Assembly (NCBI RefSeq): GCF_964204865.1
Contig: NC_135263.1
Location: 9,424,001-9,488,000 of the forward strand
Direction of reading: 5' to 3'
Source of the DNA: Styela clava
Taxonomy: Eukaryota
Length of the DNA: 64,000 nt
Positions 1 to 64,000 of the stretch are shown here, piece after piece (position 1 is the first letter of the stretch; each line of letters opens with the position of its first letter). A model generated the notes under the pieces. That model saw only the letters and a list, made by a program, of their open reading frames with translations, did not search any database and was not told the origin of the DNA. The translations under genes were made by a program, and so were the position numbers.

Positions 1-183
1 TCTACAACTAATCCAAGACATAAATAAAAAAAAAATAAATAAATACAAACAAGAATGGTTGTCACTTGTCAAATAAGCTTGAGGGGCTGTGAGCCATGGA
101 AAATACAATCAGTTCCCATGTCACCCAAAATACATCACTTCAAAAACACGTTGAAAATGAAAATAAGGTGGACAGAACTATTG

Positions 184-3100
184 TTACGAAGATCGTTCTT
201 CTGCCTCAGGCGGAGTTTGTGTTTGATTCTGAAATGAAGCAGCAGGTGGTGCCAAACGAGATGAGAAACTGATAAGTTTGAAAACTGCTGATCTGAGGAT
301 AGATGGGCAGTTCTGACTTGCACACATATTTTCAAGAGCCAGTCTCAGTTCATAGAATGATAGCCTTAAAATAAATTAATGATAAGACATTGGTAAAGGA
401 AGATTTCAGTAAGAGAATACCATATAAATATGTATTACCTGCAGTATGGGTTTCTTCTCGATAAATATCTGTATGTCAAAAACTTGTAGTATAAAAATGG
501 TGCCAATATTGTAGTTCTTCCTCTGTTAAATAAAAATCTTTTTTGTTACTCAAAAAACTATAGATATGGAAAAGCTCTATTTAGGGGCTGTTAGTTTTGG
601 TAAGACATGTAAAGTATATACAACATGCTTTGATTAATAAAATACTGGAATTTGGAATACTCATGTTCACGTTTTTGCATAAAAAGGGAAAGACTGTAAA
701 AAAAATTACATTTATTCTTTTAAAAAATCCAATGAGAAACTTCAGCCTGGCGTTATTTGCATAACTTTTTAGGATTGGGTCATCTTTCTGACAGACAAAC
801 GAAAAATAGTAGAAACTACAAATATCTATATGAGAGTAAACCGAATACTGGCAAAAAATTTATCTTCAAGGTGGAGCAAGTTTAATAATAGTAACAACCT
901 AACAAGTATTTGATATATTTGAACAATATATAATATAATAATATATACACTGGGATTGGTATGTGAACTTGCAGAACCCCTCAGTCTCAATAAATAAAAA
1001 TATATTTTACTTTCAACAGATGAAGGGCTTGAGACTTTAAAATTTTAGAAGTTGTGTCGCAACTACTTACATAAAGATCATAGCTATCGTTGTTGGCATG
1101 ATCAAAATTTCATTCAATGCTATGAAACGAAACAATGTAGCTTGATGTCGAGCAACGTGGTTGATAATTTTTCTTAGAGCAGGATATGAATTAGGTCCGT
1201 GAACATCTAACATTTGTCTTGTAAAACTACACGCATGAAGAAGAGCAAAAACCGTAACAGGTACCAGAGCAACTGAAAAAGTGATGTTGTAAAATGTAAT
1301 CATTCTTGACATGAAAAAAAGCATGAATAAAATGTTTAATATAGAGAATATTATGACAGCAAAACGAAATTCTAATACAACTCAAGGTGGGACTAAACAG
1401 CATAAAAATGAAGATTTGTATTCATTTCTATTTTCAAAAATTTGGCATCTAGCGTATTTAAAATTAGATGAGTAGTGCATAGGAAATAACAAAAACATGA
1501 TATAACTTCAAATTCACATACTTGTTATAGGGTGACTTGTCAAAAATATGAGAGAATACATAAGATAATGAGCACTGTCTTCTACCATCATCTGAGCAAA
1601 ATGTTGGCGAGTCATACGAAAATCTGGAATTCTTTGATGTAATCGCAATGCACATATTACACCATTAGAAAGCATCGCTCTTTGAAAATATTGTCCCATA
1701 TCGAATGCACTAAAAAACATAAAAATGTATTTAGGCTACCAGTACATACTATTTCAGAAAAATATACAAGAACTTTCAGTAATACCATTAGAATAAAAAA
1801 CACCATAGGTGTAACGTAATTAGTACATCTTAAAAATGTACCATTATTAGTTAGTAGGCCTATATATATTACCCTAATGAATGCAAACATTAACAGAAAC
1901 ATTAGCATATAAATATCATGTTACCTGCAGAAAAACATGTATTGAATACTGAGGAAAATTGTGTATAATCTCATCACCCACATTGCTGTGCCAATTTTTC
2001 TGGCAGACATAAAATTCTGAAATTATTAACAAACAATCATTTTTCTTATATTGATTTGCATTAGTTATAATCCGGTGATTGAAATCGATTGATGTGATGG
2101 AAAATTGCTTCCTCATCTTCTATTGGGAAACCACTCATACTATCCAAATATTCAATATGGATAAACTGTTATTTCATTTCTGAATAAGAATAGGATGGGA
2201 TTTACGTATCCTGGGGAAGAGGAGAGCCGATAAGACGGCTTAATCATATTGCAAACCACAGCCTCTTGGGCAGTTACCATTCCATGTCAAGTATGGGATT
2301 AGTTAGTTATTTTCGAACTGAATTTTTATCATTAGCCAGATAATTTTGACAATCATTTTGCGACCACTTAAACTTACAAAAATATTTACGAATTATCAGT
2401 TTTTGATAACATCATTACTGCATTATGATGGTCTAAGTTGCATTGAATCTAATATGCCATCAACAGTACCCGTACCGGTATATACCTATATTGACGAGAA
2501 CAAATTCGATCCCTAACTGGGTAAAACCAGAAACCCACCTTCAACTCAGAACTGGTACCTCAGTACCTACTGAATAAGGGGTCTCGTGTAGTTTCGTACC
2601 TAACGTACTTCTAGTGGGCGTAGCATAACAATTTTTTGATATATCAATCCTAACGCCTATCTGATTACGCCATCCAAAAATTAAATCACTACGACATCAC
2701 AATCACGGCATAGAGCTTGCCAAATATACGCACAATCGACCGAAACGGCATTGGTGCCGACGATAAAAAACTGACTGACGTTATCGGTCTCTCTCCTATT
2801 GGAATCGTTGCGACGAGAGAACTAACTGTTCGATTTCGGTTGCTCGTTTGCGCGTCTTGGATGGCAGTTCGATAGTTTGAAGGGCTCTATTACGTCACTG
2901 CTGCACTGTGACGTCGTAATGACGTAATTTTTGGATGGTGTTGTCAGGTGGGGGTTAGGATTGATACGGTACCGGTACGTGAAAAAATTTTCATGCTACG
3001 CCCACTAGAAGTATGTTAGGTAAGAAACTACATGAGACCCCTGAATAAGTTGTTGAATGTATTGCATATTCTGACATTACTATGTTAGCTAACAGACTGC

Positions 3101-3264
3101 TGCTTGTGGTGTGTGCTGCCATTTTTTGTACGGTACCGTACCCTGGCGCATTTGAAAATGGATTATCTAGGTTCTGAAGTTAAGCATACCAGAATAGAAC
3201 CAGTGTCCCTAGCTTCCTGGGCGCCCGCTTCTTCACGTCGTCGTTCCTCTGATCGTTCCGACAT
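184..3264 (-). CDS. TMEM33: Transmembrane protein 33 (ER/nuclear envelope; Pom33/Tts1 family), 6 coding exons: 3264-3190, 2016-1925, 1709-1522, 1272-1071, 522-439, 364-184
   Basis: Spliced translation MSERSEERRREEAGAQEARDTGSIL/NFMSARKIGTAMWVMRLYT...ALRLHQRIP...MVEDSAHYLMYSLIF...FALLHA...NEILIMP...YYKFLTYRYLSRRNPYCRLSFYELR...SRLAPP follows recalled TMEM33 motifs. All junctions are GT-AG with consistent phases; stop TAA at 186-184. Confidence 0.93.
2190..2310 (-). repeat. SINE-like dispersed repeat fragment (copy 1)
   Basis: TAGGAT..ATTTAC..TATCCTGGGGAAGAGGAGAGCCGATAAGACGGCTTAATCAT..CCATGTC..TATG..ATTAGTTA recurs at about 6663-6720 and 49583-49700. The minus strand ends in ATCCT-type repeats, as expected of a SINE tail. 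Confidence 0.55.
2578..3041. mobile_element. MITE with about 130-bp imperfect terminal inverted repeats, in TMEM33 intron 1
   Basis: Left end GGGGTCTCGTGTAGTTTCGTACCTAACGTACTTCTAGTGGGCGTAGCAT; right end ATGCTACGCCCACTAGAAGTATGTTAGGTAAGAAACTACATGAGACCCC. Flanked by the direct repeat TGAATAA (2571-2577, 3042-3048). Confidence 0.88.
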
Positions 3265-3623
3265 CTTGGAGCTTGATATCTACGATTATGAAATGGTGTA
3301 CACTACGGTACCGAAAACGAAAGTGCAGAGGCAAGATGAAAAACACCAGAACTCAACCTTTAGCAATGTAGCAAGCCCCACAATCGAATTTCAAAATTAT
3401 TGTTCGAGAAGTGCTGAGTCATTCGGATTTATGGTAATTCCGGATAATGTCCATGCATCATAATTCAATTCGTTTATTTTACCAGACCACCGTTGTCCAT
3501 GTCGAATAAAACTGACAAATCAATTAACACAGGAAAGTACAAAAATAGCGCAGAATATTTTTATCACAGTAAAATACCACAATATCAGCAAAAATAGCAG
3601 CTAATATGAATCAAATTTACAGT

Positions 3624-6566
3624 TAGGCGCGAGCCGAGGCCATGAAAAACGCCTAGAAAGTGAGTTTCGTAGCGCACATCAGGTAACTACCTGAAAATGA
3701 TTTCAAAATGTTCCTTGAAAGTTTAGTAACAAATATTGCCTTGTTCCCACTTACAAAAGTTGCACGTTTACGGAAAAGACGCTTTTACTACAAGAAATAT
3801 GTGCTACGATCTGTCCTATATTCTCTACATTTTCGACAATGAACGATGACTTCTGCATGACGTAACAATTGAATCGAATCAGCTGTTAGCGAGCGGATGA
3901 ATATTAGTTATTACTGCTCGACCTTGCGTTGAGATGGGCAGCCTTTCCATAGCCCTGTTTGATTAGTATTAGTTATGTTATGCTAGGACGTTGTTGAAAA
4001 ATGTATAAATAAGTTATTAAACACTTGTAGATCCTTACCACGGATATGGGCCGTGAGACGAAGCCTTGAAAACGCCCAGAAAATGAGTTTCGTAGCGCAC
4101 ATCTGGTAACTAAATAAATTCTTCAGTTTTGTGTGAAAATGAACATACTGAACGCATTACAGCTTGTTCCACAATCCTTATGCGAAACTGAATATAAGAG
4201 GTTCCCGGAAATTCAATAACCATAAGTTCACAACACATACATAAGAACTATGCAATTCGAGAGCTCTACAGCACACTAACACAAATGTATTCCTGTAATG
4301 TTTTGCCTGACCAAAATCGGACTTCCTCAGTCAATCATAATTTATTAGGTAGATTACGAAAAATATGGCATACATGTAACCAACAACAAAAAATACTTTA
4401 ATTGTGTGACAGGAGTTGCGAGTGACCTCGGAAGCAGCGACACCAACAACGCTGATTCACATTAGCGAATAAATTTTATGTAATAACCACGAGCAGTTTA
4501 CAACAAGAACAGCATAAAAAGCTACATCCATTTTATAGAAGCTATCAAACGTATTTATTTTTAAGCAATGAAGTCACAAATTAACATTGTGAGCACGAAA
4601 ACACAAATAAATCAGTTATTTCTCACTCAGAAATTTACCAGAAAAGTCAAGAAAATTAAATGAATGTACAATATGTACATAACATAGTGAACAGAAATAT
4701 TACAATTAGTCATTTTTTAGTTTGTGTGGTTATGTATTTGAACAAAGGCAATATTATTTCTAGAAACAGAACTACGACACTAACAAATGTTCCAATAACA
4801 AATAAATGATACTTATTAAATCAACTGCAATATCTAATTCACTTTCTTCTGAATTGTTTTCGAAATCCACTATCTCGAAAATCGACTTTTCCTCTATAAG
4901 TGTACTGTGATTTTGCAGTCAATACAAAAACAAAAATCTGTGCAATTTAAGTTGATTTTGGCACACTTGCATAAATTATTTTGACTATTTTTCTTACACT
5001 TGCAGTTTGCCAACTCAAGAACTGATTTGAGGGCCACATGCTTCTTCAGTGAATCATTGTTGGGTGGGAGAGTATAATCCTTATGTTTGCCAGTGCCCTG
5101 GTATCATTTACATTCTTCATATCCTCTTCATACAGTGAACGAACAAATTCCTCAGCTTTATTTATTAATGCCTCGTTAACCTCAAAAGATCTTCATAGTT
5201 GAGAAAAAATGAATTGAAAACCACAATGAAGTCTCCAACATGAGTTTGATGGGCAGTTCCAATTGCAGAAAAGTGCTAAAGTATTTCAATATGAATAGCC
5301 CATCTAAGCTGTTTGCAACTATTATGATTCTCAAATACCTTTACGCTTCAAGACTTCTTGTTTAATCCATTTTATAGCACTGATAGCAGCAGGGATTAGA
5401 GCCTGCGTTAGGTCGGATTGGTGGAACATTGCCGTCTTCTTTTGTAGTACAGTATCTAAAATGAGGAAGAAAATCATATTTGGAACAGCATGAGTGTAAA
5501 AATACCACTAAATACTAACTAATACCTTGAATACATACCGTAATGCATTTTATCTGTTGTACTCAATGAGCGTATGTACTACAGTCCAGCAGTGTTTGCA
5601 TACCATTACTAGACTATATCTACGCTAAATTTTGATATATCACAGTCTGAAATGCCCTATGACAGTATGAGTATGGACTATAGGCCTAGAGTCTAGGCCC
5701 TAGACTATATTTTAAAACATCAACTGTCTGTCTACAACTTGATTTCTCACCTCTCAATCGTTTCCAATGCTACTTTCTTTCCACTCCGGCATAACTTACC
5801 GTATCATTGCTTCCCATTGCTTTCTTGTCGACTCTATGAATTCAGATTTAGACCAACCGACATTAGTGAAATTGATTATTTTCTTCTCTTTCACACAACC
5901 GTTCATTACAGAAACAGCCATTAATTTCTATTTCCAGATATGCTGTGGCCTATATAGTAGTATAAGTCTGCTGAATAGTCAAGAAGAGTCATTAAATTAA
6001 TCATAAACATTTCATGCAAGCCAGAAAATATCGTTGTTTGTGACATATTATTCTAGGTCTAGCCTTCCTTGGAATTACCGCACCGTACCTATTTAACAAC
6101 GTCTTATGAGCTAGGGCTCAACTAAAATTGCTATTTATGGTAAGGATATACAAGTGTTTAATATCTTATTTGTACTTTTCAGCACCTCCTTAGAATAACT
6201 GAACTAATAATAACTGAAAAAAAAACGATGGAAAGGCTACTCAACGCAAAAGCGAGCAGTAGTAGTACATCTGATATTCATCCGACCACTGGAGATTCAC
6301 CTACAGCTGACTAATTTGATTGTCACGTCATGCAGAAGTCTGCGTTCATTGGCCCATGATAACGAAAAGGCAGAGAAAATAGGACAGATGGTAACACATA
6401 TTTATTGTAGTAAAAGTGTATTTTCTGTAAAACGTGCAACTTTTGTAAGTGGGAACAAGGCAATATTTGTTACTAAATTTCTAAGGAACATTTTAAAATC
6501 ATTTTCAGGTAGTTTCCTTATGTGCGCTACGAAACTGAAAGATAAATGGCCTCGGCTCGCGGCCTA
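3624..6566 (-). mobile_element. Academ-like DNA transposon, internally deleted/decayed
   Basis: TIRs of about 330 bp (3624-3950 vs 6228-6566), termini TAG...CTA, 3-bp TSD AGT (3621-3623, 6567-6569). Minus-strand remnant at about 4897-5190 reads ...KAEEFVRSLYEED...LPPNNDSLKKH..SVLELANCKCKKNSQNNLCKCAKINLNCTDFCFCIDCK, resembling the Cys-rich C-terminus of AcademX proteins (from recall). Confidence 0.75.
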
Positions 6567-6662
6567 AGTAAAATCCCGCAAAATCGACAAAATAACTGCT
6601 AATATGAATTAAGTTTAATCATCATAAATATGCAAAGTCACTAAGGTTGTTGATGTTTTTTT

Positions 6663-6720
6663 TAGGATTAGGATTTACACTTATTTATCCTGGGAGAGGA
6701 AAGGCGACAAGGCTTATTAT
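6663..6720 (-). repeat. SINE-like repeat fragment (copy 2)
   Basis: TAGGATTAGGATTTACACTTATTTATCCTGGGAGAGGAAAGGCGACAAGGCTT matches the fragments at 2190 and 49583. Confidence 0.45.
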
Positions 6721-7949
6721 TTTACCATGCTGACGCACTAAACATACAGAATGTAGAATAACTGAAAAAATCGCATTTCGGATTGACAGGAAACGCGGAA
6801 AACCGATACTGATTATCGAGCAGCGTAGCGTCACCCATATAGGAGTCTAACAGAAATTATTAAAAAGAATATATAATAAAAAACATTTTAGTACGTTAAT
6901 CGCACGTTTCAACATAAGAAAAACGACTGAGCACTGGATAGAAATTAACAAAATACTGATGACGAACTAATAGGTACCGGTATATATAATAACTTTATTC
7001 TTTTTGCAGAACAAAAGTAAACAACGCTTGAATGGCAAGTTTCTTAGGTTATTCAGTCACCACGAAGGCGAAACATGAATGATAAAAGCATTAACTAGTA
7101 TTTCACAAAAAAATACAAATCTCGAAATTAACTTTGAAACACACATAAAATTATGACAAAAAGTCAAATACAGATTTTACAGCCGCATGTTTGCTCACTC
7201 ATGAAATAAATTAGAATTATGGTATTTATTTCCTAATATAGAAAAGTCAAACGGATTGAAAATAATTTCACCTTTTATTTATGGTAAATACAGTCCAAGC
7301 ATGAGAATGGTAAAAATACCAGATAATTGTTGTAGAGTAGCAATTGCATAACCATATAGTTGGATCCTCCCTCAGTATACAATATCAACACACATCAAGC
7401 TATTTTCGTTTATCCCTGCACCCTAGTTACAATAAAAATTGTTATTCAATGATGTCCGACATTTGGGCCTTGTCATTTTTATTCAAGTAATCTTTGACTG
7501 AAATTTCAAAAATTTACGAATAAAACTGGTAGAATATAGAAATCATTTTATCTGCTTTCATCCGCCCCGTAATTAATGAGAAATCTTATGAAACTGTTAA
7601 ATGGCCTGTTAAATTTATGTCATTAGCTCAGAGATTTTCATGAATTATATACGAAGCATAGATACCAGATGTATTGAAGATCATGAATGAAAGAGTACGG
7701 ACTTTTCGATTTCATATTGGAACGGACGTAATTACTATATCCCCAAATCCAACCCGAATGTGTCCATTTTATTAGTTTCAATAATTTCTGTATTATGTTA
7801 TGATACTTAGTAGGAACTCTTAATTGGAATGCTCCAAACTTATGATAAGCTATCTCTAAACATATTGGTTGTAACTAAAACACAAATATATAAAGATGAT
7901 ATAAAGAACAGATGATATTGATTGCGACTTCATTTCCACCGCATAACTT

Positions 7950-8256
7950 CCACGTGGACTCGACACTATATTTTCCTATTTGTCAGTACAGTATATACAG
8001 TATTCCCCGCAACTATTGTATGAACAGGTCATCACGTGATATATTCATTTGTATGAGCAGTGGGTTCCTTTGGCGAAGTACGTTACATATGTGTACTGCG
8101 TATATGCGGGCCACACATAAATGGAAAATGACGCAAATGAGACGTCCGTTTCACTCACCATGCGCAATGTATTTTATTCTCTCATTTTTGATCCACGATC
8201 TCTCGTTTCACGTATCTTCGAATGACGTGGCTGACGCGAAAGTACAATATATAAAG
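7950..8256 (+). promoter_or_regulatory. Putative proximal promoter of the ARF-like gene: clustered ACGT-core (bZIP/bHLH) sites plus TATA box
   Basis: CCACGTGG 7950, TCACGTGA 8032, TGACGCAA 8129, TGACGTGG 8223, TGACG 8232, TATATAAAG 8248-8256; the ATG is at 8445. Confidence 0.45.
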
Positions 8257-8444
8257 AAGGTTGTATGCGATATCTTCTATACATCGAAAAGTGGCGGAGC
8301 ACTAGAATATATAATTTACAAACTTGATTATTTAATCTAGGCTTTTTTTACTAATACGTATTTAATTACAAATATTAATTTTACTTGCACATATGCAGTT
8401 ACATAATATATAATAACGGAAATCATAGGCGAAATTGTTCGAAA

Positions 8445-9687
<1,243 letters not shown>

Positions 9688-11690
9688 TGTGTATCAGAGC
9701 TAACGTGTATTTTCAGCTTATGGCATTAAGATCATCTGGACCAATATCGCAAAATATGCAGCTCTACATAAAACTTGGTATTACTCTAATATCTAAAGTT
9801 TAGTGTTCTGTTTTTCAGTTTCCTACCAATATTCCTACTGCTAATAAAGCGTGTTATAATCAAAACCTTGTGTCTTAATTGCCTCATATATTTTCTATCA
9901 TTTTATACTTTGGTAAACTAAAATTTATCTAGATTGATATTTCATTTATTTTCTCTACCGGACTGATTCAAAGTTTTCTAACTGTTTAAGTGCATAATGT
10001 ATAAAAGTTTTTTTTAAAGCCTGTACATTTTTATAGGATTTTATATCACATTTATTATCTTATATTTGAGTTTTTTAAAAATTTATATGTTGTAATATAA
10101 ATATTTCATAGTTATTTTATTTCATCTTCAACTATACAGTTAACCACGAATTTTTATAGCCAACAGAATATAAAGTGACTAAATTGTAAAGCAACCAAAT
10201 GAAGTCACGTTTTAACATTTCCAATTAATTGTTGCGTTTTATCGAGTCCTTATAATAAACTGTTGATTTCCTATACAAATTTCATATCGCCGATTTCAAG
10301 CAGGACTGCACCAAATGAGCCATCTTCGTCCATACCCACAATGTCAAGATATAATCCAAGACAACACTTCTTCAAATGTAAAAGATTCTTATTAGTGCAA
10401 TTTAAAAGTTTAGACAATTCCATAAGAGTATTGATAAACGCATATCTAATTTTATCCTCATAAACAGAAATAAACAGAGAGCAACAAAGAGACGTCTTAT
10501 TGTCAAGTTACAACAACGCGCTTGATATACTGTTACTGCATTTTAATACTGAGCCCGACTATTCGTACATTGTATTGTTTAATTGGCACACTAGCTCAAT
10601 AGTGTTGACACTAGGGGCTGAGAAACCTATTTAATTTATTTTTTGATTCAACTCACGCGACCGATTCGGACTTGATTAGTATATACCAAAAAGATGAAAA
10701 TACCGCCGCTCACAATGGGGTATTTTGGTTACTCATCCCAAGACTCGTATGGAAAAAATGAGAAACCAAATCATTGAAAACTAAATACATTAAAAATCTA
10801 TAATTTTTTTTATATAATGTAATATTTTCATTGGGAAAACACCGATACGTAAGTATACCTCGAGGCAATGCACTTCTATATGTAGTTTTTAGGTATGTTT
10901 ATAGAATCTGTTCGGTATAAGACTGAAGTAGACTTGAAGAATACTAGACCTCAGTTGAGAACTATATCATGAGTGTATGCATTGACAGAGGGTGCTAAGA
11001 TTTTGTGTAATTGACTGAACGGCATTTCTCATGCAACGATACTTGTAACGAGATTGTAATAGATTGATAAATATCAATAATGCATTTCCTTTCCACAAAT
11101 TAGTCAGTACATTCTATTGCTGGATCACTCCCGAACTTCTTCAGAAAAAACATATAAGTGTTAAGGTAATATGATGAAGATTTTAGAGTAAAGTTAACGT
11201 GCTACTGTGCTATTTTTCTAGCAAAAGTAATCAATTTTGAAATGTATACACTCTCTTTGTATTTTCTGTTATCTACTACAGAAAAGAAGCAAAAGGGAAA
11301 TAAAATGTAGTTGTAGTAAATGTAGTAAATACATTGTAGTTGAAAAAATACATCCATACATATAGTACAATTGTTAACTAGCAGTAACGCAATATAATCA
11401 GTTCATTATTATGTATAAAATAATTGCTCAAGTCAAACAATAAACGTTCTTTGGATTCAACTTTACCTCTACCCCGCAATCACTTAAGCCTAGTAACAAC
11501 GAGTGACATTCAACATTATCAAAGAATCCACATGCCTCAAGTTGTCACTCTTTATAAAATTGCAGTACTTTATTTCGATTAAATGAGGTTTTTCTCTGAT
11601 TTCGATATTTTATTTTCAACTTGTATACATCTTCGTTATTAGATCGTTATAATTTTTCTATTAATATAATTTCAATTACGAGATTTTAAT

Positions 11691-13193
11691 ATGTTCAGTC
11701 GCTCAATCCTCGCATATATATTTCTTATTATGAGTTGCTCATTTCACATATCGGCATCCAGTTCTGTATGTAAGCAAGTTGAAAACGTTTGGGAAAATTT
11801 GTGTTCTGAAGATAAGGAATCATCTGTTGCTATAGAAATCGCTCAGGGAAGACCAGGGAAAAGAGGCCCACCGGGCCAGAAAGGTGACACAGGAAAAACT
11901 GGCCCACCAGGTCCGCCAGGAAATTGGGATTATGAGGAAATTCAAAAGAAATTTGATCGAAAACTTCAGTCAGGTATTGATTTAATAAAAGGGCTGCGCT
12001 TGTAATACTAATCTAATTACCGGAAGACTCTTATAGATTGACTTCTACACACATTATCGGTAAATGTTGACCATTTGAATTTCAGTCGAAGAAAGACACA
12101 ATAAGGAAACAAGGGAATTGAAAGAAAGAATCAATAGAATGGAAAGCATTATGGAAACTATAAATAAGGAAATGACTACTGCAACTCAAGAAAGTAAAGA
12201 AAACTTATTTGTTACTCTGTTAAACAATTTTTATGAAGTATCGTCACGTTTACGTTGACCATAAATTAAAATGGTTATTTTTATCCTGTTACGATTACGA
12301 TGTGCTGTATGGCGATATAATGATTTGCCTCTCATTTTTTGTAATTGATTTTTTTGAAATTTTAAATAGTGCCAAAGCAGCTTTTCCGATTCCGTTTCAA
12401 ATGGACAAGAGTCAATCGTATTATGGATCAATGTTATTTGATGAGTGAAGCAATAAAACTTTTAATTTATAATTACCATTGGAAAATAATACGATTAATC
12501 AAGTCAATTTCTTGAAAATCATATTGGTCCAATAACGTGATGAGGTTACTTCTATATACCAAATCTTTAGGATGTCTACAGAATGCTTACCATTTCACCA
12601 GCGGTGATCAAATAAAGGATTTTATTCGCGTGAAAACAGTCGTGCCAACCATAACATCTATAACCGTTTGTGCATGGCTGAAACCTCCAAAAGGAAGCGT
12701 CGTCAAAGGCAGCTTGATAAGTTATGCAACATCAGCAAGTTCGAATGCATTTTTAGTTTATTTTAACGAAAAAAACGAACTGCAGGTCTTTCTCAACGGC
12801 GAAGCTAACCACAAGACGATATCTGTGCGCTTGGAAACTAAAACTCATTTTTGTGTATCTGCTGTACCAGTCGCCGGCTTTGCTGATGTATACATCAACG
12901 GAAAACTGTTACTCAGACTGAAATCTACAGAGAAAAGAAATCCTGTAGTTGGAGGAGGTTCTTTGATAATTGGACAAGAGCAAGATTCTGTTGGTGGAGA
13001 TTTTGCAGCATCACAATCGTTTGCTGGCACTATTGAAAGTTTCATGATGTGGTACAAACAGCTAGATTCCAATCAAATAAAAGATTTATATGAAAACAAG
13101 TGTCCATGCTACAAAAAGGACACAAATGCTATTGATGGCAAATTTCTAATCGAAGGCAAAGTTCAATCTGAAATCAAAGTCTGCAAGTACTAA
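11691..13193 (+). CDS. Secreted collagenous pentraxin: signal peptide + C-x10-C + 9 Gly-X-Y triplets + coiled-coil neck + pentraxin domain; exons 11691-11973, 12086-12193, 12571-13193 (337 aa)
   Basis: Exon 1 MFSRSILAYIFL..CKQVENVWENLC..QGRPGKRGPPGQKGDTGKTGPPGPPGNW; exon 2 VEERHNKETRELKERINRMESIME; exon 3 ITVCAWLK..LISYAT..HFCVS..YING..GGSLIIGQEQDSVGGDF..QSFAG..MW, a pentraxin motif set. Both introns are phase-1 GT-AG and the frame is open to TAA. Confidence 0.88.
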
Positions 13194-13316
13194 AACAATT
13201 TATATAAAGCATATATATATGATGCATAAAAATGATATATGTACATGAATAAATATCTAATCAACTGTAAAATTGACAACATTATTGTAAGATTTTGTAT
13301 ATATATATTGCTTATG

Positions 13317-14257
13317 CAGGGTGGTCCAAGATTGCGAGGTTGTCGGGCCGCAAAAACTTTTGAGGATGCCTCGCGGGCCGCAGTCGGAGAAAACCCTAAA
13401 GTGATCGAAACATCGGGAGTTTGCTTACTTTGAATATATTTGAAAATGAGAGTTTATCGTTCTAATCAGATTTTTAAGGAAGATAAATAACGCCTTTTGT
13501 TATTTTAAAATTGCTTCCCGAGAAATTCCGTGGTATTTTCGATATCTTTTCTCATCTTTGGTTTTGTAATGTCTTAAAATTAAATTCTTATGTGACAGAT
13601 AATACATGAAAACACACCAGACAATGTGGTTTACGTTGTTGTGGGCAAGGGAATACGTTTCCTCCCAGTTTACCTCGATCACCTTTTTTACACTCATTGT
13701 ATGATAAATTGTTATATTTGACTAATTTTATGACTTGAAATGGCCAGGTGCTATTGTCAAAGAACGACCAAGTCCGTCTAAGTTGGGACTCCGGAACCAG
13801 CCTAAAAAATTGGTTAGTACGGCGCCAGGTCAGCTCTGTGGATCGTCACTGCTGTCATATGGCCAACGCTTGAAAATAGAGGAGTGTTTTTACTAAATTG
13901 AAGACACTAAACGTCTCTCCAAATGAGGAGTTACTTGATGCGAGCTTAAGGTACGAAGTTCAGATAAAAAGCGCTACTCGTCTCATCGGCTTGGTCCTGT
14001 CTGTACAAGACAATTCATTCTCCTTGTATACCGATCACTGGACGTCTTTCCCATATTGGCACCGTCTTGCCGTTTATAGATACAACGTTGAAATCTCATG
14101 ATTTTAACAAACATCAGTCCCGACATGGGGATTAGGAAAAAGGCTATTCCCGGTTAGAATAGTTTAAAAATAATTTCTACTAATGGTTTAAACATTGATG
14201 CACGCTAAAATTGTTCTGCGGGCCTCACGAAATGTGTCCGCGGTTTGGACCACGCTG
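13317..14257. mobile_element. hAT (Charlie-like) non-autonomous element
   Basis: Termini CAGGGTGGTCCAA / TTGGACCACGCTG. Subterminal GCGGGCCGCA motifs are shared with the 26674 element. Degenerate TSD GCTTAT(A)G. Confidence 0.75.
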
Positions 14258-14905
14258 GCTTATAGTATTCAATTTTATTTAAGCTCCGACTCCTATTAAA
14301 AAACTGACATAAGATAATCATAGCCTATATAGTATCAGGGGTGACCAACACGTCGATCGCGATCGATCGCCACCTCTCGAGCAGTCGATCGCGTCTGGTG
14401 TGAATTTTATTAAAATACCCCCAAAAATTGCCTCCATATAGTTGTGTGTTTTGCAACTGGGAGCATACAGTACTTTACATGCAAAATACAATATACACAT
14501 ACCGTATTTGAGTTTGGGCAAGCCCGATAAAGCATATTATCACGCAATAAATGCAAGTTCTTCCGCTGCCAAGTTTTAAAAATGAAGTGCCGAATATCGC
14601 GTGTCTAGACCAGGGTTATATTGGCTTTTTAACGCCAAATTTCAGAATTTCGGCTTTTTCTGAAACACATTTGGCGTCGGAATTTCTGTTTGGCTTATTC
14701 TTGGCTTTTTTGATGTTCATTCTACTGTCTATTATTAAAATTATTTAAAATACAATACCGGTATTTGTTGTGCAGCAATAGCAAACTCAGCTACTCAACA
14801 TTTAGATTTTCTCCTCACCACAATCAATCAAAATGAAGCCAACAATGACATGTGCTATCGATTAGGTTGGACTATGAGGAAGTCTGACCTTGGTCAGACG
14901 AAACG

Positions 14906-15548
14906 TGTTAGATTTGACCTCGCACGCCTCACACTTTTGTCCATTTATATTTCTCTATTATATTAACTATCCCAGACGAATTATTTTCTATCTTTATTAT
15001 CTTGATTTTCTGTTGACGGTGACTCATTATTGCGCCATAGTGAAGAAATAGGGAGTGAAACTTTCCCCGGGTTTTGAGATACCGGTAACGCTTTCTGACT
15101 CTTTGTTCTATACGGCACTGTGGGATTGCAAAAGTGTCGTTTAGTATTGAGATTTGTCTTGGATATAGTTTACATTAGGAGTGCGGGTTTCGTGAAATCT
15201 GTTATATTAATTTAGCTCAGTAAGGTCCTATTTATTATTGGTTATTATTGCTTGTCATTGTGAATGTTATTTTGTCATTCTTTCATTGGTTGTTTATAGT
15301 GCATCCGTGTCGTTATAAATTAGTTTTATCGTTGGTCTTCAAGTTTCTGTGCTGTAGCAACATTTTACTCATATGTGGAGATTGATGAATACAGTTCGTT
15401 TTCTAAGGATCTCGTTGCCTCTTTACTTTGGTTGTGCAGTTACTAGAAGCTGGGAGATTGCGCATAATTCTTCAAGGCGGGTGCGGGTGCAAATAGGACT
15501 CCACTACAACAACGTTGAGTGGATTGGAATTCACGTTCCAACTTTACA
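14906..15548 (+). repeat. 5' LTR (643 bp)
   Basis: Direct repeat of 24550-25187. By eye the differences are one substitution, one 1-bp indel and one 6-bp indel. Confidence 0.96.
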
Positions 15549-15879
15549 TTGAAATAAAACTAATATTCGATTGACCTACTTTGAAGAACATCTGACTACT
15601 ATTCTCAACAATGGCTTCAAATGTTTCTAAAGATATTGTTGATGAATCGTCTGGTGACATCACCATTCCTGCAGTTCAAGCTCGACAATTTTCATTGGGT
15701 CAAACAACAAAGGATGATCATCTACGTCAAGCAAATGACCATTATGGACAAACTTTTACGGATTTGAATAACATTTTTGCACAACTTATTCTGGATAAGC
15801 AAAATCAACAAAGTGTTACTTTACATTATCAGAAAGTATGCGATCATCTGAACAGTTGGAAAATTTATTTGGAGAATTA

Positions 15880-16712
15880 GGGTGGCTTACCCACTTTGCG
15901 GCCATGACCTATCTGCGACCATCAACTTCATCGATTAAATTAATGCCGAAAAAATTAACGAACCGCGACGATATTTCACACGCGTTATCGTCCACTTATC
16001 CCTCGGAGCTCTGCGAAATTACACTAAAATGCGGCCACAAATAAAAAAGTTACGACCGAAATCCTGACCGAAGAAAAAAAACGGACCATTTTACCATGTC
16101 GCCAACTACCCATTGTTCCCTCAAAGAAGCTTGAAAATTCATACAACTATAAGAGATAAAGAGATGAAACTTGGCAGGTGGGTAGAGTTGTGTTTCTTTT
16201 AACCATCTTTAAAGTTTCGCGTTTCTACCTTTAAAGGAGGGGGAAGTAGGGGGGTGCGCATTTCCAATACGTCAATAAAATCTTTGTCAACTAATTTGCG
16301 ACCACCGTGTTTTTGTCTGTTTGATTGCTGTGATGCGGTGCTTTGTTTATAATTTGAAGAATTTTGTTTGAAATAACCGTGTTCTTAAAATATATGACGG
16401 TCAGAAATGCAATTAGAAGCCCATTTTTTCACGCATGGCTGCGTATGCCCTAGTCTCGACGCAGCAGAAACGATGTTCAAGGCTTGAAATCCGTGATCGC
16501 ACACTGGTCGTTCGGTCGCAAATACGTCTTCAGAGTGTCGTACTTTGGTGGTTTGTATAGCTTTAACCCCTGGTCGTAGAAAGTTAATTCGAAGTTCAGC
16601 GTGTAGAATAAATGCCAATGCACCTACGGTGGAAAAATTAACGTGCTAGAAATATTGTTTTTTGTTTTATAGCGGTTTGAATGAAATCGTCCGCAGACTG
16701 GCTACACCACCC
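15880..16712. mobile_element. Unclassified non-autonomous DNA element (833 bp) with TA target duplication, inserted in BEL gag
   Basis: Imperfect TIRs GGGTGGCTTACCCACTTTGCGG and (reverse complement of right end) GGGTGGTGTAGCCAGTCTGCGG, with TA on both sides. Removing the element plus one TA restores gag ...IYLEN-YILNNGLDQ in frame. Confidence 0.85.
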
Positions 16713-17872
16713 TATATTTTAAATAATGGACTTGATCAACATGTGGCAAAATTACACCTGACTCAGGTTGTGGATAAATTGAAATCATGTGACATGATTT
16801 ATCGCCAATATTTGGACTCCTGTGTTAAAGAAGCCGACATTAGTTACATTTCCAAACGGTCAATATCTCATTTGTCGAAATCTAAATCTTCTTCATCATC
16901 TTATAGAAGACTGGAGAAATCAAGAATGTTAAAACTTGAAGCATTACAAGAAAGAGAACTAGCGGCGCAAAAGCAAAGATTAGCAGAGATGAAAGCAAAG
17001 TTTAAAGAACAACAAGCTCAACTGCTTGATGAACTGTCAAGTGACAGAGACTCTTCTACCTCCAAGTCAATTTTGGATGTTGACACCGTCATTTCAGCAC
17101 AGGATGTCAAATTTAGCCACTCAACTGAAGTGAGTCAGAGACCTAGTTCAGTTCCACTTTTGTCTAACAATAATTTGGAAAATGCAGGTATACGTTCTTA
17201 TTTGAATTCGTCTTTTAATGTTTTACAACCATCGTATTATCCTTTATCTACTGTTAATGCAGTTCAGTCTTCAACCCCATGCAGTGTTGTAGAGTCTAAC
17301 CAATTTTCTAATGCAAATATTTCACAGTTGCCATACAGTGCACCTAATTTTGTTGACAATAATTTTTCTGCCATTATACCTACCCCTGTGATTAGCACAG
17401 CTGTTATTACTGTCCCTGATAGGTTTACGGGGCCGGTGTATTCACAACCTATAATTTCTGTCCCACAGCGGCTCATTGCCCCAGCTGATACTATGTCTTT
17501 TGATTACAATAGGCCAGACATATTTTCTCATGTTAATGTAACTATGCCTGTTGTATCGCAGGCCCATACTAGTGCTTATTTTTCAACATTTTATAGTAGT
17601 TTTCCACAGGCTGGGCCAAATACTATTACCACTGTTAGTAGTTTGCCTCCAGGCCCTGTTTATACAAACTCATCTCGGCAGATAACATCAGTGTTACCTC
17701 CCTTAACAAGACCTGTAGGACCATACTTACCTCATCCTACCATTTCAAATGCCTTGTGCACAAATACTGCCACAATTCCATCTTTCATACCTCCTTATAT
17801 GTCAAGCTCACAATTACCTCACCCTACCGTTATGAGACAACCTTCCTTACCTTCCCCTAACGTTATCCATCA

Positions 17873-19058
17873 TCCAGGGACGGTCGCTGCGCTACCCGCG
17901 AGGGGAAATGTAAGAAAGAGATTTGAGTATAAAGGAGCATATGTTTCATTATGAGTTTGTTGGATGCATCAGGGTCGTTGCGCCGGACGAATGGCGGAAA
18001 TTCGTCCGGCGCGTAGCCCCCAGCCACTTTGGTTCATTAAGTAGTTTAAATAACACGTCATAAACTGATCACTCTTGATGAATGTCGATTTTTATCAATT
18101 TTGAGGTCCGTGATCACTCGACCGTGACGAAATTTTTTAGGCATAAACTTCACTCCAACTACCTTGTACACCCCAAATATGAGACCCCCAACTATTACCG
18201 TTCTCGAGATATGGCAGAAAATCACTGGACCGTGACTGAAGGCTACTAGAAAAAAAATTCCGCTGATACGCGATTGGAATAATTTTTCTGATCATGCCCA
18301 TGCCTTTAGATTATTGATAAGACCTTCCAGAAGCCGGCAAAAGGCCAAAATCACTAGACCGTGACGGAGGCATGGGAGCAAAAAAATTTTCTTAAAAAAG
18401 TATTAAACTAAATTTTCTCAACCTACCTATGTATTTTTTTTTCTCAATATCTCAAATCTTAAGCGCAACATTCCGAACTCACTGGGCCGTTACGGGGAAG
18501 GGGAATCCCCAAAGTTCGGGTGGTAATATATTCTATTAATTAGTCCCTTTGATATTTAGGCATCACTTTGCCCGAAAACCGATTCCAAGTGCTCCTAATC
18601 GCCCAAAAACCATATTACCTAAGTGGGCGTGGCTTTCCACACGTTTTCTCACCACTGAGGGGGCGGTGGCGGTGCCCCCACCCCCAAAAATACTTGGAAA
18701 AATTTCCAATACTCGGGCAAACACTTTCTGGCCCCGGAAACAGAGGCAAACGGCCTCTAAACCCCAAACTCACTCTTGCGTGACTTGACTGACAGCCGAT
18801 TGACCAATAAGCAGCTCCGGGCCACTAAAATCCCGTTTTGGCCCACTTCCTTTGGCCCGATCGCTCCCAAAAATTTTCTGTGTCAGTTTGGTAACTACCC
18901 CCCGCTTCATGCCAAATTTCGTCAGGATCGGCCCGCCAGTTCTCTGGGAAATGGTAATTCAAGTGCTCTCACCTAAGATACTTCGTACCAATGACTTTCG
19001 TGCAACGAATTCTGACTTCAACTTTGCATTCGCACTTTTAGTGCTCTATGTTGCCTGA
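17873..19058. mobile_element. About 1.19-kb non-coding insertion in BEL gag with internal tandem subrepeats (possibly Helentron/HINE-like)
   Basis: Flanked by the direct repeat CCATCA (17867-17872, 19059-19064); excision joins ORFs 16662 and 19048 in frame (PNVIH-QAASKDD). The unit TCACT.GACCGTGAC recurs at about 18114, 18222, 18351, 18478. Terminal hairpin GCACT-TTT-AGTGC. Confidence 0.65.
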
Positions 19059-22000
19059 CCATCAAGCTGCCAGCAAAGATGATTTGTACCTTCTGGGAAG
19101 AAATATTCAACAAGAATTCCGCTTGCCAGCATTGGATAAAGTAGAATTTGCTGGTGATCCATTAGAGTATCATGCATTTATAAAATCTTTCTATAACACA
19201 ATTGGACGTCTCACATCTGATCCTTCTACATTGTTGGCACAATTGTTTGCTCACTGCAAAGGTGAGGCATATGAAGTAATTAAGCACTTGCGAATGGCTG
19301 ATGACCCAGCACAAGCATTTCATGCAGCTAAGGACACTTTAGAATTTCATTTTGGCAATCGATCACTGATCATCAGCACATTTATGAAGCAACTTACTGA
19401 AGGACCGAAAATTCGTGTAAATGACGTCAAAGGACTTTGCAAACTATCATCACAGATGCGTAACTGTTCTATTGTGTTTGACAATTGGAATGCAGGGAAT
19501 TTACTCGATGCCCCAGCATATCTTGTTGCTATCTTTGAACGGTTACCTCCTAATATGCGTACTGACTATGTCATGAATGGCACATGGACTTCATTCACAA
19601 TCCCGTCATTCAATCATTTGCTGAAATTTATTGAGTCTAGAGCTCGTTTGTACAACACATTTTATGGTCGCACTCTGGCAGAATTGGTGACAAAATCATC
19701 TGGTCATAAAGGATACATTAACAAGCGTCCATCGAAGTTTTCTACATTTACCACTTTAAGTACGCCAAAACCGGAACCTAACTTCAAACAAAATTACAAC
19801 AAAACTAATAACTCTGGCAAGAATGGCAAATCTGCTTTGTTTTGCTATCTTTGTAAAGGCGATCACATTCTGATGCGCTGTAACAAATTCCAAGAGAAGA
19901 GCATTTCTAACAGACGACAATTTGTAAAGGACCAGTCTATTTGCTTCAATTGCATGTCATCCAAGAAACATTTTTCTAGCAGTTGTCCTTCAGAGAAGAG
20001 GTGTCTAAAAGAAGGGTGTGGTGGACTTCACCACACTCTGTTACATTTGGAGCAGGTAGCCAAGCAGCCTGCGTTGCATCAGTCGCGTTCTAAGGAACCA
20101 TTACATGCACCTCAAACTGAAACAACCTCTGTGAATTCTATGTCTGTACTCAACACTTTGTGCCCTGTTCGACTCATGGCTGTTGCTGTTGAAATACATT
20201 TACCTGACGCAAGTGATAAGAAGAAAACAATTGCTTTCTTGGATCTAGGATCTCAAAGATCATTTTGCTCTACTCGTCTAGCGAAATCTATTGGCCTTTC
20301 TGGTAAACCAGAGCATTGCATGATCCGCACTACAAATGGTGTTGCTGTTCATACTGGAGAAAGAGTATCATTTCGCCTAAATGGCGTGAATAATACTAAC
20401 ATTGTTGAAGTACACAATGCTTTAACTTTTGACAAAATTCCTGACGTCAGAGATTCATTGCCAAAGCCGGATATAATTGACAAATATCCTCATTTGGATG
20501 GTTTGAAGTTCCCAGATATTGATGGCGATGTTGAACTATTAATTGGGGCAGATACCTTGGGTAATTGTCCATTTACTGATTCCCGAGTCGGACCTCCTGG
20601 TACTCCAGGAGCCTTGCTTACATGTCTTGGATGGTGTCTCTTTGGCAAAGATCCATCAATGAAATCTGATAATAATTCCCTAAATTATATTAACACTTCT
20701 GTGCCTATGATATCTGATGTACAGAATTTACAAAGTGATGTAGCTGTGAATTTTATTTCTACTACTCTTCCATTGCTATCATTTAATGACACTTCATGCG
20801 ATACTTGCATGTCACCTCAAAGTCTTCCAGAAGAAGATCACAATTTGCAGGAGGAAGAAGTTGCATGTGATAATTGCAAAATCATTACCAAGCCGGAAGT
20901 GACAGATTGTCAGAGGACGGAAAGCAGCAAATTGAATGGTTGTGATTTTTTCTTTATTTGTTCCACATTGCATGATGATATCCTGGATGAGAGTGATGTT
21001 AACCGTGAAATTGCTGTCTGTCAAACTTGTGGAAATGATTTTGCTGATATGAATGCAGATCCATTAACAACACAACCTCCTTTGGATGATGAACGAGCTA
21101 CACAAATTATGAATGATACTTTGAAGCGTGTTGACGGACGATTGCAAATTGGTTTATTATGGAAATATGATGATATTAAATTACCGTACAACTATAACAT
21201 GGCTCTCAAACGTCTCATGTCTGTCAAGCGAAGAATGGAGAAGGATGCTGAATTTGCTACAAAGTACATTGAGAAACTGGATGAATATATAAAGAATGGA
21301 TATGCTGAACAGATACCAGAAGATGAATTGGCACCTACAGAGAGAACCTGGTTCATTCCACACCATGCAACAAGACAATCGAAGTTTCGTGTTGTCTTTG
21401 ACAGTTCAGCAGAGTTTGATGGAAAATCACTGAACAAGAATTTACTATCAGGACCTGATTTCAATAACTCATTAGTTGGAGTTCTTCTACGCTTCCGTTT
21501 GAACCCCATTGCTGTGTCGTGTGACATTCGACAGATGTTTCACAGAATATTGGTAAAGCGTGAAGATACACAATCTCTTCGTTTTTTATGGTTTCCTACA
21601 CATGATCTTACAAAACCTGTTTCTCAATTTAGAATGCTATCTCATGCCTTTGGTACTACCTGCTCACCTTCTATTGCAACCTTTGCCCTACGAAAGGTTG
21701 CAGAAGATAATTTATCTAATGCTGATCCGACCGCTGTTCAATGCATTTGCTCTAATTTTTATGTAGATGACGGATTGTTTTCAAAGGATACTGTAGAGGA
21801 GACTTCTACACTAGTTCGACAAACTATTGATTTACTGGCAACAGGAGGTTTTCACTTAACTAAATTTTTAAGCAATGAACCAGAAGTTCTACAATGTGTT
21901 TCTGAGGAAGACAAGGCTCCCGTTGCTCATGCTCTGGAACTAGGCGATGATGCGGTGAGTCGTACTTTAGGATTGAATTGGAATGCAGCCACTGATCAAT

Positions 22001-24549
22001 TTGTTGTTATCGTCAGAATTCAGGAACGTCCTCCTACTCGTCGTGGCATATTATCAATGGTGTCGCAGATATTTGACCCTCTTGGGTATGTTCAACCATT
22101 TGTACTTGCAGCTCGTATCATTCTGCGCAAGATCTTTGTTATGAAGAATTTCAATGGGATGATACAATTACTGGCCCTCTTAGAGACAAATGGGAAGAAT
22201 GGTCATCTAAATTACCTTCATTGAATGGGATATCATTTTGTAGATGCTACAGACCAAAAGGATTTACTCCATCTACTTTTCAGTTACATGTATTTTGTGA
22301 TGCAAGTTCTTTTGCATATGGAACTTGTGCTTATTTGAAAATAATTGACGATACAGGAAACATTCACACTGCATTTGTTAAAGGCTCGTCAAGGGTGGCT
22401 CCAAAGAAAGTTGTAACGATACCACGTCTTGAACTGACTGCAGCGGTTGCTGCTACAGAATTGGCGAGATGCATAAAATTGGAATTGAATGAAGTGATAA
22501 CAGATGTATTTTTCTATACGGATTCAATGAAAGTTCTTCGAATGATAAACAGTCGATCTGAACGTTTCAAAACTTTTGTTGCTAATCGATTGAATACAAT
22601 TCACTTGCTTTCTCAACCTAGACAATGGCATCATGTTGACACTAAGTCTAATCCAGCAGATATTGCCAGTCGTGGACTAATGCCTGACAAGTGCCACAAA
22701 GCTGATTGCTGGTTTAAAGGACCTTCTTTTCTGAGAAGCAAGGAACCATTGAGAAATTCACATATTTCTGAAACAATTGAGGACTCTGAAATATGTTCTG
22801 AAGTGAAAGTTAATTATATTGAGATTTCCTACAAGGACAAGAATTCTACAATACAACAACCTGGACTTATGCTGTTGTTGAAACGTTACTCTAAATTTGA
22901 AAGACTTGTTTCGTCTGTGATATGGCTTCAAAGATTCAAGACTTACATGATTGGGAAATTGCTACATCGTTCTGGTTCTCCAGTTACTGGTTGTTTTACT
23001 GTTGCAGAACGGGAAAATGCAACTATAGATATTGTGAAACTTATACAAGCAGATTCGTTGTCTGCTGAGCTTTGCTATTTTAAAGATATGATGAGTTCGG
23101 GCCCTCCACCTTCTGACAGAAAGAGACTTAAATCGCCATTTGCTAAAGAACTTTTGCAGTGTAATCCATATGTGGCTGATGGCATACTTCGAGTTGGAGG
23201 CAGGCTTCGTCAATCTGAATTACAACCTGATCAAAGGAATCCTGTAATTTTACCCCCATATCACCATGCCACTAGACTTCTGATCGATTATTACCACTGT
23301 GAACATGGACATTGTGGAAGCAATCAAGTACAGGCTTATTTGTTACAAAATATTGGATATTGCATCTTCAGTCAGCGGTGGCAAAAGTTCTTAGAGAATG
23401 CATGCCATGCAAGATTCGATCTGCCAGACCTGGTAAACAATGGATGTCAGATATGCCTGCTGTTAGGCTTTGTACAGGAAATAGACCATTCTTTCACAGC
23501 TTCGTTGATTATTTTGGTCCTATAAAGGTCAAGTTGGGCAGAAGCGAACATAAGCGTTACGGAGTTATATTCACTTGTCTTTCTACTCGAGCAATTCATC
23601 TGGAGGTTGCAGAGAGTTTGGATACCTCTGCATTTTTACAAGCCTTTTTTCGTTTTGTCTCGCGACGTGCAAGACCAGCTCACATGTACTCTGACAATGG
23701 TACGAATTTTATTGCTGGAAGTAAAGCTCTCAAGGATGGAATTACAATTGGAATAAGAAACAAATTGACAATGCTCTTGCACAAAAGGGAATTCAATGGC
23801 ATTTTTCACCACCTCTTGCAAGTCACCAGAATGGAGTTGTTGAAAGATTGATCAGAGAAGTTAAGAAGATTCTGAGGAATATGCTTGATGATAAACCATT
23901 AACCGATTATTCACTTTGGTCTTTTCTGGCTGGAGTGGAATCCATCTTAAATGACAGACCCCTTACCCGAGTAAGTAATGATCCCAGAGACCTCCATGCC
24001 CTGTCACCCAATTCTATTTTACTAAGTAAATTAGATCCTGATCTACCCCCTGCTGTTTTTCTGCGAGCTGATGAGTATAGACAGGGCTATAGACATGTCC
24101 AGCGGTTGTTGGATATGTTTTGGCAGAGATTTACTAGGGAATATTTACCTCTGCTTCAGAAACGCTCAAAGTGGTTTCATCCCTCCCCTAACCTGAAGAC
24201 TGGTAACTTAGTACTTATGTGTGATGACATACTTCCCCGTGGTAGTTGGCCAATGGCTGTTGTGGATGAGGTTTATCCTGGTAGACTAGGCATTGTGCGT
24301 AGGGTGAAGGTACGAACCTCTAAATCTACGTTCATGCGTGATGTTAGGAAGATATGTTCACTTGAACTTGATTAAATGTCTAATTGATGATTATTCATTT
24401 TGTTTCTGTATATTACATTTCACATTTTTCCATACACAATTTCGTATTCATCATTTTCCTATTTGGTTTACTTATATGCTTTGTGTTCGGCTACTTCGAT
24501 CACCTCTTTTATTGAGATAATTATAAGTCTAAATTATCTGGGGCCGGAA

Positions 24550-25187
24550 TGTTAGATTTGACCTCGCACGCCTCACACTTTTGTCCATTTATATTTCTCT
24601 ATTATATTAACAATCCCAGACGAATTATTTTCTATCTTTATTATCTTGATTTTCTGTTGACGGTGACTCATTATTGCGCCATAGTGAAGAAATAGGGAGT
24701 GAAACTTTTCCCCGGGTTTTGAGATAACGCTTTCTGACTCTTTGTTCTATACGGCACTGTGGGATTGCAAAAGTGTCGTTTAGTATTGAGATTTGTCTTG
24801 GATATAGTTTACATTAGGAGTGCGGGTTTCGTGAAATCTGTTATATTAATTTAGCTCAGTAAGGTCCTATTTATTATTGGTTATTATTGCTTGTCATTGT
24901 GAATGTTATTTTGTCATTCTTTCATTGGTTGTTTATAGTGCATCCGTGTCGTTATAAATTAGTTTTATCGTTGGTCTTCAAGTTTCTGTGCTGTAGCAAC
25001 ATTTTACTCATATGTGGAGATTGATGAATACAGTTCGTTTTCTAAGGATCTCGTTGCCTCTTTACTTTGGTTGTGCAGTTACTAGAAGCTGGGAGATTGC
25101 GCATAATTCTTCAAGGCGGGTGCGGGTGCAAATAGGACTCCACTACAACAACGTTGAGTGGATTGGAATTCACGTTCCAACTTTACA
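24550..25187 (+). repeat. 3' LTR (638 bp)
   Basis: TGTTAGATTTGACC...CTTTACA, direct repeat of the 5' LTR. Confidence 0.96.
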
Positions 25188-26673
25188 AAACGTTATAGGA
25201 ATATATTTGTGTTAGTATGCAGCAAGACTATTGAATCACTTAGAATGACATAACAATTGCAGTTTTTGCAGCCGCTCAGACAGATGTTCAAGCAGGCTTC
25301 GTTTTCATAGTTTTGCGTGTTACAGTGTTATTTGTCAGTTTTTAGTTATGTTTCCAAAAAATAGTTGTATGCCTTAATTCAGTAATTGTATTTTGCCTTC
25401 CGAGAAGCTTTAGTTTGGTTGCGGTAATCAAAATTCTCGCAAACGACGTGATTATCTAGGCTAAAATCATCTATCAGTAGACTAAATGTGCAAGCGGCAC
25501 GTGGTTAGATAATTTTAGTAAAAACGATGCCTTCAAAAATGTGAAGCAGTTTATAATCGCCAACACTTCAAACCAATCATAAATTGCAATAGTAGCATAT
25601 CGGGAGAATTTTCTGAAGTATATATATATATATCGCAAGTTAAAGAGAAACATGTGCATTTATTCGTCCTAAAGCGGTATACATGATGTATTGTATATAC
25701 CTGAATTCAAAAAATAGTGCTGTCCGCTTAATATATATTCCCTTTTTTGGCTTTTTGATGTTTTTAAATTTTTTATGTGGATGCCAGCTTAACTGTATTA
25801 TGTCGGATATACATTCTAATTCTGCCATTCAATAATCCTTCTTAGTTGTAAACCCTTAATCGTGCTGAAGTGGAAACCATCATGATAGCAACCTAAACTA
25901 CAAATTTTAGTAGGATTTAACATTTGATGTGGCTCACAAAATCAACTGATGGTTCTGAATCAGCATATTGCGAACTGTGCAAATCGACAATTGTGCTAGG
26001 AGTTTCAAATCATGAGTTTTTTTTATATATACTTGTTAAAATTTTTGACTTTTCTTCGTCTTGATTTAGCTTTTTTTCATCACTTGAATATAGCAAACCT
26101 GGTCTAGAATAGACTGACAAATGATGCTACAATACCTTCCGCAGTATGCGAAAGTTATTGTCTCACTCCACGTGTGATGGATTTTATTCGCAATGGTAGC
26201 AGTGGTATCAAAATGCCCAAGTTGTTCTAATTCTAAGCAATCGAAGAATCGTGTTTGGAGGAAATTGTAAATTAGATACTGAAGTTTGATCAGTCATGTA
26301 ACATTCATAGTTTGAGAAAAAATTGCCATATTGAGTGCCCTTTCTTTTTTGTGTAGGACCTTATTACCGATCAGTCGATCGATCTTTTTTGAAGATTTTA
26401 GTCGATCGCGGTAAGAAGCATGTTGGCCACTCCTGGCCTATACGATAACATTACTGAAACATTATACGAACATAAAAGCTTTTGCAACTCATATAAAAAA
26501 AAGTTGTGACGTGTTAATACAAAAAGTCTTAAAGTTCCGAATAGTCCGAATTTCTGAATTCCTGAAAAGCCTGTTTTTATTGTATATTCTGCAATTCTGC
26601 TTAGTATCTTTCATTCATTCAAAACAAATAAAATTTTAATTGTAAAAACATCATAGTTAATGGTTCTTTAGGC

Positions 26674-27124
26674 CAGGGGTGTGCAACCTTTTTTATTGGC
26701 GGGCCAAATACAAGTAACTGGGTGAAGCCGCGGGCCGCAACTTTATTTAATTTTGACTTTCTGGTAGGTGCAAGCACAAAAATTGCCTATATTATTTATT
26801 GATCTCACGGCATTATTAGGGGTTCTTGCAGAAATAGTAGATTTAAAACGCATAAACTTCTGAAGAAACTGCTATTTAAATTTTTTGTCACACCGACTTC
26901 AAACGAATGCAGTGAGAAACACGTTTTTGTAATATAAATCGTGTATTTTGCAACAGAATTTTGCTAGCTTGTTTTGCTAATATGACTGGTATGGGCTTTG
27001 CGACGAAAAAGAATAAATACTCGTTTTGCGGGTACACCATTCGAAATTGTTATTTCTCCGCGGGCCGCATAACTTCTTCTTGCCGGCCGCATTTGACCCG
27101 AGGGCCGCAGTTTGCACACCCCTG
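26674..27124. mobile_element. hAT (Charlie-like) MITE, 451 bp
   Basis: TIR CAGGGGTGTGCAA / TTGCACACCCCTG; perfect 8-bp TSD CTTTAGGC (26666-26673, 27125-27132). Confidence 0.93.
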
Positions 27125-27701
27125 CTTTAGGCCATTGTAGTCAAAGAGAAAGTAGTAAACGTTTACAGCAATGTTTGTGACTGCCGTATTTGTAACGTTA
27201 TTGTGAATAATAGAAAAGCGACAGCTATAGCAAAGCAACATGTATCATGCTCCCATAAAACGTGTACTGAATCAATGCAATAAAATATTGTATGTTCGGG
27301 ATTGATACTATTTGGACAGATTTATCTTTTAAACAAAGTAATTTGAAATAGTGCCCCAATAAAGGATTTATCATAATAGAATTGTTCAAGCATCAGTTGG
27401 CACCGTGAAAGGAATACAAAATGAATATTGAGTTTCGTTCGACGTGAACAAGATCCTAGATAAGTATCCAACAATGTTTACTAGACCCGTTCATTCTATT
27501 ATATAAATACGAGTGATTTACTAAACTTTGAGTGAGGCAGTGAAAATCGTAATCATTTATGATAAACTGTATTTATTTCGATCATCAAATACTGAAAAAG
27601 TTATTACTTTTTAGCTGCCATAAACAGTTATCTTCAGTTAACCGTTAGTGTAACGTTTGGAAGTAGTAGGCAGTGGAAGTAACATATCAATAAGTCTTAA
27701 A

Positions 27702-28967
27702 ATGTGTCGCCAAATTTTTGCTTTGGTATTAGTCTGCTTAGTTCAGGGACCAACCGCAGCTTTTGATAATAACCCCGCATGTCAACAAATTGAAAACTTT
27801 TACCAAACTCTTTGCTCTCGTGACGGCACACCAGCAGGAGTAACAACTAATGTTGCCTCTTATCAAGGACGTCCGGGCAAGAGAGGTCCGCCAGGACAAA
27901 AGGGTGAAGTTGGTGAAGAAGGCGCATTGGGTCCTGCTGCAATGGTGGATTATTATCGTATAGAATCAGAAATTGAGAGAAAAATTTCATTAGGTAATTA
28001 TTTCATTGCATTAGCTTTGTAATTTAGAATTTTTTATTGCACATTGGCAACTTCCCAAAAGACGAATAAAGTCGTTTTTACGTTTTACAGTTCAAAGACA
28101 ATCGAACGTAAAGTTGAATACGCTGACTGCACAAGTTGAAAATTTGAAGGAAAGAATCAGAACATTGGAACTCAGACAAGGTAATATAGAGTGATAAACT
28201 CAAAAATGAAAACCAATATTAACGAGTGAATTAATAATTTAATAATGTTAAAATTCAATCTGATCGCGAATATTTCGGCTGTTACTTTTCAGGTGTATGT
28301 GATATCAAATACGACGGAAAATGTTTCTGGGTCGAAGTTCGCGATCATTGGTTTTCTGGATATGAAGAAGCAGCCGCATTATGTGCAAAAAAGAACGGAG
28401 CTCCGGCAAATATTTATTCTGCAGAACATTTCAACTTAATTATGCCTTATTTGCGCACAAAAATAATGGCCGGAAGAGAGTACATTCATCTTTGGCTTGG
28501 GATGCGATACAACCCTCGGGTATGATTTGTATAAAGCAAACTCGAATAGAATAGTGACTTCAATGAAATATCAACTATGTGCGTGTGTTATTAAATCCTA
28601 GCTGAATATTTCTACAACATTATTGCAACATTACTAGCAGGCGAGTTATAACAATTCGTTATATTAAACTCGACCTACAAATTCACCAAATATGTGAAGC
28701 TATGAAGCTTCAGAATGATCATAAAACTTTTTCCAGGTGCAGTTTTACGAGCATTTTAATATATTTTTATTTATTCAGACCAATTTGTTGACGCTGTCTG
28801 ACGGAAGACCTGCATTGTTTAAGCAGATGTACCCAGGTTATCCTACTAAAAACGTTAAATATACACACATGACAATCGTGCAAAGAATTCCATCAAGTCT
28901 TACCAACATCGGTTTTCATAATTTCGACCCGATTTTACAAAGGGAGGGCGCTCTTTGTGAAATTTAA
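27702..28967 (+). CDS. Collectin-like protein A (signal peptide, C-x10-C, 8 Gly-X-Y, neck, C-type lectin-like domain); exons 27702-27993, 28091-28180, 28293-28519, 28779-28967 (265 aa)
   Basis: MCRQIFALVLVCLVQG..CQQIENFYQTLC..QGRPGKRGPPGQKGEVG; CTLD CDIKYDGKCFW..YEEAAALC..PANIYS..HLWLGM..ALCEI*. GT-AG junctions, AATAAA about 30 nt after the stop. Confidence 0.9.
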
Positions 28968-29177
28968 TGGATCAATGTTATTTGATGAGTGGAGCAATAA
29001 AACTTTTAATTTATAATTACCATTGGAGGATAATTCGAGTAATTTTGTAGAATAGCGTTATTGTAAATATGTATGTGGTAAAAGCATAAGAATGTACTTT
29101 TATAAATAACAAAAATAAATAGCATGTCAGAAATTGTATAAACTGTCATGTTTTTGAGACTAAGTAGAGGTTGCATG

Positions 29178-30274
29178 CAGTGGCGTGCCTAAAGGGGGGC
29201 GAAGGGGGCAGTCGCCCCGGGCAGCACGTATAGGGGCAGCAGAACGGAGCTTTAGTTTGCGTGTACACGTGTTTTTCTCGACGTGTTATTATTCAATTGG
29301 AAGCTGACATAAGGTGTTCAGACTTTTGTGACTAACTGTGGTGATGGTGAGTCAACAATGGATGTTTCCCGACTATTGAGCCCAGAAAAACTCTTCCCAT
29401 ACTCCACGATTGCAACATTTTTGATGCTCGTTTTCAGTGTGGTTTCGCGAGTTAGTGCCTTAAACTGTTGTTCCTGTAGTACCTTAAAATATGTTTCAAA
29501 CGATTATTTTAATCCAAAATATGTAAACCTGATATTTGGAAGTATCAGTAAAAAAGTTTAGCCTAGTTTTTTTTACAGCTATTTCCAGTCCAGTTTTTGA
29601 TTAGAGTATTGAAGTAGACAGAATAATCATTGAATTATTTGATCCGCACTGAAATTTCCGAAACTCAACCAAAAACTGACAAATATAGCACACAAAAAAG
29701 TGAAAAGGTAATGTTTACAATCATGCGAGGAAATCTGTCTGTGTGGCTACTAAAATGTTTACTGGTGCGTCGCTTTTTCGACATGGAAACAGATATTTTC
29801 CAAAAAATGTTGAAGATTTCATTGCTTTGTTTATTGGGCTCGACTGGAATGTTTTCCATACACTGTTCATTATTCCTAAATATTCATAATTGGCTATTCA
29901 ATTGCTAGTTGCGAAGATCTTTCTCAAAGTTGAAACAGATAAAAACATATTTAATGTCTTCGATGTCAAATCAGGGTCTGTCAAGTTTATCTTTGATCAG
30001 CATCGAAAAGGAATTCCTGACTAACGAGATGAAAGAGCTTGTTGTTCTGACATTTGTAGCGAATGAACATGTTTTTGCTAATAAATGTGTTCGATCTTGT
30101 AAATATGAGTTTGTTTTTAGGTTGATGATTTATTTAATAAAACAAACGTTTACATTTATTCTCATGCATAACAACATCTATTAATTGTTCATTCCACAAA
30201 ATCTTTTTGAATTTAGATATATGCGAATTATCCGAAACTCGCACCGGGCAGCAGGATAGTTTGGCACGCCCCTG
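29178..30274 (+). mobile_element. hAT (Tip100/ZMYM1-like) deletion derivative with a dimerization-domain remnant
   Basis: TIR CAGTGGCGTGCC / GGCACGCCCCTG; perfect 8-bp TSD GTTGCATG (29170-29177, 30275-30282). RRSFSKLKQIKTYLMSSMSNQGLSSLSLISIE (about 29912-30010) matches the hAT C-terminal motif. Confidence 0.9.
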
Positions 30275-30633
30275 GTTGCATGTGACAATGTAAAAAAAAC
30301 TTGCCATCTAGTGACAAACTTAGCGATAATACAAATCCCAAATCATACGTCTGGCATTCTACGTGTATATTTGAAGACATTAATTCCAACTAACTACCGC
30401 TAAACTTCCACACTGGAATTACGATGCAACCTGTCGGCGTTCGACTTGTGCCGCCGTCTTTTCTAATTCTTATTGCGCAATTGCGTATATTGCGAAATAG
30501 TGCATTGAATCTATCATTAATTGCATAAATGAATATTAACGATGTTTTTCGGAATATCTATCAGATTATATATAAGATTGCTGCAAGTCACTCAGTTATG
30601 AAGTTAAGGGTAACTATCTATTATTTTGCTCAT

Positions 30634-33600
30634 TTATTCTCCAGTTCTTCTTTTCCTGGCGCCAATCATTTGTTGAGATATTTTATTCCTTCTGTATGCA
30701 AGTCCTACGAATGCCATCATATCAATAAATAATGTGGTTGGGTTCAATTTGCTGATTCCAAATTCACTTGTAGAGTAGTCTTGGGGAAATGCATGATGAT
30801 AGTTATGAAAACCTTCACCTGTTGACAAAAAGTTATAATAAATATATAAATCAAATGGTAAATAAACGATATTCACAATCATCAGCTTGAATTTTGTTTA
30901 AAGTCGTGTTTGTTTCGCGTTGGTCTTGAGATAATAAAGTAGGACAAGGAAGGGCGGCATTTCCAAATCTTCAAAAATGTTGGTTTCGAGCTCATCCTAA
31001 TATTTTCTATTCTCAGACAAGATATGAAGAGAATTTTAGTAGACTGCAATCTGACGCATAACATCTTTTAGAGTGAATGACTTACCCATAGCAAAAAAAG
31101 CAACAATTTTATTTTCTCTGGGATTGATGGAGACATCATATGGTCGAGATCCCAACAAATGTGCAAAACTATTCACTGAGAACGCCGCATTGAGCAATAC
31201 ACAATATCTTGCAACGCATGCGCAATATGAATTCCAGAGTGTCTCTTCCCACATGTAGTACGGAATCAAAGTCGGTATGACAAAACACAGTATCAGGGCC
31301 ATAGGAATAAAATACCTGTTGCAAATATAAGTAAATAGTACTGAAGGTGTGGTATGCTGAGGTGAATAAGTCTATTGGAAATAAGTTTGAATTTTGCTCT
31401 TTCTAGCCGAGCCTATTTAGTATTAGGTAGCCTATAATGGTGGTTCCGGGCAATTTATACGGTTCCATTACATTTGAACCCACGTACATTTGAACCCACA
31501 ACAATTGCATCTGCATACTATTGCACCTGTGGAATTTTGTTTTTTGTTTTACGAGTATTTGAACCCATACTAACCCTAACTCATGGGTTTTAGCACCCGC
31601 ATATAGATTGAACCCGCGGATATACACATGGGTTCAAATGTACGTGGGTTCAAATGTACGGTCACCATTTATAGGAATATCTAACAATAACTGCGAGAGA
31701 AAGTGCGATACAACCATTTAACCTATCGCAGACAATAGTCGAGCTAAGACGTGTTTCAACTTGTCATTCGTGGTCACCTGCGCTGCCACATTACTACAGG
31801 ATCCTCTTTTAAGTCATCAAGAGAAAGCTTTTTTCCATTTTTTATTACATCTGGATGTTTTTTAACCAGATGGCAACCAATATGACTGAAGAAAAGGCCT
31901 CGCCTGGCATTGTGTGGATCGCCATCTGTTTCTGAACATTTGTGATGCGTTCGATGATCTCGACACCAATCATAAATAGGAACCTGACGTAAACATAAAA
32001 GTGTGTATATGAATTATTCTCCTGTGAATATGAATATCCATATATACAAAAACACTCCGCGAAATAATGAACATTACAGTTGCTTATAAATTTTGCTTTG
32101 TGACTTGGCGAAAAGTTGGGCATTAGGGTGAATGAGAGAGTTTTCCAGGTATGTGGGGTAATGTGTTTTAAAAAGTACCAAGGCTTAAAGTCGACTTATT
32201 TATGTAAGTATATCTAGTGATATCTCCGAGTTTCATAATGTTATTTTCAATGGCCTCACTGTTGTTACACGTCAAATACTCACTGGAAAATAAAGACGAG
32301 TCTATTACTCCCAAGTCGCGATGTATTTTATCATTGTCCAATAAATATTTATATATTTAATCTAGTCAATATACGTTGAAAGTTTTTTCAGGTATATTAT
32401 TTCTTGATTTGGTATCATGAGAATGCTCAATAGACGGGTTTAGCTTTGTGGTATTCATTACATATCCAAATAAGACATAGGAAATTTGTTTTATTTCCAA
32501 TAAAGCCAGTCGATCACCCACCTGCCATGCCATACAGTTCACAATTGCCAGAAAAATTCTGAGAGGTAATTTTGCTTTATAGGATCTATGACTCCACAGC
32601 CTATGAGCTCCTGCAGTTACGCCCAGACCAGAAAGTATATACATGACTGAGGCTGAAAATTATTATATATTTTCTAATTTATAATCTAAATTGGAAAATG
32701 TTTGAAAAGGATAGCTATGCTTCATAACATTTTTCCACTTATGATATATATTTATAACTAGTTGATAAATTTATGACAAATATACGTTTTTAAATAAATT
32801 ATATAACTATGAAGAAATGCATCTTAAGCAGAAGATCCAATATTCACATGCCAGTAACTTAATCTATTTCAGCAATGTTGATCTGTTATCAGTGCGATGT
32901 TAGAGATGCGATGTTGCAAGCCTAGCTGATTTTTTTTATCTGACAATTACTCGAAAACTAAGAAAACTGGAATAAATAAATTGTCAACTGTGCTAAATAT
33001 ATATATTGTGTGTTTTAGTTGAAAAAAGACAACAGGTCCCTTTACTTTTAGTTTACTGTTTCAATAGTCTAAGTGAAACTTGAACATACCTAAAAAAATT
33101 GTGTTCATCTTAAACGTGTGCACGCTTGTCAAAGTATAAATGAATATTATATGAACATATAGGAGGACTATTATTTTCTTCCATATCAGATCATTCCAAT
33201 AATTTCTTTTGCTGGGTTCTGAAAAGAATTACAAAAAGTTTTTGTCAATATTGAACAATAAAAATTAATTCATTTTCAATGAACGTCTTTATAAAATTGG
33301 TATTTAGCAATTCAACGTTTGTCAAGTTATAATGCATGCAATAACGCATGCATGAATCACAGGAAGCACGCCACTGATAACTTTATTTAGAAATTAAAAT
33401 GGCTATTACACCGTAATGGAATAAAAATAGGTAAGTCAAAAAAACAATCCAAGTATTCTATCAGTTAAGCCTAGCTTATGCAACAGCCGTTGTTGGCGAT
33501 GGAAACCGTAACCAATCAAACGTCCTAACAACGGCGAAATTCAATCAATTTTTCGTAACTGTTACAATAGCAGAAAAATAATACCAAATTTGCTTTTTTG

Positions 33601-34198
33601 TTTATTCTGTTTTCGATCGATACCAAATCGAGGCTATTTGCTCTAAGTAAGTTTTAGAGTCACATACTGCAGTCGGTTACCATAATATATCGATCATCTG
33701 GACCCGACTGCAAATCGTTTAATTGTATCAAGCCTATAGGATACGGCCTGAAGAAAATAACCGTGTTCAAGCATTGGATAAATATTATACACCCACTCCT
33801 TTGTTCCCCACCCTGTTCTTACCCAAAATGAATATAAATTTACTAGTTTTCAAAATGTAGCTTGTTAGTCTATTTGTTTAGGAAGCACTCGGGCGTTTTA
33901 GTTTTTTTGTGGTGAAATGGAAATCGCCACTGGAAGCTCTGGTCAACTTCGATCCTTATGCAGATAAAAGTGTCTAAACTAAACGACACAATCATACTCT
34001 ACCCGGTGGCCAAAACAGCAAACTTTATTTTATTAATTTTTGTTTTTTGATATTAATGAAGCCCACTGACAGTGGTAAATATTGACACTGAATCTATATT
34101 ATTAGGTGAAAATTAAAAAAAAAACGATAAATATTGATACCTTGGATTTCTTTGGAGTTTATTTCACATAAACGCTGAACGCAGTCATCTGAAGACAT
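30634..34198 (-). CDS. SCD: Stearoyl-CoA (delta-9-type) acyl-CoA desaturase-like; exons 34198-34141, 33218-33090, 32652-32522, 31983-31778, 31315-31086, 30818-30634
   Basis: Three His boxes: [46 protein letters not shown]; also VNSFAH..G.RPYD..INP. Splice phases are consistent; the first exon is less certain. Confidence 0.92.
31438..31667. mobile_element. MITE with tandem 16-bp subterminal inverted repeats, in an SCD intron
   Basis: (TACATTTGAACCCAC)x2 on the left, (TGGGTTCAAATGTAC)x2 on the right; TGGTG..CACCA ends; internal CTAACCCTAAC. Confidence 0.7.
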
Positions 34199-36730
34199 AT
34201 TCTAAGTTCAATATTGGCCTTAGAGTAGAAATTATTCCAACTCTTCTGAATAAGATACATACATAAAGATTCTTTGTCAATACAATTTTTTCTGAAAGGG
34301 ATTCAAATTGTTGAAAAAACGCCTACTACGAGATGACAACTCAACAATGCGAGTATCAAAACTTACTCTGATGAATCTCATTTCGTTGGGCATAGTCTGT
34401 GAACATTGCGCTTGAAGACCATACGCATGCGCACTTCATGAGCTAACTCAAGTTATCAAGAGGTATTATTCCTTTATAATTCTGCATTCTTTTGTGTTTT
34501 TATTTTTACCACATAAATGTAAATATCATCCGTTCTAACAGATTTTTTTTTCTGTGATTTCTAGCCTCCGAAGTAACCTTGGCTATGCCATCATATCACA
34601 AACATTTAAGATATCATCTACTTTTCAATATATAATAATATTTAGGCAACATTTCTTTCATACCGCGATAGATTGCCATCTGTTCTTTATATGCATCATG
34701 TCAGCATTTTCCGAGCTATCTCCGGAAACACGACGCTGCTCAAGATGTTACGAATATTTTGACAAATTGCATGCATTTTATTCATGTCGTGAATCAGAAT
34801 GCTTGCTAATACTTCAATATAATAGGTCTCAGTCAAACACCACTTTCAATGATTCTGATAGTCAAAAAAATATTAGGTATTCGTATTACTTCTCAGTTGT
34901 ATTGTGTCATTCTAAAACCCATTTATATAGCCATCGGCACGATTGGATTTAAGGATAAGTTCCTAGTGTTGATTGGAAAGCAAGATACTTTGATAATTGC
35001 ACAATAATAACTACATTGGGAAAAGTAGTAGGTCTTATACGATTAGAAAGAGTTTAACGTAATAATTTACTGATGGTCCCATATTTATCGTCTCTATTAG
35101 TTATAGAAGGCTATGATTTTATCAATAAATGATTTCTATTTTTTGACATTGTTCGTCTACAATTCTTATACTTCCAATGCAACAATACATAGGGCAACTT
35201 ATAACAGGAGTAGTCTTTTAATTACGACTGAAATTACCCTGAAGCACGATTATATAAAATGTGTTGCAATGTGAACATCTCCTTGTATAGATAATCTACC
35301 AATAAACAAATAGAGTCAAAGGCTCGTTAAACTAGAATAAATTAGAACTCGATTAATAATTTGAGGAAATTTACTAAGTGGTTGATAATATAAAATCTTG
35401 TATAAACTTGTAGCCAGGTGTATAAAGTTATTTTTTATTTGTCGTAGTTTGTGAGTTTGGCAAGAGGTACGGTATCTCCATTTCGCTGTTTTGTTTGAAT
35501 TAAACTATGCAAAGTTCCTATCTGAAAAATATAGAAATACACGGCGGTGAAAAATTGGTAACTAACTGCATTGAGTTTTTATTCTAGTCATTAATGAACC
35601 TCAAGTACCATCTAACGAAAATATACCCCCACATGAAGTTTTTCTAAGTGTGAGATATTCTGCTTGGTCTATACAAGTGCGAAAGTGAAATTTTGGTGAA
35701 ACTGTCAAATTTCGGAATAACACGACCCGGCCAGCACCGGCGGCATCTCGCGCAGAGTGATCTAGAAACTACTTTTCGGATTTCTGATTTGAGCACTTTA
35801 ATTGGTATTTATATTGTAACAACATATATATGGATTATATTAGAATGGAAGTCAAACTCTCAAGCAATCATGGCTTATCCAAGAGACGCCGTATTCGTAC
35901 GTTTAGCAAAGAATATCAAGTGGTCGAGCGCAGTGAATCCCGATCTTTTTCAGTCATGGACTTCTTTCAAAATATTATCATGCCGATGGACACTTACTTT
36001 TTTTAAGACTGACCTAGGCGCATAATTTTACACAGTTACATTACTTGATACCAGTGTTGACACCACCACATACTCCCCACACACAACTTAATGGTATAGT
36101 TTTCGATATATAGTTTGGAAACTGGTTGTTTCGTGTGTATGTGGATGCAAATGTGCTGTGACCCACAGCGCCATATGTGAGGAAACGGGATATCCGATGC
36201 TTAAAGATTAACCCAGTCGGTCACAAACGAATGCTGCTTGTTTCTCTAATTAACGCAGTGATTTTGTGCGAGTTGATGTAGCCTACGTCCAGTTATGGCC
36301 ATTATCTTCTGCGACCACATCCAACATCGTAGATGTTATGGCTCATACATTTTACTATTGTTTGTATTGCGGCCCAACAATAAAAGACAATGATATTGAA
36401 ACAACAGGCCTCAGTAAGAAACTGAATAAAAATTCAGGAATTTAAATAACCAAGCCAATGAAAAACATTGGTGAGTTAGAAAATTGATATTTTGTACATA
36501 TTGGGGATTTTCCTAAAGCAACGTTCCCCAACCGGGGAGGAATTCCCTCCGAAGGTGGAATTTTGATGTTCTAGGGGAGGAAATATCCTCAGCTAATTAT
36601 CCATATAAAATTGAACAAACACGATACTACCGCCTTTCTAAAAGCGACACAACATGCTGCTACCAATGTAGCCAAGTGTGACGTAATACCTGTAAAAATT
36701 AAGAATTATACACCGCAGCACATATCAGAA

Positions 36731-36804
36731 CCGGTGGCGCAAATAAGGCGAACAGGTAAGATAAACATGAGACCAGTTGCAAGGTTGGGTTCGAATCCCA
36801 CTGG
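36731..36804 (+). repeat. tRNA-derived sequence (SINE head or tRNA pseudogene)
   Basis: A-box-like GTGGCGCAAATAAGG and B-box GGTTCGAATCCC; CCGGTGG and CCACTGG can pair. The anticodon arm is degenerate. Confidence 0.45.
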
Positions 36805-38636
36805 GTTGATAGCTAGTTATTGAGTAGGGCTTCCCCTTGGGTCAGAGAAGAGGTTAGGAAAGCAACCGATCGGGGGGTTGGTACAGACAGGCTAGAAAAA
36901 GGAATGATTGAGAGAGATAATAAACATATAGAACCGGAGTACATATAGAGAGAAGATAGAACATATAGAGAGTCGCACAGTCATACCGAATTAATGGTCG
37001 GGAGAGATGAGGGACGTACAAAACCGAGTTTAGGAAAGAGGCCGCTAGAGAGTGACATAATCGAACCAGGCAAGGGAATCAATGAATGGGTTCCGAAAAG
37101 GTAAAGAGCAGACTGAGCCCGGGTCGGAGAAAGGGTTCAAAAGACCCCTGATAAAAATCTTTTACTAATAGTACCTGCAAAAACAATATCTTATCAAAGT
37201 ATATTTTATACTTTGAACAACCTTAGAACAATCACGACAATTCTACTTTGTTTCACTAAAGTTGTATATATATAGTATATTTCTATTTTGGGGCATTCGT
37301 GTTTGAGTGCGATTTTGTGTTTTTAAAAGTATTGACTCCTGCAACAAAAATATTTTATTAGTCTTGTATTAATAGGTCATAGAAAATAGAAACATAAGAT
37401 AGATCTATATCACGTTAAATCTTAAAACTTGCTTTTGCTTGTCAGCTGGTCAAATGCATTCGAAAACACTCGTCACAATGAATCAAACGTAAATGTCAAA
37501 ATGATGAAGACTGAAGAAACGAATTTTTGTTTGTGTTGTCAAAGGAAAATCCAGTATAGTTTTTCTTGTGCTTTATAAAACATCAAACTATGAATGCAAA
37601 TGACTCACTTAGGAATCTTGTTTATTCCTGTTTTATTCCCTCGGGATACCTCTTCACAGAATGTGTACTCGTGCTAGCATGTCAAAATAAAGAAAAGAAC
37701 GTCACATCAGTATGAACTAAAGTTACGGCATTGCTACCAAGAACGCTATGAGGACCGTGCACTAATAAGGTTGTTAGAAAACAATGTCTGGTAAACAATG
37801 ATGTAATACACATCGCCATACGTAAGATAGCTATCACACACTTCATAGTTAAATAAGTGTTGTAGTAAAGGAGGACGTCTCAATGAGAAGTCGAATAGGT
37901 TTGGTTAAATCACTGACACTCCACGTTGAACATGATTAGTTGTGGGATAGCAAGTTGACGACGTATTTTGAAATTTTCATGAAAAGGCATCACGATCTTG
38001 AATGCGAGAAAATATAGTTTATAAACAACCGGGGGAAGCGTATTCAGGAGGCAATTTTTGATTTTTTCTTTCTATGCTTTAAAGCAAATTCAATTCGATT
38101 CGAGACCTCTTGTAGAAAAGCAAATACGCTTCTAAATGTTAATGGTTTGCAAGCGACCGTTGAATGACATTTTAAACAACCATATGTGTATATACACTGG
38201 TCACACTTTTATGTATGTAAATATACACTTGAATGGGTATATTTAAATGGAAAATTCAATAGTCAACTTCAATAGTTAAAGTTTACCTTTCTGTTTTGTA
38301 TACCGACGAAACATAGGTTATCTTCCATGTCAATAATTGGACATATAGCATTTTAAATGTTATTTTAGGTGTAAGCGAAGGTGTCTTACATTCAGTCTGA
38401 ATTGAAATCTATTTAATTCAGATGTTGAAACTAGGTCTGTATCACTAAATCGGGCGGTATTGAGTTTTTCAGAGTTTTGCTGCTATATTACTATACTCTT
38501 CTTCAATCCTTGTTAGCCATATAGTGTGAAAAGTTATCGTTATCAATACAAGCCACATCATATGCAGTATAGTTACGCACGCATATGGTATAGTTTATTC
38601 ATTTTTATATGTTTCTTATACTTCTCATAGTTCTTC

Positions 38637-40377
38637 ATGATGATAAAGTTTAAATTGCTTAGCTTCTTAATGCTTTTTTGCTGGTCGACAGCATCCGCCA
38701 ATCCTAGTGCAGGTTGTGTGCATGCCAAGCAGTTATATCAAACCCTTTGTTCCCAAGATGACACACATGCGGAAATCGAACAAGGTCCCCCGGGAAAAAG
38801 AGGGCCTGTTGGACCGAAAGGTGAAATTGGGAGACCAGGGCCTATCGGGCCTCCAGCTGCTGTGGACTACAATCGCATTGAAACAGAAATAGAGGAACAA
38901 ATTTCATCAGGTAGGACAATTATTTATATTATTCTAAATATGCTTAACATCCCTGTGGACAACCTCATTGAATAATAAATGCAAAGAAAGTAGTGTATAC
39001 TCCTAGAATCAGACTTTGTCATTTTCTGGTATTTGGAGCGAAGAGATGCATTGATGTTTTTCAGAAAAAAAAAGCGGCTTATACTCCACATCTCAAATTG
39101 ATTAGGTATTATTAAGATATACCGAATATTAAAAACAAATAAAAAATTATCCCTTTGTATTTTCAGTTCGCAATCTTGCAAACTCGAACGAACGAACTTT
39201 TGTCTTAAAAATTGAGAAACTGGAAGAACGAATCAAAATTTTGGAAAGTAGAGAAGGTAACATAGTTTAGTCCTGAAAAATTCTTTATTGAAACAGGCAA
39301 ATATAAAACGGAGTAATGTATTTTTAATGAAAACACTGCCCTAATAGTTTGTAAAGTCCGCTCAATTGGTTACAACACCCTGGCAAGTCAATGGCCGAAA
39401 GTCGATTGCCAGACTAAATAGTGAAACAAAAGAAGATATATATATAGCGCAATCAAGCCTCTAGAACTGCTATTAGAGCGCCACACCCGCAAATATGTGA
39501 TGACAGTTGATTACACTAAAGTGTGTGATTTATTCAAAAAAAATCACATTAGCCTTTTCATTTTTTTTTGAGCAGAATACAACTCAAAAAAACCTAAAGC
39601 AATCCCAATATTTCTCACGTTTAATACCAGGCGCATGTGAGATAAAGTACAATGGAAAATGTTTCTGGACAGTGACTCTGGACCACTTCGTACCTGGTTA
39701 TGATAAAGGGGTCGCCATGTGTGCAGAGCGTAATGGATCACCAGCAAATATTTATTCTGAGGAACATTACAATATCATCATGAGATATCTTCGATCGAAG
39801 ACATTGGCAAAGCTGAGTGCTATTCACCTATGGATAGGAATGCGAACAAATCCAGCCGTATGTATCTCTCTTTCATGAATTTTAGAAAGTTTAAGTGATA
39901 AAAATATGGACCTGTCTACATAATAGTATTTGGGTAGTAATTGGAATCTTCTTTTTGAAGTTTATGGTAATAAGATCTTCACTGTTTTGACTACTTGATG
40001 TGTCCATTTGAATTGAAAAGGGATTTATCATTTTTAAATGATATTGACTACAAAAAACTGTAGATAGTGTAAGTAATAATGCACACACAATGTCTACACA
40101 TGACTAAGATTTTACTTTTAATTGTTAAATATGGCCAAATATGTTTAGTCAAGCTACGTTATGTGACAGGTAATAATATTTTTTTCAGACTGGAACTGTT
40201 ACACTTTCCAATGGAAGTCCAGCTCCATTTATGAAATGGTATCCAGGAAGTCCCTCAAAAGATCTTGCTAGAACACACATGACCATTGTTCAAAGAGTTC
40301 CATCGTCTAATCCATCCGTTGGTATTCATAACTGGCCACCAACAGCAACCCGAGAAGGCGTACTTTGCGAACTATGA
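38637..40377 (+). CDS. Collectin-like protein B; exons 38637-38910, 39167-39256, 39631-39857, 40189-40377
   Basis: Signal peptide, CVHAKQLYQTLC, QGPPGKRGPVGPKGEIGRPGPIGPP, 90-nt neck exon, CTLD CEIKYNGKCFW..HLWIGM..KWYPGSP..GVLCEL*. Exons 2-4 have the same sizes as gene A; AATAAA downstream. Confidence 0.9.
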
Positions 40378-41395
40378 AGCAATGCTGATTTACTGCATTC
40401 GTAGGGTATACCGATTGTCGAATAAAATTTAGACTTTAAAATATGTTTTCATGATTTTTGCATGGTAGAAATCCTTTTTACCCTGCTATTTTTCAAGTAC
40501 TATATCAACCGCTATCAATTGACATATCTGTAGCAAGAATAAATTTTTGTTTACATTTCCGTCAGTATTCTTTCCAATTGAACTTCATTAGAACAAACTT
40601 GTATTGAGCCTTATTCTGAGTTAAAAGGTGGTAATTGCAAAAGCACAGAATCTAGGTAAAACATATATGAGCAAGACTGAAAAAATAACTTGAACTCGAA
40701 AAATAATTTGAAAGTAATAATTTTCATCTTTTTTTGAAATTTGTCAAACAGTCATGATCAAAAATGAAAGTTGTTTAGTACTTACAATAAAACGTTATTA
40801 CAATTTTCAACCTATAGGTATTGTAAACACATAATTAGTTCAAATACATGACGCCTGCGGCATGTTCATGTGACAAGGATTTCTTTCGTAGTACTAACAG
40901 AAATTATAAATCCAAATTTATCATTATGCTATTGATTGTGTGCTGCCCAAACAAATTTTTATGCGACTATCCTGTAGAAACTTTGACCGCACTGTTGTTT
41001 AGTATGAATGGACAAACTCAATAGAAAGCACTTTTAAAAAACAAAAGTTATTCTCGATGTATGTAATTGAACGTATTGCGTTTCGAAAGATAATATTTGG
41101 TATATAAGAGTCATGCGGTATATAGCAAGCCGACGATGGTGATGTTCGTTGAATTTTTTGAGCTATTCAATTTCGATATAGATGTTACGACGAGGTCTAT
41201 ATCACGAACTAGGGTCATATTGAGTTTCCTGCTATATTAAACTCTTCTTCTGCAACCATATTTAATCATAGTGTATCAATCCTTGCATTAATGCAGGCGC
41301 ATCTTGTGTAGTACATGCTTCTGTTCATCAGGCAGCGAAGAATTTACTCAGTTTATATATTTTATATATAAATCTCTATATTATAGTTCTTCATC

Positions 41396-43516
41396 ATGAT
41401 AACGTTTAAATTGCTCAGCATCGTGGTGATTTGTAGCGCGCCGACAGCATGCTCCGATTCCGGTCCAGATTGTGTGCATGCTAAGCATCTATAGCAAACA
41501 CTTTGTAGGCAGACAGAAATTGAACAAGGTCCCCCGGGAAAAAGAGGGCCCGTTGGACCGAAAGGTGAAATTGGGAGACCAGGGCCTATCGGGCCTCCAG
41601 CTGCTGTGGACTACAATCGAATTGAAACAGAAATAGAGATACAAATCACAGCAGGTTTGACGATGATTTTTATTTTTCAAAGTAGGTTGGAAATACTTGC
41701 GTGTAACTTTTTAATAGTATATACCTCGAGAATAAATTTATCATTTGCTGTGAGGGTTTTTTAATTGGAAAGAAGATAAAAATTTATCTTATGTGAATAA
41801 AACCTCAGGAAATTGACCATGAAACACAAACCTCAAGTAGATTTCAATCATTCCCCTTTTTATAATGCATTTTGATATGATTTTTAAACTCTTCTTTAGG
41901 TATTTTTAGTATATAGCTAAGGATATAAAACAAATCAAAAGTAGTCATGTATGATCTTGAATTATCCTGTCATTTTATGTATTTTTTACAGTTCGCGATC
42001 TTGCAAACGTAAGAGAACGAAATTTTGCCTCAAAATTGGAGAAGCTGGAAGAACGAATCAAAATTTTGGAAAGTAGAGAAGGTAATCTACATGTAATAAA
42101 AACGATTAATGATACTATTTTAGTGTTATTTTTATTTGGAATGGAGCATTAAATATCGCTCAAAAAGATTTTCTGATAAAGCAGACAAGTATAAAAACGG
42201 AGATGTGGATTTTGAAATGAACAATAGTCCGCCCAATTTATTGGGCCATGATATGTCAGCTACCAAACGTCGATTGCTATGAAAGCGAACAACATAAGTT
42301 TCACTGTAATGTCAGCGCAGTCTATCTGATTGAATATTCATTAGTAAAATATGCCTATAAAACTATACAATGACACAATATTATACTAAACTGTGTAATC
42401 TATTCAACAATTTTCACAATAGCTTTTTTCAACTTTTCTTCATACTTGTCTGAGCAGCAAACGACTCAAAAAATGGAAATCTATCCTACTATTTCTCACT
42501 CTTAACCAGGCGCATGTGAGGTAAAGTACAACGGAAAATGCTTCTGGGCGGTGACTTTGGACTCCTCTATTGGTTATGATAAAGGAGTAGACATGTGTGC
42601 TGAGCGGAATGGATCACCAGCAAATATATATTCTGAAGAACATTACAATATCATTTTGAGATAACTTCGATCAAAAATATTGGCAAAGCTTGGTGTAGTT
42701 TATTTATGGATAGGAATGAGAACAAACCCAACCGTAATTATACTTACCTATAAGAAATGTCATAATATTTAAGTGTTATTAGATATTTCAATGGTTTTTA
42801 AATGCCGTAATTATAAATTTCCTCTCTGAATTTCCTCTTGGCTAGTTTTCTAAGTTTTGACGTAGTCCCGTAGTATGTGAACCCAGATGGCGTACACTGG
42901 AACGTAGTGTGTGTACCAGGTTAGGGTTAGCCATAATTTCAGGTACAAGTCATACGGGAGTCACTTGGCCAGTCCCCGAACTCGCAATCGAACTAAAATA
43001 AGGAACATTGGAATAAAATTATGGCTTAACCCTAACCTGGTTCACTTACTATGTTCAGGTGTCCGCCGTCTTGGTTCACATACTACGGGAGCGCCGTTTT
43101 GACTACCAAATTTATTTTTGATTTCCTGTTTACGTAGCCGAAAGAGATATCATTTATAGTTGTCAAAGAATCTTTCCTATCGAATATTTCGTACATTGTG
43201 GGCGTTTTAACACCATATAGTCTATAACACACGAAGAAGATTTTCAATTGAATCATAACTGATTTGCGTCAATGGCCAATCCCACATTGTTACAATATTG
43301 GTAATATATAATGTTTTTTTATTTTAGAATGTAATCGTGACACTTTCCAATGGAAATAGAGCTCCTTTTATAAAATGGTATCCAAGATATCCCTCTAGAG
43401 ATTCCGATACAACGCACATGACAATTGTTCAAAGAGCTCCAACGACTAATCCATCCGTCGGAATGCACAATATACCACCAACATCAACCCGAACAGGCGT
43501 ACTTTGTGAATTATAG
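41396..43516 (+). pseudogene. Collectin-like C, tandem duplicate of B with two in-frame stops; exons 41396-41654, 41992-42081, 42510-42733, 43328-43516
   Basis: Colinear with B. TAG at 41492 and TAA at 42662 replace Tyr codons of B; splice sites and frames are otherwise intact. Confidence 0.85.
42859..43096. mobile_element. MITE with about 80-bp TIRs containing GGTTAGGGTTAG
   Basis: TCCCGTAGTATGTGAACC...CCAGGTTAGGGTTAGCCATAATTT versus AAATTATGGCTTAACCCTAACCTGG...GGTTCACATACTACGGGA. A shorter related hairpin element lies at about 48380-48475. Confidence 0.8.
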
Positions 43517-44073
43517 AACAACAAGTGGATGTGAAGAGATTACCATTTGAATTTTTATTATGATTATTTTCTTAGACTGTTCTGGCATTCCAGAACTATG
43601 ACGCAGGTGTTTCTATGGCAATGTTGAATTGCTTCAAGTTTCTTTTCAATCGCTATGGAATCTATTTCTTTCGGTATCAGAAATGCTTTCTTTATTATTA
43701 GAAATGTAAATTTTTTTTACTGACTGTCCCAAAGTTAAGTTGAGCATTTTCTTGTGATAGAATAATGAAAAAATATATTATACTTCTGTAGAACGAATAT
43801 CATGTATAGCGTCTCCATTTGCTTTATTCTATTCAATTTCGTAAGCGTGTTTCATATCCCCAAATAATAAAAAAGCTCAAAGCACTCTCAATATTTTAAC
43901 GAGCCCTGTACGTGTCAATCGGGACTATTGAAGTAGAGTAGTATGAAATTGATAGAGAGAAATATTTAATTATTTATATCGACGTCTAGTATTTATGTCA
44001 AATTATTTATGTTGCTCTCTGTCACATGTAGTATCGAATTAAGTGGATAAGTATCAAAAATAGCACGAGACAG

Positions 44074-44254
44074 ACAGGAGAAGTGATACGATTTAATGGA
44101 AATAGGGCATCATTCATAAAATGGCACCTAAAATCCACCAACAACCCCAGGCAATACACACATGACAATAGTTCAAAGAAGCTCTACCTCCCTCCAACAT
44201 TAGTATACATTACTTAGACGTCATCATGAAAAGACGTTCTTTGCGAGCTATTGA
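44074..44254 (+). pseudogene. Orphan, decayed copy of the collectin last (CTLD) exon
   Basis: TGEVIRFNGNRASFIKWH...ACACATGACAATAGTTCAAAGA...GTTCTTTGCGAGCTA aligns to exon 4 of A/B/C but is frameshifted. No matching upstream exons were found. Confidence 0.7.
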
Positions 44255-47102
44255 CGACTAGAAAACATCCACGACCATTCTATGAATACATATTAGCGAA
44301 CATTAAATTAATCATTTAAAAAGTCTAGCTGATTTCACCAAACGCTTTTAGCAATTAGATCTTCGTCGTTAATACTCATATACAAATGCTATTTCACTGT
44401 ATTGAAGTATCTTAAATTTTGTTGATGAAATACTTCGCTATCAGGCATTTAAATACTTTTATCACAAAAATATCTGAGGTCGTATAATATTTGTATTTTA
44501 TTTTCAGTTCTCAGTATAATTTTACCTAAATAAGGAACCTATAGTATAATGTGCTAAACATGTCTACACCTATTGACCAAGTGTGAAGTTAAAAATCAAC
44601 TGGAGAATCGGGGTAATTTATTAACAACGTTGTGATATCATGTCACCAGCGTCAATTTCACAGCGATCGTCTGTTAAATATAATCCTGATTACATATGTT
44701 TCCAATTTGCTTCGCGGTACAATTTTATGGAAATTTGATAACTTATTGTGTCCATGTTGACGTGTTACATGACGTTTTAGACATAATGTGGTAAAATCAT
44801 ATAAATATCGCGGTATTTGATCACAATTGATTAAATAGTTGAATCTCACAATTTTATACAAATTAAAATCTATATCATTTGAGTCTACATAGCAAAACTT
44901 TTCATGAATCACTTATATACTCTTTCCAAACAGAGTTAACGATACCAGTTATTTTCAAAATCTCATTATTAAAGGTATGAAATAACAGTCACCATAATTA
45001 TTATTCTCGTGTCGATGTGGATTACATGGAATTATGCATTACAACACGTATTAACAGGTCCAGATAGAGTCCCCTATATAATTAAAAATGCTGCTCCGCA
45101 TTTTCATTTGTGTCTCCGATTTCGGAACCCAAGACTAAATTTTCTGAATGCTACATTTCATACCGTTATGCAGACGTAAGTTGTGTTTTGGCGAAGCCTT
45201 TGGTCATAAGCCGGTATTGCTGTAACGTTCGCGCAGCCTGGCAATTCAGGTTAATTTAACTTAGAAAATCTTTGTGATGTGGTTTACCATAATTTCAGTA
45301 AAAGTGCAATCAGACGAAAAAATCTGTACAGACTATACATGTGGGCCGTTCTAATATACACTAGGTTATGTACTGGATTTTATGCTAGTCGAAGTTGAAC
45401 TCAGAATACGCAAATGTGCTTTTGTTTACAGCAAAAAAAAAGTTGCACTTGAAAGCAATTAGATTGTCGCTATAATTTTGATAGATTTGATTTTTAATCT
45501 TTCTCAGATTCTTAAATGACTCTTTTGCGGGTTCGGTTCGAAAAATTAGTTTTTAGTTTGAGCCCAAAACTTTGCTTCAAAACAATAGGTTTTCAACAGC
45601 AATAAGAGAAATATATAAAACATTAGATAGAAAAGATTAACCGCATGCCACGTTTCTGTCTCTTTTGAGTTTTGTTCGAACAGAAGTAAGAAACATTCAA
45701 GACAAAAACATTGGTACATGCAAAGAAGGTGGAATAAAAAAGATGGTAAACAAATATACACAATTTAACAATAAAGATTCACCGATTTTAACATTTTGGC
45801 TTTCATGGCTAAAACAAATTATCAAAATTGCCAACGTCTTCAACACTCCTGTCGCAGAAACCCAAATTTATCTATAGCCTACGTGGGATCCATGTTGATT
45901 TATTTGATCGGTTTTGAACTTTTCCAAATTATCTGTCAATTCTCTCTTATTTATTCAAGTTCAAGTGAAACTCTGTTTTTAAAAAAAATGATTGATTTCT
46001 TAAATTCGTTGTTATATAATTCAAAGGTAGCACGTAATCATAGCCTGGAACGAATTCAATAATGTGCTACTGATGAGAAAATAATTAATTTTTCGACGCC
46101 ACTGTATAATTTTGTAGACGGAAACTATAGATTTTTGCAAAAACTCAAACTACAAAAACAAACAAATAGGGTAAAAACGCATAAAACAGTATCTCTTCAA
46201 AATAGTCCTAACGTAATAGTAGTATGATTCAATACAAAAGTATAATTTCAGAATAGCCTAGATGAAATTCCTACCAGTTTTTTCGCATAAGTTCTCAATC
46301 TAAATTAGTTAGTTGCACGCTTTAAATCTGTAGGCTCAATTCTTTGAATTTAAATTACAAGCAGAAATTGCGCTCGAGCTATATTACAATGAAACAACGA
46401 TTTGAAGATATAATCTCAATTTGGTATCGTAAGATAGATGCTGGTAACAAAATATCGGTTAATTCAAATGCTTCGTAATATTATGCCAAACAAGCAAATT
46501 CTTTGTCATCGCTATTTGAATATATTTAGACTTGCGATTCAAAACGTTAGCATTCACCTCCATGTTATACTGTTGTACAAGCACACACAGTAGCCAAACC
46601 TAAATTGCATTACTACGCATGAATCCTAAATTCATCTAGCCAATATATGAATGATTTAAACTTGGTCAATCAGATAATATTCAATTTGATAATACACTAT
46701 TTATAACCGGTAATTTTCAATTTTTGAATATATAATTATTTTATGATCTACATTTTAATGACGATATATCGCCGAACAAATTAGAAGTTCATAAATGACG
46801 ACCGAGAAATCGTATTGCCTGTCGGAGTAACATCGTTTTTTAATAATTATCGCATGTGTGTTTGTTTATTCTGTTGATGCAGAATATTGATAAGAACAAA
46901 GAACTGTTTGGCAGAGTTGACGATATTTCGCGTTTTAAATCTGGGAGCGTGTCTATCAGAGAATCACACCACACCTTGCGGCAACATTGAACGTCACAGG
47001 TCTCGCGTTGTGATTTATGCTGAACATATTTCATAATTATTCCACCTATTAGCTAAGAAAATTGTTTTCGTAGACCTAGGGAAAGAGACAATAATTATCA
47101 TT

Positions 47103-50100
47103 ATGTCGGGCATGGAAATCGAAGAGTTAATTCTAATTAACGAATCAACTCATTTTATCAATATGACTACTATGGAGATGACATCAAGTTCACCTCGTTA
47201 CATTTCGTAAGTACATTTTTATTTTATAGATTCGAAGTTAGTTACAACAACTTATACATTACAAACAATTTCATTTGCGTCGAACTGGGCTGGGTATCAA
47301 ATTTTTGTTATTTACGATCAACAGAGATTTCGTGTAACATTAACTATTCTTGATTCCATGCTTTATGAGTTTTCAAAATCTTGTTCAGATATTATAGTCA
47401 TAGCGATGCCGTATAAAGATTAAAGCTTTTTTGTTTAAATTGTTAATTAAAGTAACATGATTCGCACACTAAATAAACATATTTTATCTCCAAGTAGAAT
47501 TTATTACAGATTGACTAAATAAAGTAGTTTTATTGAATAGTGAGGGGGGAGAAAGAGTTCTCAAATAAGAAAATGGTGGAACTTAACAAAAAAGTTTTGG
47601 AACTACTAGTTAATATTGAGGAATTTTATTTTGGGTAATAATGAAATTCCTTCCATATTTCTGCTATATTTCCTGTCAGGAAATGATCGTAAACTTTTTA
47701 TTTATATATATATTCAGATTGATGGATCAAGTCTTTTCAATGGCGCAACTCGTTCCGATTTTAATACTGTTTGGTGTTTTTATGATATTTGGAATGCTTG
47801 CGAATGCTGTTACATTTATAGTTATATCAAACAGTAAAAAGTAAGTGGAAAATAAATACTGATTTTACCGGTAAAATACCTAATCTTTGTATTCGAATTT
47901 TGTAAAACTATTGCAAATGTTAGTACATTTGAATGAAACGAAAAACAACCATAATTTTACTTACTTGGCCATCAGCACATACCTGTGTCTACGGAGGTGG
48001 TAATCTGTACGGATCTGCCCAAAGAGTTGACTTGAAACATATAGTCTTCGTACGTAAATTGGATCAGATTATATGTTCTGATAGTACATGTATAACAGTT
48101 TTTGACATATCTTTATATTGAACTTTGAAAATAAGATTTATGATAAAACCGGTGGTTGGTGCATCAGTTTTTTTTTTTGTAAAATCCACCAACCCATTTT
48201 TATATACATATTGTGGTTATACAAAATTTTACAGTGATAGAATTATTTTTTAATATGTTACCAAGAAATATATCCGTTTTACACCAATTCAAAATGAAAA
48301 TCTTTATTTTACTATCGTTTGACTGAAATGATATTTACATTTTGAAGATACTTCCGGCATGACAGAACCTCATAAGAAAAAATGGTACTCCTGGAATATG
48401 AGCACAAAGATGTCGCATAACCTGAACCATCACCTTAACCATCTTGGTGCGCATAATTCAGGAGGTCCGAAAATATATCCCGTTCTTTACGTAACTAAGT
48501 TTACGGCACCTACCTGATGTTAAGTTTTGCCTACATAGGACATACTTGTAACAATCGATAATTTACGTGCACCAAGCGATAGATCCTTTTTCATAAATCA
48601 AAACTGAAAGCTAGGCATAGATCGTGAATGGGGCTGTATTTAACAGAGTACTGAAGCAATCCCCTATATTCGTCAACGTCAAGGATTGGGAAACAAAATT
48701 CCAGCGTCATAAGAAATTGTACCACAATTTGGGGCCACTTGGCGCATATAAATTCTTGAAAATTAGGGGCAATAGTCGACTGATGATTTGGAGAAATAAT
48801 ATATAGTAAACAGTACGAGGGAAAATTAAATCAGCACAATAAAATTGTAACTTGAGTACAAATTATTTATGTTTTGCATTCAGTTCCAAATTATTTTCAG
48901 TTTACTTTTATTTTGGTATGTTGATATAATTGTCGATCGATCAAAATATTTTAATAGTTTCGATAATAATTAGAAAGTACTTTAATTCAAGTAATTTCAA
49001 ACTAGCCAATTACAATTACTCAGCTTAAATAACATATCGCCAATTAAAATAAATTAGTCCAAATTGCCTCACACATCATGCGTATTCCAATCCATAACAA
49101 AAATCGTCGCTTTACGTAACTTATTGACACAGTGAATGAGACGAGTGATCGAACTGCCAGGATGCAAAATAAATATTTAAAAGACATATAACCACGTCGC
49201 CACGGATTTCATTTATATTGTGACGTAAACAATCATAAATATTTATAATCATCACCTCGTTTCGAATCATAGTGACGTTTCGTTTATCTGTCAGCTCAAT
49301 AAATGATCATTTGAAACAAAATGTTGTATTCAATAATGCGGAAGGAAGTAAATTTCTTCCAATGGAATTCTAAATTGAATTTGAGGTAATATAAACTTGC
49401 TTTTTATTTCAATTTTTTTTGTTTGCAGGACGGCTTTTAACGTATTCATTATGAGTTTGTGCGTTTCTGATTTTTTATCAGCAGTCAACAGTCCCTTGAT
49501 TGTCTACAGAGCTTTGAAAGCATTTGACGATTATCGACTCCCCGTATTTTTTTGCAAGGTAAGATTAATCTCGTTGATATGATAGGATTTTCCTATTTAA
49601 CCCGTGGGAGAAGAAAGTCGATGAGACGGCTTAATGATGTGGCTGACATTACACGGCCTCTCGTCCGGTCACCAGTCCATGTCGGGTATGCAATTAGTTA
49701 ACGCGGTATTTTTTCAGATGTATTGAATTGGGTGATACAATATTTAGAACATAACAAATAGCTATACATAATAATGAGGTGCAAATTATGACGTCATTTG
49801 AAAGTGAGAAACTATAGTTCATTTTACTTTAGCTTATCACATTTTACTTCAATGACGTCGTTACACTATCGAAATTCTTTATCGCTATTTGGATGGAGAA
49901 ACGAGCCATGTACATGTTTACTATAAGTTGCAAATGTTATGAACTGAAGACAATTTTTGAACCCCAAAAATTAAATACTTCGCTATCCTCAGTCGAGAGA
50001 TGTTACTTCGAAATGTTTATTTCGTGCCGTTCCCTGATGTAGCATCTCTGTATACACTCTGACTCAGCTTTGTAGAGTGTTTTGTCCAATTTAATTTCTG

Positions 50101-53100
50101 CATTGTCCATATTTACCATTTTCGTTTTTTCGTTATATATGAAATATATATAGCCCCGGTTCATCCCTTAAATAATATTTTGCCATAATCATTAGTGTGG
50201 TTATAGAGCTAACACTTTCGTGTAATATACTTTTATCAGAAGCGAACTAAACTTTTTCCAATTTAACAGTAATTTGACTCTTTTATAGCTTGGATTAAGC
50301 ATTGACTATTGGACATCAATTTCAACGATTCAACATATTTTAATCTTCAGTTTTCTTCGACTTTACTGCATCAAGTTTCCTCATAAATTCAACAGAATAA
50401 CTGTAAATGGTTCGACGGTGAGATATACAAAACGATATAGCAATATAGCAAATATATGGGCACGGAAGTTGCGCACTGGTACTGGGTTCCCATGTTCCAT
50501 AAAAAGTGTTTCCATGGATTAAAATAATACATCAAAACTTTGGGGGGAAATTTGGTCCCGTGGAATTCAGGATAATTCGAAAACGAGAATATCGGTCGGA
50601 GACCGAAGATTTCGCGTGCATCTAACAGACAGACAAATACCTATCAACATACTTACCGATTAAAATCGATAAGTAATAACTTCTTTCGTATGGTTTATAC
50701 GAGATCAGTTAATAACTTGTATTAATTTATGCCAATCGTAGAATTCAGACTAAACAGAGAGAATAATTAATCAAAATGCTTGAGGTTCGCTGTTGTGCTA
50801 TCCTCCATTGGGTACTATTTATTTGCTTATTTGATTCCTCAATTTTTTATTAATTTCACAGATTAGCATTGTTATCATCTGGTTCGAGACATTTTTCGTT
50901 GGCTTTCTGGTCTACATGTTGTGGCCCGATGTTCAATACCTTCCTGATACTATTCCTCCGCGATTCAAATGTGGAATGACACGAGCTTGGTGAGCCCGTT
51001 AAACTTATATGTACATACAAGTTGATCGCATAAAACCACTTTTTGAAAAATGAATACCCTCTCTAAAGTGCAATTTTTGTATTATCATAGATTCTGTTGG
51101 ATGTTCTTTTTTAAATTCAGCGACAAATAGTTTCAATTCCATTCTAAAGTATATGTTTGCTCTCACATATCAAAGTAGCATGCCTAATTTCATATTCCTT
51201 TCGGTCAGCTCTTTTCCAAATTCACCCTATTATTTGACATATTTGCGACTCAATGTTTTATTAGAAGCCAGCCATTTTTTAAAAGAATATAAGAATGTTA
51301 TGTCTGACTCTTGGCAAATATCAACACTCGTTTTATCAGAAAAACCAAAACGACCAAAGCATACTTACTTGTACGCTATCGTGACAGGTCATTGCATTCC
51401 ACTTTTTCATATGACATTCATTATCATCCGTTCTATTCTTTCGATCAGTTCAAAAATTTCACGCTTTTCAATATAAGCAACCAACTTACGATTAAAGTCT
51501 TCGTAAATAAATCTCGAATGTTATCGAAACATTTTATTAGTGGTTGGGCTGTTTCTTACTTTAAAAGGTGTGGTAAAAAGTATTAAATTTCATTATTTTA
51601 AGACATCCTCTTCCATTTATGACCACCTTTAGCACGAGAAGAATGTATTTAAAATGTCTGACAGGTGATGATGCACCATATAAATGGTTTATTTTCATAT
51701 CAAAGCTCATTTGAATATACGATCGTAACTGCGATATCTGGTAATTTTGAAAATTTCAAGAAAATTTGTATTTTCCTACCGGCGATAAGGCAGCAATTAT
51801 TGGGGATTAGTAGTAGATTGCTTTGCTTATTGCACAAGAATAAATTGTCGACGGGAAATACGCTGGTCGAAATTTAGACGCCCATCACTTCGAAATTATT
51901 AGGTTTAGTTTTGACGTATCAAATAAAATCACAATTTTTTTATTCCAGGGCACCAACCATGTTCCAATACGCCATGATCGCGTTTCCAATTTTCATCTAC
52001 GCGCCAATGGTCTTAATTTTGCTGACATGTTTAGCGGTAGCAATTGTTTTGCTGCAGAGAAGACGTGATAAAGAAATAGGTAAGCCTAAGATTCTCTCTC
52101 TTTCTCGTTTCCTTTTTCCACTAATTTCTGTCACATCTTTAATGAATGGTATTTCTAGGCGGACGAGTAGGAAGCAAAAAAGAAAGATTTGCATTACTGC
52201 AACTGGCACTCATTGTCATCTCGTTTCTGATCGGGTATTCAGCTGATGCATGTAAGTTTTTAGTAATGTGCAAGTGGCAGGTAACATGTGTAATGTAAAG
52301 TTTTGTACAGTTTTTATCGAATTGCTTTCAAAACTGGGACATTTCATTTATATTGCATATGAATATTTGTAAACACCATAGATTATTAACAGAGTAGGAA
52401 AAATAGGAACTGTCATTTTTAGGCAAATAGTAGTAGTACCTGAACAAATACATTCTAATTGTCAACTTGACTCAATCAATATAATTTAATTTTATATATT
52501 CATCAGCTTTCACATGGGTTATACTTTTTTTTTAATTTATTAAAATATATAGCTTATCGCGTGACTGCAATATCATCAATTCAGAGAGGAAAGCCGATCT
52601 CAGCTCGAACAGAATTGATTTACAGCCTAATATCGCATTGTCTGTTGCGATTATCTGAATGTCTAAACCCGATTTTTTACAATTTTTCATCCAGGTATAA
52701 TATATATATATAAATTAATTTGATCCTTTTTGTTAGAGCCAAATTGTACCTACCTATTGTTTTATTTTTGCTGTGAAAAAAGTGCTAATGAAGCAATCGA
52801 TATCAAATTTTCATCACTTAAAGATGGAAGAAGTCTCTAGAAGGCTATCAGTTTAATTTGTTAAGATCTTGTCTGGGTGCTATGGGGCTCGTTATTCACC
52901 ACGAATTTCGCTATTTTGTGCATATTGCGTCTTTGCTATGATAGTGGGTTGTAATTCTCGCTTGAAATATTTAAATGATCAGGTATAAGATTTCCACTGC
53001 GGTTAGTCGTTTGATCGTCGTGTCAATACATCTGAGCATTGCTCCATTTTGACGAGTACGGCGCAACAATAAAATTTTTGACAACAAAGCAAAAAAAATG

Positions 53101-53366
53101 GATAGTGTTCTAAAACTTAGAAGTGATTATTTCTATAAACTTTTTCTAATGTATCCAAAAATATGCACCAAAAGAGTCCTATCCATAAAAATCGTTAACG
53201 CAAGAATATCAACTATTACAGCGAGCTACGGAGTGCAACGAAGAAGTATATTCTTCAGAAGTTTGAAACAATTTCTTCCTCCAAAATTGGCCCGCTAGAC
53301 ACAACCAAAAAACACCAATCAAGCGACACGGGAACAACTTCGAAACGAATTTCTTCGTCAACATAA
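47103..53366 (+). CDS. Orphan rhodopsin-like (class A) GPCR, about 374 aa; exons 47103-47206, 47718-47840, 49429-49558, 50289-50417, 50862-50989, 51949-52079, 52159-52251, 52553-52694, 53222-53366
   Basis: N-glycosylation sites NES/NMT; TM1 GMLAN; TM2 FNVFIMSLCVSD; C3.25 (FFCK); TM3 SFLRLYCIKFP; TM4 IIW; ECL2 Cys; TM5 YAP; TM7 CLNPIFY; helix 8 SELRSATKK; Ser/Thr-rich tail. All splice phases are consistent. Confidence 0.85.
49583..49700 (-). repeat. SINE-like repeat fragment (copy 3)
   Basis: Homologous to 2190-2310 (GAGAAGAAAGTCGATGAGACGGCTTAAT...GCCTCT...CCATGTC...ATTAGTTA). Confidence 0.55.
50581..50679. repeat. Short hairpin-terminated element (Helentron/HINE-like remnant)
   Basis: Hairpin CGGTC-GGA-GACCG near one end, an ACAGACAGACA microsatellite, and hairpin ACTTACCGAT-TAAA-ATCGATAAGT at the other end. 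Confidence 0.35.
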
Positions 53367-56300
53367 CGAACGAATGAGGGAATTTTCAGTTTCGTTTTCT
53401 CATTTAGTCGAAAGGACTGGAATGGTTTTACAATTGTTGCTGCAATTTGAAATCGTACAATGTTTTTATTTATATTTTCAACTGTCAACTGCTTTCATGT
53501 CAACTGCTGTTACAAAAACATTCTAGTCAGCTAGGGTTAATAAGTTACATGTAAATATTGTGATTTGCACATTTTGTTGTCGAAAAAAACTTTGTCTATT
53601 TGCATAATTTTTATATAATTTCAACTACACTATGAGTTGCATAATTACTAAAATAACTGCCGTAATTATAATTTGTGACCAAAGTTGGAAAACGAGCACA
53701 AAATGTCATCAATAGCACCAATATTAGTTTCAAACTCGTACTATCTGTACTGTAGTCACTTACTGATCTACAGAGCACATAAATTCTGGCATGGAATGTT
53801 TTAGATCGGTACATTAGCTCGGATTTTTTAATGTGACAAGAGTATAATATACAATCATTAACTTACACGCGACTTTTGTCGTGAATTCTTTTTTGTAGGT
53901 TCGAATTACTATTTAAAAAAGTTTTATTACGCTGGACAATAGTCAATTAGACTGCTCATTTTGTCCATTTGGAGTTAGACAATTGTACAGTGTCCTATTT
54001 TGCACAATTTATTTCTCTGTTGTGGTCAGACTTCGTAAACGTTCTCTTTTATTGTGAACATTTTTTTTTCTGTTGTGGTCACACTTCGTGAAAAGAAGCA
54101 GTGCTATTTCAGAAGCCGTGCTAAATCATCAGTAACTTTGCCAACGTCGGTCACTGATTTATTGAATAGTCTTAATTGCATTACAAAGATTCGGCTGATT
54201 CCTCGTAAAACTACCGTTTTTTTCGATAACTGAAAACATGTTTAAAAACATTTAGCCCGCGCATTTTATTAGAAATCCGTGCCATAAATTTTGATTCCAT
54301 TTGTTACAGTTAGTTCAAATCCTATCTACGGCTCTATTTATAACTTTCTTTTTGTTTTTAATTGATATTTACTATTTTTTACTTGTTGTTCATGGAATGG
54401 GAGTCCGATATCTTCATGCATCTATGTGCTTTCCTATGAGATTCTTGCTGTAAGCTAACAACGAATTACTAACGTGAATCTAACTGGAAAATTTCAACGA
54501 GTTCAAGTTTTGGTATCTTGATGTTGTACCTTTGTTGTATTCTTATTTTAAAATATAATTGTCAAAGATATTACATATATATATACTGTACTTGTTTTTT
54601 TGTTTAAGGGTAGACCCGAGTAATGGTTGAAAACGCATCAACAAATTTCCTAATGTTTGATAAGTTATAGTATTATATGTAAGCTTTCCCCTCAATAATT
54701 TCCGTCAAAAACTAATTTTTAAATTTTCGTTTTAGCATAAAGACGGCAGTATGCAATAATAAATCATTATATTTAAACCCGCCTTGTTTAATGAGGCGAA
54801 CGCTACGTTGATGGCAATGGGATAACTATTATAACTACATCCTTCTACTGGGTGATAATAGGGTAAGGGATCATTTGTACAAATCGGTTTACTAATTGCA
54901 AAACATTAGAAAATATAGGATTAAATCGAAGACGAGATGATAGTATCATTCTTTCAAAATTATACATAAAGTAAATAATTGATCCTAATTGCAATACATT
55001 AGTGTCGTGTACAATGTTGTCACATTTTAGTTAGATATAATTCCAAATGCATTTACCAAGAAATCTGGGAAGCGAGCGACTGAAAGGATAGTCGACTATT
55101 CAAATTTTACCAAAACCAGCCTAAAAATATCAGGAAAAGCCCCTTTCAATCTAATTTGAGTTTCTTTTACCAGATGTTTCGACTTTTTTTAAATATTTAC
55201 CTAGAAATGATTAATGCATTTCAGCTAAGCTACGATTGCGAGATGCTTGGCTTTTAATTATATTGAAAATACTGTATTATTATAGCATTAGTCAGTATCC
55301 GGAATTTATGATAAACTTTACAAACCATTGATGAGGTAAAGCCGAGGTAACGGAGGTATTTTTGCACAACCAAGAAAGGATCATTTTTATGAAAATTATA
55401 TTAATTTACCTCGTCCAACATGTGGAATTTGTAATTAACTTTTAGCTAGGTTGCGTACTTCAAGTATATAGCGTGTACGTGACATGCTACAGGCAGGTCT
55501 ATCTATTGTCGTTGTTTGTCAAGGCAGTTCAAGCGAGGCTAAAACAAACTACTGTCTATCGGCATATTTCTGATTACGGTTTGTCTTTAGCAAGCGTTTG
55601 AGACAAAGTCCACCCGTGCTTAGTATTTAAACAAGTCGTGCGTGTCGGTTGACAAACTAAACGAGTGTGTAAAAGCTAGCCTACATAGTAAGCTGTTAGC
55701 TGAGATGGTACCCACGCGCAGTATAGATATAGCCTACTGAGGATACGGCAAATACATAATATTTCGACAATATAAAAAGAGTTAGAGTAGGGCAAAGAGG
55801 GAGGTTATATACATATTCCGCACATTAGCATGTTTACTTGAGAAATTCGTTTGCCGCAGCGATTATCATGCAGATTGAAATCATAAAAGGGGAACCCGCG
55901 CTACATGCAGTTAGAATGAAATAGCCTACATTTGCGAACTTCCAAGTACCAAATGCATGTATATCAATAATCTCATTGCTCAAAAAGCTACTGTCTCGGT
56001 TTTCATTTTACGTGGTGAGCTGTGAGTGTGAACCAGCGTATAATGCATTACGACCGTCAGTGAGTATTATTACAAAATATCTCTTTTGTAATAATGTAGA
56101 AAATGAAATTCACGTGCGCAAAAATTCGCGGGGTTAACAACTTTTTAAATTACAGTATTAGTGACCAATATGCCGTTATTTTGTGTGCAGAAAAAGCTAG
56201 TCTAGTGAATAGCATAAATATTTTAGAGAGCTTAGCGTCTGGATTTATCGGGCGAAACTTTTTTAGACACTCGAAGCTATCTGAATTCATATGGTTGCAA

Positions 56301-57719
56301 ATGTCCGTCATCAGCAAAATTGGAAGTGATAAAATACTTGGACCACTGGACTCTGTTCACTATACATGTTACGAAGTGGGTCATACATGGAATAGTTCTT
56401 GTCTGTTAACCTATCTTGACACGTTTCATAAAGCCTTCGCATATTCTCTAAAGCTCTATGCACCATTCTATGCGCTTAGTGCTTTGTGGAAATTTCGAAA
56501 AAAGACAACAGACAAAAGAAAATTGATGAAAAATGCTCTTTTATCAACTTTGAGATCAAGTTTTTTTCTAGCAATGAATGGAACCTACTTCATAATTGTA
56601 TTCTGCTGTTATGGTAAGATCGTTGGAAAGTATCACGGCATTGCCGGTTTTATCGTTGGAGCAGTGGCATCATTTTTAAGCATAATTTTAGAAAGAAGCT
56701 CGAGGAGAGGAATGCTTTCAATTTACTCGTTGAATCTCGCCCTTGAAACTTTGTTTAAAATGTCTGTATCAAGAGGGTTTGTTTCTCGTATTAATGGGGG
56801 TGAAGTTTATCTATTCGCGTTCACAAATCTTGTATACATGCGCCTATTCAGATCATCGAATTTACCACCTGTCATTCAATCTGTTGTTGAAAAGATAATG
56901 GGCAAGGAAGAAACCATGACTATTTTACCAGGAGAGAGGAGGTTGTCATCTGATACTTTAGTTGACAATACCAAGCTTTCACAATCTTTCCTTCGTGCCA
57001 AAAAGCTGCACGATTTTGTCTTGAAGAACCTTAATAGGCTTGGTCCTAATACGCCCTGCTGTAAACACAACAGCAGTTGTTCCGTGTATGTAATTAAAGG
57101 GACATTAAAGTATTTTTCTCTTGGCTGTGCGTTTCATGTACTTCTTAAGTACCGGACAATACTACAATCAATACTTACCAGAAACACATCACTATTAAAA
57201 AAAGCATTTTCTGATCTTTCTTTAGCTAAATTTTTTTGTGCGTATGTGGCCCTTTTCAGAGTAGTTAATTGTTCTCTTAGATGGATGACATCCAGTGATA
57301 ATCCTAAACTTTTCGGAAGTATTGCAGGCCTTATATCCGGATTCAGCTCTGTGTTTTATCCCAGTACCGGCATAGCAATGTATGTTTTTACCAAATTACT
57401 TGATATATTATGTATGAAAGCTGTCTCTGCAAACTGGTTCCCACGTATCCCCAATTTTGATATAGTGGTGTACAGCTTTAGCTTAGGAATACTATTCCAT
57501 GCTGCTGTATTCGAGCCTCACAACATTCGTCCTTCTTATTGGAGTTTTTTAAAAGCGTTGAGCGGTTATAAATTTCCATTAATGTTCAGAAAATTATTAG
57601 ATAAATTTGGTACTGAAGCTTCAAGAATGTATCCAGACTTTGTTCCGGATTTAGACCCAAAATATGTGAAAACAGAAGAAGTCAAACGAGTTTTGGCGCA
57701 GTTTGGCAAATGGCGATGA
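56301..57719 (+). CDS. TMEM135: Transmembrane protein 135 (peroxisomal/mitochondrial), single exon
   Basis: MSVISK..HYTCYEVGHTW..SC, YAPFY, RSSFFL, SIILERSSRRGML..Y, C.H..SC, LFHAAVFEPHNIRPSYWSFL. The likely start is ATG 56301 within ORF 56103-57719. Confidence 0.92.
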   Translation: MSVISKIGSDKILGPLDSVHYTCYEVGHTWNSSCLLTYLDTFHKAFAYSLKLYAPFYALSALWKFRKKTTDKRKLMKNALLSTLRSSFFLAMNGTYFIIVFCCYGKIVGKYHGIAGFIVGAVASFLSIILERSSRRGMLSIYSLNLALETLFKMSVSRGFVSRINGGEVYLFAFTNLVYMRLFRSSNLPPVIQSVVEKIMGKEETMTILPGERRLSSDTLVDNTKLSQSFLRAKKLHDFVLKNLNRLGPNTPCCKHNSSCSVYVIKGTLKYFSLGCAFHVLLKYRTILQSILTRNTSLLKKAFSDLSLAKFFCAYVALFRVVNCSLRWMTSSDNPKLFGSIAGLISGFSSVFYPSTGIAMYVFTKLLDILCMKAVSANWFPRIPNFDIVVYSFSLGILFHAAVFEPHNIRPSYWSFLKALSGYKFPLMFRKLLDKFGTEASRMYPDFVPDLDPKYVKTEEVKRVLAQFGKWR

Positions 57720-59787
57720 CATTATTCAGTTGTATTTTGTGACTTATATTCTGATTTATGACGTTTGCTTTGTCCTGTTTTTTTCCCAATCCGTAATGGA
57801 CACAAAATTATGAATCCGATATTGTAATCAATTAATTATATGATATTTTTGCATTGTTAATATTTACGAATTACAAATACTATGCATTTGGGTTTAATAA
57901 TTATAATAAATCTCGTTTGTCTTTTGTAGTGATTTAACTGAATGTACTGAACTATTACAATAGATGTTGAAAATCAGCTTGTGGCATTGCACCTATTTCA
58001 TTGTAATTACGAATGAAAATTCAAACCGTGTATTCTGTTTGTGTTTCTGATACCTCACTAAACTATGAATTTCTATTAACACTGGTTTGAAAAGTCAGTT
58101 GGGACTCTTGCCGCATTTCGTCATGATCACAAAAAGATACAATAGGCTCAGCCCAGCGATATATTTCCAAACTTACTAAAATTTTACATAAGTTAATCTC
58201 TAAGCTCACTAAAATAGTACATTGGTTAGCACAATTCTTCGCGTATTGACAATTAATTTACCAATGTTCTAGTAAAAGCGTACTGTTTATTTACCAGTCC
58301 AGAAAGCAGTCAATTCCTACGGAATTTGGCCTGTTTGTGTTTGTCATCTGACTGTGTATTTTAACCTTTTTGACATCACAGCCTCACACAAACATGTAAA
58401 AACCGGAGCATCACAATCGTAAACCAACCGAAATCTTTGGCCCATATATATAATAAACTCCTATTGGACACGAAATGTACATATGGATCGTTTTGGTATC
58501 ATCATTTTTCGTTCTCGCATTTTTACTTCCCCATTTTTGATAATGTCGAAATATTCAATTTGAAAATGAGATTTCTATATGTACAACTTCGTACTATTTG
58601 CTGTTAATTAGATGTTCATGCATGGCCACATCTTTGTGCAATTACTAAGTTGTAGACGGCACTGGGTGCTGAGTCTGCGCTGTACAAACAACCACATTCT
58701 AGTGCTGATATGTTTCTTAACATGGCAGACTTACCCAAAGTAAATGAATTCACCTTTGAGCAAGAAACTGAAAACGCACAGAAGTATGGTGGTACATTAC
58801 GTGGCAGTAAAACCTGACTGACAGCAAAATTTTTGGAAACTTTAGACTTTTAGTAGTAATTTACCCCAATGTCTATTTCATATGCATGTAAACCCTTCTT
58901 TCGGAATGAGCAGTTGATAGTGATAAGATATATACTTTATTATATATATACGTACTTGTACTTCATGAGTATGATCGAGTACCAATATGTATTATGATGG
59001 ATGGTGAAAGTGATTATGAGAATGTCGGCTGCATATAGAAAAAAGGTAAGAGCCTGGGATTTAAGGGTTACTCTGAGTAGCATAGTGGAAATATATATAT
59101 ATATAACATCTTGCAAAAGTATCATGTCTTTTTGAAACATCTGGGCTGAGGAAAAGTCACATTGTCAGGAAGGCCATCACCATTCAGTCAGATTCCGTAT
59201 CATATTTCGATTTCTGGTAACCAAATTCAATCCGGAATAAACTTCTAATCTATATATACAAGATGAACGCAGTTTGACATCCATGAAGAGTTATGTACAT
59301 TCAAGTTATTCGTGGAATCCGTTTTCACAGACGCATCACAATCGATAGGAACTGTAAACAATTGTACCGTTATTAGATTATTAAACTCTTCAATTGTATG
59401 GTTAAGTGAGTCAGTCTTCATATTATTATACAAGTAATAACATTAGAGTGTAGTTCACGAAAATGGAATATCCATACTATCGAGAAAGCACCCTACAGGA
59501 TTAAGCAGGGGGAAATAGGGATGTTAGCGTTTTCGATTCAAACTATATAATATATATACAGACACCACACTATTGGTCAGAAGAGTGGTATGTATTTGAC
59601 TAATTGGAAACCTATTTTGATTTCCAACTTCAATCAAATATTTATATTGATACTCGTGCGTATTTTGCAAATAGCAACTTTAAGTCAAATTGAAAAACGT
59701 TAAAAAAATCATTCCCACTGACGTCAGATATAATAAATACATTGCATTGCATTTTGTATCAAAATATAAAAAATAAAAATATATTAC

Positions 59788-62700
59788 GTCGTCCAAGGTG
59801 AAAACTGCTTTTCCGTAAGTCGCACTGGGACCATTTACGTCGGTGTGCTCTTTGAACTTTTCTGAATCCAATAATAAAATATGCATATAATATATAACTA
59901 CCGAAATAAATATGTTAAAATTATTTTGATATCCAGTAAAACACTTATATATTTTAAAGTTTTCAAAATAGGAATGATCATAAAACAGACGCTCAACTAT
60001 GTGTATTAAGTATAGAAGTTCCCTAAAATTAGAAAATAAAAAATCACGCGGTTCTCAAAATTATGGACATATACAGCGACATACATCTCACTAAATGGTA
60101 AACTAGTTATGATTACAATTAAATAAAAATATGTGTCTTGTGCACATTACCCATTGTTTTGGTCAGTCTACTTGCAATCATTAGAGCGTTAGAGAAGGAG
60201 ATTTTATTTTTGTTGTTTCTAAATCCCAAGTAGATTGAAGACAAAGTTCCGTTCGACAAGGAAATGCCAGCTGTTTCAACAAAATAAAAAGTATATTTGT
60301 TACATGAGTAAACTGTTATTCAAATAAAATTTAAAAGTCTAGTTTCAGCTCGACAAAAGATGTACGGAAAGCTACACGTACACAGATAATCGTTTTGCAG
60401 TCATTTTACACATATACATCAACATAGGACAGCGTTAAGTATAAATTTTCGGAAATAGTCTCATTCACCTGCATCCCGCACGAAATCTCTCAGTTCGTAG
60501 ACATCCAAGTCGTTACTCTTGTCTGGATCACGCTTTTCACAAAAGTACTAAAATTTCAAACAATAAAAACAATAATCAGTTGGATTAAAAACAATATATA
60601 TATATTACTCGTCGGCTCCTGCTTGATACAAGCCGAGTGTATAGGTCATTTTATTTTTCATTTCAAATAGATTGAAAATTCTAGTTCGTGAAAAGATTGG
60701 AAGTGATAAAATAGTTAATTGAATTATAATTCAAGGGTGGCCAACCTGCTTTCGACTAAAATCTTCAAAATAGCTCGCGATCGACTGATTGGTAATAGGG
60801 TCATACACGAAAACGAATAGGTACTGAATATGCAGATAACGACACACACACGTACAAAAATTCCTTCGCTGCCAATAGGCTCGGGTCTGTGGGTGCATTC
60901 TTAATGAAATCGCCACAAAAAGCATCATCCATTCAAGATTTATTCAAATAATACAATTCAGATATGAGGTCTGCCTACTTCTTAGTCGTAAGTGTTAAAA
61001 ATTTACTAAAAAAAACTTGATAAGTATCCATGTATCATCTAAACAGCGACATATAACTATTTTCAAAAATGTAACATGACTGATCAAACTTCAGTATCTA
61101 ATTTACAGTTTCCTCCAAGTCCGATTCTTCGCTCGCTTGGAATTTAAAAAAATGTGTGACTTTCGACAATTACTTTCGCACACAGCAGAAGTTATTGTAG
61201 GATCGTTCGCCAGTCAAGACCAGGCTTGCCAGATTTCAGCGATTAAAAAAAGTCAAATCAAGACATGAAAAAGCCAGAAAAAGTCAACAATATTACCAAG
61301 TACAAAAGCCCAATGATTTGTCAAAGTTGAAGCCCTTGGCACAATAGTGGATTTATACAGCTTGCAATATGCTGATTTAGAGCCATCAGTTCATTTAGTG
61401 AGTGAGTCAAATAAATTTCTTGAAAGTTGTATTTTCGGTTGCTATCATGCCGATTTCCACTTCAGCGAGATGCATGGTTTAAAAGTCACGCCCAACGTGT
61501 TTGAAAAAAAGCCAAAAATGGTAAATTTGGCATTAAAAAGGCGACCCCGGTCAAGACACGCGCTATTTACTATACGGCTCATTCATTCCTAAACTTTGGC
61601 AGCGACGGAACTTGCATTTGTTACGTAATAATATGCTTTATCGGATTGGCCCAGACTCAAATAGTATACTGTATTTTGCGCATGAACAGTACTGTTTCTT
61701 GTTTTAAAACACACAATAAGCTCTGCATGTAAATGGTTCAAGGCAATTTTTAGGGTATGTCATTAAATTTTCTCAACATTAGACGCGATCAACCACTCGA
61801 GACATGGCGATTGACCTGTCGGCGCGATCACGTGTTGGCCACCCCTGAATTATATATTTAAAAGTAATTTGAATTTAATTTAAAAACCTGCCTCACTTAA
61901 AGATATTTTATATGATTACTTTACTAAACATCAACAGTTGATGATGGACTGAGAATTTACTTTTCACCGCACTACACGATGGCCTCAATCAAATATATAT
62001 AGCTAAGTACAATCGGACAATGCTCATTTGGATTGCTATACTTACAATCCACTTTCTAATGTTCGTCCATAATTTTTTAAACTCTTCAAAGTCCAAATTG
62101 ACGTCCTCGTCTTTCTGTTTGATGGGCGGTCAAGGAATAAATATGTATTGACTTTAGTTATCACTTCCTCGCATTCGCTTACACAGAATTAGAGGGGAAT
62201 TTGCATATTCAATAAAATTCAAAATAAATTATTAAATAAAGACAAAAATGTTCATGGTAGCAAATAATGCATATAATCCATAGATTTCATTAATTAAGTA
62301 TTTGCGCATATTATAAAGCAGTATTAGCTGTGAGTATTAAAGCAGTCCTAAACGGTTAAAGCATTTTTGCTGCAAATATTTGCTTTAAAAGGATACGTCA
62401 AATGTTGCCACCAAAGCTCTCACAACTCCGATATCTACGATAACGTTTTCTGAAAAAAGAAATCAGCATTATCGAGACTTATATATTAGGTGATAATCAA
62501 CCTATTAGGCACACTGCCTTTTCAAAATAAATACCTGCTTTCAGAGTAGTAGTAAGAATTTCTTTCAGCTCAAACGCATCAATTACTCCATTCTGAACAT
62601 AAAAACAAGGTAATAAATGGGATACGTCATTTTCCACTTGGCTAGAGGCAATCGAATTGGGTAGTACTCAAAATCTTTTTATTGCAGATTGCCATTACAT

Positions 62701-63958
62701 TTCGAATTAGATTCTTCAAATGAGTAAATGACTATTAACTGACAAACATCAATTCCAAATGTATACATTCATATTACCCCTCCGGCCAAGCTCTCGAAAC
62801 GTTTTCTGAATTTTTCATCGACTCTCGAATTTTCCTCCTTAATACAAAATTAATGTTATATAAAATAATAATCAATAAAAATACCGTACATTGTTGACAT
62901 TCTTTTTCATAATTGATGAGATCAAAACACCGCATGGTAGTTATAAAATCCACGTTTTTCGAAATTAAAAAATTTAAATGATGCCCGTATTAGAAATATT
63001 AAAGCCTATATCAGAAATGGTTGATTAATACAGATTTTTAACTCGAAAATTTTTAATTTTAGTATAAGAAAGAAAATCGCACTTTTGTCTCAATACCAAT
63101 TCAGAAATCTAATTCGTATCCAACAAGAACTGTGTTACAGTATAGTTACAATTGATATTTATAATATATGAAATAAAATATTTTACCAGATTAAAAAAAA
63201 CGTTCTGCGATTTAGGAAAAGCAGTTGGTAATTTAAATGTATTTTATTCTAGTTCACTCGAAATATTTTTTTTTATTTAGTTCATTTTTTATATTCACTA
63301 CGAATGAGAATGTAAACCAACCTCGGTAACCATGGTTCCTCCAATAGGCTTTGTTTCAGATGTATCAGCTGATACCCTATAAGGAACGGAACATAATTTT
63401 CATCATTTTGAATCCCATACCAGATAAATTATACCGGTACTAAGAAGAATGAGAGCATGTGGACTCGATACGATTATACCACTAAGTCAGATTTAAATTG
63501 ATTGAAGTGGGAAATTTATTTTTTATAGAGTGTACCACTTATTTCAAAAGGTCTGGTAGAAGATAAGACGCATTTGTAAAAACAGAATGAGCAGAATTAT
63601 TGGCATAGGGAAAAGAGAAAAAAAATTGATTAAGAGCTAAAACTGTTAAAATTTACAAGTTTCTGTTTGCTGTGCTTTGCATTATAACCACAAATTTATA
63701 CAAATATTCAATCAAAACTAGATTTTTTTTATCCTATAAATGCATATATATTAAAATGGAGAATTACCGAGCCTGTGTTTCTGTAAAAATACGAAGCAAA
63801 AATTTTCCCTCAACATCCGGATCAAGAGTCGAAGGAACAATAACATATTCTCCTGGAGGAAGTGAAAATTCTTTGGTAACTGATCTGCTACTCAAGAAGT
63901 CTGATTTTTCGTTCGATTTGTTTTTCAGAAAAAATTCTTTGTCCAGTTTTTCATTAGC
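59788..63958 (-). CDS. Classical calpain large subunit, 3' part only (domain III end + penta-EF domain); exons 63958-63768, 63376-63322, 62837-62778, 62592-62535, 62449-62397, 62114-62046, 60547-60469, 60270-60151, 59861-59788; terminal exon not resolved; gene continues beyond the window
   Basis: SRSVTKEFSLPPGEYVIVPSTLDPDVEGKFLLRIFTE (calpain domain III); FESLAGGNGVIDAFELKEIL, FDKDEDVNLDFEEFKKLWTNIRKW and DPDKSNDLDVYELRD (EF hands). Phases are consistent. Confidence 0.88.
60732..61847. mobile_element. hAT-type non-autonomous element in a calpain intron, same family as 14336-26435 (opposite orientation)
   Basis: Termini CAAGGGTGGCCAAC / GTTGGCCACCCCTG. Internal blocks are reverse-complementary to about 25850-26400 and 14340-14680; AATTATA occurs on both flanks. 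Confidence 0.8.
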
Positions 63959-64000
63959 CTGTGAAAAAATATCTTAAATCTTCCGACAGTGCGTATTACT

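What the first reader, a model, noticed from the sequence alone, without database searches (positions are those of the whole stretch)
11691..44254. Modular immune cluster: one stalk, interchangeable recognition heads, ongoing birth and death
Seen: four same-strand genes share exon 1 (signal, C-x10-C, PGKRGP collagen, DY..I...I/F), a symmetric phase-1/phase-1 neck exon (108, 90, 90, 90 nt) and a phase-1 entry into the head exon. The set comprises one pentraxin head, two intact CTLD heads, one pseudogene and one orphan exon. The 14.5 kb between the pentraxin gene and collectin A is almost all transposon; removing it leaves about 1 kb, so they were adjacent tandem genes. Inference: phase-1 symmetry makes the stalk a shuffling cassette, and shared stalks might allow hetero-oligomers with mixed heads.
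Basis: partly seen in the sequence, partly recalled or inferred. Interest (0 to 1): 0.7.

Follow-up and report, generated by a model that had tools for sequence, protein, structure and literature searches.

The report
Pentraxin head on a collectin stalk
A sea-squirt gene, spliced in RNA contigs, joins a collectin-type collagen stalk to a pentraxin head, likely through an old gene fusion; it is one of many collagen-stalked proteins in this genome that carry six kinds of head and would let different microbe sensors trigger complement.

Summary
The gene anatomy is confirmed. Four same-strand genes share a signal/C-x10-C/PGKRGP-collagen/DY exon and a phase 1-1 neck exon. One ends in a pentraxin exon; this junction is spliced in contigs from two studies, and the protein equals NCBI Styela clava XP_039265256. 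About 13.5 of the 14.5 kb before collectin A is repeat DNA. With collagen masked, the stalk matches collectin stalks (top 13 of 62), not other collagen-pentraxins, so it is an independent fusion. The genome holds at least 145 stalk-like matches. Heads include C-type lectin, discoidin, fibrinogen, intelectin, pentraxin and WSC-like domains, entered at phase 1 wherever checked. Corrections: (1) swaps are rare and old, as head type tracks stalk type; (2) exon 1 is not a symmetric cassette; (3) a desaturase gene splits the cluster; (4) the 'pseudogene' is intact in another annotation; (5) the lectin heads lack canonical calcium motifs; (6) nothing supports mixed-head oligomers. Collagen-pentraxins are already deposited (Halocynthia CRP-c, Ciona, Clavelina), though my searches found no paper on them. 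Likely function: MASP-docking recognition protein, untested. An earlier scan note saw the same lysine motif in ficolins on other DNA.

The parts
11691..11973 (+). Gene P exon 1: signal peptide, C-x10-C, 9 Gly-X-Y triplets with PGKRGP, start of DY neck; phase-1 donor
12086..12193 (+). Gene P neck exon, 108 nt, phase 1-1, predicted helix
12423..12499 (+). 77-bp copy (72 of 77 identical) of the start of collectin A's 3' UTR inside P intron 2; only two copies found in the genome; recent, not the fusion scar
12571..13193 (+). Gene P pentraxin exon, phase-1 entry
13317..14905 (.). Two genome-wide repeats; the second is split by the LTR element
14906..25187 (+). Bel/Pao-type LTR retroelement; LTRs 14906-15548 and 24550-25187, 98.8% alike; coding region broken over several frames
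25188..27141 (.). Second half of the split repeat (to 26442) and a high-copy short repeat (26661-27141)
27702..28967 (+). Gene A: collectin-like, 4 exons, non-canonical CTLD; equals P0180
30442..34583 (-). Unrelated fatty-acyl desaturase gene (three His boxes) lying between A and B
38637..40377 (+). Gene B: collectin-like, 4 exons
41396..43516 (+). Gene C: two stops in this assembly; intact in annotation P0190, so likely a null allele
44071..44254 (+). Orphan, frameshifted remnant of CTLD exon 4

Best explanation
Gene P is a spliced chimera of a collectin-type collagen stalk and a pentraxin head, likely made by an old fusion at a shared phase-1 intron, and it would work as a secreted trimeric recognition protein that docks a MASP protease on its collagen lysine and so triggers C3. 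SHOWN: exon structure, splicing, phases, pentraxin fold, collectin-type stalk, and a second, different stalk type on other ascidian collagen-pentraxins. INFERRED: a collectin's 5' half (promoter, signal, collagen, neck) was joined to a pentraxin exon, which in this genome is entered at phase 1 in every case checked, so the join needs no frame repair. PREDICTED, untested: three chains assemble through the neck and collagen helix; the Cys pair links chains; PGKRGP binds MASP CUB domains as in MBL and ficolins; the three pentraxin heads bind a microbial or damaged-self ligand. P is one case of a genome-wide family in which a few stalk subtypes carry six head folds, with rare head exchange and frequent tandem duplication and loss.
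For: Splicing: both P junctions in 3 of 3 RNA-like runs. Allele differences in those contigs: 7 synonymous, 5 non-synonymous, with 21% synonymous sites (p 0.006, no correction for transition bias). Fold: Pfam Pentaxin 102.7 bits; Foldseek NP1 and CRP at E about 1e-14; helix over residues 81-129. Stalk origin: with collagen masked, the top 13 of 62 matches are CTLD-headed (z 8-18), while the five other collagen-pentraxin stalks score z 1.2 or less. Trees put P with A/B/C and related collectins (89/95 and 87/90, not starred). One clade of all five pentraxin stalks is rejected (AU p 0.015), as is one clade of all CTLD stalks (p 0.02) or of the two intelectin stalks (p 0.009). Head origin: nearest heads are collagen-free pentraxins on C9 (45%). 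Phase 1: best donor after the stalk exon in 57 of 59; candidate acceptor of 12 of 12 pentraxin exons; head-entry intron in 10 of 10 annotated proteins that could be placed, of 33 tried. [quoted passage not shown] MASP and C3 transcripts are reported in ascidians (PMC5465252, passages).
Against: No binding, oligomer or complement data. No S. clava MASP gene was pinned down (the CUB search gave 125 unspecific matches). In mammals Xaa is generally aliphatic, here it is Arg. The motif count is inflated because the stalks were found with P's exon 1. Only 8-9 triplets, so helix stability is unproven. Stalk trees rest on 79 columns: P joined with L071 (p 0.088) or with the ficolin-type stalks (p 0.19) is not rejected, and groups were named after the tree was seen. 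P's head grouping with the C9 pentraxins is not starred (90/71). The runs are only guessed to be RNA and their tissue is unknown. PMC11312191 (passages) says complement activation by urochordate collagen-bearing MBL and ficolin is still unclear.
Confidence: 0.62

Rival explanations
1. The chimera is real, but the collagen is only a trimerisation and spacing device (opsonin, agglutinin or matrix tether); there is no MASP docking.
For: Short collagen. The motif may be an inherited start-of-collagen sequence, and its count is biased by the search. No MASP partner was shown. Heads A and B lack canonical lectin motifs.
Against: The lysine is kept across stalks only 30-45% identical and across all six head classes, and it matches the experimentally mapped site.
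Confidence: 0.22
2. One reading: shared stalks co-assemble into hetero-oligomers with mixed pentraxin and lectin heads.
For: P, A and B junctions all occur in runs X1 and X5. Collagen motif and neck spacing are similar.
Against: P-A stalk identity is 36% and P-B 34%, with 9 vs 8 triplets and 108 vs 90 nt necks. Whole-sample contigs do not show same-cell expression.
Confidence: 0.1
3. Collagen-pentraxin is ancestral in ascidians; P kept its stalk from that ancestor and only resembles collectins, while the collagen-free pentraxins lost theirs.
For: Collagen-pentraxins occur in Halocynthia, Ciona and Clavelina. Collagen is scattered on the head tree (7 changes for 7 rows). AU p 0.088 for P with L071.
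Against: P's non-collagen stalk parts show no similarity to those stalks (z 1.2 or less), while L071 does match Halocynthia CRP-c (z 10). P has C-x10-C and a DY neck, shared with collectins.
Confidence: 0.06

Closest known systems
Halocynthia roretzi 'C-reactive protein c' (BAF49232.1, P0043) and its likely S. clava counterpart XP_039259462 (P0020/L071); also Ciona XP_002121231 and Clavelina XP_076806633, XP_076805675
   Same: Signal peptide, short collagen, helical neck and pentraxin head; P0043 and P0020 also carry GRPGKRG.
   Different: Most have a CxC neck and none has C-x10-C or a DY neck; P0020 has no separate neck exon. P's stalk is collectin-type, so P is a separate fusion.
Collectins / MBL, including ascidian MBL-like and Styela plicata collectins (PMC5465252, passages)
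   Same: Cys segment, collagen with the MASP motif, helical neck, globular head; A and B have a CTLD.
   Different: P has a pentraxin head. The A/B CTLDs fall below the Pfam cut-off and lack EPN/QPD/WND (motifs recalled). The collagen is only 8-9 triplets.
Ficolins and C1q ('defence collagens'; PMC11312191, PMC2856262, passages)
   Same: Same design of a collagen stalk with an exchangeable globular head; ficolin-type genes are in this genome.
   Different: Those papers list three heads (CRD, fibrinogen, C1q). Here discoidin, intelectin, pentraxin and WSC-like heads also occur.
Long pentraxins NPTX1/2 and PTX3
   Same: Pentraxin domain behind a helical N-terminal extension; best PDB matches are NP2 and NP1.
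   Different: No collagen and no MASP motif in them (recalled; the PDB matches cover only residues 148-308).

Membership tests
Pentraxin (gene P) | Pentraxin domain sequence and fold | tested here: met
   Pfam 102.7 bits vs cut-off 25; Foldseek NP1, NP2, CRP
Pentraxin (gene P) | Calcium-binding residues | tested here: inconclusive
   GQEQD and the following Q align with NP1/NP2; that these are calcium ligands is recalled; other acidic positions differ
Pentraxin (gene P) | Cyclic pentamer or higher oligomer | not tested
   No complex model was obtained; a collagen stalk implies three chains (inference)
Collectin | N-terminal Cys segment, collagen and helical neck | tested here: met
   helix 81-129 modelled for P only; collagen below the Pfam cut-off because short
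Collectin | C-terminal C-type lectin domain | tested here: inconclusive
   A and B: Lectin_C E about 5e-4, below cut-off. P: not met, so P is not a collectin
Collectin | Canonical calcium/sugar site (EPN or QPD, WND; recalled) | tested here: not met
   absent from the A, B and C proteins
MASP-activating defence collagen | [quoted passage not shown] | tested here: met
   PGKRGP in 4 of 4 window genes; motif from PMC2856262; hydroxylation not testable
MASP-activating defence collagen | MASP binding and C3 activation | not testable with these tools
   needs protein work; the S. clava MASP gene was not identified
Symmetric-exon shuffling cassette | Whole module bounded by same-phase introns on both sides | tested here: not met
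   only the neck exon is 1-1; exon 1 holds the start codon
Fixed pseudogene (gene C) | Disabled in the species | tested here: not met
   P0190 is an intact 253-aa version with 8 further differences

The most novel reading that the evidence does not exclude
Ascidians use one MASP-docking collagen stalk as a universal adaptor: pentraxin, discoidin, intelectin and WSC-like folds have each been fused to it (pentraxin and intelectin twice independently), so complement is triggered directly by at least six recognition folds, including a trimeric pentraxin that needs no C1q.
Probability: 0.35. Interest if true: 0.75.

Novelty: new variant of a known kind. Interest (0 to 1): 0.52.

Why it matters
In vertebrates pentraxins reach complement through C1q. 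A pentraxin fused to its own protease-docking stalk would short-cut that step in our closest invertebrate relatives. The papers I read passages of list three collagen-linked heads. This genome shows six, with repeated independent fusions, which makes the question of how the lectin pathway gains new sensors testable with a few recombinant proteins and one lysine change. The local cluster itself (duplication, null allele, transposons) is ordinary.

Tried and rejected
(1) The 77-bp 3' UTR copy as the scar of the fusion: rejected. It is 93.5% identical with sharp edges and no flanking homology (best flank z 1.7), while the P and A collagen motifs differ at 6 of 9 four-fold sites, and two of its five differences are shared with A alleles in runs X1/X2. 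(2) A headless alternative last exon at 12370: no junction listed; one low-depth unspliced contig covers 12379-12600. (4) ESM Atlas for the WSC-like head: not available; Pfam WSC is only E 0.037. (5) CUB search for MASP: unspecific. (6) The head-only homologue search returned 2 of 168 candidates and missed known paralogues, so it cannot date the fusion; the 50%-cluster library hides close orthologues. (7) No further stalk, CTLD or pentraxin match in 10 kb on either side of the window. (8) Literature: nine searches ran (searches are ten in all; two were about MASP and pentraxin structure); none listed a paper on ascidian collagen-pentraxins. No search on collagen-discoidins ran. The recalled amphioxus immune-repertoire paper (Genome Research 2008) is not held and may describe such architectures. 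No supplements were read. (9) No run on record as RNA was listed. X10 shows B but no A contigs; this is not used as evidence.
Full report
Observation. Model P (337 aa) is identical to an NCBI protein labelled Styela clava, and model A to another. The P head is a pentraxin by Pfam, by sequence against the PDB and by fold. The A and B heads are weak C-type lectin matches below the curated cut-off and lack the canonical calcium-site motifs (recalled motifs).

Is the chimera real? Contigs from three runs guessed to be RNA (two studies) skip both P introns at GT..AG, and one contig spans 11685-13216 spliced. The fourth run reads through both introns unspliced. Twelve coding differences in those contigs split 7 synonymous to 5 non-synonymous against 21% synonymous sites, which suggests purifying selection on a small sample. 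A and B junctions occur in the same runs X1 and X5; tissue and cell type are unknown.

The spacer. An LTR element of Bel/Pao type fills 14906-25187, with a 5-bp target duplication. It splits an older repeat whose halves are contiguous elsewhere in the genome. Two more repeats flank it. The cluster is not continuous: a spliced desaturase gene lies on the minus strand between A and B. Gene C has two stops here but is intact in another annotation, so it is likely a null allele. The orphan exon is real. A 77-bp copy of A's 3' UTR sits in P intron 2 and was found at only these two places. It is much younger than the stalk divergence, so I read it as a recent short-range copy, not the fusion scar.

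Genome-wide catalogue. P exon 1 gave 145 matches among 150 scored of 234 candidates, a lower bound. I examined 30 short loci and 60 longer regions and took 59 stalks forward. Head labels: 36 divergent CTLD (one, L121, by eye only), 1 canonical CTLD, 12 discoidin (10 by Pfam, one by likeness to L110, one unchecked), 4 fibrinogen (3 by Pfam, one by eye), 2 intelectin-type (L128 matches intelectin-1 at E 3e-44; L139 by motif and weak Pfam), 2 pentraxin and 2 WSC-like (E 0.037 only). Stalk-discoidin proteins are annotated: 23 of 120 listed rows are S. clava entries with PF00754, some being alleles. The intron after the stalk exon is predicted phase 1 in 57 of 59. The head-entry intron is phase 1 in 10 of 10 annotated proteins placed, of 33 tried, and 12 of 12 pentraxin exons have a phase-1 acceptor candidate. 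The phase is thus inherited family-wide, including in collagen-free pentraxins.

Where P's halves come from. Trees on 79 columns place P's stalk with A, B, C, a large collectin array 6 Mb away and a collectin on C13 (89/95, which left out the partial row L081; 87/90, 36 rows), without starred support. A collagen-masked comparison is clearer: the top 13 of 62 matches are CTLD-headed, and the other five collagen-pentraxin stalks are at background. The C13 collectin is closest (45%; 9 triplets; 108-nt neck), though a clade with the neighbours is not rejected. P's head is nearest to collagen-free pentraxins on C9 (45%; support 90/71). One clade for all five pentraxin stalks, all CTLD stalks, or both intelectin stalks is rejected (p 0.015, 0.02, 0.009), but P with L071 or with ficolin-type stalks is not (p 0.088, 0.19); the groups were named after seeing the trees. 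Head type is strongly clustered on the stalk tree (8 changes, minimum 6, shuffled mean 21.7). Both halves are under 50% identical to their nearest relatives. Head exchange is therefore real but rare and old; what is ongoing is duplication and loss.

Mechanism. [quoted passage not shown] G-K-x-G is in 57 of 59 stalks, a count biased by how they were found. Ascidians express MASP and C3 (PMC5465252, passages), but complement activation by their collagen-bearing lectins is called unclear (PMC11312191, passages). I commit to a secreted homotrimer that presents three pentraxin heads and docks MASP (0.62). Rivals: spacer-only collagen (0.22), mixed-head oligomers (0.10), ancestral retention (0.06). 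Trimer formation and MASP binding are untested.

Known versus new. Six other collagen-plus-pentraxin proteins were among 151 held after the representative search: S. clava, Halocynthia 'C-reactive protein c', Ciona, two Clavelina and one unnamed. The architecture is therefore deposited, and P is a second, independent route to it. Searches listed no paper on it; PMC12549020 (passages) concerns cnidarian polydoms. The library lacks most subscription papers, no search on collagen-discoidins ran, and no supplements were read. Verdict: a new variant of the defence-collagen design, interest 0.52.

Noticed in passing
G000 C1, C2, C3, C6, C13, C16, C17, C18 (e.g. L096, L112, L115, L122, L129): Large family of secreted short-collagen plus single discoidin (F5/8 type C) proteins, annotated only as 'lactadherin-like'; one similar unnamed protein (P0331) from another record.
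   Followed up: partly
L128:6285-8700 (G000 C16) and L139 (G000 C8): Collagen-intelectin genes on two different stalk types (AU p 0.009 against one clade).
   Followed up: partly
L087, L092 (G000 C5:17.46-17.48 Mb); P0185: Collectin-type C-x10-C stalk carrying an unassigned head with a faint WSC match: a second head swap on this stalk type.
   Followed up: partly
L071 (G000 C2:19.96 Mb); P0020: Second collagen-pentraxin of this genome; its stalk matches Halocynthia CRP-c.
   Followed up: yes
window 12423-12499 and 28967-29043: 77-bp recent copy shared by P intron 2 and A's 3' UTR, starting at A's stop codon; direction and mechanism unexplained.
   Followed up: yes
window 39629-41989: In run X5 one deep contig runs from B exon 3 through the intergenic DNA into C exon 1 and its first splice, with a one-base loss in C exon 1: possible read-through and another broken C allele.
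   Followed up: no
window 27500-29130: Run X2 holds gene A as one fully unspliced contig with 44 differences, while its B and P contigs are spliced.
   Followed up: no
L096 (G000 C13:14.72 Mb): Annotated discoidin model P0219 goes from the stalk exon straight to the head with no neck exon, in frame.
   Followed up: no
window 30442-34583 (-), 9310-9687 (+), 56100-57719 (+): Neighbouring ordinary genes: fatty-acyl desaturase, an Arf-family GTPase exon, and intronless TMEM135.
   Followed up: partly
G000 C18:15.2-15.9 Mb, C6:13.27-13.60 Mb, C18:16.03-16.08 Mb: Large tandem arrays of near-identical collectin-like genes.
   Followed up: no

Follow-up and report, generated by a model that had tools for sequence, protein, structure and literature searches.

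The 64,000-nucleotide stretch of the genome of the solitary ascidian Styela clava analyzed here (G000:C18:9424001-9488000; hereinafter, the window, with all positions counted from its first nucleotide) contains, on the plus strand, an intact three-exon gene (11691-13193) in which a collagen stalk is joined to a pentraxin head (Table 1). This gene is LOC120340922, and its exons, searched one at a time in the window, match the 337-aa NCBI protein XP_039265256.2 (P0001; 'uncharacterized protein LOC120340922') with 100% identity (tblastn), exon 1 accounting for residues 1-94; all full-length analyses were performed on this database protein. Both introns are GT-AG and in phase 1, and the junction between exons 2 and 3 is predicted from the NCBI gene model and the logic of the sequence. 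The earlier version of the protein, XP_039265256.1 ('C-reactive protein-like'), is also intact, with S17P and V334A as the sole differences. The original prediction for this locus, an intact protein combining a C-x10-C motif, nine collagen triplets, a neck and a pentraxin domain, agrees with XP_039265256.2 in every element and position, and the chimeric layout it described is borne out by the exons, the Pfam match and the NCBI protein. Altogether, the gene and its chimeric architecture are very probably real.

Table 1. Features of the LOC120340922 locus and of the neighboring collectin-like genes (positions within the window)
Feature	Coordinates	Strand	Description
Exon 1	11691-11973	+	Signal peptide, Cys27/Cys38, collagen residues 53-79 (11847-11927) and start of the neck; phase-1 end, donor GTATTG
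PGKRGP (P55-P60)	11853-11870	+	Candidate docking motif, Lys in the Xaa position; most conserved non-Gly stretch of the stalk paralogues
Exon 2	12086-12193	+	108 nt, phase 1-1; coiled-coil neck with LKERI..LE common to the neck exons of the neighbors
Intron 2	12194-12570	+	Contains the 77-nt island 12423-12499, which includes AATAAA
Exon 3	12571-13193	+	Pentraxin domain (Pfam residues 155-307, 12642-13100), C-terminal CxC...C tail, stop codon
AATAAA	13248-13253	+	Candidate polyadenylation signal, likely that of LOC120340922; 55 nt 3' of the stop codon, read from the sequence
Neighbor c1, collectin-like	27702-28967	+	Stalk exon with QGRPGKRGPPGQKG, neck exon, two CTLD exons (E 3e-20 to P0159)
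Neighbor c2, collectin-like	38637-40377	+	Layout as in c1
Neighbor c3, collectin-like pseudogene	41411-43516	+	In-frame stops at 41492-41494 and 42662-42664

The stalk of LOC120340922 consists of a hydrophobic, signal-like leader (residues 1 to approximately 22), Cys27 and Cys38, which form the C-x10-C motif, nine unbroken Gly-X-Y triplets at residues 53-79 (GRP GKR GPP GQK GDT GKT GPP GPP GNW), and a neck. The Pfam Collagen profile scores the triplets at 23.8 bits, below the cut-off of 27.2, because the collagen stretch is short. The neck (residues 81-130, 50 residues long) is modeled by AlphaFold2 as a single helix, with pLDDT values of 84-92. Among the hallmarks of collectins, the Cys-rich N-terminus, the collagen and the helical neck are all present; the CTLD head is absent, with a pentraxin domain in its place.

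Exon 1 is significantly similar to three other stretches of the window (27708-27986, 38664-38909 and 41411-41653; tblastn E values of 1e-15, 7e-14 and 3e-11, respectively; 35-40% identity), which substantiates the paralogy with neighboring collectins proposed at the outset. In each of the three neighbors, c1, c2 and c3, LKERI..LE of the LOC120340922 neck recurs in the neck exon, and two head exons are homologous to the CTLD of P0159, which is an S. clava protein of 268 aa containing collagen and a Lectin_C domain. The single CTLD exons of the neighbors score below the threshold in Pfam searches, so their assignment as collectin-like rests on homology to P0159, for which the CTLD support is itself modest (Lectin_C at 23.8 bits, with a cut-off of 22.6, and a match to flavocetin-A with an E value of 0.0026). 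The stalk is of the collectin type, as had been proposed: it is homologous to P0159, c1 and c2, and, after the collagen was masked, the N-terminus of LOC120340922 still matched P0159 (E value of 1e-7) and c1 (E value of 3e-4). The exons of LOC120340922 are intact, whereas the paralogous gene c3 has decayed. LOC120340922 is adjoined by this decayed sibling, and a stranded 3'-end fragment is present at the locus. Genome-wide, there are more than 80 stalk exons of the LOC120340922 type, with clusters on C18 and C6 and additional copies elsewhere, and the LOC120340922 locus is the sole site in the genome where such an exon is paired with a pentraxin exon. No CTLD remnant was detectable between exons 2 and 3.

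Two Lys-containing motifs that had been predicted in the collagen, PGKRGP and a second one, GKTGP, are both present. Conservation was surveyed in 31 stalk exons, one of which has no collagen run, and residues were counted after dereplication to 20. Gly-Lys is found at the first or second triplet in all 30 exons that have a collagen run; in the dereplicated set, Pro occupies position -1 in 17/18 stalks and Pro position +4 in 15/20, and the residues flanking Gly-Lys are more conserved than every later X or Y position. The residue that follows the Lys varies across the family (R, K, S, I), with Arg in 14/20 dereplicated stalks (position +2); the caveat that X is Arg in LOC120340922 is therefore correct as to the residue but of less concern than it seemed, Arg being the norm in this stalk family. 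Being the best conserved stretch of the family, PGKRGP fits a docking partner shared by its members. A furin site is an unlikely explanation of the motif, with Pro at P4 and with GKSG or GKIG in some paralogues, variants that argue against a dibasic cleavage site.

The MASP-binding motif, defined as Hyp-Gly-Lys-X-Gly-Pro, depends mainly on a single Lys, and three substitutions give SP-A the ability to bind MASP (PMC2856262). Judging from sequence, PGKRGP is compatible with MASP docking, but the motif is loose and of low specificity; furthermore, it lies much closer to the N-terminus than its MBL counterpart, in the second triplet of a nine-triplet helix. Ascidians are known to possess MASPs (PMC5465252), and expression of a gene named MASP1 has been reported in S. 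clava (bioRxiv 10.64898/2026.01.25.701569). A genome scan for CUB domains (PF00431) returned 97 matches among 350 candidates, and a MASP could not be singled out from so many. Docking of MASP by the LOC120340922 product is accordingly put forward as a tentative proposal that we regard as doubtful, and it is from the same loose motif that we infer possible C3 activation through this product.

The head is a pentraxin domain. Exon 3 matches the Pfam Pentaxin profile (PF00354) with 102.7 bits (E value of 2.7e-29; cut-off, 25) over profile positions 22-170 of 194, and the best sequence matches of the head in PDB are NPTX2, NPTX1, CRP, Limulus SAP and SAP. The top Foldseek matches of its AlphaFold2 model (pLDDT 73-90) are NPTX1 (6ype), CRP (1gnh) and SAP (1sac), with TM scores of 0.77-0.79 and E values of approximately 1e-13. 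In the alignment to 1b09, the C36-C97 pair of CRP is kept as C164 and C225, both of which are invariant in the ascidian alignment. The claim that the GQEQD Ca2+ loop is retained holds for the loop itself (12972-12986, in exon 3) but not for two of the other Ca2+ ligands of CRP. Of the seven ligands, which we take to be D60, N61, E138, Q139, D140, E147 and Q150, the same alignment shows five kept (the equivalents of N61, E138, Q139, D140 and Q150) and two replaced (Ser at D60, Ala at E147); the closest paralogue, P0013, has Asp at both of these positions. The pentraxin signature, H-x-C-x-S/T-W-x-S, lacks Trp, as had been pointed out: it reads HFCVSAVP, with Ala in place of the Trp (W100 of CRP) and Pro in place of the last Ser, and other ascidian pentraxins likewise vary at the signature. 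The loss of two Ca2+ ligands adds to the concern over the function of the head and, together with the loss of the signature Trp, makes Ca2+-dependent ligand binding uncertain.

A trimer of residues 50-337 was modeled in three runs, with three controls. The ipSAE value of the trimer was 0.48 (0.52, 0.48 and 0.48 in the individual runs), compared to 0.01 for the best control, with contact agreement of at least 80% and partner pLDDT of at least 76; in calibration, the ipSAE mark was reached by 21/30 solved homomeric pairs and 0/23 solved single chains, and these counts are only roughly valid for three copies. The confident interface comprises collagen residues 51-79 and the heptad positions of neck residues 81-124, and the trimer model contains no confident head-to-head contacts. 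The success of the model may reflect memory of collectin-like structures. With respect to the trimeric rather than pentameric geometry that had been proposed, the trimer passes its controls, which supports rather than demonstrates this geometry. Overall, the modeling supports a collectin-like trimer over a pentraxin ring, and the product of LOC120340922 is probably trimeric.

The suggestion that LOC120340922 represents a candidate new class with an unreported architecture does not stand: four ascidian genera already have collagen-pentraxins in the databases, carrying ordinary names. Among the best 150 of the 1764 HMMER matches, six other proteins combine at least seven Gly-X-Y triplets with a C-terminal pentraxin domain, namely, Halocynthia roretzi 'C-reactive protein c' (BAF49232/A4F2Q7, 304 aa), the product of a second S. 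clava gene (XP_039259462, P0020; C2:19964245; 296 aa), Ciona XP_002121231 (310 aa), Clavelina XP_076805675 and XP_076806633, and one Logan contig. One more Clavelina collagen-pentraxin came from a profile search in which 8000 collagen-rich candidates were scored and which was swamped by collagen words; a search of the ESM Atlas returned FACIT collagens. Collagen-stalked pentraxins are thus pan-ascidian. We found no publication on either type of collagen-pentraxin in a literature search that fell short of most subscription journals, and the pan-ascidian family, misleadingly named in the databases, is apparently undescribed.

Proteins of the CRP c-type resemble LOC120340922 in that collagen (7-16 triplets) and a short helix precede the C-terminal pentraxin domain, which has a CxC...C tail, and most of them carry Gly-Lys-X-Gly. 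They differ in the stalk: in the CRP c-type, the collagen is followed by CxC and then by the short helix, whereas LOC120340922 has no CxC at this place, and the N-termini of the CRP c-type are unrelated to collectin stalks; the collagen-masked N-terminus of LOC120340922 matched none of them. The S. clava gene of this type has two exons, with CQC following the collagen and with the stalk and helix in a single exon, in contrast to the three exons of LOC120340922. Given these differences between the stalks, LOC120340922 looks like a second, separate assembly, and the heads of the CRP c-type do not group with that of LOC120340922 either.

Approximately 24 single-exon pentraxin domains were identified in the S. 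clava genome, all of which begin at the boundary of exon 3. When 18 of these were inspected together with 6 kb of upstream sequence, collagen was found upstream only at C2:19964245, that is, in the CRP c-type gene (P0020, XP_039259462). In the maximum likelihood tree of the heads, which is weakly resolved (5 of the 23 branches starred), the LOC120340922 head is the sister group of three collagen-less CRP-like genes at 9.39-9.41 Mb on C9 (support of 92/89, not starred; 42-46% identity). Constrained topologies were compared using AU tests. A single clade of all collagen-bearing heads was rejected (p = 3e-11), and constraining the LOC120340922 head to join both CRP c-type heads of stolidobranchs yielded p = 0.021, which is weak evidence because this group was chosen after the tree had been seen. 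A single origin of the collagen followed by several losses remains formally admissible.

These observations are compatible with a scenario in which the two stalk exons of LOC120340922 derive from the local tandem family of collectin-like genes and were joined by phase-1 splicing to a pentraxin domain that is encoded by one exon and whose nearest relatives are on another chromosome. Most likely, this would have been an exchange of head exons, with the CTLD exons lost and a pentraxin exon gained, and the assembly would be separate from the older, pan-ascidian collagen-pentraxins of the CRP c-type. A separate assembly of LOC120340922 from a collectin stalk appears likely to us.

Intron 2 contains a trace of this neighborhood: the 77-nt island is 93.5% identical to 28967-29043, a segment that begins at the final base of the c1 stop codon, and these are the only two copies in the whole genome. 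The island fits the collectin ancestry of the locus. It was considered and rejected as a passive relic that would date from the duplication: exon 1 and c1 share 54% of their nucleotides and 42% at third positions, such that synonymous sites are saturated, and there is only weak similarity at the 3' ends of c2 and c3. Interpretation as an RNA gene or a dispersed repeat was rejected as well, given that there are no Rfam matches, no shared fold and two genomic copies only. Not being a passive relic, the island represents either a patch converted recently or an element under constraint, and the polyadenylation signal within it implies that some transcripts may end there, giving a head-less stalk.

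This polyadenylation signal also gives rise to a competing interpretation of the whole gene, namely, that the annotation is an artifact, with exons 1 and 2 being a head-less, collectin-like remnant that ends in intron 2 and the pentraxin exon being separate or dead. Read-through of the exon 2 donor indeed gives a short open reading frame that extends to 12258, and an in-frame ATG (12540) lies shortly before exon 3; however, the pentraxin exon lacks a dedicated signal-peptide exon, and the peptide that starts at this ATG, MRLLLYTKSLG, is too short to be a signal peptide. Moreover, the three exons have remained intact despite the saturation of synonymous sites with respect to the paralogues, whereas the true remnant, c3, has stops; the splice phases match, the boundary of exon 3 is the same as in the other genomic pentraxin exons, and both NCBI versions of the protein give the 337-aa product. 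An artifact of this kind is, in our assessment, very unlikely. Even more improbable appears to be a single origin, under which LOC120340922 would be a diverged member of the CRP c-type whose stalk was later overwritten by conversion from the collectin-like neighbors. The collagen starts with GRPGKRG in both stalk types, the near-identity of the island to the segment next to c1 implies that sequence has moved between LOC120340922 and c1, and, in the weak head tree, the starred branches alone force no more than one change of the collagen state. Against this stand the lack of similarity of the CRP c-type N-termini outside the collagen, the three exons as opposed to two, the absence of CxC after the LOC120340922 collagen, and the AU tests, which disfavor joining the heads; in addition, exon 1 is saturated relative to c1, so that any conversion of the stalk must be ancient.

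The reading that we favor with moderate confidence as the best overall explanation is that of a shuffled chimera that would be a trimeric, secreted recognition molecule, with a MASP-type partner as the best candidate. Under this reading, the product of LOC120340922 would be secreted as a homotrimer held together by the collagen helix and the three-stranded neck and bearing three pentraxin heads, with Cys27 and Cys38 possibly linking trimers into larger oligomers. As a soluble pattern-recognition molecule, it would bind its target through the heads, and the conserved Pro-Gly-Lys-Arg-Gly-Pro would recruit a partner that serves all the heads of the stalk family, the best single candidate being a CUB protease of the MASP type. 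The same protein could, however, act without any link to complement, being simply an opsonin, an agglutinin or a component of the matrix or tunic, in which case PGKRGP might serve a cell-surface receptor for defense collagens, modification or cross-linking of the Lys, or dibasic processing. We assign this alternative a substantial, although less than even, probability. The MASP motif offers little specificity when taken from sequence alone (PMC2856262), and in LOC120340922 it is located at the extreme start of a short helix; its Lys-Arg is a dibasic pair as well; and the more than 80 stalk exons with varied heads that carry the motif would amount to a very large set of MASP clients. Conversely, the invariant Lys followed by a variable residue is easier to reconcile with one critical Lys than with a dibasic cleavage site, and most of the copies retain the Hyp-Gly-Lys-X-Gly-Pro context.

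In its most far-reaching form, the favored explanation would extend to a fourth, ascidian class of complement-initiating defense collagens, beside collectins, ficolins and C1q, in which pentraxin heads sit on collagen stalks that dock MASP directly via Gly-Lys-X-Gly-Pro and thereby bring about C3 cleavage without C1q; S. clava would have built such a molecule twice, as part of a broader system that uses phase-1 exon exchange to recombine one Lys-bearing stalk module with CTLD and other heads, including pentraxin. We consider this extension unlikely. If it were true, the placement of a pentraxin head directly on a MASP-docking stalk would short-circuit the route by which vertebrate pentraxins reach complement, which is indirect, via C1q or ficolins, whereas, for collectins and ficolins of vertebrates, MASP docking relies on a Lys of the collagen. 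As the closest extant relatives of vertebrates are tunicates, a molecule of this kind would demonstrate free exchangeability of the heads of defense collagens in that part of the tree. Leaving complement aside, the locus provides a clear-cut case of exon shuffling: head exons of different kinds have been joined in phase to one stalk module, of which the genome has more than 80 copies. It also draws attention to the pan-ascidian family of collagen-stalked pentraxins, and its wider value is that it is part of a system of stalk modules and head exchange in the S. clava genome.

With the collectins (MBL, CL-K1 and SP-A/D) and the collectin-like neighbors in S. clava, LOC120340922 shares the signal peptide, the Cys-rich N-terminus, the trimeric helical neck, a short collagen in which the Xaa position of X-Gly-Lys-X-Gly-Pro is occupied by Lys, phase-1 introns and the location in a tandem cluster; collectins differ in having a CTLD head, whereas LOC120340922 has a pentraxin head, nine triplets without a kink, the motif in the second triplet and Arg as X. 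Ficolins and C1q share the general design, that is, a collagen stalk with a Lys docking site, a globular head other than CTLD and bundling of trimers, with docking being predicted in the case of LOC120340922; they differ in their fibrinogen-like and gC1q heads, their longer collagens and the proven binding of proteases.

On the pentraxin side, the long pentraxins (PTX3 and NPTX1/2; the best PDB matches are 9lad, 6ype and 8s50) also have an N-terminal coiled coil that multimerizes a C-terminal pentraxin domain, but they are tetramers, octamers or hexamers without collagen or a collectin-type Cys-rich N-terminus. CRP and SAP have the pentraxin fold, the GQEQD loop and the Cys36-Cys97 pair in common with LOC120340922; they differ in being stalkless cyclic pentamers that signal via C1q, and LOC120340922 has Ser in place of D60 and Ala in place of both E147 and W100. 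LOC120340922 belongs with the defense collagens and the ascidian collagen-pentraxins, as a variant on the collectin-type stalk.

The exon that encodes the collagen stalk of the collagen-stalked pentraxin gene LOC120340922 has more than 80 paralogues across the S. clava genome, arranged in large tandem clusters, and in nearly all of them the collagen region starts with x-P-G-K-R-G-P. Intron 2 of the same gene contains a 77-nt island (12423-12499) that is 93.5% identical to the segment directly 3' of the stop codon of c1, a collectin-like neighbour (28967-29043); the genome holds no further copy, and the island includes an AATAAA. An old, passively retained relic was considered and is ruled out because third codon positions are saturated between the two genes (42% identity). 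The island is thus either under constraint or the product of a recent conversion event.

Two alternative products can be read from the gene. Read-through past the donor of exon 2 opens a head-less stalk ORF (12118-12258), the end of which lies upstream of the AATAAA stranded in intron 2, and an in-frame ATG at 12540 would yield a head-only product with no convincing signal peptide. Either product may occur as a minor isoform.

The sequence 3' of LOC120340922 contains a dispersed repeat (13317-13480, about 165 nt), which starts approximately 125 nt after the stop codon; copies with 84-90% identity are found on many chromosomes (777 first-look candidates). In the Pao/BEL-type element, the frame is split among overlapping ORFs (19048-22224, 22221-23525, 23312-23851 and 23848-24375). 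The histidine-box motifs of the minus-strand ORFs are known from delta-9 fatty-acid desaturases, to which these ORFs may belong; the two short exons examined in this region gave no Pfam match.

Additional features of the window and related loci elsewhere in the genome (G000, S. clava; C2, C6 and C18, chromosomes)
Feature	Position	Strand	Details
Arf/Arl-family small GTPase, C-terminal half	9328-9687	+	exon; 94.7 bits
Pao/BEL-type retrotransposon	16662-24375	+	DUF1759, reverse transcriptase and Pao peptidase domains in ORFs
Short ORFs	30634-32644	-	histidine-box motifs HRLWSH and HNYHH
c3, third collectin-like neighbour	41411-43516	+	pseudogene in this assembly; in-frame stops 41492-41494 (stalk exon), 42662-42664 (CTLD exon)
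TMEM135 Cys-rich N-terminal domain	56103-57719	+	one-exon ORF, 538 aa; 119 bits
Stalk-exon clusters	G000 C18:15.2-16.1 Mb; C6:13.27-13.60 Mb; others		
Orthologue of Halocynthia 'C-reactive protein c'	G000:C2:19963745-19970802		two exons

A collagen-stalked pentraxin is also known from Halocynthia roretzi, 'C-reactive protein c', and in its S. clava orthologue (XP_039259462) exon 1 encodes a signal peptide and eight triplets (GSQGRPGKRGIKGETGRKGEKGEP) as well as CQC and a short helix, whereas the pentraxin domain is encoded by exon 2.

What the first reader, a model, noticed from the sequence alone, without database searches (positions are those of the whole stretch)
12423..12499. Relic of a head swap: collectin 3' UTR and polyA signal stranded in intron 2 of the pentraxin gene
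Seen: ATGGATCAATGTTATTTGATGAGTGAAGCAATAAAACTTTTAATTTATAATTACCATTGGA (from 12423) matches 28967-29027 with one mismatch, and similarity extends to about 75 bp. The 28967 copy starts at the stop codon of collectin A and contains its AATAAA. In the pentraxin gene it lies between the neck exon and the pentraxin exon, where a collectin would end. Inference: a collectin lost its CTLD exons and spliced on to a downstream pentraxin exon, or the tract was recently converted. The intronic AATAAA (12452-12457) could also yield a truncated, head-less stalk isoform.
Basis: partly seen in the sequence, partly recalled or inferred. Interest (0 to 1): 0.75.

Follow-up and report, generated by a model that had tools for sequence, protein, structure and literature searches.

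The report
Recent 77-base copy between neighbouring genes
A 77-base piece that follows the stop codon of a sea-squirt lectin gene also sits in an intron of the neighbouring pentraxin gene. It looks like a recent patch from DNA-break repair, not an old leftover of the event that gave that gene its pentraxin head.

Summary
Window 12423-12499 and 28967-29043 are 72/77 identical (60/61 in the core), and these are the only two copies in the 377-Mb Styela clava assembly. One copy starts at the last base of collectin A's stop codon. The other lies in intron 2 (12194-12570) of the collagen-stalk pentraxin gene LOC120340922, whose splicing RNA contigs confirm.

The "relic of the head swap" reading does not fit:
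- The two stalks are saturated at silent sites (6/17 four-fold sites identical).
- The flanks share nothing.
- No CTLD remnant exists in the pentraxin gene.
- The intron copy sits between two living collectin-A alleles.

The intron copy looks like an insertion. A perfect 11-base inverted repeat crosses its left junction (10 of 63,700 positions show this) and a 7-base direct repeat flanks it.

Best reading (about 0.58): a recent templated break-repair patch copied from collectin A, with snap-back synthesis at one junction.

RNA contigs run through the AATAAA in both copies, so no polyadenylation there is shown.

Unexplained: the start at the stop codon and the landing in exactly this intron.

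My look-ups showed no note of this tract on other DNA.

The parts
12423..12499 (+). Intron copy of the 77-nt tract, in intron 2 of the collagen-stalk pentraxin gene. Core 12423-12483, tail 12484-12499.
   Evidence: Bridged by RNA contig X1 record 4 and by DNA contigs of X6 and X8.
28967..29043 (+). Collectin A copy. It starts at the last A of the stop codon TAA (28965-28967) and is transcribed as the start of the 3' UTR.
   Evidence: Contigs X1 record 5 and X3 record 8 carry the coding end before it and 180-206 nt after it.
12414..12424 (+). Left arm of a perfect 11-nt inverted repeat (AATCGTATTAT). Nine bases lie outside the homology and two inside.
   Evidence: Only 5 such repeat loci in the 64-kb window, and 10 of 63,700 positions show this arrangement.
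12486..12496 (+). Right arm of the inverted repeat (ATAATACGATT), inside the tail of the tract. Two of the four tail differences from collectin A (12491, 12495) lie here.
12410..12416 (+). Left copy of the 7-nt direct repeat AGTCAAT that flanks the inserted block.
   Evidence: 929 of 63,700 positions show such a flanking repeat, so this is marginal.
12502..12508 (+). Right copy of the 7-nt direct repeat AGTCAAT.
12194..12570 (+). Intron 2 (phase 1) of the pentraxin gene, host of the tract.
   Evidence: GT..AG joint 12193>12571 in X1. NCBI model P0001.
11691..11973 (+). Pentraxin gene exon 1: signal peptide, Cys pair, 8 collagen triplets and the start of the neck.
   Evidence: (PF01391 E 3.9e-5, below cut-off).
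12086..12193 (+). Pentraxin gene exon 2 (neck).
   Evidence: Joint 11973>12086 seen in X1 and X3.
12571..13193 (+). Pentraxin gene exon 3: pentraxin domain and stop codon.
   Evidence: PF00354 E 2.7e-29. 100% identical to LOC120340922.
27702..28967 (+). Collectin A coding region in four exons: 27702-27993, 28091-28180, 28293-28519, 28779-28967.
   Evidence: The splice sites are read from the sequence. Transcript contigs begin near 28778.
12452..12457 (+). AATAAA inside the intron copy. No 3' end is shown there.
28996..29001 (+). AATAAA inside the collectin A copy. Transcript contigs run through it.

Best explanation
The tract in intron 2 of the pentraxin gene is a young templated patch. A DNA break in the intron was repaired by copying about 75 bases from the start of the 3' UTR of collectin A, the next gene downstream. 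Collectin A lies 16.5 kb away now, and about 6 kb away before a BEL/Pao retroelement landed between the two genes. When the copying strand came off its template, its 3' end (AT) folded back on its own tail, copied nine more bases, and then annealed through AAT to the other broken end. That sequence of steps leaves exactly what is seen: a perfect 11-base inverted repeat across the left junction and a six-base filler (CGTATT). The patch is neutral or nearly so. The intron is still spliced, and the AATAAA it carries is read through. It records a repair event, not the exon shuffling that joined the stalk to the pentraxin head. Shown: the two copies, their youth, the lack of flanking homology, the inverted and direct repeats, the splicing and the read-through. 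Inferred: the break, the direction of copying, the snap-back step and neutrality.
For: 1. There are only two copies in 377 Mb.
2. The tract is young. The core is 60/61 identical (K 0.017) and the whole is 72/77 (K 0.068). That is the scale of the species' 1.72% heterozygosity (PMC7540406, passage read) and of the neighbouring LTR pair (98.8% over 644 bp).
3. The genes themselves are old paralogues. Exon 1 is 56-60% identical in DNA and four-fold sites are 6/17 identical. In the tree of 31 stalk exons, collectin A groups with B, C and the 15.4-Mb cluster (support 86/91) and the pentraxin-gene stalk falls outside.
4. There is no homology beside the tract. Upstream score 26 against shuffles 27.0+-4.0; downstream 30 against 24.6+-3.2.
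5. The 3' UTRs of 10 other collectin paralogues tested match neither the intron (z <= 2.1) nor collectin A's UTR (z <= 2.3), against z 41 for the tract itself (29 further paralogue tails listed).
6. There is an insertion signature at the intron copy only. The 11-nt perfect inverted repeat 12414-12424/12486-12496 is one of 5 such loci in 64 kb, and 10 of 63,700 positions show it in this arrangement. The fold with 20-nt flanks is -24.5 kcal/mol, z -3.26, against z -0.08 for the collectin A copy. The 7-nt direct repeat occurs in this arrangement at 929 of 63,700 positions.
7. In the reads, a second collectin-A allele differs from the intron copy at 12464 and by one deleted base at 12455. The window's allele differs at 12448. 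So the intron copy lies between the two alleles.
8. Snap-back and templated synthesis at break junctions is a described repair outcome (abstract of PMC5728401 read; others in the listing).
Against: Two coincidences are left unexplained, and both fit the relic model better. The homology begins within a base or two of collectin A's stop codon. The patch also landed, in the same orientation, in exactly the 377-nt intron where a collectin's 3' end would have been. [quoted passage not shown] The 7-nt direct repeat is only marginally unusual (1.5% of positions). I found the repeats after looking, so their p-values are post hoc. The direction of copying rests on the junction signature alone, because paralogue UTRs gave no outgroup. 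No empty-site allele was seen in 4 of 4 runs laid. The allele state at 12448 is inferred from its absence in a table, not read directly.
Confidence: 0.58

Rival explanations
1. True relic. The pentraxin gene descends from a collectin whose CTLD exons were lost, and the first 77 bases of its 3' UTR survived in what became intron 2. Repeated gene conversion with collectin A has kept them nearly identical. The less similar 16-base tail is the eroding edge of the conversion island.
For: The position and orientation are exactly those expected, and the homology starts at the stop codon. The genes are tandem neighbours of one family. The tail is significantly less similar than the core (4/16 against 1/61 differences, p 0.006). 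The allele pattern would also fit ongoing exchange. The stalk is collectin-like (44-46% identical to collectin stalks), and a sister pairing with collectin A is disfavoured but not rejected (p-AU 0.066).
Against: No remnant of CTLD exons lies in 11000-15000 (best E 0.33), and the flanks show no homology. Silent sites of the stalks are saturated (6/17). A 77-nt island flanked by unrelated DNA would therefore have had to be kept by conversion over a very long time, which is below the homology lengths that ectopic conversion is known to need (established knowledge, recalled). Other collectin 3' UTRs that diverged later than the stalk split share nothing with it. This model does not explain the inverted repeat across the left junction. 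All 12 of 12 pentraxin exons checked begin in phase 1 at the same place, and the neck exons end in phase 1. Plain intron-to-intron recombination would therefore suffice for the head swap and would leave no UTR relic.
Confidence: 0.15
2. Same kind of event but in the opposite direction. The hairpin-forming sequence is native to the pentraxin intron, and 77 bases of it were copied into collectin A just behind its stop codon.
For: Paralogue 3' UTRs show no detectable relation to collectin A's UTR, so that UTR cannot be shown to be the native place. The intron copy equals the inferred common state of the two collectin-A alleles. An imperfect repeat (TTTGTGAAAT / TTTGTAGAAT, 8 of 10) flanks the collectin A copy (read; I estimate it is not significant).
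Against: The junction signature (an inverted repeat made of flank plus tail, six-base filler, direct repeat) is at the intron copy and not at collectin A. A copy that took only 2 of the 11 bases of the left arm has no obvious cause.
Confidence: 0.1
3. A working RNA element shared by the two genes. It would be a 3'-end or regulatory cassette that lets the pentraxin gene make a head-less stalk protein by polyadenylation inside intron 2, and selection would keep it.
For: The tract contains AATAAA. X3 contig record 7 reads through the exon-2 donor to 12283, past an in-frame stop at 12256-12258. Intron 2 has contig cover where intron 1 has almost none.
Against: The read-through contig ends 140 nt before the tract, 13 nt after an ATTAAA at 12265-12270. 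Neither RNA run covers 12304-12370. X1 record 4 runs through the tract into exon 3. Collectin-A contigs run 180-206 nt past the tract, and no poly(A) loose end is listed. The tract is polymorphic in collectin A (3 differences in 61 nt between alleles, above the 1.72% genome mean), which argues against strong constraint. There is no Rfam match and no unusual fold of the tract alone (z -0.44 and 0.34). An AATAAA is expected by chance about once per 850 nt at this base composition (my estimate).
Confidence: 0.08
4. A tiny mobile element (MITE-like, about 85 bases, with inverted ends and a target-site duplication) that happens to have two copies.
For: Inverted repeat and flanking direct repeat at the intron copy. 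hAT/Buster elements and excision footprints were noted nearby by first readers (untested).
Against: There are only 2 copies in 377 Mb. The collectin A copy lacks the left arm, and its right arm differs at 2 of 11 bases. The sequences between the putative duplications do not match at their ends in the two copies.
Confidence: 0.06
5. Chance similarity or an assembly error.
For: None found.
Against: E 6e-26 within the window. Both junctions are supported by DNA contigs of two runs, and the whole tract by an RNA contig.
Confidence: 0.01

Closest known systems
Templated insertions at double-strand-break junctions (SD-MMEJ / polymerase-theta end joining, snap-back synthesis)
   Same: A short patch copied from elsewhere. 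An inverted repeat at the junction that a 2-nt primer plus 9 nt of self-templated synthesis explains. A 3-nt microhomology to the other end. A cluster of mismatches near the end of the copied tract. (Abstract of PMC5728401 read; PMC2943611, PMC4912351 and PMC5068794 seen only in the listing.)
   Different: The main 77-nt template lies 6-16 kb away rather than within tens of bases. [quoted passage not shown] No enzyme dependence can be tested here.
Ectopic gap repair and gene conversion after transposon excision (P-element or Ac/Ds filler DNA; recalled, no paper read)
   Same: A break in one gene is filled from a nearby non-allelic template. Flanking direct repeats could be the two copies of a target-site duplication left by an excised element.
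   Different: No transposon remnant is present. The direct repeat is 7 nt and only marginally unusual. The usual conversion needs flanking homology, which is absent here.
Stranded exons or UTRs inside chimeric genes as fossils of gene fusion (for example jingwei and Sdic in Drosophila; recalled, no paper read)
   Different: Such fossils are as old as the fusion and decay along with their flanks. This tract is far younger than the divergence of the stalks and has no decayed flanks.
Intronic polyadenylation giving truncated isoforms
   Same: An AATAAA lies in an intron upstream of the last exon, and some intron-2 read-through RNA exists.
   Different: No 3' end is shown at the tract, and contigs cross it.

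Membership tests
Templated break-repair insertion (SD-MMEJ / TMEJ type) | The inserted bases have an identifiable template elsewhere in the genome. | tested here: met
   72/77 identity to 28967-29043, the only other copy.
Templated break-repair insertion (SD-MMEJ / TMEJ type) | No homology beyond the patch, which sets it apart from ordinary conversion between paralogous stretches. | tested here: met
   Flank alignment scores lie within the shuffles.
Templated break-repair insertion (SD-MMEJ / TMEJ type) | Junction repeats (direct or inverted) and microhomology that a priming-and-synthesis path can explain. | tested here: met
   An 11-nt perfect inverted repeat crosses the left junction: 2-nt AT primer, 9 nt copied, AAT overlap with the flank. 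The right junction is not resolved.
Templated break-repair insertion (SD-MMEJ / TMEJ type) | An empty (pre-insertion) allele or orthologue exists. | tested here: inconclusive
   No joint skipping the tract in 4 of 4 runs laid.
Templated break-repair insertion (SD-MMEJ / TMEJ type) | Dependence on polymerase theta or the alt-EJ factors. | not testable with these tools
   Needs genetics.
Relic of the parent gene's 3' end in a fused gene | The age of the relic matches the age of the parent paralogues. | tested here: not met
   Tract K 0.017-0.068, against saturated four-fold sites (6/17) in exon 1.
Relic of the parent gene's 3' end in a fused gene | Decayed remains of the lost exons, or of more UTR, beside it. 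| tested here: not met
   tblastn of CTLD exons against 11000-15000 gives best E 0.33, with positive controls at 1e-17 to 1e-32. Flanks carry no signal.
Relic of the parent gene's 3' end in a fused gene | Position and orientation as in the parent gene. | tested here: met
   Downstream of the neck exon, on the same strand, starting at the stop codon of the paralogue.
Transposable element (MITE-like) | Multiple dispersed copies that share both ends. | tested here: not met
   2 copies only, and the left arm is absent in one.
Functional polyadenylation site | RNA 3' ends 10-30 nt downstream of the hexamer. | tested here: inconclusive
   Contigs run through both hexamers and no poly(A) loose end is listed. 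Contigs cannot show RNA ends.
Pentraxin (host gene head) | Pentraxin domain. | tested here: met
   PF00354 E 2.7e-29, 102.7 bits against a cut-off of 25.
Collectin (neighbour gene A) | Collagen triplets plus a coiled-coil neck plus a C-type lectin domain. | tested here: inconclusive
   Searched exon by exon. PF01391 E 1.1e-4 (22.3 bits, below the 27.2 cut-off). PF00059 E 0.018 on exon 3 (16.2 bits, below 22.6). Nothing on exon 4. Cys pattern and WIGL-like motif seen by eye. No EPN/QPD motif seen. 'Collectin-like' is the safe name.

The most novel reading that the evidence does not exclude
The tract really is the stranded 3' end of the collectin that gave the pentraxin gene its stalk. Exchange with collectin A keeps it alive, and it still acts as a weak intronic terminator that yields a head-less stalk protein (a possible decoy for the stalk's binding partners). 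It would then be a rare physical trace of how an immune lectin swapped its recognition head.
Probability: 0.08. Interest if true: 0.6.

Novelty: new member of a known kind. Interest (0 to 1): 0.25.

Why it matters
Taken as a relic, the tract would have been direct evidence for how a collagen-stalked lectin exchanged a C-type lectin head for a pentraxin head. The evidence says it is not such a relic, so it should not be used to argue for that mechanism. The head-swap theme stands without it. The neck exons and all 12 of 12 pentraxin exons checked meet in phase 1. What remains is a clean natural example of a templated repair patch with a snap-back junction in a chordate germ line. That is of modest interest to people who study break-repair scars.

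Tried and rejected
Structured RNA gene: Rfam found nothing at the tract. The single hit at E<=1 in 11000-30000 is SCARNA18 at 21713-21799, 22.7 bits against a gathering score of 40. Folds of the tract alone are ordinary on both strands.

Shared family 3' UTR: I listed the post-stop tails of 30 collectin-like last exons. Their best local scores to the tract were 14-26, against 154 for collectin A itself. Motifs I thought I saw by eye (GAGCAATAA, TTTCTTGA) did not beat shuffles, so I dropped them.

Cassette exon: 12370-12444 would be an in-frame 75-nt exon with AG and GT ends, but no RNA joint supports it. An open frame of 25 codons is not unusual, so I rejected this.

Operon or trans-splicing reading: rejected, because cis-splicing 12193>12571 is seen and is in frame.

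Orthologues: the word search with the pentraxin exon found 2 proteins among 168 candidates, the gene itself and one unnamed 167-aa protein. No orthologous locus could be fetched. I did not use the large representative search, because the claim does not rest on absence of relatives.

Closest pentraxin paralogues on C9: no run of 5 or more collagen triplets in 5.6 kb upstream of one of them. Only 1,500 bases upstream were scanned for the other 25 loci.

Supplementary tables of PMC7540406 (expanded gene families) were not opened. They might refine the count of collectin genes but do not bear on the tract.
Full report
WHAT IS THERE. The window comes from Styela clava. The pentraxin exon is 100% identical to NCBI's uncharacterized protein LOC120340922 (337 aa). 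The quoted string sits at 12423 and its twin at 28967. The two 77-nt stretches are 72/77 identical. The differences are at 12448, 12484, 12485, 12491 and 12495, so the first 61 nt differ once and the last 16 nt four times (Fisher p 0.006). In the whole 376.8-Mb assembly these are the only two copies. BLAST at E<=10 finds 2. A pattern search of the core with up to 3 mismatches finds 2 forward, 0 reverse and 0 for the backwards control. So this is neither a high-copy repeat nor chance.

GENE MODELS. I read the splice sites from the sequence and searched every protein piece exon by exon. I left out the joined step.
- Pentraxin gene: exon 1 is 11691-11973 (signal peptide, two Cys, eight collagen triplets, start of the neck). 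Exon 2 is 12086-12193 (neck). Exon 3 is 12571-13193 (pentraxin domain, PF00354 E 2.7e-29). Both introns are phase 1. NCBI's model has the same junctions.
- Collectin A: exons 27702-27993, 28091-28180, 28293-28519 and 28779-28967, with TAA at 28965-28967. The twin therefore begins at the last base of the stop codon.
- 'Collectin' is only weakly supported exon by exon. PF01391 and PF00059 both fall below their cut-offs. I call the gene collectin-like.

READS. One read-laying run covered 11500-13500 with runs X1, X3, X6 and X8, all as Logan contigs.
- X1 and X3 behave as RNA. They carry the GT..AG joints 11973>12086 (both runs) and 12193>12571 (X1 only), and X6 and X8 lack these joints.
- X6 and X8 behave as DNA. 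Their contigs cover both junctions of the intron copy with 0 differences and break only at 12454-12478, where the two copies share words. These runs may come from the assembled sample.
- X1 record 4 (12379-12600) bridges the whole tract and the exon-3 acceptor with 0 differences. That is unspliced RNA which reads through the AATAAA at 12452-12457.
- X3 record 7 reads through the exon-2 donor to 12283. That is past an in-frame stop at 12256-12258 and 13 nt beyond an ATTAAA at 12265-12270.
- Neither RNA run covers 12304-12370.
- Contigs X1 record 5 and X3 record 8 are collectin-A transcripts. They carry the coding end before the tract and 180-206 nt after it, so the AATAAA at 28996-29001 is not an obligatory end.
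- No poly(A) loose end is listed at either copy. Contigs cannot show RNA ends, so the head-less isoform is neither shown nor excluded.

AGE. This is the core of the argument.
- Exon 1 of the pentraxin gene and of collectin A is 60% identical in a global DNA alignment (166/278) and 56% on a codon alignment. Four-fold degenerate sites are identical in only 6 of 17. Silent sites are saturated.
- In a tree of 31 stalk exons, collectin A groups with collectins B and C and the 15.4-15.9-Mb cluster (support 86/91), and the pentraxin-gene stalk lies outside. Forcing it to be sister to collectin A costs 5.7 log-likelihood units, with p-AU 0.066. That is disfavoured but not rejected.
- The 3' UTRs of paralogues that split from collectin A after that point share nothing detectable with collectin A's UTR (z <= 2.3 in 10 of 10 tested) or with intron 2 (z <= 2.1 in 10 of 10). 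The tract itself gives z 41.
- The flanks of the tract show no homology. Upstream the score is 26 against shuffles 27.0+-4.0. Downstream it is 30 against 24.6+-3.2, maximum 35.
- No trace of CTLD exons lies in 11000-15000 (best E 0.33). The same queries find collectins B and C at 1e-17 to 1e-32.
- Against this background the tract has K 0.017 (core) to 0.068 (whole). That is the scale of the species' 1.72% heterozygosity (PMC7540406, passage read) and of the LTR pair next door (98.8% over 644 bp).
- A second collectin-A allele in X1, X3 and X6 differs from the intron copy at 12464 and by one deleted base at 12455. The window's allele differs at 12448. The two alleles therefore differ from each other at three places, and the intron copy differs from each at one or two. 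The state of the second allele at 12448 is inferred from its absence in the difference table.
- A neutral relic as old as the stalk split cannot look like this.

INSERTION SIGNATURE. Folding the intron copy with 20-nt flanks gave -24.5 kcal/mol, z -3.26, with 1 of 200 shuffles as good. The collectin A copy gave z -0.08.
- The cause is a perfect 11-nt inverted repeat, AATCGTATTAT at 12414-12424 and ATAATACGATT at 12486-12496. Its left arm lies nine bases outside the homology and two inside. Its right arm lies in the tail.
- Only 5 loci in the 64-kb window have perfect arms of 11 nt or more with loops of 20-120 nt. Only 10 of 63,700 positions show one in this arrangement around a 77-nt segment.
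- A 7-nt direct repeat AGTCAAT (12410-12416 and 12502-12508) flanks the block. That arrangement occurs at 929 of 63,700 positions, so it is marginal.
- One repair path accounts for the left junction base by base. A strand copying collectin A leftwards ends with the complement of ...AT. It folds back on the AT of its own tail and copies nine bases. It then pairs through AAT with the other broken end, which leaves the six-base filler CGTATT.
- Two of the four tail differences (12491, 12495) lie in the right arm and are mirrored in the left arm. They were therefore already present when the junction was made. They came either from the donor allele or from error-prone copying. No change has hit either arm since.
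[quoted passage not shown] The loop here is longer and the main template more distant than in those assays.

WHAT STAYS UNEXPLAINED. Under the repair-patch reading two facts are coincidences. The homology starts at the stop codon, and the patch lies, in the same orientation, in the one intron where a collectin's 3' end would have been. I estimate them to be jointly about as unlikely as the junction repeats are under the relic reading. What decides between the readings is the age contrast, together with the implausibility of keeping a 77-nt island alive by conversion between otherwise unrelated flanks. I put the repair patch copied from collectin A at 0.58, the relic kept by conversion at 0.15, the reverse direction at 0.10, a working shared RNA element at 0.08, a tiny mobile element at 0.06 and an artefact at 0.01.

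CONTEXT OF THE HEAD SWAP.
- The stalk exon has at least 135 matches in the genome, with 150 of 234 candidates scored. The pentraxin exon has 27 matches.
- Of those 27 pentraxin loci, 2 have a collagen run within the 1,500 bases held upstream: this gene and one on C2 (L009). One of the closest paralogues on C9 has none in 5.6 kb.
- All 12 of 12 pentraxin exons I looked at begin two bases before the same Cys codon, behind an AG, which is phase 1. The neck exons of both genes here also end in phase 1.
- Intron-to-intron recombination between phase-1 introns is therefore enough to explain the fusion and would leave no UTR behind.
- The S. clava genome paper reports expanded collectin/MBL families (passages read). 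Collagenous lectins are known from Styela plicata (review PMC5465252, passages read).

VERDICT. The tract is best read as an ordinary, young break-repair scar. Interest is 0.25. It is a new member of a known kind.

Noticed in passing
window 14906-25187: A 10.3-kb BEL/Pao-type LTR retroelement lies between the pentraxin gene and collectin A. Its direct repeats 14906-15548 and 24550-25187 are 98.8% identical over 644 bp. Internal frames match DUF1759, RVT_1 and Pao peptidase A17 (E 4e-23). Without it the two genes would be about 4.5 kb apart.
   Followed up: partly
L009 (G000:C2:19962745-19966299), minus strand of the locus: A second gene with a collagen stalk (8 triplets, the same GRPGKRG motif, then a neck) about 0.5 kb upstream of a pentraxin exon that is 35-36% identical to the one here. 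The stalk-pentraxin architecture is therefore not unique to this locus.
   Followed up: partly
window 41350-43521 (collectin C; exon 1 at G000:C18:9465420-9465638): Exon 1 of collectin C carries an in-frame TAG, so this gene may be a pseudogene or an allele-specific break.
   Followed up: no
window 13317-13400: A high-copy repeat lies just behind the pentraxin gene. Summed contig depth there is about 18,000 in X6 and about 358,000 in X8, against 53 and about 400 beside it, with many loose ends.
   Followed up: no
window 12194-12283: RNA contig X3 record 7 reads through the exon-2 donor and stops at 12283, 13 nt after an ATTAAA (12265-12270) and just past an in-frame stop (12256-12258). This may be a short head-less transcript that owes nothing to the 77-nt tract. 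Contig ends are not proof.
   Followed up: partly
L003-L018 (12 pentraxin loci of G000): All 12 of 12 pentraxin-domain exons checked start behind an AG, two bases before the same Cys codon (phase 1). The domain is a single-exon, phase-1 module across the family.
   Followed up: yes
window 11500-13300 in runs X6 and X8: Both DNA runs show 0 differences from the window over 1.8 kb of the pentraxin gene, yet X6 carries two collectin-A 3' UTR alleles (depth 29 against 53). This is local homozygosity in a species with 1.72% heterozygosity, or simply the assembled individual.
   Followed up: no
window 8385-9687: Exons of an ARF/ARL-like small GTPase lie upstream of the lectin cluster. This was seen only in the ORF translations and was not searched.
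   Followed up: no
window 29160-29250: A G+C-rich repeat-like stretch lies where both collectin-A transcript contigs end (about 29218 and 29244). The contigs probably break at a repeat, so the true 3' end of collectin A lies at or beyond this point.
   Followed up: no
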